DNA of 64,000 nt, from positions 13,927,342 through 13,991,341 of the forward strand of contig NC_081391.1 of NCBI RefSeq assembly GCF_030684315.1. Direction: 5' to 3'. The notes below the pieces were generated by a model. That model had not been told where the DNA came from. It saw nothing but the letters and a program-made list of their open reading frames with translations, and did not search any database. Origin of the DNA: Stegostoma tigrinum. Lineage: Eukaryota. A program made the position numbers and the translations under genes. Shown here one piece after another: positions 1-64,000 of this stretch. How positions within the stretch are numbered: position 1 is the stretch's first letter; each line of letters starts with the position of its first letter.

Positions 1-3000
1 ATCTCTATCAGTCTTTGGTGAGTGGTGTCTCTGTTGGGTGAAACATACTTCTGTTCTGTTGAAGTGAACTCTACCCCTTGGATGTAATTAAGTTGTCTAT
101 CTTTTATAGACTGAGTTTTGTGGCTCCTACCTCTTTCTCAATGCAGGATGAGTGTGATGTTACTGTAACAATAGTTTGGTGTCCAATGTTACTCTAACTT
201 GGGTCCCAGTTGGTTGTCAGTGAGATGTGGAGTGTTCTTGTAGTTACTTGCCTGTCCCATGATGGTGCTGTGACTGGTGGTAATTATAGCTTCCTGTGGC
301 TGTTTGAAACTTGAGGGAACTAATTTAAAAATGAATTGGGACTCACCATTGTGGGAATGGAAGCACCATCAGCTAGTCACTGCTCTTCTTTTCCTTCTTG
401 TATCCTTGCTTGTATTTGAATTTTGTGGTGATCCCAACTTAACATCTCAAATAATCTTGAGAATCTTGATTTCCTATTGCAATCAGCTTAGAATAGGCTT
501 GTTCTAGCCCTACAGAGCTGGGCTGAGAGGTGGCAAATGGAGTTTAATGCAGACAAGTGAGGTGATGCACTTTGGTAGGAGTAACCGGAAGGCAAAGTAC
601 TGGGCTAATGGTAAGATTCTTGGTAATGTAGATGAGCAGAGAGATCTCGGTGTCCACGTAAACAGGTCCTTGAAAGTTGCCATCCAGGTTGATAGGGCGG
701 TTAAGAAGGCAGTGTTTTCTCTTTTGATTAATAGAGGCATTGAGTTCTGGAACCAAGAGGTTATGGTGAAGCTGTACCAAACTCTGGTGTGGCTGCACTT
801 GTAGTATTGTATACAGTTCTGGTCACTGCATTATAAGGATGTGGAAGCTTTGGCAAGAGTGCAGAGGAGGTTTACTAGGATGTTGCCTGGTATCGAGGGA
901 AGCTCTTATGAGGAAAGACTGAGGGACTTGAGGCTGTCTTCATTGGTGAGAAGGTTGAGAGTTGACTTAATTGAAACATATAATATTCTGAGGGTTGGAA
1001 AGGGAAATCCTCTTTCTGCGGACGGTGAGCATGAGGGGGCATAGCTGTAAATTGAGGGATGATAGATATAGGACAGATGTCTGAGGTAGTTTCTTTACTC
1101 AGTAGTAAGGGAATGGAATGCTTTGCCTGTGACGGTAGTAGATTTGCCAACTTTAGGTACATTTAAGTCATCATTGGACAAGCATATGGACGTACAGGGA
1201 ATAGTCTAGGTTAGATGGGCTTGAGATCAGTATGACAAGTTGACACAACATCTAGGGCCTGTACTGTGCTGTTATGTTCTAGTTTCAGATTAAACTGGGT
1301 GAGGTTGTGACTGGTATCTGATCAAGCAGATCTCCATTTGAGATCTACTTTGCTTTTTTTCATACTCATGAGGTGGGTGTGGGCTGTCTGTATATGAAGT
1401 GTTGGAGCTTTTCCAAGGCACGGCACTGCCGTGGGGCTGAGAATGTGCGGAGGGTACTGACCCAGTGAATATGGAAAAAATAGCTTATTCCTGTTGTATT
1501 TGGCCTGACTCGAAACTAACTAGCCCCTCTTTCCCCAGGTGGTTGGGTGCCTGTGCCCTTCCAAGGGGTAGAATGTGTTTAGAAGTAACCTTAGTGAGTG
1601 TTGCCGGGTGCTCTCTGGGCTTGTGCTTGTCAGCAGGAAGTCCTGTCATGATGAGGATCAAGTCCCTGTCAGCCCCACTTTGGGAGGTGGCAACAGCTTT
1701 CATTGAGCCAGCAGTTCAGTTTTAATCGCTGACCCATGTTCCTAACACAACTTGGAAGCATGTCCCAAGAGTAAAATCTCCACTATTCTACATCTTCTAA
1801 CTGCCCATTTAAATGGGCAATGATAAATTGTGCTTGTGTTTGCATTTGACAATTAAAGCAACTTTTTTCAGCAGGATTCCCAAGAATGTGTGTCTTAGTA
1901 GCTGCTTCCAATAGCAGACCTGGTAAACCTGAATACATTGAATTGTGAACATCCTGGTTTAGAAATCTACAGGACTTTGCCTGTTGGATTAAGTCAACAG
2001 TAGCATTTCCAGGTTACTGTTTTAATAAGTGATGTTGTCTAGAGAGTAGGTGATCTGCAGGTCACTGTCATATTTGTCATGTGATCAGTTTGTTTTGTCA
2101 ATCATTGTTTCATGTGTAATGGTACAAGTTGCTAGCAGTCTCAGTACAGCTGTTTTAGATGCAGCAGTAAACTGTATCTAGAACAATCCAAAGACTGTCC
2201 CGAGGCAGGCTTTCCTTGGCAGATTCTTGGTGCCCATGTCCTTCATTCATCCCTTCCCCCTCACCCCAGCCACCCCACTACTGCAGCCCTTGTCAAACTA
2301 ATACAGTGCATCCAATTGCATTGATCCTGACTAAGCAGAAAATGTGCTCCTTCCTAGCTGTTAGTTGCAGTGTCTGGGATCTGTTTTCTGGCCTTTGCCA
2401 AAGGAGCAATAGCGTGCCCTGCAGCTGTTCTATTGGTGCACATCCTGCATTCCAGCTTCTGGCATTTCTTGAAACCCTATTCAATCAGTAATTTTCCCAT
2501 TTCTGGTGGAGGTTAATCAGTAAAAACATCAATTCACACTTGTTCTCACCCAATGCTGTGCCAGACCCACTGAGCAATTTGCCAGGAGTTTCAAACCAAA
2601 ATAAAACACATGGTGTTTACAGCTTACCTGGAGGAAGCTGGGATTGTTTTGATTTTTCCAATTCAACAGGAACTGCTCAAAACTGGGTTCTGAATTGTTA
2701 ATGCATCAGGTACTTAACAGCTTATTGTCAATTTGATTTTGAGAATGCTCAAGTAGCCCTGGAGCTCTGAACTAAAATTGGCCCGTGACTTGTTAATGGG
2801 CTTTACCTTGATCTCCCTTCCAGATGTCCTACTTTGACCGGGATGATGTTGCCCTCCCCCATGTCTCCCGCTTCTTCAAACATCAGTCCCAGGAGAAGCG
2901 GGAACATGCAGAGAAGCTGCTGAAATTCCAGAATCAGCGTGGAGGCCGGGTCCTCCTCCAGGATGTGAAGGTTGGAGTTGGGTGGGGTGGGGGTTGGGAT

Positions 3001-5084
3001 GGTAATGGCTGCTCTTGTGGTGTGGTTTCAAGTCAGTGACAAGGTTTTCATTTGAGTCAAATCTTTGTTCGGCCTGTTTGATCTCCTTTTTGAAGCCAGT
3101 GTAGAAAGAAGCCCTTTGGCCCACCATGTCTTTGCTGACCCCACAAACACTAAAGCACTTTAATCCCATTTACCTTCCCTTGGTCCACAGGCCACTGTCC
3201 TGGCACTATGTACTTGTCCAGCTGGACCTTAAACTGATCTGGAGTAGCTGACTCCACCACCATCCAACCCTTTATGTGGTTCATCTCATACTTCTAACCT
3301 CCCCCTCGGAGGAGGGTGAAGAGAACGTTTCCTCCAATCCCCTCTAACCTGCTTACTCCACAAACCTGGTTTCTCTCTGGTCTTGGTGTCTGCCATGGGG
3401 AAGACATTCCATCAACTGGCCACTCTCTATTCTTCAATAGTTACATCAGGTCACTCCCTCAGCCGTTCCTGCTCCACAGAAAATCCCAGCCTATCTAACC
3501 TCCAATCAATGGATCTTGGGCAACAGCCTGGGCAACCTCACCAGCTTCCCCCTGCAGTGCCATCCTGTCCTTGTGACTGGTGAGGCCAAAGAGGGAATAA
3601 TGTGGTGACTAGAAGAACAAACTGTGACAAGACTGGTCCCCTTCCTGTTCCACCACACCCAACTAATAGAGGTTGCTTGCCCTCTGTCACTGTTACACCC
3701 TGTTGACCTTGTCTGAACTTTGAGGGATCTATGGTTGTGGGCCTTTCTTAACTGTTAGCAGCACAACACACTTTGCAAACACCTCGCTGTCCCTTGGATG
3801 AATTAAATAGCCGTGATGTTTCTGATCATCCTGCTCAGGCATGTATGAAGCCACCAGCACAAGTGGTACTTGAACCTTGGCCTTGTCAGCCAGAGACAGG
3901 GGCACTACCACTGTACCATGACAGCATTTAGGATTCACTCGTGAATATCCTCGCAATTCCATCAGATGGACCCTGATGCAAATCTTGTCATTATCCCCCA
4001 CAATGACCTGTTATTCAACTTCCTCCTTCAGATCAAGGACCGACAGGCAAGGTGAAAGCAATTCTGAAGGAACTGTTCTTCAGCTGTGCTCCAGGGCTCC
4101 CTCAGGGGCTAGCAGTGTTCTCAGTGCTAGGGACACAGGTTTTGATCTGGCCTCTGGTGAGGGACTGGTGTTTACATGTCCTCCCCATGTCTGCGTTGGT
4201 GTCCTCATAGTATAAGAGGATTGGCCATCTGAAATGCAGGGTTACAGGAATAGAGGGGGAGTGGGATGAGCTGGGATGCATTTCAGAGCAGTTCTGCACT
4301 GATCGATGTTGTAGAGATTCTGAAGCTTCACTTTCCTTCTTTCCATCCTCAGAAGCCAGAGAGGGATGAGTGGGGTAACAGCCTGCAGGCGATGCAGGTT
4401 GCCCTGGATCTGGAGAAGAATGTGAACCAGAGTTTGCTGGATCTTCACCAACTTGCCACAGCCCAGACTGACCCTCATGTAAGCTTCACCACTTCATTCT
4501 CTTCACTGCTGGTCACTCAGGGCAACACCTTCAATGGTTGGTCTTTTGTGGATTAGAAGTTGCCTGCTGTCTCAGACAAGTGCCATTTGGATCTCTTCAG
4601 ATCCGTACCAATGCTTATAATCTGATCAGCTCAGCAATCAAGTAAAATGGGAATTTGGATTATAATCTAGTAGGAGTGATGAAGTGATATTGGCCACTGA
4701 ATGCTCATCCAGGATTATTGCAGTGGAATGATCACTATCCATCATAATCCAACACAGCATCACTTAACAAACTGCAAGAGCAGTTGAAATACATGGTCCT
4801 CACTGGCATAGTCTCCAGGTGTTGGGTTTTCAGGGTAGTCTAGAGCTCATATGGCTGAGTGTTTTGCAGTAGGAAATCTGAGGTTGTCTTGGATACCATT
4901 AATGTAGCAAGTTGTCATATTCTTGCAGCTGTGTGACTTCCTGGAGACTCACTATTTGGATGAGGAGGTGGAGATCATCAAGCAACTTGGGGACTACATC
5001 ACCAACCTGAAGCGCCTGGGAGCCCCTGAGAATGGGATGGGAGAGTACCTGTTTGACAGGCTCTCCCTGGAGGACAGCAGTTAG
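1..5084 (+). CDS. Ferritin subunit copy 1 (H/M-like, ferroxidase-degenerate), 5'-truncated by window edge; exons <1-17, 2824-2970, 4353-4478, 4929-5084
   Basis: Exons translate to ...LYQSL | [49 protein letters not shown] | [42 protein letters not shown] | [55 protein letters not shown] boundaries fall at the conserved vertebrate ferritin intron positions. Confidence 0.93.
511..1283 (+). mobile_element. CR1-type LINE 3' fragment (degenerate ORF2 C-terminus) in intron 1 of copy 1
   Basis: Translates to EVMHFGRSN...YQTLVWLHL and [38 protein letters not shown], typical of the CR1 ORF2 C-terminus, with frameshifts and stops. Confidence 0.85.
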
Positions 5085-7125
5085 TGTGGCCTGGAGTACT
5101 GTCTGCTTGGTCTGAATGCATTCCCCACTTCACCCTGGGCAATCTGTCTCCTTCCAAGGAGAAGGGGCTTGTAGCAAACAATGTAATGGCTGAACCAGCT
5201 GAGTGGAAATGAATGAAATGTATTGATGTTGCTTATTGTCCATCATTGAGACCCTTGATATTAAAGAGCTTTTGAGAGCTTCAAGCCTGTAATTTTGGCT
5301 AATGAAATTATTAATTTGACAGAATATTTCCCTGGTCTTCCCTCCAACACCACCCCAGCATCAGTCTCGGAATTCCCGTGGAACTTCCTCTAAGTTATGA
5401 ATCCAAGTTATTCCTCCAGCCAGAACTTGAGGTTTGGGCCTGCGGGGTGTCAAGTCACTTTGTACTATTATCCCACAGCCAGGTATGATGAATACAGGTG
5501 CAGCTAAAATTTTCATTGCTTTCGAAAGAGAAAACACCCCTGCTTGGCCGAAAGAAAGACTTGACACCCACTTTCACAGAAACAGGGCTGTAGGATGCTT
5601 TATGTTCATGTCTAGTTTGCTAAGCAATAGCTTCTCTGTCAACCTCCACCAACCGAGACTGATTGCTAAAGTCCACACAAATCACAAGTTGATGCCAATG
5701 TAAATTCTGTGCCAGCTGGCTCAGCTTGCCTCAACAAGAGCTTAAGGGAAGAGATCCAGCAGCGTCCCCTCTCTAGCCTTGTGGAGGAACCAGCAATGCT
5801 GGGAGCAATAAAATTGAACTGAGCAACGGGGATCTGACACACCTCGTCTATTCTATTCAAATCAATGTTATTACTTTTTCCGGACAGTGCATCCTCGATT
5901 CACTGAGACCCAGTTGAGGTTCAAGCCAAGACCAGCCCTGTGGCCTCCTGACCCCCACCACCAACTGCCTGGCTCCGGACAGCCATCAGCAGTTGCTCAC
6001 AATGACCAGTTCATTTGTTCCTTCGCCTGAGGAACATGCGCTGCTCTCCCAGGCGATATGGATTCAATACCCATTGTAGCTCGACAAGAAAGCTCACACG
6101 GGGGGAACCATTTCCCAGGAGTAATCCAAAGCTGTCCTAATGTGGCTTTGCTCCGTTTACTTCCTTGCTCTCTGCCAAGTCTTGGTCAAAAACCCCACCA
6201 CGCCTAGTAATAAACTTCAGGCCAGCCAGCCCAGAGATGGGAATATTCAGCACAAGTCTGCTTGAAAAAATTCACCTGAACTGGATGCACTTAATGGCAC
6301 CTACAGCAGGATAATAGTGACCTGGGAATAACACAGCAACGCTCCTGGTTAAATGCTGCCATTTGATTGGCTCTTGCTGCTCAAGCCAGCATTGAGCGCA
6401 CTAAGCTGCTCCCTTGGTTCCTCTGAGCTTCCCCCACGGGGAGGGTTACTCCTGATGCAGGTTGATTTCACCCGATCACATTGAAGGAGCAGTGTGACTC
6501 AGGGAGGAGAACTGGAGATGCTGACTTTCCTGAATGGCTGCTTCCTTTATCTTTCGAGGTGTCAGAGATCGTGGTTTAGGGAGGGGGCTGTCAGAGACAT
6601 CCTGGGGAATGTTTCAGGGAGCTTTGTAGCGAGTGGACACTGCAGCCTTCACTGAGGGTGTGGGTCTTTAAGGCACTGAATGTATTTGTTCCACCACGTA
6701 GAGTTTTATTTTAAACAATCTTGAGTCTTGGCTGTAGAATCGCTGCAGTGCAGGAAGAGGTTGTTCAGCCCATTTAGTCTGCACTGATCCTCTGAACAGC
6801 ATCTTGTTCAGACACACCCTGCCTTCTTCCGCCATCTTTCCCACGGCCAGTCCAAAATAAACTGCATGTCTTTGGACTGTGGGAAGAGGCCCACACAGGC
6901 ACGGGGAGGATGTGCAGCCTCCACACGTGACTGAAATTGACCCCAGGTCCCTGGCACTATGAGGCAGTAATGCTGACCATTAAAATACCCTGCCATCCAA
7001 AAGTTACAAAAAACAGGAACACTCTGTTGCATAGAATTAGAGTGAATGACTCGTTTCTCACGGAAACAGACCCTTCGGTCCTACCTGTCCATGCTGACCA
7101 GATTTCCCAACCTGACATAGTCCCA

Positions 7126-7317
7126 AGATAATAAAATGTGAGGCTGGATGAACACAGCAGGCCAAGCAGCATCTCAGGAGCACAAAATCAGAGATGAAGG
7201 GTCTAGGCCCGAAACGTCAGCTTTTGTGCTCCTGAGATGCTGCTTGACCTGCTGTGTTCATCCAGCCTCACATGTTATTATCTTGGAATTCTCCAGCATC
7301 TGCAGTTCCCATTATCA
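7126..7317. mobile_element. Short hairpin (inverted-repeat) Penelope-terminus-derived insertion with a 14-bp TSD
   Basis: Inverted arms of ~60 bp spanning 7123-7286; flanked by CTGACATAGTCCCA at 7112-7125 and 7318-7331. Confidence 0.8.
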
Positions 7318-7994
7318 CTGACATAGTCCCACTTGTCTGCCTTTGGCCCATATCCTTCTAAACCATTCCTTTCCATGCAAATCTCCAAATGTCACTTAAA
7401 TGTTGTAATTCTAACTACCTCCACCACTGTCTCTGACAGCTCGTTCTAACAATGCACACCACCTTCTGTATGAAAATGTTGCCCCTCATGTCCCCATCAA
7501 ATCTTACCCCTCTCCCCTCAAACCGATGCCCTCTAATTTTGGACCCCACCTGACCCTATCACAGCATGCTTTTTATATACAGTCAATCTTGAGTGTGCCA
7601 ATGGCAAGGCTACATTTAGTGCTCAGCAACTGTTACACTTCAGGAGATGGTGATGAGCTGCTTATTACAGTCCACCTGGTGTCGGAGAGACCGGAATGAT
7701 GCTGCTGCTGTTGCTGAGGAGGGGCTTCTGGGATCTTCACTCACAAACACTGATATTATTCCAAGTCAGGATGGTGATGGATTTACTTGGAGCTGCTTCA
7801 GTGTCACTGGGGCGGCATTGAGCTGGAAAATTGCAAACTACTCCAGCATTATTCCCAACTTCAGTCTTATCGATGGTGAACAGACTCTGGAAAGTCTGAA
7901 GTAGAGTTATTCACAACAGAATTCCCAGACTCTGACTTGGTCTCAAAGCCATGAGCACATGAATTAGGATTGACCTCTGCCCATGGTTTCTTAG

Positions 7995-9392
7995 AAAATA
8001 GAACCTAGAACAGTGCAGCACAGTTCAGGCCCTTCAGCCCACGATGTTGTTTCGAACTTTTATCCTAAACCCAAGGACGATCTCACCTCCACTACCTTAT
8101 ATCCATATGCTTATCTAATAGCCGCTTAAAATCCCCTAACGAGGCCGACTCCACTGCACTCTCCGGCAATGCATTCCACGCCCCAGCCACTCTCTGAGTA
8201 AAGAACCTACCTCTGACATCCACCCTATATCTACCTCCACTCACTTCAAAACTATGCCCCCTCATAATAGCTAACTCCATCCTAGGAAAAAGTCTCTGGC
8301 TGTCATATCTGCCTATACTTATGATCATTTTGTACACCTCTATCAAGTCACCTCTCATCCTTTGTTCTGAAGAGAAAAGCCCTCGTTCTCTCAACCTTTC
8401 TTCGTAAGACCTTCCCTCCATTCCAAGCAACATCCTGGTAAATCTCCTCTGCACCTTTTCTAACACTTCTACATCTTTCCTGGAATGAGGTGACCAGAAC
8501 TGGACACAATACTCCAGATGTGGCCGAACCAGGCTTTTGTATAGCTGGAGCATAACTTCACAGCTCTTGAAATCAATCCCTCTATGAATGAAAGCTAACA
8601 CACCACATGCCTTCTTGACAACTCTATCCACCTGACTGGCAGCTTTCAGGGAACTGTGGACATGAACCCCGAGATCCATCTGCTCCTCCACACTGCCAAG
8701 AATCTTTCCGTTAACCCTGTATTCTGCTTTAAAATTTGTCCTTCCAAAATGAATCACTTCACGCTTTTCAGGGTTAAACTCTGTCTGCCACTTCTTAGCC
8801 CCGCTCGGCATCCTATCAATGTCCTTTTGTAACCTGGAACAGCCGTCCACACTATCCACAAGTCAAATCACCTTCGTATCTTCCAAAAACGTACTAATCC
8901 GCCATTCCACTCCTACATCCAAATCATTTACCAAAATCGTAAATAGAAGAGGACCCCGAACAGACCCTTGAGGTACACCACTCGTAACTGAGCGCCATGT
9001 TGAATATTTTCAGTCAACTGTCACCCATGTCTTCTATGGGTCAGCCAATTCTGAATCCAATCTGTCTCATTTCCCCCGTCACATGCATCCTGACTTTCTG
9101 CATGAGCCTGCCATGGGGAACCTTATCAAACGCCTTACTTCAATCCATGTATCCCACATTCACTGATCTACCCTCATCCATACGTTTGGTCATCCCTTCA
9201 AAGAATTCAATCAGATTTGTGAGGCATGATGTACGCCTCACAAATCCACACTGGCCATCACAAATCATACTGTGCCTATCCAAGTGATCATTAATTCTGT
9301 TTCTTACAGCCCTTCCCATTAATTTGCCAACCACTGACATAAGACTAGCTGGCCTGTAATTTCCAGGGTTACCCCATTCCCTTTTTTGAACA
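7995..9392 (-). mobile_element. CR1-type LINE, 5'-truncated RT region plus 3' tail
   Basis: ORF 8993-region on the minus strand: 9140-9421 gives PGNYRPASLMSVVGKLM...SCLTNLIEFF and 8092-8859 gives KWQTEFNPEK...LVRPHLEYCVQFWSP...VQRRFTRM. Confidence 0.9.
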
Positions 9393-10160
9393 CATGAATA
9401 ATATTCAAACTTGTCATTCAAAGCTAAAAGATAGCACTAGACTGCATCCTGCTTTTTGAAGCAGATATTGAGTGAAAGTAACTTGCTTCCACCAGTCTGT
9501 ACATCAGTGCTGTGATCATACTCGAACGTTCATTGGGGATCCTCAATTCCCAAAGCCTCACAGGCCACCAGTCCATGGGAGGCTGCTCCATTCAACGCAG
9601 TTGCTGAGCCATACATTCTACAGAATGTAATGTAAACAGGACCAGCCACTCTCCATTTGGAAACATGCTGGAGTTAAGCTCTCGATCTACTTCAAACAAA
9701 TAAAAACCAAACTTTGCGATAGAAAGTTTGCATGTGCTATACATTTCCAGCAGCAATGTAGACAGGGAGGTGTGAGGTCTACTATGCAGGAGAGGCACTC
9801 AGCACATTTAGCACCTTGCTTTTCAAACTGCACTTCATGAACCCAACGTCAAGGAGATCACAGCAGATTCAGAATGGATCCACAAAGGAATGAGCTTCCT
9901 GTATGAGGTAACCCAAAAGCACATTGTTTCTGTCGCTGCACAGCAATAAGAAAATGTTTACTGTTAACAAAATCTGGCCATTTTTCAATGGGCTCCAACG
10001 CTGTTATTCAACAAGTACAAAGACTAATCCCTCAGAGTAACAAACTGACAGAATTCTGCCAATCTGTGATGAGTGTGTCTTAAGATATAATCTCAGATAC
10101 AATCGTGAACTTTTAGAGTATATTTTATTGTCATTTTCACAGAGAAATATTTCCAGGATT

Positions 10161-10361
10161 TGCACTTGTGCAGGAGGTCAAAGGTCAGTCAGCAATTCTA
10201 TCATCGACCAGTTGTCAATTCTGATCGTTTTCTGGATCCAATTCCCATCCTGCACTGATTGGACGTGGCAGCTGATCAATTGATGAATGAGAGTGATCGG
10301 CCATCACTGATGATGTCATTTCCTGCTCAAGAAAATAAAGGGCTGCTGCTCGAGTATAAAA
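10161..10361 (+). promoter_or_regulatory. Conserved ferritin promoter block, copy 2: DR1 10175-10187, inverted CCAAT, ACGTG, ATCAATTGAT palindrome, TGATGTCA, TATAAAA 10355-10361
   Basis: Motifs read directly. The block is conserved upstream of six copies with TATA about 95-100 bp before the ATG. Function is inferred. Confidence 0.75.
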
Positions 10362-10448
10362 ATTGTCCCAAGAGAGCGATGTTTATGATCATCTTTCTAA
10401 GTTTGTTATTTGATTTTGGAGGGAAAGGAAAGCTATTTTCTTCATAAA

Positions 10449-13400
10449 ATGGCCTCCCAGATCAGTCAGAACTATCACCAGGATTGTGAAGCTGCTGTCA
10501 ACAAGCAGGTTAATGTGGAGCTCACTGCCTCCTATCTCTATCAGTCTTTGGTGAGTTTTGTCTTGATGGAGTTGAAATTAAATCTATTCTGCAAAAATGA
10601 GCTGATCCTCTTGTTTCTAATTAACTTCATAGTCTTGTAGATTTGAGGAGTTTAAGTTTGCACCTTTAAAAATCATTTTGGGATAAATGTAATGCCCTTT
10701 GGTGACAATGGATTTTGATATTGATGTGCAGTATCTAATTCACCAGCTGGGATTGAGTGATAGATGGAGGGCAAATTGTTCTGTCAATTATTTTACAATT
10801 TACTGCCAGGTCTCTGCCTGGTGGTAACTGTTGTTTTCCTCCCCAGAATTGACCAAACTTTACTAAAATTAGATGTAATGGTGTTGGGAGTTGTAGGCAC
10901 CCCTTGGCTAGTCATCCTGTAACATTTTAATTTACCTTGATCACACTTAATTTGTGCTCTGATCCTAAATACACATGCCAGTTTCCATTCTGTGATGGAG
11001 AATGATGGCAGTGACTGGCTTCTCTGAGCATATGCACTTGTAACTTGCATTGAGGAGGCCTCAGATGTGGACTAGTTGGCTTTCTGCATTCTCAGTTCAT
11101 GAATGGACTGTTAGTGGCCAGGAAGTCACTTGTTGTCCATTCCTCCAATAGATCAATACCCTCCTGTGAGTGCATGCACAGGGTGTCTGGAATAACCTGA
11201 GGTCTTCACTTCACCAAAAAAGGTGAAGAATTGGAGTTTCAAATTCCCACGGTATGGGAAATGGTGCCTTTCTCCAGGGAGCACTGTGCCTATGGCCTCT
11301 CAAAATGGCAGGCTATAATGGTTTGTAAATGTTGAAGCAGCTTTTGAAGGCTGCTAGATAACTGGTAGATAGTGGACACTGGGAGTGCATTCACTCACTC
11401 CCTTCAATGAGGTGGGCTGCTCTGTCCTGCATAGTGTCTACTTTGTGCATGTTGCAGCTCCACTTCTTGGGAAAAAGGGAGAATATTCATCCCTCCATGG
11501 GGCTTATGTCTGAGAAGCATTCTCTTCCCACTCTGAGGATGAAATCCCTGTACCCTTCCCTTTAGCAGGTGGGAACAGCTATCACCAATAAGCCTGTTGG
11601 GTCTTAACTGTTAGTGGTGTCCCATATCAATTGGGCAGCATGTGCCCAAACAACCTACTATTGTATATCTGTGAGATGCAGCTACCCAAGAAAAGCCAGA
11701 GAAATTTACATGACTGTTTTTTGACAAAAGAAACTTCTCAGCCTGATCAGTTGGAACTAGATAACCTGCTCTAACAAGGTGTAGAGCTGGATGAACACAG
11801 CAGGCCAAGCACCATCAGGGGGAGCAGGAAGGCTGATGTTTTGGGCCTGGACCCTTGAGAAATGGGGAGGGGAAGGGGTCCCTGAAATAGGAAGGGGTGG
11901 GGAGGTGAATGGATGAGGGATAAAGAAACAGGTGGTGAGGAGACTCCGGTCTGAGGTAAGGATGGAGCCAATCAAGTCAAGTGAGTTGAGTAGGCCTGTC
12001 CGTGGAGGTGGGGATGGGATTTGAGGTGGCGGGGGTCGGCGGGAGGTTGGGTGGTGTGGGGAAGTAGGTGGGAGGAAGGACGGACCAGTCGGGGAGGTGG
12101 GAACTAGCTGAGCTGTGATTGGGGGAAGGGAGATCTTTCAGCTTAAGTCCTCACTGATACCATTGGGCTGCAGGGTTCCCAAGCAGAATACAAGGTGCTG
12201 TTCCTGCAACCTTTGGGTGGCATTGGAGGCCCAGAATGAACATCAACTGTCCCCTCCTGCCCCTCTGAAGGGGAAGTATTTTGTGACTGGGAGGTGCAGC
12301 TGCTGGTCACGAGCCCAGCATAGGCACTCCACAAAGTGGTGTCAAGCCTCTGCTCGGATTTCCTGATGTAGAGGAGGCCACATTAGGAGCAGTGGATACA
12401 GCATACCTCACTGCAGGTGTGTAGGTCCACTTCGTCTTGATGTGGAAGGTCTTGGGGCCTGGGATGAGGGGAGGTGTAGCACAATCTGTGTGGCAGGAAA
12501 AAAGCCCTGGCTAGTGGAATGTACAAGGGAATCAGTGGTCTCTCCAGAAGGCAGCTAAGGTTGGAGAGGTAAAACATGTCTTTGTCAGATTGTAGATTGT
12601 ATAAGTGCCAGAGGATGATGCACTGGATCCTGGCATTGAGGTGGTACTGAAGGATGAGAGGATTCTGTTTTGGTTGTGTGAGGGATAAGATGCAAGACCG
12701 GTTGTGTTTATCTTCCACTAAAGGGAAGTTACGCTCCCTCGGAAAACGAGGACATCTGGGATGCCCAGGAGTAGAATGCCTCCCCTCGGGGCTGGAGGTG
12801 AAGGAATTGGATTAGGGGATGGCGTTTTCCTTCCACAGGAAGGTGGGTAAGGTGTATTCTAGGTAGCTGTAGGAGTCAGTAGGTTTGAAATATATCAAAG
12901 ATTGATAGACAAACTTAAGGTTGAGGTAGAAGGCTCTAATGAATTAGAGGAACCGTTCAAGCTCCTTTGTGGGATGTAATGGAGGAAGATGTGGAGTTTA
13001 TGGCCCATCTCCCTGTAGAAGGATTGTTCCACAAATCCTAACAGAAGCAGGCACAGCCTGGGCCCATGCAGGTACCTATGGCCACCCCCTTCCTCTGTAG
13101 GAGGTGGGAGGAATTGAAGGAGAAGTTAGGGGTGAGGATGAGTTGGCTAGTGGACAAGGTTGTTGGTGAATGGGGACCAGTCAGACCTGCAGGATGAGAG
13201 AAGCAGAGGGCCTTAGGCTATCTCCATGGGGAATGGATGAGGTTGGAGGCTGTGGCTGGGAGGTCATCTCCAGTGAAGTTGTAAATGGACTAGGAGATGG
13301 TTTGGTGGTCAGGGGTGGAGTCATGATCAAGGGCGGGGTGGTAGGAGGTATCGGCTGCTCTTCCACACAAGTAAATGTGGCACTCCAGCTCCTGGCATTT

Positions 13401-15027
13401 CCTTAAACCCTGTTCAGTCACAAACTTCATCCAATTCTGATGGTGCTTAGAGTGGAAATGCTCTTCTCTCTACAGACAAGAACAGGCATGGTCAATTCAC
13501 AGGTTTTGGTCAAGGAATTTCAAGTTTGCCTGGTTACCAGGAGGAGGCGAGGGTTGTTTTTGATGATCCTTGAACTGGAGCCACTGGCTAATTGGACAAT
13601 GGTTCTCATCCACCTTGATGTATTTAAAAAAACATGTCATGTTTATTGACTTCTCAATTTGATTGAAGGCTAAACCAGTCATGTCTGGCACCAATTGCAT
13701 GATGTTTAATGGTTGTAACTTGTTTTCTCCCAGATGTCCTACTTTGACCGGGATGATGTTGCCCTCCCCCATGTCTCCCAGTTCTTCCAAGATCAGTCCC
13801 AGGAGAAGCAGGAACATGCAGAGAAGCTGCTGAAATTCCAGAATCAGCGTGGAGGCAGAGTCCTCCTCCAGGATGTGAAGGCTGGTGTTGGGTTTTTGGG
13901 GTGGGGGGAGTTGGGTGGTAGAGAGTGGCTGCTCCTCAGGGATGGCACAGTGACTCGGTGTTTACCATGCATGCCTCAGTGCCAGGGATCCAAGTTTTGT
14001 TCTTGGTTCTAGGCTCCAGTGAACGACTGGAGTTTACTTGTTCTTGCCATGTCCACATTGGCTTCACGGTTCAATGACGTGTGGGTTAGAAGGATTGCCA
14101 TTTAAAATGCAGGGTTACAGGAATAAGGTGGGATTGTTCACAGAAGGGACTTGTAGCGACGAACGCAGTGGCCGTACCTGCTGATCGGGGATGAATAAAA
14201 CGATGTAGTGACCTTTGTTATTGTCACCATGTGTCAAATAGCCTGTTCCCATGCTGCAGAGATTCTGAAGCTTACCTGTCCTTCTCTCCATCCCCAGAAG
14301 CCAGAGAGGGCTGAGTGGGGTAACAGCCTGCAGGCAATGCAGGTTGCCCTGGATCTGGAGAAGAATGTGAACCAGAGTTTGCTGGATCTACACCAACTCG
14401 CCACAGCCCAGACTGACCCTCATGTGAGCTTTCCCACCTCCTCGTTCTGATCACTGCTAGGCCCTCAGGGCAACACCTCATTGGTCTTTTGTAGATTAAA
14501 ATTCACTGGGATACTTTGATCACAATATCATATCTGAACAGTATGTTCATTTAATCAACATTAAAACAGCTCAGCAATGAGCTGAAATGGGAATTTGGAT
14601 TCAGTACCACGAGTGATGTTGGCCACTGAATTCACTTTCAGGGCCACTTGCAGTAGAATGATCATTGTCTGTCACAGTTCAGCTCGGCTCCACTTCACAA
14701 ACAACAAGGTGCATCTGGAATGTTACTGTCCTCCCTGGCGCAACATCTAGATGTCAGTGGCTTTTCCAGCTGTCGAGAGCCAGTTATGGTGGGGTCTGTT
14801 TCGCAGTGGGAATTCTGAAAATTTCCTGGATCATGCAAATGTACCAAGTTGCCATAATTCCTCTGTTGCAGCTGTGTGACTTCCTGGAGACCCACTATTT
14901 GGATGAGGAGGTGGAGATCATCAAGCAACTTGGGGACTACATCACCAACCTGAAGCGCCTGGGAGCCCCTGAGAATGGGATGGGAGAGTACCTGTTTGAC
15001 AGGCTCTCCCTGGAGGACAGCAGTTAG
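10449..15027 (+). CDS. Ferritin subunit copy 2; exons 10449-10550, 13734-13880, 14298-14423, 14872-15027 (176 aa); GC donor after exon 2
   Basis: [34 protein letters not shown] plus intact exons 2-4. The intron-2 donor reads AAG|GCTGGT rather than AAG|GTTGG. Confidence 0.88.
11772..13345 (-). mobile_element. Degenerate Penelope-like retroelement (RT plus GIY-YIG remnants) in intron 1 of copy 2
   Basis: Minus-strand 13021-13088 reads [13 protein letters not shown].. (cf. PLE RT GxAMGxxMGPxYA). Minus-strand ~12340-12420 reads [20 protein letters not shown] (cf. GIY-YIG VYxIxCxxCxxxYIGET). The terminus is shared with the hairpin elements. Boundaries are approximate. Confidence 0.75.
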
Positions 15028-16616
15028 TGTGGCCTGGAGTACTGTCTGCTTGGTCTGAATGCATTCCCCACTTCACCCTGGGCAATCTGTCTCCTTCCAG
15101 GGAGAAGGGACTTGTAGCAAAGAATGTAATGGCTGTACCAGCTGAATGCAAATGAGTAAAATGATGTGTTTATCTTGGTTCTTGTCCATCATTCAGACAG
15201 CTGGACGCTGCAGGTTCTCACCAATAGGCCTATGGGAAGAGATATCAGGCTCTGCTTTCTGCCCAGGTGCAGGAAACAGCTCAGCTGGGACTGAGATGAG
15301 TTCAACCTGACTCGTATCCTCCCAATGGGCCCTGACATGACCAGCATATTCTGTTTTACATTTGCTGCCTTTATCTCATGTGGACACAGCCTAAAGTTAC
15401 TGGGAGCCGGTGAAGGTTCAAACCAAGGCCAGTACTGGTGGGCTGAGACCTACCCTGCCTTGTTACAGCCTACTGTAGTTGACAGCACTGAACAGTTCAT
15501 TCCTCTTGTTGTGGGAGTTAAATATGCTGCTACCCTGAAGGGATCTTGGTGTAATTACCCTTAGCCTCGAGTCAATTCTCCTAGGAGCATTCTGAAGCTG
15601 GCCTAATGTGGCTTTTGTCAGTTTACTTTCTCTGACCTGTTCCAACACCTTCATTGCTTTTCTCACCCCTCCCACCACCCCACTCCTAGCAATAAACTTC
15701 CACCCTGCCAGTCTACAGCTGGGAAAATTCAGCCCCAACATTGACAGCACCCATATTCCATGGAGTTAGCTCAGGAAATTATCTTGAACTGTTACATGCT
15801 CATGTTTGAGCTCAATACCACTTCGAGCACCATCACTGTGTCTTTTGGAGTAACACAGCAACACTGGTGGTTCAATGCTGCCATTTGATTGGCTCTTGCT
15901 GCTAAAGCCAGCATTGAGCACACTAAGCTGCTCCCTTGGTTCCTCTGTGCTTCACACACGCTGAGGGTTACTCCTGATGAAGGTAGATTTCACCCAATCA
16001 CATTGAAGCATCAGTGCGACTTGGAGAGGAGACCGTGAGATGCTGACTTTCCTGTACGACTGCTTCTTCTATCTTTTTGAGGTGTCAGAGAGATGATGGG
16101 TTGAGGAGGGGGTGATCAGAGCCAGCCTGGGGATTGTTCCAGGGAGTTGTGTAGCGAGTGCACACTGCAGCCTTCACTGAAGGTGTGGGTCGTTCAGGCA
16201 CTGAATGTATTTGTTCCACTACATAAAGTGTTTTATTTCAAATAATCTTGAGTCTTGGCTGTAGAATCTGTGAATCCGTGCAGTGCAGGAAGAGTTTGTT
16301 CAGCCCATTTAGTCTGCACTGATCCTCTGTCCTCTGAACAGCATCTTGTTCAGACACACCCTGTCTTCTTGCCCCCATCTTTCTATCCCACAGCCATTGC
16401 AAAGTAAACTGCATGTCTCTGGACTGTGGGAGGGAAGGAACCCACACAGACACGGGGACGATGTGCAGCCTCCTCAGAGTCGCCCATGACTGGAATTACA
16501 TGTGGGTCCCGGGCACTATGCAGCAGTAGTGCTCATCAGTAAGATACCATGCCCCCGAAAGTAACAAAAACAGGAGCGGGTGGTGAGGAAAGTAAAGCAA
16601 GCTTTTCCTTTATAAG

Positions 16617-19600
16617 ATGAGTTCCCAGATCAGTCAGAACTATCACCAGGATTGTGAAGCTGCTGTCAAAAGGCAGATTAATGTGGAGCTCACTGCCTCC
16701 TATCTCTATCAGTCTTTGGTGAGTGCTGTCCCTGTGGGGTTAAAACTTGATCTATGTAGTTGAAGTAAATGTTTTCTCTTGAATTTAATTAACTGGACAC
16801 TCTCTCTTTGTAGATTGAGTTTTGTAGTCCTTTCCTAAATATTAATTCAGGATAAGGGCAACGTTACTATACCAATGGGGTTTGATAATGATGTACTCTG
16901 AAGCTGGGTCCCAGTTGGGCTTCAGAGATATGTGGAGGATGAAGTGTCCCTGGAGATATTTACCAGTTTGGTGTTTGAATTGGCAGTAGGTGTCATTCCC
17001 TCTAAGATTACCAAATGTTGGTAGGGTTACTTCAGAAAGGTATTATATTGATCATACTGTGGGACTAGAATCACCCACTGGCTAGTTACCCTCTTTCTGA
17101 CAGGTTTAAGTATCTGATTTTATATTTGCTTGCTTTTGTGGTGATACTTAAATATCAATTCTGATATTGACAATGATAATTCCCTATTGCAGTCTGCTGT
17201 GGCTAATCTGAGCAAACCTACTTGAGGTTAGGCTGTGAGTGACTGGTATCTGACTTTTTAAAGTAGATCTCAGCTGAGGCCTGCTTGGCATTTTGCACTC
17301 CCATCATGAGATGGGTGTGGCCTATCCCTGAACCTGTAGAAAGTTGATCTGCTTTAGTGTGTGGCGTGTTGAAGCTTCTGCAAACCATGTTTGCCTCCTG
17401 CCCCCTCACCCACACCCTGCATCCCCTCTAGCTGCTGGCGTCTGAGATTCATGGTCCAGTCTCTATGCCATCCTGATAGGGAACAAACTGTCCCCTTTAG
17501 CCAGGTGGCAGTGAACCTGTAACTTTCCAATGGGTAGAATGTTTCAGACAGTAGGAACAGCAGATGCTGGAGAATCTGAGATAACAAGGTGTAGAGCTGA
17601 ATGAACACAGCAGGCCAAGCAGCATCAGAGGAGCAGGAAGGCTGATGTCTTGGGGCATGACCCTTCTGAAGGTGGGCCTAGGCCCAAAACAGCAGCCTTC
17701 CTGCTCCTCTGCTTGGCCTGATGTGTTCATCCAGCTCTACATCATCGTATCTCAAGGGGTAGAATGTGTTTGGAAGTTGTGTTGAAGTAACCTTGGTGAG
17801 TGCTGCAGGGGACCTGGTAGATAATTCTCCCTGAAAGGAGGTGGTGAATGCAGTCCCCATGAAGTGGGCTGCACTGTCCTGGATGGTGTCTGCATCTTGA
17901 ATGTTGTAGCTCCACCTCCACAGACACATGGAGAATCTTCTTCACTCTGAGCTTTTGTCTGTTAGAAAGAAGATGCCTCATGACAGATGGATGAAGCCCG
18001 TATAAACTCCATTTGGGAGGTGGGTACAGCTTTCATTGGTGAGCCAGTTGACGGGTTTTAATTACTGACTAGGGTCCCAATTCCCTTGGGGAACACGTGT
18101 GCCAATTATAAAATCCTTCCTATTCTCTCCTGCCACAGCTTGTTCCTACCCCGTTAAACAGACAAGAAATTTTGTTTGACTGCTTCTACATGAAGACAAT
18201 AACTTCCCACCAGGCTTCCTCGACAACAAAACTCTTAGCTCCTGTTTCAAATATCAGAAGAATAGCCCTTCATAAACCTCAAGGCATTGGATTGTGAATA
18301 TCTCGGTTCGGAAGTGAGTCACATGTGGGTGGACAAACAACAGAACGGTGCCAGCTGGGATAAGCCAAACTTTGTTGTCCAGCTTTGTGTTAACTAGTGA
18401 CGTTAGATCAGCCATTATCTGTAGATACAGGTCACATTGGTTCTTTCTCTCCAATGTTTGACCTTCCCTCAGTTTGATTCAATTTGTTTTGTTCATGTGA
18501 CCCTTGTTCTCCCCCTTCTGGATGTGAGTGCACTAATTTTAGTGTGCTATAAACTATAACTGCAACAATCCAGAGGCAGTTACTGGGTAGGTTTTCCTTT
18601 GCACTATCTTGTTGTCGCTTTCTCTCATTCGCCTCTATTATATCTTGTAGTCATAAAATATACCGTACATTCAATCTCCCTGGTTTTGAGGCCACAGAAA
18701 CCTTGCTTCCTCCTGGTTATATTGTTACAGCAGTGTCTAACATGTATTTCCATGCCAGCCCCAAAGGAGCAATAGTGTTACAGCTCCCCTACTCAAGTAT
18801 AGCCTGCACTCCAGCTCCTGGTGCTTGTTTCAGCTGTTTGTTTGGCACTAATATTGTCCAATTCTAATGAAGGTTCGTGAGTGCAAACATGGCTGGATAC
18901 AAGAAGAGCTATAATGCTGTGCCAGGCAGCCTGAGCAATTTACTGTTTGTTTTAAGCCAAACTTTTGCCAGTTTCCAACAGGAAATTGGGATTGTTCTGT
19001 TTGATCCCAGTTGAAGGATCTGCTGGACAGCTGGACATCATTGGGTTCTCAAACATGTTCACATACCAGGCAGTTAGTTTGCTGCAGAAGGCTGAACTAG
19101 AATTTGGAGTCAGTGCTGTGTTTAATGGGCTTTAACATGTTATCTCCCTTCCAGATGTCCTACTTTGACCGGGATGATGTGGCCCTCCCCCACTTCTCCA
19201 GGTTCTTCAAAGATCAGTCCCGGGAGAAGCAGGAACATGCAGAGAAGCTGCTGAAATTCCAGAATCAGCGTGGAGGCCGAGTCCTCCTCCAGGATGTGAA
19301 GGTTGGAGTTGGGTGGGAGGGTTGCAGCTGTGGAGGAGAGAATGGCAGCTCTTGTGGTGCTGCGTCCTGTTGGGATGTGAAAATCCTATTTTGGCCTGGC
19401 TTCCCTGTTTGATTTCTTTTGAAGGCAGTTTCTAAACAAGCCCTATTGTCCACCATGTCTATGCTGCCCACAAACATCAAACTAGATTAACACAATTTCC
19501 TGCACTTAGTCCACAGCCGACTATCTTCTGGCATGAAGAAGTTGTTGAGATTAGGCTTCAATGTTGCTGGAGTAACTGCCTCCACTGACCCCACAGGTAA

Positions 19601-21345
19601 TGCATCCCATACCTCTCCCACCCTCGACTGGGTGGGTGGGTCCTCCAATCTCCTCAAACCTGTGCCATCTGGTCTTCATGTCTGCCATGGGGACTGTGTA
19701 TTGTCCATCCTCCCTGATCTTCCACACTTCCATCAGATCACCATCCCAGGCTATCCAACCTCCCTCTCATCATTGTATTTTTGTTGTCTTTTTTTGCTTC
19801 CATCTTGGGCCAACATCCTGATGACCCTCACCTGTACCCCCTGCAGTGCCACCTTGTCCCTCTGATGGTGGTTCTGGTCACCACACTACATTCCATCTTT
19901 GGTCTGGACAATGCTGCCATGTTTGTGGCAAGACTCATCCTTTCTACTGAGCCCCAAATCATGGAGACCAGCATCATGTCAGCCCCTTCCCCACTCTGTC
20001 TACCTTTGCTGAACCTTGAGGGATGGACTTGGGCATTTGTTGCTTGTCCCTTTTACTGTAAGCACATTGCTCCCTTCAATGAATTAAATAGTAGTGATGT
20101 CTGATCATCCTGCTCAGACATGGATGAAGCCACCAGCACAGGTGAGACATAGATGCCTGGCCTGCAAGGTGCAGATTGGTACTCTACCTCAAGAGCCCTT
20201 GAGACTAAGGTGTCAATGTCCTGATCTAAACGCCAAATGGGCACTGGTGCAAACAGTTGAACTTTGTGTGAAATAAATCCCTAGCCCACAATGACTTCAT
20301 GCTTCAGATCAAGGATAAATGGAGCAAAGTGAAGTCACTTCACAAGTAATGAATGTGGGTTTTAGGGGTGGCACAGTTGCTCAGTGCCAGGGACACAGGT
20401 TTAGCTCTGGCCTCTGATGACTGGTGCTTACATGTTCAGGTTTCTTCCTACAGTCCAAATATGGGCAGGCTGCGTGAAGTAGCCATGGGGGAATTGCAGT
20501 GCGAATGGCTCAGGTAAATCTGAGATCTTCTTCAGAAGGTTGATTGCAGACTCAATGGGCTGAATGGCCTGCTCCCATGCTGCGGCGAGTCTCTGATTCT
20601 GAAGCTTAACTGTTCCTGTTTCCATCCTCAGAAGCCTGAGAGGGATGAGTGGGGTAACAGTCTGCAGGCAATGCAGGTTGCCCTGGATGTGGAGAAGAAT
20701 GTGAACCAGAGTTTGCTGGATCTACACCAACTCGCCACAGCCCAGACTGACCCTCATGCAAGCTTCACCTCTTCATTCTCATCACTGCCATGCCTCCTCA
20801 ACTTCATTGGTTGGTCTTTGTGGAGTGGAAATTCACAGACGTAACTTTGTCCAGATGCTACATTGTACCTTTGTCATCATAATTATGATGACAATGTTAA
20901 ACTGCTCAACACCGAACTGAAATAGGAATTTGGATTACAGTCTAGTGGGAATGCTGATGTGATTTTTGGCTGCTGAATTGGGGATTGTTGCACTATACAA
21001 GACAACTTGGAGCTCTTTAAGAAGGTGAGATGAAGCAGCTGAAATGTCCTCACTGGCACAAATTCTCCACCTGTTAGCTAGATTTTCAGGGATGTCTAGA
21101 ACTAGCTATGGCTCAGTCTTTTTCAGTAGGAATTGTGAAGTTGTCTTGGATAGTATAAATGTACCAAGTGTCATATTCCTCTGTTGCAGCTGTGTGACTT
21201 CCTGGAGACTCACTATTTGGATGAGGAGGTGGAGATCATCAAGCAACTCGGGGACTACATCACCAACCTGAAGCGCCTGGGAGCCCCTGAGAATGGGATG
21301 GGAGAGTACCTGTTTGACAGGCTCTCCCTGGAGGACAGCAGTTAG
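16617..21345 (+). CDS. Ferritin subunit copy 3; exons 16617-16718, 19155-19301, 20632-20757, 21190-21345; promoter deleted, GC donor after exon 3 (possible pseudogene)
   Basis: [34 protein letters not shown] with an open frame in all exons. No DR1/CCAAT/TATA block upstream. The exon-3 donor is CAT|GCAAGC. Confidence 0.78.
17543..17752. mobile_element. Hairpin Penelope-terminus-derived insertion (opposite orientation) with a ~15-bp TSD
   Basis: Inverted arms GAACACAGCAGGCCAAGCAG / CTGCTTGGCCTGATGTGTTC; flanks are CAATGGGTAGAATGT 17528-17542 and CAAGGGGTAGAATGT 17753-17767. Confidence 0.72.
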
Positions 21346-21470
21346 TGTGGCCTGGAGTACTGTCTGCTTGTTCTGAATGCATTCCCCACTTCACCCTGGG
21401 CAACCCGTCTCCTTCCAGGGAGAAGAGGCTTGTAGCAAAGAATAATGGCTGTACCAGCTGAATGCAAATG

Positions 21471-21476
21471 AATAAA
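21471..21476 (+). terminator. Polyadenylation signal AATAAA of copy 3 (same position AATAAA in copies 4, 5, 6, 8; AGTAAA in copy 2; AATGAA in copies 1 and 7)
   Basis: Lies about 125-130 nt after the stop codon, at the point where inter-copy similarity decays. Confidence 0.6.
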
Positions 21477-22734
21477 ATCATTTATGATCTTGCTTATTGT
21501 CCATCATTCAGAGCACTGGATATTTTGGGAAATGTCTTATTGAGCTTGAAGGCAGTTCTCTTTCTGTAATTTGGCTGACCCAATTACTAATTGGACATGA
21601 AAACAACCTTTCAATGGATGTATTTACTCACTCTCGATCATTGCACAGTAACTAGACGGACTTCCTTTTTCTCATGACACAGGAGACTCGAGACTTTCCC
21701 CTCTAAGTAGGATGAGGTTGGTGTTTCCCCAATTGTGGGGTGGAAAATCTTCCAGAGGTCAATTAGTACACTTCTGGATACTCTAGGTTCAATTGTCGAT
21801 CAGAACTTGTCTTCCTTTTTGAGACAGGAAGTTCCCGTACCTGCTCGAAGGGATAAACCAGACGCCCATTCCATAGGATGTGGGATATCTACGTTCAATG
21901 CCAGGTTTCCCTTCCTGCAGCCTCCCCTCAGTCACCACGAGCAATGAGATTTGTCACTCGGACGATAATCTAATGGGAAGACAAGTCTGTGATTTGGAGG
22001 CTGGATCAGTTGACAAAATGCTGGTGGAAGTAGATATATCAAGTTCTGCTCTAAATCCAGTTGCAGGAACCAGCTAAGTTAGGAAAGACACAGGCTTGAC
22101 TCATCTGGTGTAACCTCCCCAGTGAGGCCCTACCATGACCAGTATTTTCTATTCTCAGCATTGTTGTTTTTGGTCTCCTGTGGATGTAGCCTAGGGATCT
22201 TGGAGCCGGTTATGGATCAAAGCAGGACCAGCACTGGAGGCCTGTGACCTTCTCTTTCTCCCCATCTCTTGTTCCAGCCAACTGCAGTTGCACCCCCTAC
22301 CCGGTTAAATCCCTCTTGACATTTCTGAGGGACGGTGGCTGGACTCACTGTGGGTTGGCTTTTTCATTCCTCCATCTGAGTAACATAGACCGCTCCATCT
22401 TTGCTCAAGAAGGAGTCAGTTCACACTGGGGCTGAGCTTTTCCCAAGAGCAATCCAAAATTGTCTTTACTGTGGCATCCTCCCCTTCTTCCTCCTCCTTT
22501 CTCCACCACACCCCACTTCTCTCCCAGCATTCACTCCAACAAGCTGCCCAGCCCAGATCTGGGAAAACTCAGCCCAACCGTTCACAGAAGCCACATACCA
22601 AGAGGTCAGCTGGAATTCCCCTGATCTGTATGGGATTACAATGTCTGCTCTCGATGCTAACAACAGGAAGTTTTAGTTTTTGCTGTAGAATCCCTCAATG
22701 CGGGCAGATGCCATTCAGCTCATTAAATTTGTAA

Positions 22735-23025
22735 TGACCTACTGAGCAACCTCCTGCTGGGGGACACCCTATTCCCTTAATCCCACATTTCCCATGGCTA
22801 ATCTAACAAATCCGAATGCCCCTTGTCACTGTCAGCAATTATCTTTGCCAATCGACCTAATCTGCAGGCCACTGGATTAGGGGAGGGAGTCGGAGCAGAT
22901 GGTGGAAACCCATGCAGACACAGGGAGAATGTGCAAACTCCACTCATGTTGCCAAAGGCTCGAATTGAACCAGAGTCCCTGTGGCTGTGACGTATCAGTG
23001 CTCACCACTGAGCCCCCATCACGTC
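22735..23025 (-). mobile_element. tRNA-derived SINE remnant in the spacer (homologues at ~6735-6990, 16260-16555, 29880-30140, 37980-38275, 54550-54845)
   Basis: Minus strand reads GGCTCAGTGGTGAGCACTG..CACAGCCACAGGGACTCTGGTTCAATTCG (A and B boxes), then GTGGAGTTTGCACATTCTCCCTGTGTCTGCATGGGTTTCC. Confidence 0.6.
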
Positions 23026-23265
23026 CAAAAGTACCAAACAAAAGGGGGAGGCAGTTGCACAGTCATCAAGTCGTACATCATGGAAATAGACTCTTCTGCC
23101 CACACAGTCCCTACACACCAGGTTTCCAAAACTCTGTAGTGCCATTTGGCCCATCTTCCTCGAAGCCATTCCTTCCCCCATAAGTGTCCAAATGTCTTAT
23201 CAAAGTGGTAATTATACGTCTATTTTATTCTCATTTTCAGCTTGATAAACTTATACAATTTGTTC

Positions 23266-23457
23266 TTGCACAGGAGGTCAAAGGTCATTCAGCAATTCCA
23301 TCATCCACCAGTTGTCAATTCTGGTTTCTGGATCCAATTCCCATCCTGCACTGATTGGACGTGGCAACTGATCAATTGATTAACAAGAGTGATTGGCCAT
23401 CACTGATGATGTCATTTCCTGCTCAAAAAATGAGGGTCTTCTCCTGGAGTATAAATA
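23266..23457 (+). promoter_or_regulatory. Promoter block, copy 4: DR1 23275-23287, TATA at 23450
   Basis: AGGTCAAAGGTCA ... CTGATTGGACGTGG ... TGATCAATTGATT ... GTGATTGG ... TGATGTCA ... TATAAATA. Confidence 0.75.
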
Positions 23458-23552
23458 GAGCCCAATGGCATTGCTATTTTAGGTGTAGCTGATTTTCTTT
23501 CTATATTTATAATTTGGTTTTGTTGGATAAGGAAAGCTGTTTCTATCACAAA

Positions 23553-26500
23553 ATGGCCTCCCAGATCAGTCAGAACTATCACCAGGATTGTGAAGCTGCT
23601 GTCAACAAGCAGATTAATGTGGAGCTCACTGCCTCCTATCTCTATCAGTCTTTGGTGAGTGCTGTCCCTGTGGGGTTGGAGTTACTTCTGTTATGAAGTG
23701 AACTGTTTTTTTTAAAACAAACTAGATTAATACTCTTGTATAATAAAATGTGAGGCTGGATGAACACAGCAGGCCAAGCAGCATCTCAGGAGCACACATT
23801 TAGCTTTTGTGCTCCTGAGATGCTGCTTGGCCTGCTGTGTTCATCCAGCCTCACATTTTATTATCTTGGAATTCTCCAGCATCTGCAGTTCCCATTATCT
23901 TTAACACTCTTGTAGACTTGTTTGTTTTTTTTGTATCTCTCTTAGCTATTTCTTGATTCAGCGTAAATGTGGTGACAATGGGATATGATACTGATATGCA
24001 GCAACTGAGGCCCCAGTTGTCTCAATGATATATGGAGGGTGAAGCATCTTGTGATTTATCTTAGAATTCCTTTTAGGGCTGTGATTGCCTATAACTGGCT
24101 GTGGCTCTCCATAATTTTCTAAACTACTGTCAAGCTTTGATCCAGATAACCATTGGCTAACTACCTTTTTAAATCTGCCTTGATGTATCTGCTTTAGTTT
24201 TGTGCATGTAAATAAACAAACATACTGGTTTTGGTATTTACAATAAGGTGTTGTAGTAATTTGACAAATCAGATTTTTTTAAGCTGAACTCAAGTCCTTG
24301 AGGTTAGACAAGCTGCTCCCTGCTTAAGTAGGTCTCCAATATTATTTTGGCTTTCTGTGCTCTATATAATGAAGTGGGTTTGATCCATCACTTAACAACC
24401 TATAGAAAGTTGACTTGTTATAGGTGCCTGCCCCCCCCGACCCCCCCCCCCCCCCCCCAAAGGGGGCTGCTGGAACATGCTGAGGCTATTGACCCAGAGG
24501 TGAAGAAATAAATGTTCTTCCTTTACCATTTAACCAGATAAAGAAACAAACTGGCTCCTCCCACCATGTGGTGGTGCCCCTGTGCCCTTCCAAGGAGTAG
24601 AATGTGTTCAGAAGGTGTTGAGGTCCCCTTGGTGAGTGCTGCAGGGGACCTGGTAGATAATGGACCCTGAAAGGAGGTGGTGAATGCAGTCCCCACGAAG
24701 TGGGCTGCTCTGTCCTGGATGGTGTCTGCTTCTTGCACGTTGCAGCTCCACTTCTCCAGACACATGGAGAATATTCATCACTCTCTGGGCTTGTGCCTAT
24801 TGGAAGGAAGTCCTATCTAGGGACATGAGGATAAAGTCCCTATAACTACCTTTTTGGGAGGTGGGAGTAGCTTTAACTAGTGAACCAATTGTTGGGTTTT
24901 AGTCACTGACCACTGTCCCAACTCAATAGGGAATCTTGTGTGCTGATAATAAAATCCCCACTATTCTACACCTTCTACAACTTAACTACCCATTTAAACT
25001 ACTTTTTCAACTTTTAGTTTGTATTTGAGGATCAAACTAACCTCTCACCAGGATTCTACCAAAGAACAACTTCTTCTTTTGATGTCAATAGACTATTCCT
25101 AATCAGCAGTAACTTGTTGGATTGTGAATCTCAGTTGACAAGTGAGTGAAATGAGTGGGGAAAACAATAGTTTAGCCTCTTGGAATAAGCTAAATTGAGC
25201 TCTCCAGCTTTGAACAAGTCAATCTATAGGTCATACAGTCCTGCAGATACCATTAGGTCTCCTGAACATTTGATCTTGTTTCAGTTGTGAATTTTAATGC
25301 TTTGCTTTGCAAGCTTCTGGCAACCTGAGTGCATGGCATAAACAAATGTGATAAACTATTGCTGCAACAAGCCAAAGGCTGTCACTGGGCAGGCTCTCCT
25401 TTAGCACCAAGATTCTCCTAATCGCCCTCATTCTCCTGCATACTGCAAACAGCATCTCTTGTAGAGCTGCTTTATGTAAAAAAAATACAGTACATCTGAT
25501 CCAATTGGTTGCAGAAGACCTGTACCTACTAGCTATATTAATGTCCAGCATCTGCATGCTACTCTAGCACCAGGGGAGACATGTAATGACTTGAAGTTGC
25601 CTGACCCTGTGCACATCCTGCATTCCAGCTCCTGGCACTTGTTTAAACCCTATTCAGTTACCACTTCCATCCAGTTCTGGAGGCTGGATGGCAGAAATGT
25701 GCTTTCAGCTTTTCTGTCTAGGCTGTGCCAGACCCACACGCCCAAACAATTCAGCAGAGTTTACAAACCAAAACACTGAATTTGCATCTTACATGGAAGA
25801 AGCTGGGGTTGTTTGGCTTCCTCCAATTAAAGGAGCTGCTGGCTAATTTTGTAACACCATTAGTGAACATTGTAAGGTGTCAACAATTTTCAGCTGATTG
25901 AATCATTAGTTTGCTTTAGACTAAACCAGTCCTCCAGTTCTGAGCATGAGAAATGAGGTCAATCATGTGTTTAATGGGCTTTAACATGTTATCTCCCTTC
26001 TAGATGTCGTACTTTGACCGGGATGTTGTTGCCCTCGCCCATGTCTCCCGGTTCTTCAAACATCAGTCCCAGGAGAAGCAGGAACATGCAGAGAAGCTGC
26101 TGAAATTCCAGAATCAGCGTGGAGGCAGAGTCCTCCTCCAGGATGTGAAGGTTGGAGTTTGGGAGGGGGGCGTGGTGTGGTGTGCAGGAATAGTAGCTCA
26201 TGGTGTTTTTGGTCACTAGTGACAAGATTCACATGTGGTAAAGGATGTGAAGGTTGGAGTTGGAGAAAGCAGGCAGTGGGGAGGAGATGTGAGAAATGGC
26301 TGCTTATGGTGTGGTTTCATGTCCTGAAAGAAAGTGAAAACTGTTTTGTTTGGCTCCCCTCCTTTTGACTAAAAGGAAAGAAATCCCAGAAACAAGCCTC
26401 TTGGCTCCCCTCCACCTGCTGCTTCTCCCCCCACCCCCCCCCCCCCCCCAACCCATGCTGACCCAACAAACACCAAACCACATTAATCCCATTTACTGCA

Positions 26501-28391
26501 CTTGGTCTACAGCCCCCATGGCATTGGTAGTTGTCTAGAAGCTGCTTAAATATTGCAGCAGTAGATGCCTCCCCCACTGCCCCACCCCCCCATATTATTT
26601 TTCCACTACCCTCTGGGCAAAGGATTCCTCTAACCTGCTGACTCCTCACATCAGTGCCCTCTGGTCTTAATGTCTCTTTCTCCCCACCCCCTCATAGCAG
26701 ACACTCCCCATCTACTATCAAGACTCCACACTAATCAAATGCCATCACATAAACATCTCAACTGACTTCACTCTGGGGATTGGAGTGAGAAATCTAATCT
26801 TCCTTTTAATGGATTTTTCAGTCTTGGGGCAACATCCTGGTGACCCTTCCAGTGCCATTGTGGCTCTGGTCACCACACTGTATTCCACCTTTGCATGGCC
26901 AATGCTGCAAAGTTTGTGACAAGACTGGAGTCCCTGTACTGCGCCCCAAGAAATGGGGAAGGGCATTGTGGAAGCCACCTTCCCCATCCTGTCTACACTT
27001 ATGGATCCTTGAAATATCTCTAGTCTTGTTCTCTTGGTTCCTTTATTGTCAACATATTGCTGTCCCTTCAATGAATTAAATAGTAGTGATGCTTTTGATC
27101 ATTCAGGTCAGTCCTATATGAAGCCATAAGCACAAGTGGGACTTCAACCTGGGCCTATGCTCCAAACCTAGGGACAGTACCACTGCATTACGAGCCCTGG
27201 GATTAAGTTGTGAATATCCTCCTTGGGATGCCATCAGATGGGCACTGACAATTCTGTGCAAACATAACTCTTATCCCCACTATGACCTGGTTGTGAATTG
27301 ACTCTCCTTTCGGAAGAAGCAAATAGGGCTAGGTGAAAGCAATTCCTTAAATAACTGATCTGTTCTTCCTAAGGACTTCAGGGATGGCGGTGGTTAGCAC
27401 AAATGCATCAGTGCTTGGGGCACGAGCTTAATTCTGGAGTTTACATGTTCACCACATCTCTACATAGGCTTCCTCCCACAGTCCAAAGATGTGCAGGGTA
27501 GGATAGGCCATGAAAAATGCAGGATTACATGGCTGGGACTAGGACCAGGTTGGATGCTCTTCAGATGGTCATGAGTGGGCAGAATGGCCTGATGCATGCT
27601 GCAGGGATGTTGTTTGAGGCTTACCTGTCCTTCTTTCCATCCTCAGAAGCCAGAGAGGGATGAGTGGAGTAACAGTCTGCAGGCGCTGCAGGTTGCCCTG
27701 GATCTGGAGAAGAATGTGAACCAGAGTTTGCTGGATCTACACCAACTCGCCACAGCCCAGACTGACCCTCATGTAAGCTTCATCTCCTCCTCATTCTCAT
27801 CCCTGCCATACCCTCAGGGCAACACTTCATTGGTTGGTCTGTGTGGATTGGAAATTCACAGGTGTGCACTGATCACTTTGGGTCCATGCTGCTGAGCAGT
27901 TGTTACATGGTGATCAGAAATGAAGTGAAATGGGAGTTTGGAAGGCAATCCATTGGGAGTGATGAAGTGATATTGGCCACTGAATTCCCATTCTCACTTG
28001 GGAGCATTACAGTGGAATGATCATTGTCCATCACCATCCAACTCAGCTCCACTTCACAAACAGCAAGATGGAGCAGCTGAAATCCTATTGTCATCACCGA
28101 CACAGATTTTCCAGGCGTTAGCTAAATTTTCAGGGCTGTCTGGAACTAGTATGGTAAAGCCTGTTTTTCAGTGGGAATTCTGAAATTGTCTTGGATAGTG
28201 TTAATGCACCCAGTTGTCATATTCCTCTGTTGCAGCTGTGTGACTTCCTGGAAACTCACTATTTGGATGAGGAGGTGGAGATCATCAAGCAACTCGGGGA
28301 CTACATCACCAACCTGAAGCGCCTGGGAGCCCCTGAGAATGGGATGGGAGAGTACCTGTTTGACAGGCTCTCCCTGGAGGACAGCAGTTAG
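23553..28391 (+). CDS. Ferritin subunit copy 4; exons 23553-23654, 26004-26150, 27647-27772, 28236-28391
   Basis: Intact frame, GT-AG sites, TATA at 23450 and AATAAA in the 3' UTR. Exon 2 reads [28 protein letters not shown]. Confidence 0.93.
23741..23900. mobile_element. Hairpin Penelope-terminus-derived insertion in intron 1 of copy 4 with a ~14-bp TSD
   Basis: Perfect inverted arms of ~57 bp spanning 23740-23864; flanks are TTAATACTCTTGTA 23727-23740 and TTAACACTCTTGTA 23901-23914. Confidence 0.8.
24560..24815 (-). mobile_element. Old L2/CR1-clade LINE 3' fragment in intron 1 (homologues at ~11340-11540, 17500-17990, 49440-49700, 59190-59400; partial at ~1535-1660)
   Basis: Minus-strand peptide [20 protein letters not shown] resembles the RT C-terminal 'LDxIQxKAARLI' motif. 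It sits at the same intronic position in most copies, so the insertion predates the array. Confidence 0.55.
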
Positions 28392-30544
28392 TGTGGCCTG
28401 GAGTACTGTCTGCTTGGTCAGAATGCATTCCCCACTTCACCTGGGCAATCTGTCTCCTTCCAAGGAGAAGGGACTTGGAGCAAAGAATGTAATGGCTGTA
28501 CCAGCTAAATGGAAATGAATAAAATCATGCATTGATGTTGCTTATTGTCCATCATTCAGAGCTCTGAATACTTTGGGTGATAGCTCTTGCTTGAAGCCAG
28601 TTTGTTTTCTGTAATTTGATTGGTCCAATTTCTAATTGGACGAGGCAACCCTTCACGGAATCGCTCACTATCCCCACATTAGAATGTAACGAGATGGAGT
28701 GTTTTTTAGGTTATTCCTGTGGAAATTGAAGGTGTTTTTCCTCCAAATAGGATAAGGTTGGGATTTGTCAATTGTGGCATTGGCTTTCTTCTAGAGGACA
28801 ATTAGTGCGCTCCTGGATATGGTGGGTTCAACTGTAGCTCAAAGCAATTGTCTTCCTCTGGTGACAGGAAGTTCCCACACCTTCTACATAGACTTCTCTA
28901 CCCAGCCTGATAGAATTTGGGATAGTGGTGTTCAATTGCACATTTCCCTTAATCTCTTCCCCGCCTCAGCCATCCTGCGTACTCAATTATTGCCTGAATG
29001 ATGACAGCAACAAAAAGTGAAGACAGCCCTTTATCTACTGACCCAGCTTCCTGATCACAAAGGTCTAAAGGAAGAGGCCCAGCAGGCTCTGATTTCAATC
29101 CAGGTGGCGGAAGCAGCAGAGGTGTGAAACAATCTGGACTGCCTGGTATATCTCTTTTTTTTTTCCCCCATTGGGCCCTACCCTGACCAATAAACACTAT
29201 ATTCTCAGTATTGTTACTTTTGGTTTCACCATCCCAAACTGTGGCTGGAGCTCTTTCTCTTCCGCTTCTCCCCACTTCGCTCACCCCGCCCTCCCCCCAC
29301 CCGACCTTTTCTATCCACGTGCCCCACCAGCCTAAACATTCACCACAGCCCCTTTCCCTGGGAGTCAGCTCAAGACGTTCACCTGAACTGTACTGGATTA
29401 TAATGTAGGGCCTCATTGCTGCTTACAGCAGGATAACAGGGACCTGGGAATAACACAGCAATGCACCTGGTTAAATGCTGCTGTTTGATTGGCTCTTGTT
29501 GCTAAAGCCAGCATTGAGCGCACTAAGCTGCTCCCTTGGTTCCTCTGAGCTTTCCCCCATGGTGAACATTACTCCTGATGCAGGTTGATTGGGTGAAATC
29601 ACATTGAAGGAGCAAAGTGGCTGGGAGAGGAGACATGGAGATGCTGACTTTCCTTTACGGCTGCTTCCTTTATCGTTCAAGGTGTCAGAGATAATGGGTT
29701 CGTGAGGGGGCGATCTGAGACATCCTGAGGATTGTTCCAGGGAGTTTTGTAGCGGGTGTACACTGCAGCCTTCATCGAGGTTGGCTGGGGGGCGGTGCTG
29801 CTGAGTCAAAAGGCACTCAACATATTTGTTCCAACCTCATAAAGCAATTTATTTTTGGTGAAAATAAGTCTAGGCTACAGTAACCCTCAAGTGCAGGAAG
29901 GGACCATTAGGCCCATTAAATCTGCATAGACCTTCTGAACAGCATCCTCCTTAGACCCAACCCCTTTGCCTTAACTCCACATTCCCCATGGTTATTCGAC
30001 CAAGCCTGCATGCCCCTGCTCACTATCGACAATCTGCAAATCGTCGGGCTGTGTGAGGAAACTCAAGCACCTGGAGGAAATCCACGCAGTCCATCACCCA
30101 GGGGGAGAATCGAACCTGGGTCCCTGGCACTGAGCCGCCAAAACATTCTAAAGTACCAAAGGAAAGGAATACACTGCGGCAAACTACGCCATGGGAATAG
30201 ACTCTGCAGCGCAGCCTGAACTTGCAGACCAGGTTTTCATAAACTGTGTAGTGCCATTTGCCTTCGTTTGGCCCATCTTTCTCTTAACCGTTCCTTTCCA
30301 TGTAAATCTCCAAATGTCACTTAAATGTTGTAATTCTATCCACCTCTACCACTTCCTCTGGCAGCTCGTTCCATACACGCAACACCCTCTGTGTGACAAT
30401 GTTGTCACTCACGCCCCTTTTAAATCTTGCCCCTCTCCCCTCAAACCGGTGCCCTCTAGTTTTGGAACCCCCCTACCCTGTCCCAGCATGCTTTTTATAT
30501 ACAGTCAATCTTGAGTGTGCCAATGGCAAGGCTACATTTAGTGC

Positions 30545-30865
30545 TCAGCAACTGTTACACTCCAGGAGGTGGTGATGAGCTGCTTATTACAGTCCACATG
30601 GTGTCGGAGAGACCGGAATGATGCTGCTGCTGCTGCTGTTGCTGAGGAGGGGCTCCTGGGATTTTCATTCACAAACAGGGATAGTGTTCCAAGTCAGGAT
30701 GGTGACAGAGTTACATGGAGCTGCTTGAGTGTCGTTGGTGCTGCCTCCAGCGAGAACATTGTAAACTAATTCCAGCACTACTCCCAACTTCAGCCTTATT
30801 GAGGGTGGGCAGGTTTTGGAAACTCAGGAGTTGAGTACTTCCTGACAGAATTCCCAGCATCTGAA
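30545..30865 (-). mobile_element. Degenerate LINE fragment of the same family in the intergenic spacer (homologues at ~7625-7940, 38700-39015, 55480-55795)
   Basis: Shares CCAAGTCAGGATGGTG..GAGCTGCTTGAGTGTCGTTGG..ACAGAATTCCCAGCATCTGA blocks with the intronic fragment. Family assignment is by recognition only. Confidence 0.4.
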
Positions 30866-31430
30866 TTCCCAGTTTCTGAGCTGTACCATCGAGAGAACGC
30901 AATGTAAACAGAACCAGAAATTCTTCACTTGGAAACATGCTGGGGTGAATCACTAGTTCTACTTCAAACAACGAAAACAAAACTGGGAGACAGAAATGTT
31001 CAACGTGCGATACATTTCTAGCAGCAACTGAGGCATAGAGGCCTGAGGCCTACTGTGTAGAAGAGGCACTCAGCACATTTAGCGTTTTGCTTTTCAAACT
31101 GGGCTTCAAGGTCAAGGTCAGGGAGATCACATCAGATGCAGAATGGATCCACAAAGTACATCAGTTGCCTGTTTTAGATGATCCAAAAGCACATTATTTC
31201 TGTTGCTGCACAGAAATAGGAAAATGTTCAGATCAACCAAATCGAGCCATTTTTCAAAGAGCTCCAACACCAACGTTCAAAAATTATTACGACTAATCCC
31301 TCAGAATAGCAATCCGACAGAATTCTGCAAATCTGTGATGAATGTGTCTTAACGCACAACCTCAGATAGAAAAGTGAAGTTTTAGAGTATATTTTGTTCT
31401 CATTTTCAGGGAGATGTCCTTCCAGAATTT

Positions 31431-31632
31431 GCACTTGTGCGGGAGGTCAAAGGTCATTTCAGCAATTTCATCATCAACCAGTCGTCAATTCTGATTGGTT
31501 TTTTGACCCGATTCCCATCCTGCGCTGATTGGATGTGGCAGCTGATCAATTGATTAACAAGAGTGTTTGGCCATCACTGATGATCTCATTTCCTGCTTCA
31601 TAAAATGAGTGTTGGCTCCTGGAGTATAAATA
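31431..31632 (+). promoter_or_regulatory. Promoter block, copy 5: DR1 31444-31456, TATA at 31625
   Basis: Same motif order as the other copies; ACGTG is replaced by ATGTG. Confidence 0.72.
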
Positions 31633-31718
31633 GAGTCCCAGGGCAGGGATGTTTACTGTTGCTTTTAGCTTTGTCATTTTTGTGGTGAGGAAAATAAAGC
31701 AAGTGTTTCCTTTATAAG

Positions 31719-34700
31719 ATGGCCTCTCAGATTAGTCAGAACTATCACCAGGATTGTGAAGCTGCTGTCAACAAGCAGATCAATGTGGAGCTCACTGCCT
31801 CCTATCTCTATCAGTCTTTGGTGAGTGGAGTCTCTGTTGGGTGAAACATACTTCTGTTCTGTTGAAGTGAACTCTTCCCCTTGGATGTAATTAAGTTCTA
31901 TATCTTATAGACTGAGTTTTTGTGGCTCCTACCTCTTTCTCAATGCAGGATGAGTGTGATGTTACTGTAACAATAGTTTGGTGTCTAATGTTACTCTAAC
32001 TTGGGTCCCAGTTGGTTGTCAGTGAGATGTGGAGGGTGGAGTGTTCTTGTAGTTACTCGCCTGTCCCATGATGGTGCTGTGACTGGTGGTAATTATAGCT
32101 TCCTGTGACTGTTTGAAACTTGAGGGAACTAATTTAAAAATGAATTGGGACTCACCATTGTGGGAATGGAAGCACCATCAGCTAGTCACTGTTTTTTTTT
32201 TCCCTCCTGTATCCTTGTTTCTATTTGAATCTTGTGGGGATCTGAAGTAAACCTGCCAATTGATACTGAGAATCTTGGTTTCCTATTGCAATCAGCTTAG
32301 AGTAGGCTTGTTCTAGCCCTGCAGAGCTGGGCTGAGAGGTGGCAAATGGAGTTTAATGCAGACAAGTGAGCTGATGCACTTTGGTAGGAGTAACCGGAAG
32401 GCAAAGTACAGGGCTAATGGTAAGATTCTTGGTAGTGTAGATGAGCAGAGAGATCTGTTGATAGATAGACATGGAATGTTGAAAGTTGCCACCCAGGTTG
32501 ACAGGGCAATTAAGGCAGTGTTTTGTCTTTTATTAATAGAGGATGGAGTTCTGGAACCAAGAGGTTATGGTGAAGCTGTACAAAACTCTGGTGCAGCTGC
32601 ACTTGGAGGATTGCATACAGTTCTGGTCACTACATTATAAGGATGTGAAGCTTTGGAAAGGGTGTAGAGTAGATCTGCTAGGATGTTGCCTGGTCTGGAG
32701 GGAAGATCTTATGAGGAAAGGCTGAGGGACTTGAGGCTCTCTTCATTAGAGAGAAGGTGGTTGAGAGGTGACTTAATTGAAACATAAAATAATCAGAGGG
32801 CTAGTTAGGGTGGATAGGGAGAGCCTTTTTCCTAGATGGTGATGGTGAGCATGAGGTGGGGTAGCTTTAAATTGAGGGCTGATAAATATAGGACAGATGT
32901 CAGAGGTAGTTTCTTTACTCAGTAAGGGAATGCAATGCTTTGCCTGTGACAGTAGTAGATTTGCCCACTTTAGGTACACTTAAGTCATCATTGGATAAGC
33001 AAATGGGCATACATGGAATAGTGTAGGTTAGATGGGCTTGAGATCAGTATGACAAGTCGGCACAACATCAAGGGCTGAAGGGCCTGCACTTTGCTGTTAT
33101 GTTCTATGTTCAGATTAAACTGGGTGAGGTTGTGACTCTTATCTGATTAAGCAGATCTCCTTTTGAGATCTACCTTGCTTTTCTTGATACTCCATTAGGT
33201 GGGTGTGGGCTGTCTGTATGTCAAGTGTTGGAGCTTTTCAAAGGCACAGCACTGCCATGGGGCTGAGAATGTACTGAGGGTACTGACCCAATGACTCTGG
33301 TAAAAAGTTTATGCCTGTTGTATTTGGCCTGATTCTAAACTAACTGGACCCTCTTTCCCCAGGTGGGGTGCTTGTGCCCTTCCAAGGGGTAGAAGGTGTT
33401 TACGTAACCTTAGTGTTTGTTGCAGGGTGCTCTCTGGGCTTGTCCCTGTCAGCAGGAAGTCCCCTCCTGATGAGGATCAAGCCCCTGTCAGCCCCACTTG
33501 GGGAGGGGGAACAGCTTTCATTGAGCCAGCAGTTGGGTTTTAATCACTGACCCATTGTCCCAACACACCTTGTAAGCATGTGCCAGGAATGAAATCTTGC
33601 TATTCTACATCTTCTAACTGCACATTTAAATCGCAAAGATAAATTGTGCTTGTGTTTGCATTTGAGAATTGAAGCAACTTTTTTCAGCAGGATTTGTAAG
33701 AATGTGCTTGTTACTGGCTGCTTCCAATAGCAGACCTGCTAAACCTCAATACATTGAATTGTGAACATCCTGGTTTAGAAATCTACAGGACTTTGCCTGT
33801 TGGATTAAGTCAACAGTGGTTTTTCCAGGTTAATGAGGGATCTTGTCTGGAGAGTAGTTGATCTGCAGATCACTGTCATATTTGTCATGTGATCAGTTTG
33901 TTTTGTCAGTCTTTCTTTCATGTGTAATGGTACAAGTTGCTAGCAGTCTGAGTCAGTGCAGCAGTAAACTGTTGCAGTAACAATCCAAAGGCTGTCCTTA
34001 GGCAGGCTTTTCTTGGAGCTAACATCCTTCATTCATCTCCTCATGCCCCCCCAGCCACCCCAATACTGCAGTTCTTGTCAAACTAATAGATACAGTGCAT
34101 CCAATTGCATTGATCCTGACTCAGCAGAAAATGTGCTTCTTCCTAGCTGTTAATTGCAGTGTCTAGGATCTGTTTTCTGGTCTTTGCCAAAGCAGCAATA
34201 CAGTGCCCTGCAGCTGTTCTATTGGTGTACATCCTGCACTCCAGCCCCTGGCATTTCTTGAAACCCTATTCAATCAAAGATTTATCCCATTTCTGGTGGA
34301 GGTTAATCAGTAAAAACATCAATTCACACTTGTTCTCACCAAATGCTGTGCCAGACCCTCCTGGGCAATTTGCCAGGAGTTTCAAACCAAAATAAAACAC
34401 ATGGTATTTACAACTTACTGGAGGAAGCTGGGATTGTTTTGATTTTTCCAATTCAACAGCAACTGCTCAAAACTGGGTTCTGAATTGTTAATGCATCAGG
34501 TACTTAACAGCTTATTGTCAGTTTGATTTTGAGAATGCTCAAGTAGCCCTGTAGTTCTGAACTGAAATTGGCCCATGACTTGTTAATGGACTTTACCTTG
34601 TTCTCCCTTCCAGATGTCCTACTTTGACCGGGACGATGTTGCCCTTCCCCATTTTTCCCAGTTCTTCAAACATCAGTCTCAGGAGAAGTGGGAACATGCA

Positions 34701-36890
34701 GAGAAGCTGCTGAAATTCCAGAATCAGCGTGGAGGCGGAGTCTTCCTCCAGGATGTGAAGGTTGGAGTTGGGTGGGGTGGGGAATGGGATGGTAATGGCT
34801 GCTCTTGTGGTGTGGTTTCAAGTCAGTGACAAGGTTTTCATTTGAGTCAAAACTTTGTCCAGCCTGTTTGATCTCCTTTTTGAAGCCAGTGTGGAAAGAA
34901 GCCCTTTGGCCCACCATGTCTATGCTGACCCCACAAACACTAACAACATTAATCCCACTTACCTGCCCTTGGTCCACAGGCCACTGTCCTGGCACTAAGT
35001 ACTTGTCCAGCTGGACCCTAAACTGATCTTGAGTCGCAGTCTCCACCACCATCCAACCCTTTATGTGGTTCATCTCATATTTCAAACAGCCCCTCAGAGG
35101 GGTGGGGGTGGGGGTGGGGTGAAGTTTCCTCCAATCCCCTCTAACCTGCTTACTCCTCAAACCTGGTTTCTCTCCTGTCTTGGTGTCTGCCATGGGGAAG
35201 ACATTCCATCAACTGGCCACTCTCTATTCTTCAATTACATCAGGTCACTCCCTCAGCCGTTCCTGCTCCACAGAAAATCCCAGCCTATCTAACCTCCAAT
35301 CAATGGATCTTGGGCAACAGCCTGGGGAACCTCACCAGCTTCCCCCTGCAGTGCCATCCTGTCCAGGTGACTGGTGAGGCCAAAGAGGAATAATGTGGTG
35401 ACCAGAAAAACAAACTGAGGAGACTGGTCCCCTTCCTGTTCCACCACACCCAACTAATAGAGGTTGCTTGCCCTCTGTCACTGTTACACCCTGTTGACCT
35501 TGTCTGAACTTTGAGGGATCTATGGTTGTGGGCCTTTCTTAACTGTTAGCAGCACAACACACTTTGCAAACACCTCGCTGTCCCTTTGATGAATTAAATA
35601 GCCGTGATGTTTCTGATCATCCTGCTCAGGCATGTATGAAGCCACCAGCACAAGTGGTACTTGAACCTTGGCCTTGTCAGCCAGAGACAGGGGCACTACC
35701 ACTGTACCATGACAGCATTTAGGATTCACTTGTGAATATCCTCACAATTCCATCAGATGGACCCTGATGCAAATCTTGTCATTATCCCCCACAATGACCT
35801 GTTATTCACCTTCCTCCTTCAGATCAAGGACCGACAGGCAAGGTGAAAGCAATTCTGAAGGAACTGTTCTTCAGCTGTGCTCCAGGGCTGCCTCAGGGGC
35901 TAGCAGTGTTCTCAGTGCTAGGGACACAGGTCTGGATCTGGCCTCTGGTGAGGGACTGGTGTTTACATGTCCTCCCCATGTCTGCGTTGGTGTCCTCATA
36001 GTATAAGAGGATTGGCCATCTGAAATGCAGGGTGACAGGAATAGGGTGGGAGAAGGACGAGTTGGGATCCTCTTCAGAGCAGTTACAGACTGATGCATGT
36101 TGTAGAGATTCTGAAGCTTAACTGTCCTTCTTTCCCTCCTCCAGAAGCCAGAGAGGGATGAGTGGGGTAACAGCCTGCAGGCAATGCAGGTTGCCCTGGA
36201 TCTGGAGAAGAATGTGAACCAGAGTTTGTTGGATCTACACCAAGTCGCCACAGCCCAGACTGACCCTCATGTAAGCTTCACCTCCTCATTGACTTCACTG
36301 CTAGGCCCTCAGGGCAACACCTTCACTGGTTGGTCTTTTGTGGATTAGAAATTCAGTTAGACTTTGTTTTTGTGCAGATGACATGGATCACTTCAGATCC
36401 ATAGTGATTACAAAATCATCGCTGAGCAGTTGACTCCAAGTATGTATTTTAACTTGTAAACCTGTGGGGAGGACTGAGGCGATATTGGTGACTGAATTCT
36501 CATTCAGGGCCACTGCAGTGGAATGACTTTTATCCATCACAAGTCAACTCTGCTCCAGTACATAAACAGCAAGATGAAGCAGCTAAAAAGCAGTTGTCCT
36601 CTTTGCACAATTTCTCCAGGCGTTGGCTCTAGTCATCCCTGACAATCTCCCTCCATATGCATGTTTTTCAGTGGGGATTCTGACGTTTTCTTGGATAGTG
36701 TTAATGTACCAAGTGTCATATTCCTCTGTTGCAGCTGTGTGACTTCCTGGAGACTCACTATTTGGATGAGGAGGTGAGGATCATCAAGCAACTTGGGGAC
36801 TACATCACCAACCTGAAGCGCCTGGGAGCCCCTGAGAATGGGATGGGAGAGTACCTGTTTGACAGGCTCTCCCTGGAGGACAGCAGTTAG
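31719..36890 (+). CDS. Ferritin subunit copy 5; exons 31719-31820, 34614-34760, 36145-36270, 36735-36890
   Basis: Intact frame and GT-AG sites. Private substitutions: EKWEH, RGGGVF, HQVAT, EEVRII. Confidence 0.9.
32320..33110 (+). mobile_element. CR1 3' fragment in intron 1 of copy 5 (same insertion point as in copies 1 and 6)
   Basis: Same 5' junction (CTAGCCCT|..AGAGCTGGGCTGAGAGG) and CR1 ORF2 peptides. Confidence 0.85.
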
Positions 36891-39580
36891 TGTGGCCTGG
36901 AGTACTGTCTGCTTGTCTGAATGCATTCCCCACTTCACCCTGGCCAATCTGTCTCTCTCCAGGGAGAAAGGACTTTGAGCAAAGAATGTAATGGCTGTAC
37001 CAGCCGAATGGAAATGAATAAAATGATCTCTTGATCTCAGTTACTGTGCATCATTTTGAGACCACTGATACCTCTTTGGTCAAGCAAGCTTTCTTGCCTC
37101 ACTTCACCATTGCTTTTCCCCAACCCCCTGTGGACAGACTCCAGGCCTACGGGAGCCAGTTGGGGTTCAAATGGGGCCTGTGACCGACCCTGACGACAAC
37201 CATCAACTGGTGGCCCTGCTGACCAGTTCACTTTGTCACTGAAGTCTGCTGCTCCTCCCAGGGGACCTTGGGTTTTCTGAACTTTCTTGGTTCAACTGCA
37301 TAGATTTGAATTTCCCCCAGAAGGAATCCAAAATTCCTTCAAGTGGCTTCCTCAGTTTTTAGCTTTCTTTCCTCCGCCCAGGGCTCAGGCCCTCCCCATA
37401 ACTGGAAGTCCACCAGCCCTGAGCTGGGGGAAATTCAGCCCAAACATTCTGAACAGTCACATTCCAGAGAATCATCTCCAGATTCTCTGGGGCTACTTGA
37501 TTGATAGTGGATGCTCTTTCTACCATAAATACAAGGATTGGTGACCTGGGGCTTGGATGATTGCCCATGGTTCAAAATACTCACATTTGGTTTATGCTTG
37601 CAGCTACAACTGGCCTCTGACTGTTGAAGGGTTTGTACAAAAAGCTGCTACCTTGGTTCTTGGAACCTTTCCATGGGCTGATGAAATTTTTTTTGACCCA
37701 GTGAGGGAGCAGGGATTTCTGGGGAAGATGGGGGCTGTCTCCTTCAGTCAAGATGCCTGGACATGCTGACTTTGCCTTACAGCTGTTTCCTTGATCATTC
37801 AAGGTGTCTGATCATGGGTTAGGGAGGGTGTGATCAGAGACAGCCCGGAGATTATCTTGAGTTTTGGCACAAGTGCACACTGTAGCCTTAGGAAGAGTGT
37901 GGGTCATGAAGGTACTGAATAGATTTGTTCCATCACAAAAATCGTTGTTGTTTGGCCCAGTCTCTATCCTTGGTGATAGAATCCCTGCTCTCTGGCAAGA
38001 GGCCATTTGACCCAGGGAGCATCAACCTTCTGACCAGAATCCTGCTCAGTCCCACCCCAGTCCTTTAACCCTGTGTCTTCCCCATGGCTAATCCAGCTTG
38101 CCCCTTGTCAATATCACCAATTTAGCATTGCCTATCCACTTGACCAGCAAATAGTTCAGATGGTGGGTTGGAAACCAAACAGACACTGTAAATGTACAAA
38201 CTCCCCAGGGTGCCCTAAGGCTGTAATAAATCCCATGTCGCTGTGAGGTAAGTGTTCGCTACTGAGACACTGTCTCACCCTAAAGTACCGAACAAAGGAA
38301 TATGCTGTTGCATACTGTCAGAGTCCTACAGCAGAGATACAGGTTGTTTGGCTCAAACCGTCCAGGTCGAGCAGTGTTCCAAATCTGAACTAGTTGTGTT
38401 TGCCCCATATCCCTCAACCAGTCCTTTCCCTGGAAATCACCAAATGTCTTTTAACAACTGCAATTGCACCTACTTCTCCTGCTTTATGTAGCCACTCATT
38501 CTTGACCTAAACCATTTTCTGTGGGGAAAAGCTGTTCTTCAGCTTCCCTCCCTCTCCCCCCACCCCCCCAAACTCCATATGCCTGTGTGTGAAAACATTA
38601 CCCCTACCACCTCTAGTTTTGGACTCCCCTACCCTGTCCCAGCATGCTTACTGTATGCAGTCAATCGTGAGTCTGCCAAGGGCAAGGCCACATTTAGTGC
38701 TCAGCAAGTGTTACACTCCAGAAGGTGGTGATGAGCTGGTCATTACAGTCCACCTGGTGTAGGAGAGACTGGAATGATGCTGCTGCTGCTGCTGAGGAGG
38801 GGCTTCTGGGATTTTCGTTCACAAACAGGGATAGTGTTCCAAGTCAGGATGGTGACAGATTTACATGGAGCTGCTTGAGTGTCGTCGGAGCTGCCTCAAG
38901 CGACAACATTGTAAACTATTCCAGCACTACTCCCAACTTCAGCCTTATTGACGGTGGACAGGTTTTGGAAACTCAGGAGTTGAGTACTTCCTGACAGAAT
39001 TCCCAGCATCTGAATTCCCAGTTTCTGAGCTGTACCATCTACAGAACGCAATGTATACAGGACCAGAAATTCCTCACTTGGAAACCTGCTGGGGTTAATC
39101 GCTAGTTCTACTTCAAACAATGAAAAACGAAACTGGGAGACAGAAATGTTCAACGTGCGATACATTTCTAGCAGCAACTGAGACATAGAGGCCTGAGGCC
39201 TACTGTGTAGAAGAGGCACTCAGCACATTTCGTGTTTTGCTTTTCAAACTGGGCCTTCAAGGTCAAGGTCAGGGAGATCACATCAGATGCAGATTGGATC
39301 CACAAAGTACATCAGTTGCCTGTTTTAGATGATCCAAAAGCACATTATTTCTGTTGCGGCACAGAAATAGGAAAATGTTCAGATCAACCAAATCGAGCCA
39401 TTTTTCAAAGAGCTCCAACACCAATGTTCAAAAATTATGACGACTAATCCCTCAGAATAACAATCCGACAGAATTCTGCAAATCTGTGTTGAGTGTGTCT
39501 TAACGCACAACTTCAGATACAGACGTGAAGTTTTAGAGCATACTTTATTCTCATTTTCAGGGAGATGTCCTCCCAGAATT

Positions 39581-39783
39581 TGCACTTGTTCAGGAGGTCA
39601 AAGATCATTTCAGCAATTTCATCATCAACCACTCATCAATTCTGATTGGTTTTTTGACCCGATTCCCATCCTGCACTGATTGGATGTGGCAGCTGATCAA
39701 TTGATTAACAAGAGTGATTGGCCATCACTGATGATCTCATTTCCTGCTTCATAAAATGAGTGTTGGCTCCTGGGGTATAAATA
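39581..39783 (+). promoter_or_regulatory. Promoter block, copy 6: DR1 variant AGGTCA-A-AGATCA 39595-39607, TATA at 39776
   Basis: Same motif order as the other copies. Confidence 0.7.
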
Positions 39784-39869
39784 GAGTCCCAGGGCAGGGA
39801 TGTTTATTGTTGTTCTTAACTTTGTTATTTTTGTGGTGCGGAAACTAAAGCAAGCTTTTCCTTTATATG

Positions 39870-42800
39870 ATGGCATCCCAGATCATGCAGAACTATCACC
39901 AGGATTGTGAAGATGCTGTCAACAAGCAGATTAATGTGGAGCTCACTGCCTCCTATCTCTATCAGTCTTTGGTGAGTGGTGTCTCTGTTGGGTGAAACAT
40001 ACTTCTGTTCTGTTGAAGTGAACTCTTCCCCTTGGATGTAATTAAGTTGTCTATCTTATAGACTGAGTTTTGTGGCTCCTACCTCTTTCTCACTGCAGGA
40101 TGAGTGTGATGTTACTATAACAATAGTTTGGTGTCTAATGTACTCTAACTTGGGTCCCAGTTGGTTGTCAGTGAGATGTGGAGTGTTCTTGTAGTTACTT
40201 GCCTGTCCCATGATGGTGCTGTGACTGGTGGTAATTATCGCTTCCTGTGACTTTGTTTGAAACTTGAGGGAACTAATTTAAAAATGAATTGGGACTCACC
40301 ATTGTGGGAATGGAAGCACCATCGGCTAGTCACTGCTCTTCTTTTCCTCCTTGTATCCTTGCTTGTATTTGAATTTTGTGGTGATCCCAACTTAACATCT
40401 CAAATAATCTTGATTTCCTATTGCAATCAGCTTAGAATAGGCTTGTTCTAGCCCTGCAGAGCTGGGCTGAGAAGTGGCAAATGGAGTTTAATGCAGACAA
40501 GTGTGAGGTGATGCACTTTGGTAGGAGTAACCAGCAGGCAAAGCACGAGGCTAATGGTAAGATTCTTAGTAATGTAGATGAGGAGAGAGATCTCGGTGTC
40601 CACGTAAACAGGTCCTTGAAAGTTGCCATCCAGGTTGACAGGGCGGTTAAGAAGGCAGTGTTTTCTCTTTGATTAATAGAGGCATTGAGTTCTGGAACCA
40701 AGAGGTTATGGTGAAGCTGTACCAAACTCTGGTGTGGCTGCACTTGTAGTATTGTATACAGTTCTGGTCACTGCATTATAAGGATGTGGAAGCTTTGGCA
40801 AGAGTGCAGAGGAGGTTTACTAGGATGTTGCCTGGTATCGAGGGAAGCTCTTATGAGGAAAGACTGAGGGACTTGAGGCTGTCTTCATTGGTGAGAAGGT
40901 TGAGAGTTGACTTAATTGAAACATATAATATTCTGAGGGTTGGAAAGGGAAATCCTCTTTCTGCGGACGGTGAGCATGAGGGGGCATAGCTGTAAATTGA
41001 GGGATGATAGATATAGGACAGATGTCTGAGGTAGTTTCTTTACTCAGTAGTAAGGGAATGGAATGCTTTGCCTGTGACGGTAGTAGATTTGCCAACTTTA
41101 GGTACATTTAAGTCGTCATTGGACAAGCATATGGACGTACAGGGAATAGTCTAGGTTAGATGGGCTTGAGATCAGTATGACAAGTTGACACAACATCTAG
41201 GGCCTGTACTGTGCTGTTATGTTCTAGTTTCAGATTAAACTGGGTGAGGTTGTGACTGGTATCTGATCAAGCAGATCTCCATTTGAGATCTACTTTGCTT
41301 TTTTTCATACTCATGAGGTGGGTGTGGGCTGTCTGTATATCAGTGTTGGAGCTTTTCCAAGGCATGGCACTGCCGTGGGGCTGAGAATGTGCGGAGGGTA
41401 CTGACCCAGTGAATATGGAAAAAATAGCTTATTCCTGTTGTATTTGGCCTGACTCTAAACTAACTAGCCCCTCTTTCCCCAGGTGGTTGGGTGCCTGTGC
41501 CCTTCCAAGGGGTAGAATGTGTTTAGAAGGTGTTAGAAGTAACCTTAGTGAGTGTTGCCGGGTGCTCTCTGGGCTTGTGCTTGTCAGCAGGAAGTCCTCT
41601 CATGATGAGGATCAAGTCCCTGTCAGCCCCACTTTGGGAGGTGGCAACAGCTTTCATTGAGCCACCAGGTCAGTTTTAATCGCTGACCCATGTTCCTAAC
41701 ACAACTTGGAAGCATGTCCCAAGAGTAAAATCTCCACTATTCTACATCTTCTAACTGCCCATTTAAATGGGCAATGATAAATTGTGCTTGTGTTTGCATT
41801 TGACAATTAAAGCAACTTTTTTCAGCAGGATTCCCAAGAATGTGTGTCTTAGTAGCTGCTTCCAATAGCAGACCTGGTAAACCTGAATACATTGAATTGT
41901 GAACATCCTGGTTTAGAAATCTACAGGACTTTGCCTGTTGGATTAAGTCAACAGTAGCATTTCCAGGTTACTGTTTTAATAAGTGATGTTGTCTAGAGAG
42001 GAGGTGATCTGCAGGTCACTGTCATATTTGTCATGTGATCAGTTTGTTTTGTCAATCATTGTTTCATGTGTAATGGTACAAGTTGCTAGCAGTCTCAGTA
42101 CAGCTGTTTTAGATGCAGCAGTAAACTGTATCTAGAACAATCCAAAGACTGTCCCGAGGCAGGCTTTCCTTGGCAGATTCTTGGTGCCCATGTCCTTCAT
42201 TCATCCCTTCCCCCTCACCCCAGCCACCCCACTACTGCAGCCCTTGTCAAACTAATAGATACAGTGCATCCAATTGCATTGATCCTGACTAAGCAGAAAA
42301 TGTGCTCCTTCCTAGCTGTTAGTTGCAGTGTCTGGGATCTGTTTTCTGGCCTTTGCCAAAGGAGCAATAGCGTGCCCTGCAGCTGTTCTATTGGTGCACA
42401 TCCTGCATTCCAGCTTCTGGCATTTCTTGAAACCCTATTCAATCAGTAATTTTCCCATTTCTGGTGGAGGTTAATCAGTAAAAACATCAATTCACACTTG
42501 TTCTCACCCAATGCTGTGCCAGACCCACTGAGCAATTTGCCAGGAGTTTCAAACCAAAATAAAACACATGGTGTTTACAGCTTACCTGGAGGAAGCTGGG
42601 ATTGTTTTGATTTTTCCAATTCAACAGGAACTGCTCCAAACTGGGTTCTGAATTGTTAATGCATCAGGTACTTAACAGCTTATTGTCAGTCTGATTTTTA
42701 GAATGCTCAAGTAGCCCTGGAGCTCTGAACTAAAATTGGCCCGTGACTTGTTAATGGGCTTTACCTTGATCTCCCTTCCAGATGTCCTACTTTGACCGGG

Positions 42801-45041
42801 ATGATGTTGCCCTCCTCCATGTCTCCCGCTTCTTCAAACATCAGTCCAGGAGAAGCGGGAACATGCAGAGAAGCTGCTGAAATTCCAGAATCAGCGTGGA
42901 GGCCGGGTCCTCCTCCAGGATGTGAAGGTTGGAGTTGGGTGGGGTGGGGAATGGGATGGTAATGGCTGCTCTTGTGGTGTGGTTTCAAGTCAGTGACAAG
43001 GTTTTCATTTGAGTCAAAACTTTGTTCGGCCTGTTTGATCTCCTTTTTGAAGCCAGTGTAGAAAGAAGCCCTTTGGCCCACCATGTCTTTGCTGACCCCA
43101 CAAACACTAAAGCACATTAATCCCATTTACCTTCCCTTGGTCCACAGGCCACTGTCCTGGCACTATATACTTGTCCAGCTGGACCTTAAACTGATCTGGA
43201 GTAGCTGACTCCACCACCATCCAACCCTTTATGTGGTTCATCTCATATTTCTAACCTCCCCCTCGGAGGAGGGTGAAGAGAACGTTTCCTCCAATCCCCT
43301 CTAACCTGCTTACTCCACAAACCTGGTTTCTCTCTGGTCTTGGTGTCTGCCATGGGGAAGACATTCCATCAACTGGCCACTCTCTATTCTTCAATAGTTA
43401 CATCAGGTCACTCCCTCAGCCGTTCCTGCTCCACAGAAAATCCCAGCCTATCTAACCTCCAATCAATGGATCTTGGGCAACAGCCTGGGCAACCTCACCA
43501 GCTTCCCCCTGCAGTGCCATCCTGTCCTTGTGACTGGTGAGGCCCAAGAGGGAATAATGTGGTGACTAGAAGAACAAACTGTGACAAGACTGGCCCCCTT
43601 CCTGTTCCACCACACCCAACTAATAGAGGTTGCTTGCCCTCTGTCACTGTTACACCCTGTTGACCTTGTCTGAACTTTGAGGGATCTATGGTTTTGGGCC
43701 TTTCTTAACTGTTAGCAGCACAACACACTTTGCAAACACCTCGCTGTCCCTTTGATGAATTAAATAGCCGTGATGTTTCTGATCATCCTGCTCGGGCATG
43801 TATGAAGCCACCAGCACAAGTGGTACTTGAACCTTGGCCTTGTCAGCCAGAGACAGGGGCACTACCACTGTACCATGACAGCATTTAGGCTTCACTCGTG
43901 AATATCCTCGCAATTCCATCAGATGGACCCTGATGCAAATCTTGTCATTATCCCCCACAAGGACCTGTTATTCACCTTCCTCCTTCAGATCAAGGACCGA
44001 CAGGCAAGGTGAAAGCAATTCTGAAGGAACTGTTCTTCAGCTGTGCTCCAGGGCTGCCTCAGGGGCTAGCAGTGTTCTCAGTGCTAGGGACACAGGTCTG
44101 GATCTGGCCTCTGGTGAGGGACTGGTGTTTACATGTCCTCCCCATGTCTGCGTTGGTGTCCTCATAGTATAAGAGGATTGGCCATCTGAAATGCAGGGTT
44201 ACAGGAATAGAGGGGGAGTGGGATGAGCTGGGATGCATTTCAGAGCAGTTCTGCACTGATCGATGTTGTAGAGATTCTGAAGCTTCACTTTGCTTCTTTC
44301 CATCCTCAGAAGCCAGGGAGGGATGAGTGGGGTAACAGCCTGCAGGCGATGCAGGTTGCCCTGGATCTGGAGAAGAATGTGAACCAGAGTTTGCTGGATC
44401 TTCACCAACTTGCCACAGCCCAGACTGACCCTCATGTAAGCTTCACCACTTCATTCTCTTCACTGCTGGTCACTCAGGGTAACACCTTCAATGGTTGGTC
44501 TTTTGTGGATTAGAAGTTGCCTGCTGTCTCAGACAAGTGCCATTTGGATCTCTTCAGATCCGTACCAATGCTTATAATCTGATCAGCTCAGCAATCAAGT
44601 AAAATGGGAATTTGGATTATAATCTAGTAGGAGTGATGAAGTGATATTGGCCACTGAATGCTCATCCAGGATTATTACAGTGGAATGATCACTATCCATC
44701 ATAATCCAACACAGCATCACTTAACAAACTGCAAGAGCAGTTGAAATACATGGTCCTCACTGGCATAGTCTCCAGGTGTTAGGTTTTCAGGGTAGTCTAG
44801 AGCTCATATGGCTGAGTGTTTTGCAGTAGGAAATCTGAGGTTGTCTTGGATACCATTAATGTAGCAAGTTGTCATATTCTTGCAGCTGTGTGACTTCCTG
44901 GAGACTCACTATTTGGATGAGGAGGTGGAGATCATCAAGCAACTTGGGGACTACATCACCAACCTGAAGCGCCTGGGAGCCCCTGAGAATGGGATGGGAG
45001 AGTACCTGTTTGACAGGCTCTCCCTGGAGGACAGCAGTTAG
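39870..45041 (+). pseudogene. Ferritin subunit copy 6 with a 1-bp deletion in exon 2; exons 39870-39971, 42782-42927, 44310-44435, 44886-45041
   Basis: Exon 2 is 146 bp (CAGTCCAGG vs CAGTCCCAGG in copy 1 and most other copies, at ~42846), giving a stop TGA at 42878-42880. Otherwise near-identical to copy 1. A homopolymer sequencing error is possible. Confidence 0.7.
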
Positions 45042-45113
45042 TGTGGCCTGGAGTACTGTCTGCTTGGTCTGAATGCATTCCCCACTTCACCCTGGGCAAT
45101 CTGTCTCCTTCCA
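39954..45113 (+). repeat. Recent duplicate of 1-5156 (offset ~39.95 kb)
   Basis: Near-identical introns and exons (ORFs 841/40786, 3316/43273, 4266/44223). Confidence 0.93.
40455..41227 (+). mobile_element. CR1 3' fragment in intron 1 of copy 6
   Basis: [17 protein letters not shown]...; near-identical to 511-1283. Confidence 0.85.
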
Positions 45114-46749
45114 GGGGGAAGGAATTTTGTAGCAAAGAATGTAATGGCTGTACCAGCTGAATGGAAATGAATAAAATGATATATTGATATTGGTTTTTGT
45201 CCATCATTTTGAGACCATTGATACCTTTCTTTGGTCAATCAAGCTTTCCTACTGAAGTTCACCCCCCCCCCCCCCCCCGCCCCCCCCACACTGTGGACAG
45301 ACTCTAGGCCTATGGGAGCCAGTTCAGGTTCAAATCGGGGCCTGTGACCTACCCTTGCAATAGCCATTGACAGTTGGCCCCACTGACCAGTTCGCATTTA
45401 GTTTTGTCAGTTGTCTGCTGCTCCTCCCAGGGCACCTTGGGGTTTTCTAAATAACTGTCTTGGTTTAACTGCATTGATCTCTTTTCCCAGAAGCAATCCA
45501 AAATTTGTCTTCCAAGTGGCTTCATCAGTTTTTTTGCTGTCTTTCCTTCACCCATGGGCTCAGCAACTTTCTCTTCCAACAGCTTCTCTTCTCCACCCCA
45601 CCCTGCCTGCCCCCACTGGAAATAACTGGAAGTCTGCCAGCCCTGAGCTGGGGAAATTCGGCCCAAACTTTCACAACAGTCACATTCCAGGGAATTGGCT
45701 CCAGATTCTCTGGGGCTACCTGATTGATAGTGGATGGTCTTGATCCCATAAAGACAAGGATTGGTGACCTGGGGCTTGGATGATAGCCCACGGTTTAAAA
45801 ATACTCCCATTTGGTTTATGCTTGCAGCTACAACTGGCTTCTTACTGTTGAAGGGTTTGTATGAAAAGCTGCTGCCTTGGTTCTTGGAACCTTTCCATGG
45901 GCTGAAGGCTCTTTTTCTTTTGACACGCTTCAATTTGAACGAGTGAGGGAGCAGGGATTTCTGGGGAAGGTTGGGACTGTCTCCTTCAGACAAGATGCCT
46001 GGACATGCTGACATTCCTATACAGCTGTTTCCTTGATCATTCAAGGTGTCAGATCATGGCTGAGGGAGGGGGGTGAACAGAGACAGCCCAGAGTTTGTCT
46101 TGAGTTTTGTCGAAGTGCACACTACAGCCTTAGGAAGAGTGTGGGTCATTAAGGTACTGAATATATTTGTTCCATCACAATAATCCTTTTTATTTTGCCC
46201 AGTCTCAATCCTTGGTGATAGAATCCCTACTCTCCTGGAAGAGGCCGTTTGACCCACGTAGTATCAACCATCTGCCCAACATCCTGCTCAGTCACACCAC
46301 AGTCCTTTGACCCTGTGTTTCCCCTGGCCCCTCTCCCCTCAAACCTGTGCCCTCTAGTTTTGGACTTCCCTACCCTGTCGCAGCATGCTTTTTATATACA
46401 GTCATTCTTGAGTGTGCCAATGGCAAGGCTACATCTAGTGCTCAGCAGCTGGTTATTACAGACCGTCTGGTGTAGGAGACTCTGGAATGATGCTGCTGAG
46501 GAGGGGCTTCTGGGATTTTCATTCACAGAAAACCCTGAGGCCTACTGTGTATACGAGTCACTCAGCACATTTAGCATCTTGCTTTTCAAACTGGGATTCA
46601 TGAGACCCTAAGTCCCAGGGATCACAGCAGATTCAGAACAGATCTAAAGGACATCGGTTGCCTGTATTAGACGATCCAAAAGCATACTATTCTGTTGCTG
46701 CGCAGAAATAGGAAAATGTTCATATCAACCAAATCTGGGCATTTTAGAA

Positions 46750-48229
46750 AGATGAGATTAGCCAATGTTGTTTCCCCTGTTCAGAGGATCGCAAATGTGG
46801 TTCCCCTGTTCAAGAAGGGGAGTAGAGACAACCCTGGTAATTGTAGACCAGTGAGCCTTACCTCAGTTGTTGGTAAAGTGTTGGAAAAGGTTATAAGGGA
46901 TAGGATTTATAATCATCTAGAAAAGAATAAATTGATTTGGGATAGTCAGCACGGTTTTATGAGGGGAAAGTCATGCTCATGCCTCACAAACCTTATTGAG
47001 TTATTTCAGAAGGTGACTAAACAGGTAGATGAGAGTAAACTGGTTGATGTGGTGTATATGGATTTGAGCAAGGCATTCGCTGAGCTTCTAAGGTTCCCCA
47101 CAAGAGGCTATTGTACAAAATGTGGAGGAATGGGATTGTGGAAGATATAGCAGTTTGGATCAGAAATTGGCTTGCTGAAAGAAGACAGAGGGCGGTAGTC
47201 GATGGGAAATGTTCATCCTGGAGACCAGTTACTAGTGGTGTACTGCAAGGGTCGGTGTTGGGTCCACTGCTGTTTCTCATTTTTAATAGGTGACCTGGAT
47301 GAGGGCGTAGAAGGATGGGTTAGTAAATTTGCAGACAACACGAAGGTCGGTGGAGTTGTGGATAGTGACGAAGGATGCTGTAGGTCGCAGAGAGACATAG
47401 ATAAGCTGCGGAGCTGGGCTGAGAGGTGGCAAATGGAGTTTAATGCAGACGAGTGTGAGGTGATGCACTTTGGTAGGAGTAACCGGAAGGCAAAGTACAG
47501 GGCTAATGGTAAGATTCTTGGTAGTTTAGATGAGCAGAGAGATGTCGGTGTCCATGTACACATATCCTTGAAAGTTGCCACCCAGGTTGACAGGGCGGTT
47601 AAGAAGCCATACAATGTTTTAGCTTTTATTAATAGAGGGATCGAGTTCCGGAACCAAGAGGTTATGGCGAAGCTGTACAAAACTCTGGTGCGGCCGCAAT
47701 TGGAGTATTGTGTACAGTTCTGGTCACCCCATTATAAGAAGGATGTAGAAGCTTTGGAAAGGGTGCAGAGGAGATTTACTAGGATGTTGCCTGGTATGGT
47801 GGGAAGGTCTTAGGAGGAAATGCTGAGGGACTTGAGGCTGTTTTCATTAGAGGGAAGAAGTTTGCGAGGTGACTTAATTGAAACATATAAAATAATCAGA
47901 GGGTTAGATAGCGTGGATAGGGAGAGCCTTTTTCCTGGGATGGTGACAGCGAGCACGAGGGGGCATAGCTTCAAATGGACGGGTGAAAGATATAGGACAG
48001 ATGTCAGAGTTTCTTTACTTGGAGAGCAGTGAGGGAATGGAACGCTTTGCCTGCAACGGTAGGAGATTCACCAACTTGAGGTACATTTAAGTCGTCATTG
48101 GACAAGCATATGGACGTACATGGAATAGTGTAGGTTAGATGGGCTTCATATCGGTATGACAGGTCGGCACAACATCGAGGGCCGAAGTGCCTGTGCTGTG
48201 CTGTAATCTTCTATGTTCTATGTTCTATG
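46750..48229 (+). mobile_element. CR1-type LINE, ~1.5-kb 5'-truncated RT fragment with a (TTCTATG)3 tail
   Basis: [56 protein letters not shown] (YADD-like motif), LVRPQLEYCVQFWSP; ends in a tandem heptamer tail. Confidence 0.92.
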
Positions 48230-48398
48230 GCTCCAACAGCAACGTTCAAAAGTTATGACGAATAATCCCTCAGATTAACAATCCGACAGAATTCTGCAAA
48301 TCTGTGATGACTGTGTCTTCACGCACAACCTCAGATAGAAAAGCGAAGGTTTAGAGTATATTTTATTGTCATTTTCTGGCAAATACATTTACAGAATG

Positions 48399-48600
48399 TG
48401 CACTTGTACAGGAGGTCAAAGATCATTCAGCAATTCCATCATCGACCAGTTGTCAACCGTGATTCGTTTCTGGATCCAATTCCCATCGTGCACTGATTGG
48501 ACGTGGCAACTGATCAATTGATTAACAAGAGTGATTGGCCATCACTGATGATGTCATTTCCTGCTTCATAAAAAGAGGGTCTGCCCCTGGGGTATAAATA
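48399..48600 (+). promoter_or_regulatory. Promoter block, copy 7: DR1 variant 48413-48425, TATA at 48593
   Basis: Same motif order as the other copies. Confidence 0.72.
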
Positions 48601-48685
48601 GAGTCCCACGGGAATGATGTTGATTGTTCTTCCTAATTTTGTTATTTTGGTGGTGAGGAGAATAAAAGAAATTTATTGTCACAAG

Positions 48686-51600
48686 ATGGCCTCCCAGATC
48701 AGTCAGAACTATCACCAGGATTGTGAAGCTGCTGTCAACAAGCAGATTAATGTGGAGCTCACTGCCTCCTATCTCTATCAGTCTTTGGTGAGTGCTGTCT
48801 CTCGGGGTTAAACATATAAATCTGTTCTGTTGAAGTAAATTCTTTGCCTGGCCTCTAGTGAAGCTGACAATCTAGTAGATTGAGGTTTTGTGGCTCCTAC
48901 CTAAATATCAGTTCAGGATAGAGGTGGTGTTACTGTCACGATGGTGTAGGATACTGATGTATGTTAACTCAGGTCCCAGTTGGCCTTCAGTGGTATCTGG
49001 AGGGTAAAAGCCTCTTGCTTTTGTTTTCTTTCTGACACAAGTTTCCTGACTTCATTTGCCTGATCTCTGTGGTGGTCCTAAACAAACATGCTGATTTTTT
49101 TTAACACTGACAATAACAATAACTTCCCTGTTGCAGTGGCCCTTGTTAGTCTGAACAAACCTGAGGCTAGTCTGTGACTGGTATCTATTTTATGTGGATC
49201 TCCTTCATTGAGGCTGACTTGGCTTTACTTGTATTTATTGAAGATGTGGGTGTGGCCTATCCCGTCCCTACTGAGAGTTGATCTGCTGTGTGTGAGAAAT
49301 GTTGGATCCCCTCTCTGCCCTTCTCCACCCCACACTGGGGCTGCTGGAATGTGCTGAGGCTATTAGCCCAGTGACAGTGAAGGAATGGAGGTTGTTCCCA
49401 TATCATTTAGCTTGACCTAAAACAAAATGTCCCCTCTATCCCAGTGGTGATGTGCTTGTGCCCTTCCAAGGAGTAGACTGTGCTTGGAAGGTATGTGTTG
49501 AAGTAACCTTGGTGAGTGCTGCAGGGGACCTGGTAGGTAATGGACCCTGAAAGGAGGTGGTGAATGCAGTCCCCATGAAGTGGGCTGCTCTGTCCTGGAT
49601 GGTGTCTGCTTCTTGCATGTTGCAGGTCCCCTTCTCCAGACACATGGAGAATATTCATCTCTCTCTGGGCTTGTGCCTGTTGTGAGGAAGTTGTCTTGTA
49701 ATGAGGACTAAGTCCCTATAAGCCTCACTTGGGAGGTGGGACAGCTTTATTGGTGATCCAGTGGTTGGGGTTTAATCACTGTGTCCCAACTCTGTTGGCA
49801 CATGCTTCCCAAGGATAAAATCCCGACTATCTTCTGCCATGACGTGTAACTACCCACTTAAACCAGAGATTTTTGCTTGCCTGACTGTGGTTTTTGGATT
49901 TGTGGATTAAAGTAACTTTTCAGGAGTCCTTCCCCAGAATGTAACTCTTAGCTGATGCTTCCAATAGTGACGATTAGCTCTTAAACCCTTACATCGAATT
50001 GTGAACATGACAGTTTAGATATGAGTCACATGGGCTGAAAGCCGACAGGATTTTTTGCCTGTTTGGGTTAAGTCAGGGCAAGTGCTTTTCCAGGTTACTG
50101 TTTTCACTAGTGACATTATCTACAGGCCGCTCATATTTGACATTTGATCATTTGTTTCAGTCATGTGACTTGGTGCAAGTTTCTGACAGCCTGAGTTTGC
50201 ACTATTTTTCGGCAGAGCAATAACCCACTGCTGCAACGATCCAAAGGCTGTTACTGGGCAGGCTTTCCTTGGCATTATCTTAGTGCTAAACATCATACTG
50301 AAGATAGCGTACCCGTGTAGAGTTAATGTGTACACTTATGTCCAAATCTCATTGATCCTGGGTTTGTAGAAAACATTCTCCCTACTATTCATTGACTAGA
50401 ACAAGGTTCAACATCTTTTTTGAAAGTTTACCTGAAAGGCAAAACACAGTGCCTTGTGGCTCCTCCATCCTGTGTACATCCTGTACGCCAGCTCCTGGCA
50501 CTTCCTGAAACCCTGTTCAACCAGTAACTTCATCCAATTCTGTTGGAGATTAATGAATAGAAGCATGAATTCAGCTCTGTCTCTCCACAAAGGCTGTGCC
50601 AGGCACTCCTGAGCTAATCACCAGTAGATTCAAACCAAAATAAAACAGTATTTTTGGTTCCAGGAGGAAGCTGGACTGTTGTGATTTTGCCCAGTTGCTG
50701 GTGAATTGAACAACACTGGGTTCACAATCTGTTCAGTGTCTGACACATGAGCATGCCTTCTGTCAGTTTGGTTTGAGTGCTCAAGTAGTCTTGTAGTTGA
50801 GAACTGCAATGGGGAGTGAGCCAGTGATGTCGAATGTAACTTGAACTTGTTCTTCCAGATGTCCTACTTTGCCCAAGACGATGTTGCCCTCCCCCATTTC
50901 TCCCAGTTCTTCAAAGATCAGTTCCAGGAGAAGCGGGAACATGCAGAGAAGCTGCTGAAATTCCAGAATCAGCGTGGCGGCCGAGTCCTCCTCCAGGATG
51001 TGAAGGTTGGGGTTGGGTGGTGGGGGAGTGCAGGGTGGAATGGCTGCTCTTGCGGTGTCATCTCCAGTGACAAGATTTTCAGATCCTGAGCGAGTGTGGA
51101 AAGTTCTTTTGCTTGGCTTCCCTGTTTGCTCTCCTCCATCTCCAGTGTTTCAGCATTTATACAAGCCTGACTTCCATCAAACAACCACCTCAGCCTCACC
51201 TGCTCAAAGGACAAGGAAAACCCCAGCCCGTCCAATCTCTCTCCTCACAATGGATTTTCTGTCTCGGGGAAACAACCTGGGGACCCTCACCAGCACCCCC
51301 TGCAGTGCTATCCTGTCCTTCTGACTAGCGAGGCCAAAGATAGAATACAGCAGAGACCGGGAGAAGAATTTTCATAAAATGTGTTCAAAGGACTTGTCCC
51401 TGTGCTGTTCCTCACAACCCTGCCCCAAACTAACACATGTTACTTGGCCTATGTCCCCTTTCACACACAGTTTGCCTTGTGTGAGCATTGAGGGATCGAT
51501 GATCCTGTGTTTATTGTAAGCACATTACTGCCCCCCACAATGAATTCAAGTAATGATGGTTCTGACCATGCCGCTCGGGCATGTATGAGGCCACAAGCAC

Positions 51601-52888
51601 AAGTGAGACTTGAACCTCAGCCTTGTCAACCGGAGCTTGGGACACGACCGCTACTTCCCCCACAGCCCTTGGGATTCACTCATGAATATCCTTTTTAAGA
51701 CTCCAGCAGATGGACACTGGTGCAAATGACTAATCTGGTACATATTTATTCCCTGTGGTACAAGGATATGTTCCTGAACTTCCGGCTTCAGGTCAAGGAT
51801 AAATGGGGCAAGGTGAAAGGAGTCACCAAGTAGCTAATGTTTTCTTTATCTGGACTTCAGGGATGGCACAGTGGCTCAGTGGTTGGCACTGTTGACTCAG
51901 TGCCAGGGGTACCAGTTTGGTTCTGGCCCGTGACGAGAGTTTAAACGTTATCCCAAAGCATGGCTTCCCCACACAGTAGAAAAGAGGATTGGCAACTTGA
52001 AATGCAGGTTACACGAACAGGGTGGGAATGGGACCAGATGGGATGCTCTTCAGCAGTTATGGTCTCAGTGGGGTGAATGGCCTGCTCCCATGCTGCAGGG
52101 ATTCTGTTTCTGAAGCTTACCTGTCCTTCTCTCCATCCATAGAAGCCAGAGAGGGATGACTGGGGTAACAGCCTGCAGGCAATTCAGGTTGCCCTGAATC
52201 TGGAAAAGAATGTGAACCAGAGTTTGCTGGATCTACACCAACTCGCCACAGCCCAGACTGACCCTCATGTCAGCTTCACCTCCTCATTCACATCACTGCT
52301 AGACCCTCAAGGTAACGTTTCATTGGTTGGTCTGTGTGGATTGGAAATTCACTGAAGTAACACTTTCCATCCATTACTTTCCTGAACTATTGTAACATTG
52401 ATCACTTGGGATCATACTGATTACAATGAGGTATAAGGGGAATTTGATCTATAATCTAGTGGAAGTGCTGAAATGACGTTGGCCACTGAGTTCTTCATTA
52501 GTATCATTGCAGTGGAATGATCATTGTCCATCACAATCCAACTCAGCTCCATTTCACAAACAGCAAGATGGAGCAGCTGACATGTTGTCCTCACTGGCAC
52601 AAATTCTCCAGGTGTTAGCTCGCTTTTCAGGGCTGTCCAGAGCTAGTCATGGCTAAGTCTGTCTTGCAGTGGGAATTCTGAAATTGTCGTGGATAGTATA
52701 AATGTACCAAGTGTCATATTCCTCTGTTGCAGCTGTGTGACTTCCTGGAGACTCACTATTTGGATGAGGAGGTGGAGATCATCAAGCAACTTGGGGACTA
52801 CATCACCAACCTGAAGCGCCTGGGAGCCCCTGAGAATGGGATGGGAGAGTACCTGTTTGACAGGCTCTCCCTGGAGGACAGCAGTTAG
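48686..52888 (+). CDS. Ferritin subunit copy 7; exons 48686-48787, 50859-51005, 52143-52268, 52733-52888
   Basis: Intact frame and GT-AG sites. Exon 2 reads [28 protein letters not shown]; exon 3 reads [22 protein letters not shown]. Confidence 0.92.
51860..52105 (+). mobile_element. tRNA-derived SINE remnant at the end of intron 2 (homologues at ~4100-4320, 20365-20600, 27380-27610, 35890-36110, 44060-44280)
   Basis: A-box-like GGCACAGTGGCTCAGTGGTTGGCACTG head, followed by a body and tail (GAATGGCCTG...GGGATTCT) resembling elasmobranch SINEs. Confidence 0.55.
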
Positions 52889-54978
52889 TGTGACCTGGAG
52901 TACTGTCTGCTTGGTCTGAATGTATTCCCTACTTCACCCTGGACAACCTGTCTCCTTCCAAGGAGAAGGGGCTTGTAGCAAACAATGTAATGGCTGAACC
53001 AGCTGAGTGGAAATGAATGAAATGTATTGATGTTGCTTATTGTCCATCATTGAGACCCTTGATATTAAAGAGCTTTTGAGAGCTTCAAGCCTGTAATTTT
53101 GGCTAATGAAATTATTAATTTGACAGAATATTTCCCTGGTCTTCCCTCCAACACCACCCCAGCATCAGTCTCCGAATTCCCGTGGAACTTCCTCTAAGTT
53201 ATGAATCCAAGTTATTCCTCCAGCCAGAACTTGAGGTTTGGGCCTGCGGGGTGTCAAGTCACTTTGTACTATTATCCCACAGCCAGGTATGATGAATACA
53301 GGTGCAGCTAAAATTTTCATTGCTTTCGAAAGAGAAAACACCCCTGTTTGGCCGAAAGAAAGACTTGACACCCACTTTCACAGAAACAGGGCTGTAGGAT
53401 GCTTTATGTTCATGTCTAGTTTGCTAAGCAATAGCTTCCCTGTCAACCTCTGTCAACCTCCACCAACCGAGACTGATTGCTAAAGTCCACACAAATCACA
53501 AGTTGATGCCAATGTAAATTCTGTGCCAGCTGGCTCAGCTTGCCTCAACAAGAGCTTAAGGGAAGAGATCCAGCAGCGTCCCCTCTCTAGCCTTGTGGAG
53601 GAACCAGCAATGCTGGGAGCAATAAAATTAAACTTAGCAACTGGGATCTGACACACCTGGTCTATTCTGTTCAAATCAATGTTATTACTTTTTCCTGACA
53701 GTGCATCCTAGATTCACTCAGACCCAGTTGAGGTTCAAGCCAAGACCAGCCCTGTGGCCTCCTGATCCCCACCACCAACTGCCTGCCTCCGGACAGCCAT
53801 CAGCAGTTACTCACAATGACCAGTTCATTTGTTCCTTCGCCTGAGGAACATGCGCTGCTCTCCCAGGCGATATGGATTAAATACCCATTGTAGCTCGACA
53901 AGAAAGCTCACACGGGGGGAACCATTTCCCAGGAGTAATCCAAAGCTGTCCTAATGTGGCTTTGCTCCGTTTACTTCCTTGCTCTCTGCCAAGTCTTGGT
54001 CAAAAACCCCACCACGCCTAGTAATAAACTTCAGGCCAGCCAGCCAAGAGATGGGAATATTCAGCACAAGTCTGCTTGAAAAAATTCACCTGAACTGGAT
54101 GCACTTAATGGCACCTACAGCAGGATAATAGTGACCTGGGAATAACACAGCAACGCTCCTGGTTAAATGCTGCCATTTGATTGGCTCTTGCTGCTCAAGC
54201 CAGCATTGAGCGCACTAAGCTGCTCCCTTGGTTCCTCTGAGCTTCCCCCACGGGGAGGGTTACTCCTGATGCAGGTTGATTTCACCCGATCACATTGAAG
54301 GAGCAGTGTGACTCAGGGAGGAGACCTGCAGATGCTGACTTTCCTGAATGGCTGCTTCCTTTATCTTTCGAGGTGTCAGAGATCGTGGTTTAGGGAGGGG
54401 GCTGTCAGAGACATCCTGGGGAATGTTTCAGGGAGCTTTGTAGCGAGTGCACACTGCAGCCTTCACTGAGGTGTGGGTCTTTAAGGCACTGAATGTATTT
54501 GTTCCACCACGTAGAGTTTTATTTTAAACCATCTTGAGTCTTGGGTGTAGAACCCCTGCAGTGCGGGAAGAGGTTGTTCAGCCCATTTAGTTTGCACTGA
54601 TCCTCTGAAGAGGTTGTTCAGCCCATTTAGTCTGCACTGATCCTCTGAACAGCATCTTGTTCAGACACACCCTGCCTTCTTACGCCATCTTTCCCACGGC
54701 CAGTCCAAAATAAACTGCATGTCTTTGGACTGTGGGAAGAGGCCCACACAGGCACGGGGAGGATGTGCAGCCTCCACACGTGACTGAAATTGACCCCAGG
54801 TCCCTGGCACTATGAGGCAGTAATGCTGACCATTAAAATACCCTGCCATCCAAAAGTTACAAAAAACAGGAACACTCTGTTGCATAGAATTAGAGTGAAT
54901 GACTCGTTTCTCACGGAAACAGACCCTTCGGTCCTACCTGTCCATGCTGACCAGATTTCCCAACCTGACATAGTCCCA

Positions 54979-55170
54979 AGATAATAAAATGTGAGGCTGG
55001 ATGAACACAGCAGGCCAAGCAGCATCTCAGGAGCACAAAATCAGAGACGAAGGGTCTAGGCCCGAAACGTCAGCTTTTGTGCTCCTGAGATGCTGCTTGA
55101 CCTGCTGTGTTCATCCAGCCTCACATGTTATTATCTTGGAATTCTCCAGCATCTGCAGTTCCCATTATCA
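54979..55170. mobile_element. Hairpin insertion, duplicate of 7126-7317
   Basis: Same arms; TSD CTGACATAGTCCCA / CTGACATTGTCCCA. Confidence 0.78.
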
Positions 55171-55847
55171 CTGACATTGTCCCACTTGTCTGCCTTTGGC
55201 CCATATCCTTCTACACCATTCCTTTCCATGCAAATCTCCAAATGTCACTTAAATGTTGTAATTCTAACTACCTCCACCACTGTCTCTGACAGCTCGTTCT
55301 AACAATGCACACCACCTTCTGTATGAAAATGTTGCCCCTCATGTCCCCATCAAATCTTACCCCTCTCCCCTCAAACCGATGCCCTCTAATTTTGGACCCC
55401 ACCTGACCCTATCACAGCATGCTTTTTATATACAGTCAATCTTGAGTGTGCCAATGGCAAGGCTACATTTAGTGCTCAGCAACTGTTACACTTCAGGAGA
55501 TGGTGATGAGCTGCTTATTGCAGTCCACCTGGTGTCGGAGAGACCGGAATGATGCTGCTGCTGTTGCTGAGGAGGGGCTTCTGGGATCTTCACTCACAAA
55601 CACTGATATTATTCCAAGTCAGGATAGTGATGGATTTACTTGGAGCTGCTTCAGTGTCACTGGGGCGGCATTGAGCTGGAAAATTGCAAACTACTCCAGC
55701 ATTATTCCCAACTTCAGTCTTATCGATGGTGAACAGACTCTGGAAAGTCTGAAGTAGAGTTATTCACAACAGAATTCCCAGACTCTGACTTAGTCTCAAA
55801 GCCATGAGCACATGAATTAGGATTGACCTCTGCCCATGGTTTCTTAG

Positions 55848-57245
55848 AAAATAGAACCTAGAACAGTGCAGCACAGTTCAGGCCCTTCAGCCCACGATGT
55901 TGTTTCGAACTTTTATCCTAAACCCAAGGACGATCTCACCTCCACTACCTTATATCCATATGCTTATCTAATAGCCGCTTAAAATCCCCTAACGAGGCTG
56001 ACTCCACTGCACTCTCCGGCAATGCATTCCACGCCCCAGCCACTCTCTGAGTAAAGAACCTACCTCTGACATCCACCCTATATCTACCTCCACTCACTTC
56101 AAAACTATGCCCCCTCATAATAGCTAACTCCATCCTAGGAAAAAGTCTCTGGCTGTCATATCTGCCTATACTTATGATCATTTTGTACACCTCTATCAAG
56201 TCACCTCTCATCCTTTGTTCTGAAGAGAAAAGCCCTCGTTCTCTCAACCTTTCTTCGTAAGACCTTCCCTCCATTCCAAGCAACATCCTGGTAAATCTCC
56301 TCTGCACCTTTTCTAACACTTCTACATCTTTCCTGGAATGAGGTGACCAGAACTGGACACAATACTCCAGATGTGGCCGAACCAGGCTTTTGTATAGCTG
56401 GAGCATAACTTCACAGCTCTTGAAATCAATCCCTCTATGAATGAAAGCTAACACACCACATGCCTTCTTGACAACTCTATCCACCTGACTGGCAGCTTTC
56501 AGGGAACTGTGGACATGAACCCCGAGATCCATCTGCTCCTCCACACTGCCAAGAATCTTTCCGTTAACCCTGTGTTCTGCTTTAAAATTTGTCCTTCCAA
56601 AAGGAATCACTTCACGCTTTTCAGGGTTAAACTCTGTCTGCCACTTCTCAGCCCCGCTCGGCATCCTATCAATGTCCTTTTGTAACCTGGAACAGCCGTC
56701 CACACTATCCACAAGTCAAATCACCTTCGTATCTTCCAAAAACTTACTAATCCGCCATTCCACTCCTACATCCAAATCATTTACCAAAATCGTAAATAGA
56801 AGAGGACCCCGAACAGACCCTTGAGGTACACCACTCGTAACTGAGCGCCATGTTGAATATTTTCAGTCAACTGTCACCCATGTCTTCTATGGGTCAGCCA
56901 ATTCTGAATCCAATCTGTCTCATTTCCCCCGTCACATGCCTCCTGACTTTCTGCATGAGCCTGCCATGGGGAACCTTATCAAACGCCTTACTTCAATCCA
57001 TGTATCCCACATTCACTGATCTACCTTCATCCACACGTTTGGTCATCCCTTCAAAGAATTCAATCAGATTTGTGAGGCATGATGTACGCCTCACAAATCC
57101 ACACTGGCCATCACAAATCATACTGTGCCTATCCAAGTGATCATTAATTCTGTTTCTTACAGCCCTTCCCATTAATTTGCCAACCACTGACATAAGACTA
57201 GCTGGCCTGTAATTTCCAGGGTTACCCCATTCCCTTTTTTGAACA
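55848..57245 (-). mobile_element. CR1-type LINE fragment (duplicate of 7995-9392)
   Basis: ORFs 55945-56712 and 56993-57274 are near-identical to 8092-8859 and 9140-9421. Confidence 0.9.
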
Positions 57246-58013
57246 CATGAATAATATTCAAACTTGTCATTCAAAGCTAAAAGATAGCACTAGACTGCAT
57301 CCTGCTTTTTGAAGCAGATATTGAGTGAAAGTAACTTGCTTCCACCAGTCTGTACATCAGTGCTGTGATCATACTCGAACGTTCATTGGGGATCCTCAAT
57401 TCCCAAAGCCTCACAGGCCACCAGTCCATGGGAGGCTGCTCCATTCAACGCAGTTGCTGAGCCATACATTCTACAGAATGTAATGTAAACAGGACCAGCC
57501 ACTCTCCATTTGGAAACATGCTGGAGTTAAGCTCTCGATCTACTTCAAACAAATAAAAACCAAACTTTGCGATAGAAAGTTTGCATGTGCTATACATTTC
57601 CAGCAGCAATGTAGACAGGGAGGTGTGAGGTCTACTATGCAGGAGAGGCACTCAGCACATTTAGCACCTTGCTTTTCAAACTGCACTTCATGAACCCAAC
57701 GTCAAGGAGATCACAGCAGATTCAGAATGGATCCACAAAGGAATGAGCTTCCTGTATGAGGTAACCCAAAAGCACATTGTTTCTGTCGCTGCACAGCAAT
57801 AAGAAAATGTTTACTGTTAACAAAATCTGGCCATTTTTCAATGGGCTCCAACGCTGTTATTCAACAAGTACAAAGACTAATCCCTCAGAGTAACAAACTG
57901 ACAGAATTCTGCCAATCTGTGATGAGTGTGTCTTAAGATATAATCTCAGATACAATCGTGAACTTTTAGAGTATATTTTATTGTCATTTTCACAGAGAAA
58001 TATTTCCAGGATT

Positions 58014-58214
58014 TGCACTTGTGCAGGAGGTCAAAGGTCAGTCAGCAATTCCATCATCGACCAGTTGTCAATTCTGATCGGTTTCTGGATCCAATTCCCA
58101 TCCTGCACTGATTGGACGTGGCAGCTGATCAATTGATTAACAAGAGTGATCGGCCATCACTGATGATGTCATTTCCTGCTCAAGAAAATAAAGGGCTGCT
58201 GCTCGAGTATAAAA
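58014..58214 (+). promoter_or_regulatory. Promoter block, copy 8: DR1 58028-58040, TATA at 58208
   Basis: Near-identical to the copy 2 block. Confidence 0.75.
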
Positions 58215-58309
58215 ATCTCCCAAGAGAGCGATGTTTATGGTGTTGTTGATCATCTTTCTAAGTTTGTTATTTGATTTTGGAGGAAAAGGAAAGCTATTTT
58301 CTTCATAAA

Positions 58310-61300
58310 ATGGCCTCCCAGATCAGTCAGAACTATCACCAGGATTGTGAAGCTGCTGTCAACAAGCAGGTTAATGTGGAGCTCACTGCCTCCTATCTCT
58401 ATCAGTCTTTGGTGAGTTTTGTCTTGATGGAGTTGAAATTAAATCTATTCTGCAAAAATGCGCTGATCCTCTTGTTTCTAATTAACTTCATAGTCTTGTA
58501 GATTTGAGGAGTTTAAGTTTGCACCTTGAAAAATCATTTTGGGATAAATGTAATGCCCTTTGGTGACAATGGATTTTGATATTGATGTGCAGTATCTAAT
58601 TCACCAGCTGGGATTGAGTGATAGATGGAGGGCAAATTGTTCTGTCAATTATTTTACAATTTACTGCCAGGTCTCTGCCTGGTGGTAACTCGTTTTCCTC
58701 CCCAGAATTGACCAAACTTTACTAAAATTAGATGTAATGGTGTTGGGAGTTGTAGGCACCCCTTGGCTAGTCATCCTGTAACATTTTAATTTACCTTGAT
58801 CACACTTAATTTGTGCTCTGATCCTAAATACACATGCCAGTTTCCATTCTGTGATGGAGAATGATGGCAGTGACTGGCTTCTCTGAGCATATGCAGTTGT
58901 AACTTGCATTGAGGAGGCCTCAGATGTGGACTAGTTGGCTTTCTGCATTCTCAGTTCATGAATGGACTGTTAGTGGTCAGGAAGTCACTTGTTGTCCATT
59001 CCTCCAATAGATCAATACCCTCCTGTGAGTGCATGCACAGGGTGTCTGGAATAACCTGAGGTCTTCACTTCACCAAAAAAGGTGAAGAATTGGAGTTTCA
59101 AATTCCCACGGTATGGGAAATAGTGCCTTTCTCCAGGGAGCACTGTGCCTATGGCCTCTCAAAATGGCAGGCTATAATGGTTTGTAAATGTTGAAGCAGC
59201 TTTTGAAGGCTGCTAGATACCTGGTAGATAGTGGACACTGGGAGTGCATTCACTCACTCCCTTCAATGAGGTGGGCTGCTCTGTCCTGCATAGTGTCTAC
59301 TTTGTGCATGTTGCAGCTCCACTTCTTGGGAAAAAGGGAGAATATTCATCCCTCCATGGGGCTTATGTCTGAGAAGCATTCTCTTCCCACTCTGAGGATG
59401 AAATCCCTGTACCCTTCCCTTTAGCAGGTGGGAACAGCTATCACCAATAAGCCTGTTGGGTCTTAACTGTTAGTGGTGTCCCATATCAATTGGGCAGCAT
59501 GTGCCCAAACAACCTACTATTGTATATCTGTGAGATGCAGCTACCCAAGAAAAGCCAGAGAAATTTACATGACTGTTTTTTGACAAAAGAAACTTCTCAG
59601 CCTGATCAGTTGGAACTAGATAACCTGCTCTAACAAGGTGTAGAGCTGGATGAACACAGCAGGCCAAGCACCATCAGGGGGAGCAGGAAGGCTGATGTTT
59701 TGGGCCTGGACCCTTGAGAAATGGGGAGGGGAAGGGGTCCCTGAAATAGGAAGGGGTGGGGAGGTGAATGGATGAGGGATAAAGAAACAGGTGGTGAGGA
59801 GACTCCGGTCTGAGGTAAGGATGGAGCCAATCAAGTCAAGTGAGTTGAGTAGGCCTGTCCGTGGAGGTGGGGATGGGATTTGAGGTGGCGGGGGTCGGCG
59901 GGAGGTGGGGTGGTGTGGGGAAGTAGGTGGGAGGAAGGACGGACCAGTCGGGGAGGTGGGAACTAGCTGAGCTGTGATTGGGGGAAGGGAGATCTTTCAG
60001 CTTAAGTCCTCACTGATACCATTGGGCTGCAGGGTTCCCAAGCAGAATACAAGGTGCTGTTCCTGCAACCTTTGGGTGGCATTGGAGGCCCAGAATGAAC
60101 ATCAACTGTCCCCTCCTGCCCCTCTGAAGGGCAAGTATTTTGTGACTTGGAGGTGCAGCTGCTGGTCACGAGCCCAGCATAGGCACTCCACAAAGTGGTG
60201 TCAAGCCTCTGCTCGGATTTCCTGATGTAGAGGAGGCCACATTAGGAGCAGTGGATACAGCATACCTCACTGCAGGTGTGTAGGTCCACTTCGTCTTGAT
60301 GTGGAAGGTCTTGGGGCCTGGGATGAGGGGAGGTGTAGCACAATCTGTGTGGCAGGAAAAAAGCCCTGGCTAGTGGAATGTACAAGGGAATCAGTGGTCT
60401 CTCCAGAAGGCAGCTAAGGTTGGAGAGGTAAAACATGTCTTTGTCAGATTGTAGATTGTATAAGTGCCAGAGGATGATGCACTGGATCCTGGCATTGAGG
60501 TGATACTGAAGGATGAGAGGATTCTGTTTTGGTTGTGTGAGGGATAAGATGCAAGACCGGTTGTGCTTTTCTTCCACTAAAGGGAAGTTACGCTCCCTCG
60601 GAAAACGAGGACATCTGGGATGCCCAGGAGTAGAATGCCTCCCCTCGGGGCTGGAGGTGAAGGAATTGGATTAGGGGATGGCGTTTTCCTTCCACAGGAA
60701 GGTGGGTAAGGTGTATTCTAGGTAGCTGTAGGAGTCAGTAGGTTTGAAATATATCAACGATTGATCGACAAACTTAAGGTTGAGGTAGAAGGCTCTAATG
60801 AATTAGAGGAACCGTTCAAGCTCCTTTGTGGGATGTAATGGAGGAAGATGTGGAGTTTATGGCCCATCTCCCTGTAGAAGGATTGTTCCACAAATCCTAA
60901 CAGAAGCAGGCACAGCCTGGACCCATGCAGATACCTATGGCCACCCCCTTCCTCTGTAGGAGGTGGGAGGAATTGAAGGAGAAGTTAGGGGTGAGGATGA
61001 GTTGGCTAGTGGACAAGGTTGTTGGTGAATGGGGACCAGTCAGACCTGCAGGATGAGAGAAGCAGAGGGCCTTCGGCTATCTCCATGGGGAATGGATGAG
61101 GTTGGAGGCTGTGGGTGGGAGGTCATCTCCAGTGAAGTTGTAAATGGACGAGGAGATGGTTTGGTGGTCAGGGGTGGAGTCATGATCAAGGGCGGGGTGG
61201 TAGGAGGTATCGGCTGCTCTTCCACACAAGTATATGTGGCACTCCAGCTCCTGGCATTTCCTTAAACCCTGTTCAGTCACAAACTTCTTCCAATTCTGAT

Positions 61301-62886
61301 GGTGCTTAGAGTGGAAATGCTCTTCTCTCTACAGACAAGAACAGGCATGGTCAATTCACAGGTTTTGGTCAAGGAATTTCAAGTTTGCCTGGTTACCAGG
61401 AGGAGGCGAGGGTTGTTTTTGATGATCCTTGAACTGGAGCCACTGGCTAATTGGACAATGGTTCTCATCCACCTTGATGTATTTAAAAAAACATGTCATG
61501 TTTATTGACTTCTCAATTTGATTGAAGGCTAAACCAGTCATGTCTGGCACCAATTGCATGATGTTTAATGGTTGTAACTTGTTTTCTCCCAGATGTCCTA
61601 CTTTGACCGGGATGATGTTGCCCTCCCCCATGTCTCCCAGTTCTTCCAAGATCAGTCCCAGGAGAAGCAGGAACATGCAGAGAAGCTGCTGAAATTCCAG
61701 AATCAGCGTGGAGGCAGAGTCCTCCTCCAGGATGTGAAGGCTGGTGTTGGGTTTTTGGGGTGGGGGGAGTTGGGTGGTAGAGAGTGGCTGCTCCTCAGGG
61801 ATGGCACAGTGACTCGGTGTTTACCATGCATGCCTCAGTGCCAGGGATCCAAGTTTTGTTCTTGGTTCTAGGCTCCAGTGAACGACTGGAGTTTACTTGC
61901 TCTTGCCATGTCCACATTGGCTTCACGGTTCAATGACGTGTGGGTTAGAAGGATTGCCATTTAAAATGCAGGGTTACAGGAATAAGGTGGGATTGTTCAC
62001 AGAAGGGACTTGTAGCGACGAACGCAGTGGCCGTACCTGCTGATCGGGGATGAATAAAACGATGTAGTGACCTTTGTTATTGTCACCATGTGTCAAATAG
62101 CCTGTTCCCATGCTGCAGAGATTCTGAAGCTTACCTGTCCTTCTCTCCATCCCCAGAAGCCAGAGAGGGCTGAGTGGGGTAACAGCCTGCAGGCGCTGCA
62201 GGTTGCCCTGGATCTGGAGAAGAATGTGAACCAGAGTTTGCTGGATCTACACCAACTCGCCACAGCCCAGACTGACCCTCATGTGAGCTTTCCCACCTCC
62301 TCGTTCTGATCACTGCTAGGCCCTCAGGGCAACACCTCATTGGTCTTTTGTAGATTAAAATTCACTGGGATACTTTGATCACAATATCATATCTGAACAG
62401 TATGTTCATTTAATCAACATTAAAACAGCTCAGCAATGAGCTGAAATGGGAATTTGGATTCAGTACCACGAGTGATGTTGGCCACTGAATTCACTTTCAG
62501 GGCCACTTGCAGTAGAATGATCATTGTCTGTCACAGTTCAGCTCGGCTCCACTTCACAAACAACAAGGTGCATCTGGAATGTTACTGTCCTCCCTGGCGC
62601 AACATCTAGATGTCAGTGGCTTTTCCAGCTGTCGAGAGCCAGTTATGGTGGGGTCTGTTTCGCAGTGGGAATTCTGAAAATTTCCTGGATCATGCAAATG
62701 TACCAAGTTGCCATAATTCCTCTGTTGCAGCTGTGTGACTTCCTGGAGACCCACTATTTGGATGAGGAGGTGGAGATCATCAAGCAACTTGGGGACTACA
62801 TCACCAACCTGAAGCGCCTGGGAGCCCCTGAGAATGGGATGGGAGAGTACCTGTTTGACAGGCTCTCCCTGGAGGACAGCAGTTAG
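58310..62886 (+). CDS. Ferritin subunit copy 8 (near-duplicate of copy 2); exons 58310-58411, 61593-61739, 62157-62282, 62731-62886; GC donor after exon 2
   Basis: Same protein as copy 2 apart from QALQV vs QAMQV. The donor is AAG|GCTGGT. Confidence 0.88.
59631..61205 (-). mobile_element. Degenerate Penelope-like retroelement in intron 1 of copy 8 (duplicate of 11772-13345)
   Basis: Near-identical to the copy 2 insertion. Confidence 0.75.
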
Positions 62887-64000
62887 TGTGGCCTGGAGTA
62901 CTGTCTGCTTGGTCTGAATGCATTCCCCACTTCACCCTGGGCAATCTGTCTCCTTCCAGGGAGAAGGGACTTGTAGCAAAGAATGTAATGGCTGTACCAG
63001 CTGAATGCAAATGAATAAAATGATGTGTTTATCTTGGTTCTTGTCCATCATTCAGACAGCTGGACGCTGCAGGTTCTCACCAATAGGCCGATGGGAAGAG
63101 ATATCAGGCTCTGCTTTCTGCCCAGGTGCAGGAAACAGTTCAGCTGGGACTGAGATGAGTTCAACCTGACTCGTATCCTCCCAATGGGCCCTGACATGAC
63201 CAGCATATTCTGTTTTACATTTGCTGCCTTTATCTCATGTGGACACAGCCTAAAGTTACTGGGAGCCGGTGAAGGTTCAAACCAAGGCCAGTACTGGTGG
63301 GCTGAGACCTACCCTGCCTTGTTACAGCCTACTGTAGTTGACAGCACTGAACAGTTCATTCCTCTTGTTGTGGGAGTTAAATATGCTGCTACCCTGAAGG
63401 GATCTTGGTGTAATTACCCTTAGCCTCGAGTCAATTCTCCTAGGAGCATTCTGAAGCTGGCCTAATGTGGCTTTTGTCAGTTTACTTTCTCTGACCTGTT
63501 CCAACACCTTCATTGCTTTTCTCACCCCTCCCACCACCCCACTCCTAGCAATAAACTTCCACCCTGCCAGTCTACAGCTGGGAAAATTCAGCCCCAACAT
63601 TGACAGCACCCATATTCCATGGAGTTAGCTCAGGAAATTATCTTGAACTGTTACATGCTCATGTATGAGCTCAATACCACTTCGAGCACCATCACTGTGT
63701 CTTTTGGAGTAACACAGCAACACTCGTGGTTCAATGCTGCCATTTGATTGGCTCTTGCTGCTAAAGCCAGCATTGAGTGCACTAAGCTGCTCCCTTGGTT
63801 CCTCTGTGCTTCACACACGCTGAGGGTTACTCCTGATGAAGGTAGATTTCACCCAATCACATTGAAGCATCAGTGCGACTTGGAGAGGAGACCGTGAGAT
63901 GCTGACTTTCCTGTACGACTGCTTCTTCTATCTTTTTGAGGTGTCAGAGAGATGATGGGTTGAGGAGGGGGTGATCAGAGCCAGCCTGGGGATTGTTCCA

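Follow-up and report, generated by a model that had tools for sequence, protein, structure and literature searches.

Two giant arrays of ferritin genes without iron-responsive elements in the shark Stegostoma tigrinum, one encoding a K62 subunit predicted to lack ferroxidase activity

Introduction

What does a shark do with a long tandem array of ferritin genes whose leaders contain no iron-responsive element (IRE) and whose products have a degenerate di-iron site? This question is raised by a stretch of 64,000 nucleotides of Stegostoma tigrinum (contig NC_081391.1, positions 13,927,342 to 13,991,341; hereafter the window), for which a preliminary description had proposed a neofunctionalised protein cage without being able to say whether the array had been described. 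Arrays of this kind had been. Yang et al. (2026, PNAS, PMC13214024) reported raised ferritin copy numbers in sharks generally, with 59 copies of FTH1b in the Greenland shark, a number which they call the highest of 13 species (S. tigrinum among them), and offered the expansion as a longevity/ferroptosis candidate in the Greenland shark. Like the genes studied here, FTH1b comprises four-exon ferritins in many copies, which on one chromosome make up two tandem clusters (55 and 4 copies in the Greenland shark), and it is almost certainly the same locus family. However, that study regarded FTH1b as a single H-type family of similar function, whereas two clades were found here; the split into a dead and an active clade, the loss of the IRE and a count near 370 do not appear in the main text of PMC13214024, in which the terms 'ferroxidase', 'IRE' and 'oocyte' occur 0 times. 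Literature searches for ferritin arrays in sharks returned none but also missed PMC13214024 and are therefore a weak test; 'ferritin' is absent from the main text of PMC11979771, PMC10620051, PMC8455134, PMC10015161 and 10.1101/2025.02.19.638963.

Results and Discussion

At least eight intron-containing ferritin genes had been counted in the window. Eight four-exon genes, all on the + strand, were identified (Table 1), with exons of 102, 147, 126 and 156 nt, a protein of 176 amino acids and exon boundaries identical to those of the genome's two IRE genes. Due to the frameshift of copy 6 (a 1-nt deletion in exon 2) and the GC donors of copies 2, 3 and 8, only copies 4, 5 and 7 of the seven complete genes are fully canonical. 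A dedicated conserved promoter, previously noticed for all copies with a visible leader except copy 3, indeed precedes six of the seven visible leaders and is missing in copy 3. The promoters contain an octamer which we take to be CRE/ATF-like. As a tissue marker the promoter pattern was rejected: its off-array matches outside ferritin genes were close to chance (at least 22 among those listed off contig C50, 13 in the control), so that it names no tissue.

Table 1. Ferritin genes and conserved promoters in the window (left edges of promoters are approximate)
Feature	Position	Strand	Exons	Remarks
Ferritin gene 1	1..5084	+	1-17, 2824-2970, 4353-4478, 4929-5084	window edge leaves last 17 nt of exon 1
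Gene 2 promoter	10190..10360	+		CCAAT-like boxes, E-box-like hexamers, TGATGTCA, TATA at 10355
Ferritin gene 2	10449..15027	+	10449-10550, 13734-13880, 14298-14423, 14872-15027	frame open; intron 2 GC donor, weak
Ferritin gene 3	16617..21345	+	16617-16718, 19155-19301, 20632-20757, 21190-21345	frame open; no conserved promoter; intron 3 GC donor; R23 kept
Gene 4 promoter	23290..23455	+		conserved; TATA at 23450
Ferritin gene 4	23553..28391	+	23553-23654, 26004-26150, 27647-27772, 28236-28391	intact; introns GT-AG
Gene 5 promoter	31460..31630	+		conserved; TATA at 31625
Ferritin gene 5	31719..36890	+	31719-31820, 34614-34760, 36145-36270, 36735-36890	intact; introns GT-AG
Gene 6 promoter	39610..39781	+		conserved; TATA at 39776
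Ferritin gene 6	39870..45041	+	39870-39971, 42782-42927, 44310-44435, 44886-45041	exon 2 of 146 nt, frameshifted; probable pseudogene
Gene 7 promoter	48430..48598	+		conserved; TATA at 48593
Ferritin gene 7	48686..52888	+	48686-48787, 50859-51005, 52143-52268, 52733-52888	intact; introns GT-AG
Gene 8 promoter	58045..58213	+		conserved; TATA at 58208
Ferritin gene 8	58310..62886	+	58310-58411, 61593-61739, 62157-62282, 62731-62886	intron 2 GC donor, weak

The repeat, suspected to continue past both edges of the window, goes on for ~940 kb on the left side and ~410 kb on the right. This array (array 1) is far larger than had been claimed, 1.4 Mb on a single strand (+), and the window is one slice of it; 161 matches to exon 1 and 151 to the conserved promoter were obtained, all on the + strand, with 0 in the controls. 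A second array (array 2), 5.5 Mb from the first on the same small chromosome, gave 207 exon-1 matches (~200 ferritins). It shares the promoter core with array 1. The family total in this genome amounts to ~370 motif matches, while exon 4 was matched 384 times genome-wide. The array contig also bears SNRNP70, a RUVBL gene and a BAX-like gene, the set that neighbours human FTL; glycogen synthase, used as a synteny marker, matched on contigs C20 and C33 only and not on C50. With one exon-4 match on C20, the assignment of H and L genes to a common chromosome in PMC13214024 was not reproduced here.

It is highly improbable that most of these copies are assembly artefacts. A duplicated 12.9-kb block (95% identity) holds gene 8 as a near copy of gene 2, and blocks 127 kb apart are 99.6-99.99% identical. 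One 6.5-kb pair among the latter, differing at 1 base, and contig C216, which may duplicate part of array 2, would suit an artefact. However, 12 types of intron 3 occur among 29 sampled genes (mean divergence 0.24 among divergent pairs), the most diverged copies are those at the array edges, and many copies are present in independent assemblies of other sharks. It is less far-fetched, though still unlikely, that unequal crossing-over and birth-and-death turnover have generated most of the copy number as a by-product, few copies being functional and dosage not being selected. Intact frames were found in 21 of the 29 sampled genes and broken ones in eight, despite a bias of the sample towards intact genes; the nearly identical blocks and the wide variation in copy number between the Greenland shark (59 members) and S. 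tigrinum (~370 matches) point in the same direction, and gene conversion can make redundant copies look intact. On the other hand, pN/pS was 0.28 over 210 pairs of the 21 intact genes (0.22 for shared variants), promoter matches stand at 151 versus 161 for exon 1, and the occurrence of multiple K62 copies in several shark orders also speaks against a mere by-product, which accounts for the number but leaves the retention of K62 unexplained. Array copies are under purifying selection rather than near the dN/dS of 1 which the preliminary description had named as adverse to its proposal; their exons look as if homogenised by gene conversion.

To what extent the encoded proteins can oxidise iron was judged from their residues (numbering of human H). 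K62 was present in all 38 readable array-1 exon-2 matches (3 of 41 were unreadable), and E107, E141, I144 and L173 in 38 of 38 each, in agreement with the earlier statement that every copy has K62 and E141; within the window, both residues occur in all copies that could be read. In array 2, E62 and Q141 were found in 18 of 18 readable matches. Array 2 shows the M residue pattern, retains E57, E61 and E64 and possesses the complete ferroxidase centre (E27, Y34, E61, E62, H65, E107, Q141), of which array 1 falls short by K62 and E141. The K62 subunit is hence predicted to lack ferroxidase activity, yet one metal site may survive since E27, Y34, H65 and E107 are kept. L173, the leucine of the four-fold pore, occurs in both arrays.

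Because a single-sequence fold of the array-1 protein gave a pLDDT of only 42, an alignment-based model was used instead (pLDDT 90). Its helices (11-38, 46-72, 93-120, 124-154, 161-172) form a four-helix bundle plus a short E helix. The closest solved structures are the M ferritins of fish and amphibians, which have the same length and ~70% identity (TM 0.94 to frog M ferritin); M chains, however, keep the full ferroxidase centre (PMC4117605), which array 1 does not. At position 23, Lys or Asn replaces the NCOA4-binding R23. Lys for Arg is a conservative substitution, and R23A is the only change of this residue tested in PMC4592949.

In some respects array 1 resembles mammalian FTL. Alignment with human L revealed the same E141, hydrophobic residue 144 and Leu 173, and the K62/E107 pair of L chains is present by residues, suggesting a salt bridge; for L chains, a K58-E103 salt bridge and a Leu169 pore have been described (PMC2603009). 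By contrast, FTL is single-copy and IRE-controlled while array 1 is multi-copy and IRE-less. FTL has also lost E27 and H65. Of the L nucleation glutamates, 61 and 64 are kept in array 1, but position 57 is Asp or His and 60 mostly Gln, while FTL has both E57 and E60; E60 is present in lamniform members of the K62 clade. The earlier suggestion of an L-like mineralisation partner is thereby weakened, and with two nucleation glutamates missing, the array-1 subunit probably acts as a stabiliser and not as a nucleator.

The K62 protein, having neither the full catalytic site nor the L nucleation set, might instead build a cage of its own for a role other than iron oxidation, such as that of a structural protein or nutrient made in bulk or of a depot for another ligand. 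The separation of array 1 from array 2, its maintenance across 12 shark species and the existence of atypical IRE-less invertebrate ferritins with E62K (PMC8395497) would be in line with this. We nevertheless regard it as unlikely, no more and no less so than a mere by-product of crossing-over. Nearly every row of the K62 clade, in which channel and pore residues are conserved, retains H118, C130, D131 and E134 of the three-fold channel, which would be expected of a cage that iron still enters; the core of the promoter is common with the iron-competent array 2, and neither a signal peptide nor new metal-binding residues are apparent in the K62-clade proteins (2 Cys, 7 His).

The claim that the leaders lack an IRE held throughout. 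None of 12 Rfam matches in the window at E<=5 was an IRE, and a relaxed stem-loop scan recovered none in 30 array leaders (array 1: 0 of 15) compared to two of two canonical ferritin leaders. Among 82 candidates scored genome-wide, only two IRE-bearing ferritin genes were found. Since one of them is a separate, catalytically intact M-type gene, the L-like residues of array 1 are probably convergent with FTL. Judged by leaders and residues, the loss of the IRE is not tied to the loss of catalysis, because the larger sister array 2 is also IRE-less but has its catalytic residues intact. Of the proposed neofunctionalised cage, dosage amplification, IRE loss, degenerate di-iron site and dedicated promoter thus remain, while the coupling of IRE loss to catalytic loss has to be abandoned.

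All 45 aligned cluster members, which come from 11 shark species, have K62, and so does Mustelus (12 species in total); as these sequence clusters mix species, cluster size is not the copy number per species. The K62 clade has a support of 99. An H clade of bird, amphibian and teleost sequences (support 99) includes the C20 gene and excludes array 1, and the sister link between the two arrays has a support of 82 in a tree without the mammalian L chain. By alignment, K62 defines an old shark clade and E141 and I144 are additions of carpet sharks. K62 and E141, described as a joint hallmark, are therefore to be separated: the former marks the clade, the latter came late.

Silence of all copies, which would have been at odds with the proposed function, is made unlikely by spliced transcripts of close relatives: contigs ~95% alike joined exons 2 and 3 in three of the four sequencing runs examined. 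Among 36 matched family members of the Greenland shark, 31 were without any read in fin and 33 without any in blood (PMC13214024 Dataset S4), values which refer to another species, to these two tissues and to K62 and E62 copies pooled. Expression looks restricted in tissue, and a blood-cell role is, like a general somatic one, disfavoured by this near silence. All five intronless copies examined derive from the arrays (two from array 1, three from array 2) and none from the IRE genes; they stem from searches in which 150 of 1252 candidates were scored, one with an array-1 query. Array-derived retrocopies imply transcripts in the germline, and their source could be the male germline or the early embryo. 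A CPE-like motif was detected in only two of 38 3' UTRs. In eggs of fish, amphibians and invertebrates, ferritin is abundant (PMC1488847).

The arrays could be a reserve against oxidants or ferroptosis in somatic tissue, perhaps inducible by stress. Such a role has been put forward in print for Greenland shark FTH1b (PMC13214024) and also for fthl27 of the hadal snailfish, overexpression of which lowered ROS (PMC10746142). For the arrays studied here we consider such a reserve quite improbable, since expression in fin and blood is near zero. The promoter octamer, if it is CRE/ATF-like as presumed, would agree with it. However, ferroxidase activity is the source of ferritin's protective effect, and the K62 clade is predicted to be devoid of it. 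Moreover, the count is far above 59 in a species for which we know of no extreme lifespan. Sahm et al. (2024) are likewise said to have reported a ferritin expansion.

Tandem expansion as such is known in a teleost, the snailfish fthl27 array of 14 copies, which the array here surpasses more than tenfold. Mouse Fthl17 genes are intronless derivatives of the H gene encoding ferroxidase-less proteins, and yolk ferritins are secreted; array-1 genes differ from these by their introns, their position outside the H clade and the lack of an apparent signal peptide. Fthl17 forms a seven-gene cluster expressed in the early embryo (PMC2887969), and PMC1488847 cites yolk ferritins as well as ferritin mRNAs of schistosomes that lack an IRE.

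In our preferred reading, which is tentative (probability roughly 0.45), array 1 comprises ~160 IRE-less K62 genes whose products are likely to co-assemble with array-2 subunits into stable iron-storage cages, likely produced in bulk by a restricted tissue, most plausibly the oocyte; both oocyte use and co-assembly are inferred. K62 would pair with E107 and, as happens in mammalian L chains, fill the di-iron site, with E141 and I144 added in carpet sharks. Without an IRE, copy number and promoter and not the iron level would determine the output, and the common promoter would turn on both arrays in the same cell. In mixed 24-mers, array 2 would oxidise the iron and array 1 add stability, while Lys or Asn instead of R23 might slow lysosomal turnover and suit long storage. 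Unequal crossing-over would alter the copy number and gene conversion maintain the likeness of exons. Two observations count against co-assembly: the M-like array 2 is self-sufficient (E57, E61, E64) and has no obvious need of a partner, and array 1, lacking E57 and E60, is no better nucleator.

Conclusions

The expanded ferritin family of sharks is not uniform: one clade has its catalytic residues intact, the other is the old K62 clade, and iron-responsive control is missing from both. That the four-copy cluster of the Greenland shark belongs to the K62 clade is a guess. The ~370 matches are roughly six times the 59 copies on which the longevity idea is based, and in the fin and blood data of PMC13214024 itself the copies are nearly silent. 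Clade split and silence make this idea directly testable. The arrays clearly exemplify concerted evolution that is focused on the exons of protein-coding genes, and with the K62 clade an L-type ferritin subunit has probably arisen in vertebrates for a second time, independently of the first. As a speculation which we think rather doubtful, sharks may have reinvented the two-subunit ferritin (active plus L-like) as two giant IRE-free arrays by which their very large, yolky eggs are loaded with iron; copy number would then track maternal provisioning and not lifespan, and the 59 copies of the Greenland shark would be unexceptional beside ~370. The arrays in any case raise a neglected question, the iron supply of shark eggs.

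Extent of the arrays and genes in the window

The K62 ferritin array (array 1; residues follow human H numbering) is real, selected and old. The window, C50:13,927,342-13,991,341, contains eight ferritin genes of four exons each on the plus strand, spaced by about 8 kb; the preliminary description had claimed at least eight intron-containing genes in 64 kb. Its repeat does run past both window edges: a pattern for exon 1 of array 1 gave 161 matches, every one on the plus strand (control, 0). Among the 100 matches listed, the first lies at position 12,987,212 of contig C50, and the last gene found at the right ends near 14.404 Mb. Ferritin exons were absent from the 10-kb probes beyond the array, three to the left and four to the right. 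Long simple-repeat tracts rich in CA/TG and CT lie at both flanks (stretches L023-L024 and L032).

The second array (array 2) yielded 207 exon-1 matches, and an independent exon-4 pattern 384 across the genome; these figures, like the 161 matches of array 1 and the 151 of the promoter pattern, are motif counts and not curated genes. As three pairs of stretches of array 1, 127 kb apart, are 99.6-99.99% identical, the exact copy number needs read depth. The 29 genes sampled represent 12 intron-3 types, and most copies are distinct from one another. Array 2 lacks IREs, has the full ferroxidase set together with M144 and L173, and its end adjoins an IRE-bearing M-type gene. Between array 2 and this IRE gene, which it faces, lies a single ferritin gene of a further, distinct type, similar to the last domain of the Heterodontus protein P0001.

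Within the window, gene 1 is truncated by the left edge, gene 6 carries a frameshift, a weak GC donor occurs in genes 2 and 8, and the conserved promoter is missing upstream of gene 3 (window position 16617). Open frames duplicated together with the ferritin genes are presumably, by their appearance, LINE reverse-transcriptase fragments (Table). In databases, proteins of the array-1 type bear the species name Stegostoma tigrinum and the label 'ferritin, middle/heavy subunit-like', and thus the genes are already annotated, if only generically. Since many of these models are fused, truncated or frame-shifted (P0002-P0005, P0007, P0010, P0013, P0018), shark copy counts taken from annotation are unreliable.

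Table. Location of features in the window and elsewhere in the assembly (C, contig; L, stretch of assembly DNA)
Feature	Location	Strand	Remark
LINE reverse-transcriptase-like open frame	window:8092-8862	-	duplicated with ferritin genes
LINE reverse-transcriptase-like open frame	window:55945-56715	-	duplicated with ferritin genes
LINE reverse-transcriptase-like open frame	window:46671-47813	+	duplicated with ferritin genes
Further pieces of the same frames	intron 1 of genes 1, 5, 6
Array 2	C50:19.95-21.6 Mb; C216	both
Ferritin gene of distinct type	C50 ~21.59-21.60 Mb; L063:6675-6758, L064:6174-7907
BAX-like gene	C50:26427125-26429077 (L036)		4.8 Mb beyond the arrays
Lone array-2-type exon-4 motif	C17:12130148-12130180		possible further retrocopy

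Promoter and loss of the IRE

The claim that the leaders are IRE-less held. An Rfam search detected no IRE in the window, and a relaxed scan was negative for all 15 array-1 and all 15 array-2 leaders but positive for both controls. Genome-wide, Rfam revealed two IREs (82 candidates scored), each upstream of a single ferritin gene whose catalytic residues are intact; in the tree, the gene on contig C20 groups with H chains, and the other, which terminates array 2, falls into a shark M-type clade of its own. By eye, a likeness to the 3' arm of the IRE in the M gene is apparent in some array-2 leaders, suggesting that an ancestral IRE decayed in this array.

The dedicated promoter proposed earlier is conserved, with 151 pattern matches. 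Both arrays have its core in common, in which several CCAAT-like boxes accompany TGATGTCA and a TATA box (putative motif names). The promoter-less copy type is seemingly recurrent in array 1, to judge from 161 exon-1 versus 151 promoter matches and a similar spacing elsewhere.

Age and selection

In five clusters drawn from 11 shark species, every one of the 45 aligned members has K62 (six others, long or partial, were set aside), and so does Mustelus; E141 and I144 were confined to five carpet sharks in the same alignments. In a quick tree (83 rows, with 3 long and 19 near-duplicate ones removed), the K62 proteins form one clade with a support of 99 that includes the sevengill shark. Its sister, with a support of only 82, is the array-2 clade, which contains one ray and one chimaera protein. 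Among the best 120 of 1647 matches, no K62-clade protein originated from a ray, chimaera or sawshark. Isolated K62 residues in a lizard ferritin (P0114) and a sevengill array-2 protein (P0065) demonstrate that the change recurs. Three ferritins recorded as coming from Salmonella and Aeromonas (P0182, P0185, P0080) are of shark type, two of them with K62 and one identical to a white shark protein; cDNA contamination of bacterial assemblies is the simplest explanation. The sole SNRNP70 match and one RUVBL gene sit between the arrays; these and the BAX-like gene we take to be neighbours of human FTL. A glycogen synthase match is absent from C50.

An intact frame was present in 21 of 29 complete array-1 genes (in 17 of these every intron is GT-AG), a sample biased to intact copies because 19 stretches were chosen by their motif matches. 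For the 21 intact genes, pN/pS was 0.28 (copies not independent; 38 distinct synonymous variants at 111 sites, 48 non-synonymous at 417), not the value near 1 that the preliminary description had set against its own claim. The proportion of differing sites in intron 3 is 0.24 among 161 divergent pairs, versus 0.066 for synonymous sites in the adjoining exons; a comparison of eight types gave 0.015 for exon 4 and 0.25 for mid-intron, and one exon-4 variant occurs in several intron-defined types. This pattern fits exon-focused gene conversion, though codon bias (GC3 0.69) may contribute to exon likeness.

Protein and expression

The model of the array-1 protein shows an ordinary ferritin bundle, with a pLDDT of 90 and a TM of 0.94 against frog M. 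As described earlier, the copies share K62, seen in 38 of 38 readable exon-2 matches, and E141, which like E107, I144 and L173 occurs in 38 of 38; E27, Y34 and H65 are kept in most copies. Seven ferroxidase residues have been listed, and the stability and inactivity of the L chain ascribed to a K58-E103 bridge, 62/107 in H numbering (PMC2603009). Since array 1 has this pair and shares E141, a hydrophobic residue 144 and Leu 173 with human L, its subunit is predicted to be without ferroxidase activity. In its catalytic-site residues array 1 is like an L chain, but by its missing nucleation glutamates 57 and 60 and its missing IRE it is not one; the absence of the two glutamates also weakens the suggestion of an L-like mineralisation partner. 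Array 2, with E62 and Q141 in 18/18 and E57 in 17/18, fits the M-chain pattern (PMC4117605). NCOA4 binds R23 of human H (PMC4592949); at the matching position (numbering offset by alignment) both arrays have K, and gene 3 alone among the window copies keeps R23.

Five intronless ferritin copies or fragments were detected on C11, C5 and C2 (L017-L020, L066), one with a poly(A) tract. All derive from the arrays: the best match is array 2 for three of them (83-92%) and array 1 for the other two (80% and 89-91%), and in no case an IRE gene. For a retrocopy to be inherited, its source must be transcribed in the germ line or the early embryo. In three of four sequencing runs, from three other organisms, exons 2 and 3 are joined in contigs of about 95% likeness; these runs, of unlabelled tissue, are guessed to be RNA. 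In the Greenland shark, 31 of 36 matched family members drew no reads from fin, where the maximum was 4.8 TPM, and 33 of 36 drew none from blood, where it was 21 TPM, versus 1,035 and 12,102 TPM for an unlabelled neighbouring gene (Dataset S4, PMC13214024). Fish, amphibian and invertebrate eggs are rich in ferritin (PMC1488847). Only 2 of 38 array-1 3' UTRs contain a CPE-like motif, which counts against an oocyte role.

Raised FTH1b copy numbers in sharks are known: of 13 species compared, the Greenland shark was reported to have the most, 59 copies arranged in two clusters; ferroxidase residues, IREs and oocytes go unmentioned in the main text (PMC13214024). Elsewhere, 14 copies of snailfish fthl27 (PMC10746142), seven mouse Fthl17 genes (PMC2887969) and atypical invertebrate ferritins (PMC8395497) have been reported. 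As to whether the array had been described, a question the preliminary description left open, the expansion is thus known in outline, but the K62 clade, IRE loss, two-array design and scale appear new to the literature surveyed, as far as its available text goes. In the favoured mechanism, whose probability we put slightly below one half (about 0.45), array 1 would supply a quiet, stabilising subunit for ferritin cages, which may be produced in bulk and independently of iron, probably in oocytes.

Follow-up and report, generated by a model that had tools for sequence, protein, structure and literature searches.

A Tandem Array of Lysine-62 Ferritin Genes in the Zebra Shark and a Probable Light-Chain-Like Ferritin Subunit of Sharks

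The window analysed here is a 64,000-nucleotide stretch of the zebra shark (Stegostoma tigrinum) genome (assembly GCF_030684315.1, NC_081391.1, positions 13,927,342–13,991,341 of the forward strand). It holds eight ferritin genes of four exons each, arranged in tandem and all on the plus strand (Table 1). Only ferritin copies and repeat fragments were found in the window, and no canonical (E62) ferritin copy lies inside it. The frames are open in seven of the eight copies over the part inside the window. In copy 6, a 1-bp deletion near nt 42847, directly ahead of codon 60, puts K62 out of frame as assembled; the copy is either a pseudogene or carries a read error. The copy 6 segment is 98% identical to that of copy 1, and copy 8 sits in a segment that duplicates that of copy 2 at 99.3%. 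The intron 2 splice donors are weak, being GTTGG or, in two copies, GC.

Table 1. Coordinates of the ferritin gene copies and of the shared promoter in the window.
Feature	Position	Strand	Exons	Details
Copy 1 exon 1 end	1–17	+		Y34 codon 6–8; remainder including E27 precedes the window
Copy 1 exon 2 (residues 38–86)	2824–2970	+		H57, Q60, E61 (2893–2895), K62 (AAG, 2896–2898), E64, H65 (2905–2907)
Copy 1 exon 3 (residues 87–128)	4353–4478	+		E107 (4413–4415), H118 (4446–4448)
Copy 1 exon 4 (residue 129–stop)	4929–5084	+		C130 (4932–4934), D131 (4935–4937), E134 (4944–4946), E140, E141 (GAG, 4965–4967), I144 (4974–4976), L173 (5061–5063)
Shared proximal promoter (copy 2 example)	10175–10448	+		found at 6 of the 7 copies with a 5′ end in the window
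Copy 2	10449–15027	+	10449–10550, 13734–13880, 14298–14423, 14872–15027	open, 176 codons; intron 2 donor GC
Copy 3	16617–21345	+	16617–16718, 19155–19301, 20632–20757, 21190–21345	open; without the shared promoter; intron 3 donor GC
Copy 4	23553–28391	+	23553–23654, 26004–26150, 27647–27772, 28236–28391	open
Copy 5	31719–36890	+	31719–31820, 34614–34760, 36145–36270, 36735–36890	open; W63, R143
Copy 6	39870–45041	+	39870–39971, 42782–42927, 44310–44435, 44886–45041	1-bp deletion in exon 2
Copy 7	48686–52888	+	48686–48787, 50859–51005, 52143–52268, 52733–52888	open
Copy 8	58310–62886	+	58310–58411, 61593–61739, 62157–62282, 62731–62886	open

The proximal promoter of copy 2 contains what we take to be a DR1-type repeat at nt 10175, inverted CCAAT-type boxes and a TATA-like box at nt 10354. 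The leader of this copy is about 70 nt and has no IRE. No Rfam match to an IRE was found, and the CAGWG loop is absent from all six predicted leaders.

Residues Y34, E61, K62, E64, H65, E107, H118, C130, D131, E134, E141 and I144 are present in all eight copies. E27 is present in seven, which are all those where it is visible, because the window begins within exon 1 of copy 1. The initial annotation described K62, E141 and I144 together with retained E27, Y34, E61, H65 and E107; the description is confirmed in every copy, except that the E27 codon of copy 1 lies before the first base of the window. The span given for this site, nt 2890–4980, encloses K62, E141 and I144 of copy 1, but E27 and Y34 fall outside it. 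The residues of the motif E-K-[R/Q/W]-E-H, where position 63 is R, Q or W, occur in all eight copies as claimed, but copy 6 does not encode its K62 in frame. Residue 57 is His in four copies and Asp in the other four. Residue 60 is Gln in six, Arg in one and unreadable in copy 6. These H/D and Q/R alternatives had been noted before, as had the intact three-fold channel (H118, C130, D131 and E134).

Protein P0010 of Stegostoma has the same sequence as copy 1 across exons 2–4. It aligns with the pig H chain over 174 columns with no gaps, and with the 182-residue mature H chains of the PDB at a constant offset of +3 (residues 2–175 versus 5–178). Thus the lysine occupies position 62, in agreement with the original assignment. 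P0010 matches PF00210. Its single-sequence AF2 model (pLDDT 42) was discarded; the alignment-based model used instead (pLDDT 88.9) bears out the ferritin fold with helices A–E, with TM scores of 0.94–0.96 against frog M and mammalian H chains.

The complete ferroxidase centre of H and M chains comprises E27, Y34, E61, E62, H65, E107 and Q141 (PMC2603009). It is absent from the array, all eight copies carrying K62 and E141. Both residues match the PDB L chains and support the L-like reading, to which Leu173, an L-type residue of the four-fold channel overlooked in the initial annotation, can be added. The likeness to FTL extends to E107 beside K62, the hydrophobic residue 144, the inner-surface E61, E64 and E140, and the intact three-fold channel. 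D139 also occurs in pig and bird H chains and is therefore not L-like. The shark copies differ from FTL in several respects. They keep E27 and H65, as had been pointed out, whereas PDB L chains have Y27 and G65, and they have I144 instead of L144. Only E61 and E64 remain of the L nucleation set E57, E60, E61 and E64. They lack an IRE and number in the dozens.

Overall, the shark K62 proteins are nearer to M and H chains (69–70%) than to FTL. The best PDB matches in sequence and fold are M-type, and the four-exon gene is the same as that of frog and teleost M chains and canonical shark ferritins. Identity to the canonical shark array is 71–75%. The M chains and the canonical array (E62/Q141/M144) differ in that their ferroxidase centre is complete and residue 57 is mostly Glu.

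K62 is found in all 11 members of a shark clade ranging from Heptranchias to carpet sharks. The clade has support of 100/99, its branching follows shark phylogeny, and open full-length members occur in four shark orders. The K62 genes are an old shark subfamily. E141/I144 occur in only 4 of the 11 members, all orectolobiform (carpet sharks). Since K62 is clade-wide and E141/I144 are confined to the carpet sharks, two successive steps most likely produced the L-like site, and the comparison suggests that E141 is probably convergent with L chains. The earlier choice between convergent evolution and a relic intermediate in L-chain origin thus divides by residue: E141/I144 appear to be a late gain in carpet sharks, and K62 has a long history in sharks.

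The eight copies arose by recent duplication; their agreement therefore says nothing independent about selection at the site, and the invariance across them was rejected as evidence of it. K62 in 11 of 11 members is not significant alone either, because 98 of 171 columns (57%) are invariant within the clade. The eight copies differ by 26 synonymous and 36 non-synonymous changes. The resulting omega of 0.37 (p = 1.5e-4) shows that these copies are under purifying selection, at a level that is relaxed for a ferritin. Dozens of K62 copies are apparent in sharks, from cluster member counts that may mix several assemblies or species, and many of the database gene models of this type are truncated or fused. 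The longest contigs of the K62-type and canonical clusters are of equal size in six shark species. No residue-level account of the shark K62 subfamily was found in literature searches.

In L chains, a K62–E107 salt bridge replaces the iron site, and E62K/H65G is ferroxidase-null; both statements of the initial annotation have a basis in the literature. In human FTHL17, K62 occurs beside the remaining ligands, of which only E61 is altered (E61D), and the protein has no ferroxidase activity; E62K is reported to be sufficient to abolish the activity (review PMC7760355). Given this precedent, the hybrid site is less unusual than had been stated. Kinetics of the single mutants Q137E/Q141E and E58A/E62A were not found in the literature search.

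The shark copies carry the blocking lysine of mammalian L chains, and thus sharks probably own a many-copy, non-catalytic ferritin subunit. We consider it reasonably likely, judging from sequence, that this old subfamily works like an L chain, as a ferroxidase-dead subunit that co-assembles with others. The ammonium group of K62 would be placed in the di-iron pocket and pair with E107, and in carpet sharks possibly with E141 too. Fast ferroxidation would thereby be lost and the helix bundle stabilised. Together with the canonical E62/Q141/M144 ferritins of the same chromosome, the K62 subunit would build mixed 24-mers, supplying shell, iron entry and a mineral-nucleation surface. With E60 missing and His or Asp at residue 57, it may nucleate mineral less well than L chains do. 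E62K would have come first, no later than the ancestor of present-day sharks, with Q141E and I144 following later in carpet sharks only.

A ferritin expansion in Greenland and great white sharks, with large tandem clusters at least 250 My old, is described in a preprint (10.1101/2024.09.09.611499). There, 155 copies are labelled FTL and 179 FTH1 by eggNOG/BLAST annotation; being annotation-based, the FTL labels may or may not correspond to the K62 clade. The same preprint reports ovary-specific expression of the largest Greenland shark cluster, with K62 and E62 copies not separated. The probable site of the K62 subunit would be the iron stores of the ovary and oocyte, under transcriptional control.

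The retained ligands allow other readings of the site. A single Fe, Zn or Cu ion could be bound through E27, H65, E107, E141 and Y34, or E141 or E61 could replace E62 in a slow ferroxidase reaction. All 11 clade members retain E27, Y34, E61 and E107, the four tabulated carpet-shark members each have H65 and E141, and Q141E brings an extra carboxylate to the second site. However, three of the 11 members have R, R and Y in place of H65, and conservation of the rest is to be read against the background invariance of the clade. A lysine in the pocket would repel cations, L chains likewise combine E141 with K62, and FTHL17 is inactive despite keeping these ligands except E61. The mononuclear site initially proposed is therefore not supported and, like slow ferroxidation, unlikely. 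FTHL17 itself, which is expressed in germ cells, partly nuclear and multi-copy in mouse (review PMC7760355), offers the model of a germ-line ferritin that does something other than store iron. The shark genes share with it the E62K change amid largely kept ligands, a multi-copy array and the absence of an IRE, and the expansion preprint places expression of a shark cluster in the ovary. Yet FTHL17 is an X-linked mammalian H-like gene with D61, whereas the shark genes have four exons, keep E61 in all eight copies and add E141, I144 and L173; their clade also stands apart from H chains in a tree that contains no FTHL17 sequence. A storage shell is indicated by the three-fold channel and inner-surface carboxylates, intact in 8/8 copies, and by the added L-type E141 and L173. 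FTHL17 is also reported to be unstable (title cited in that review), in contrast to L chains, which are stabilised by the salt bridge. A germ-line role of this kind is thus quite improbable. That the copies have no role and are decaying, with K62 a loss-of-function change spread passively as the array amplified and underwent gene conversion, is more improbable still. One frameshifted copy, one copy lacking the shared promoter, the GC and weak donors and the truncated or fused database models would fit such decay; the omega value, the open members in four orders, the agreement of the clade with species phylogeny and the promoter conserved in six of seven copies argue against it.

A further question is whether the shark K62 clade and the tetrapod L chain are true orthologues, with K62 derived from the last common jawed-vertebrate ancestor. 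The shark protein would then be a surviving early L form, which agrees with the L-like function proposed above. No protein named light chain is among the best 120 matches of each homologue search, so the trees contain no named FTL; P0339 and P0329, both non-mammalian, are their only L-type rows, L-like hits with the mammalian G65 signature having been left out. With all columns, these two rows group with the K62 clade (97/99 and 96/99). They leave it under both models when 14 active-site and nucleation columns are dropped, and the grouping was therefore rejected as proof of orthology. In these trees the K62 clade pairs with a group formed by a chimaera gene and the canonical shark array (88/86 and 75/87; 99/87 without the L rows). 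Both L-type rows are long branches, and the AU test, with two L-type rows, rejects neither the orthologue tree nor the alternative (p 0.444 and 0.447). Among single residues, T125, E162 and L173 are found in both L-type rows, in the K62 clade and in most members of the canonical shark array, against 8% of the 36 other rows; L37 is shared by five of eight K62 rows and both L-type rows, and P0329 retains E27 alongside E141/L144. On the other hand, E62K needs a single G-to-A change and recurs in three of the 90 named proteins outside the clade (marmot, Elgaria and a canonical-type copy of Heptranchias), as well as in FTHL17 and in sponge HdF2. The latter, an atypical invertebrate ferritin of a kind usually without an IRE (PMC8395497), has also lost E27, E61, H65 and E134 and is much more divergent than the shark copies. 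Teleost M has been published as the L orthologue, in a paper that does not mention sharks (PMC4117605). Orthology is therefore a tentative possibility, and a rather doubtful one. If it holds, a non-catalytic, Lys-blocked subunit and the H/L heteropolymer design would predate the split of sharks from bony vertebrates, and the accepted orthology of teleost M and tetrapod L would need revising. Sharks would hold the early stage (K62 with E27, H65 and Q141), carpet sharks would have repeated the step to E141 and a hydrophobic residue 144 in parallel with tetrapods, and living sharks would form an ordered mutational series for L-chain evolution.

The split between a catalytic H and a non-catalytic L chain is usually seen as a tetrapod feature, fish H and M chains both oxidising iron. 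As a system, the light-chain-like shark subunit proposed here is not new: L chains and FTHL17 already provide examples of inactivation by K62, and the expansion of the shark genes has been reported before. The database names "heavy" and "middle subunit-like" would be misleading as to the function of such a subunit. Sharks appear to hold a blocked-site subunit in two natural stages, K62/Q141 in most and K62/E141/I144 in carpet sharks. Whether the site is convergent or inherited, these natural variants allow tests of the order of the changes and of their effects on activity and stability, and they also bear on what advantage non-catalytic subunits would bring to the iron stores of eggs.

The lysine of these ferritins lies at position 62, as the initial annotation placed it. 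As far as it is encoded in the window, the copy 1 protein does not differ from P0010, a Stegostoma tigrinum database protein named 'ferritin, middle subunit-like', which makes a zebra shark origin of the DNA very likely. P0010 aligns with pig H without gaps and keeps a constant offset of three to the 182-residue mature PDB H chains, thereby fixing the numbering. The residue list of that annotation is borne out as well: K62, E141, I144, Y34, E61, E64, H65, E107, H118, C130, D131, E134 and L173 are shared by all eight copies, and E27 is present in all seven with a visible exon 1. Position 57 is H in four copies and D in four; position 60 is Q in six and R in one. PDB L chains match in K62 and E141, with L144, but have Y27 and G65, and carry glutamate at both 57 and 60. 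The K62/E141 feature is real and conserved, and belongs to an L-like, multi-copy shark ferritin subfamily.

Exons 2–4 occur eight times on the + strand of the 64-kb window, with seven first exons and the end of an eighth (see table). Segmental duplication has enlarged the array. The more similar pair, 9.4 kb long, either arose by duplication very recently or represents two haplotypes that were assembled one after the other. Upstream of copy 3 the shared promoter is missing, and the DNA there matches sequence that follows copy 1, which suggests an unequal-crossover junction. Copy 6 has a 1-bp deletion shortly before codon 60. Three introns have GC splice donors, and outside copies 2 and 8 the intron-2 donors are weak (GTTGG). 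Exon 4 is far more uniform between copies than exon 2 (pS 0.036 versus 0.14), suggesting gene conversion. The copies differ by 26 synonymous and 36 non-synonymous changes (omega 0.37, p=1.5e-4; mean pairwise ratio 0.34 in six copies); selection is purifying but relaxed. A TATA-like box about 95–105 bases 5′ of the ATG is common to six of the seven 5′ ends. The six conserved promoters carry two or three inverted CCAAT-type boxes, with a CAGCTG E-box in four copies, and a direct repeat, which we take to be a DR1-type, nuclear-receptor-site-like element. No IRE was found in the array copies. Three intergenic ORFs presumably represent LINE reverse transcriptase fragments, and a mir-2756-like hairpin is probably an inverted repeat.

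Features of the ferritin array by window position
Feature	Position	Detail
Copy 1, exons 2–4	2824–5084	
Copy 1, exon 4	4929–5084	
Eighth first exon, end	1–17	
Exon sizes, each gene		102, 147, 126, 156 bases
Promoter direct repeat	10175, 23275, 31444, 39595, 48413, 58028	~180 bases above TATA-like box; kept in 6/7 promoters
Segmental pair	6754–16141 / 54607–64000	99.3% identity
Segmental pair	1–5260 / 39955–45223	98% identity
Copy 3 upstream DNA	15847–16616	matches 6325–7018
GC donor	13881	copy 2, intron 2
GC donor	61740	copy 8, intron 2
GC donor	20758	copy 3, intron 3
Intergenic ORF	8092–8811	
Intergenic ORF	46716–47813	
Intergenic ORF	55945–56664	
mir-2756-like hairpin	23761–23841 (−)	copy 4 intron 1; E=5e-8, under family threshold

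We tabulated 102 named ferritins and 36 further named proteins among the matches listed (best 120). Within these matches, the shark K62 group comprises 12 of the 102, from Stegostoma, Chiloscyllium, Hemiscyllium, Mustelus, Cetorhinus, Carcharodon and Heptranchias; K62 also occurs in 3 of 90 other named proteins. E141 is found in six of the 102, all carpet sharks, and in none of the 36. Among the named proteins listed, rays, chimaera, Scyliorhinus, Heterodontus and Pristiophorus contribute no member of the K62 clade, which does not imply absence from those lineages. A second ferritin type in the same sharks is canonical (E62, Q141, M144). The database cluster of P0010 has 45 members and that of the canonical Stegostoma P0156 has 69; in six species the longest contig is equal in size for both types, pointing to their linkage. 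Sporadic N62 or K62 in P0122, P0175, P0194, P0048, P0182 and P0105 (canonical-type shark copies, a lizard protein and a marmot ferritin-like gene) indicates that position 62 has repeatedly changed in multi-copy ferritins. P0036, which bears the label Aeromonas veronii ferritin, shares 72% identity with the shark protein. It is probably a vertebrate sequence under a wrong label, and was left out.

Across 11 clade members compared, K62, E27, Y34, E61, E64 and E107 are invariant, as are 98 of 171 columns, so that no single residue's invariance is significant. L173 is present in all ten members extending that far, E141/I144 in the four carpet-shark members, and H65 is replaced in three.

The active-site history of the subfamily is most likely two-step. 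In a tree of 80 rows (75 named proteins and five copies from the window), support for a K62 clade is 100/99; within it, Heptranchias branches first and carpet sharks form a subclade (100/99). The canonical shark array together with a chimaera gene is sister to the K62 clade (99/87). Given the relationships among sharks, one gain of E141 within carpet sharks is more parsimonious than an E141 present in the ancestor and then lost twice, although gene conversion by neighbouring canonical copies could give the appearance of loss. The initial annotation had offered convergence or a relic of L-chain origin, and for E141 the answer is probably convergence, by this carpet-shark gain. For K62, the L-type rows are two proteins: P0339, which finds its best PDB matches among L chains, and P0329, without exon 2. 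They group with the K62 clade when all columns are used (97/99 and 96/99), and the non-site residues T125, E162, L173 and L37 tie them to the shark arrays. With 14 site columns removed they fall outside the clade under both models, and AU tests reject neither arrangement (p 0.444 and 0.447). In a published tree, teleost M is the orthologue of tetrapod L, and the word 'shark' is absent from the text covered (PMC4117605). Common inheritance of K62 with L chains seems the less likely history; convergence is favoured, E62K being a recurrent change of one base.

The alignment-based AF2 model predicts an ordinary ferritin subunit (pLDDT 88.9; TM 0.94–0.96 to frog M and mammalian H). According to reviews, a stabilising K62–E107 salt bridge replaces the iron site in L chains (PMC11396501, PMC2603009), E62K/H65G abolishes activity (PMC6929972), and in FTHL17, which keeps the remaining ligands except E61, E62K alone is enough to do so (PMC7760355). 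We infer that the shark protein is a ferroxidase-dead, L-like subunit, consistent with the initial reading, which would work inside mixed cages beside canonical array subunits. The mononuclear metal site also proposed initially is possible but poorly supported, since H65 varies within the clade and FTHL17, by analogy, retains ligands without activity.

A Greenland shark preprint describes an ancient ferritin expansion in which 155 copies carry the label FTL and 179 the label FTH1. By its account the expansion is conserved in great white shark, and the largest cluster has ovary-specific expression; the passages covered contain no active-site analysis (10.1101/2024.09.09.611499). A sponge ferritin also has E62K (PMC8395497), and a history review, in the passages covered, mentions elasmobranch ferritin solely as a 1952 observation (PMC11719527). 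No description of the K62 subfamily was found in the shark ferritin literature searched, a search covering few subscription journals. With the inactivating change and the array both already known, the feature is less strange than first thought. The shark K62 subfamily provides a natural series of mutations, and may bear on the origin of L chains.
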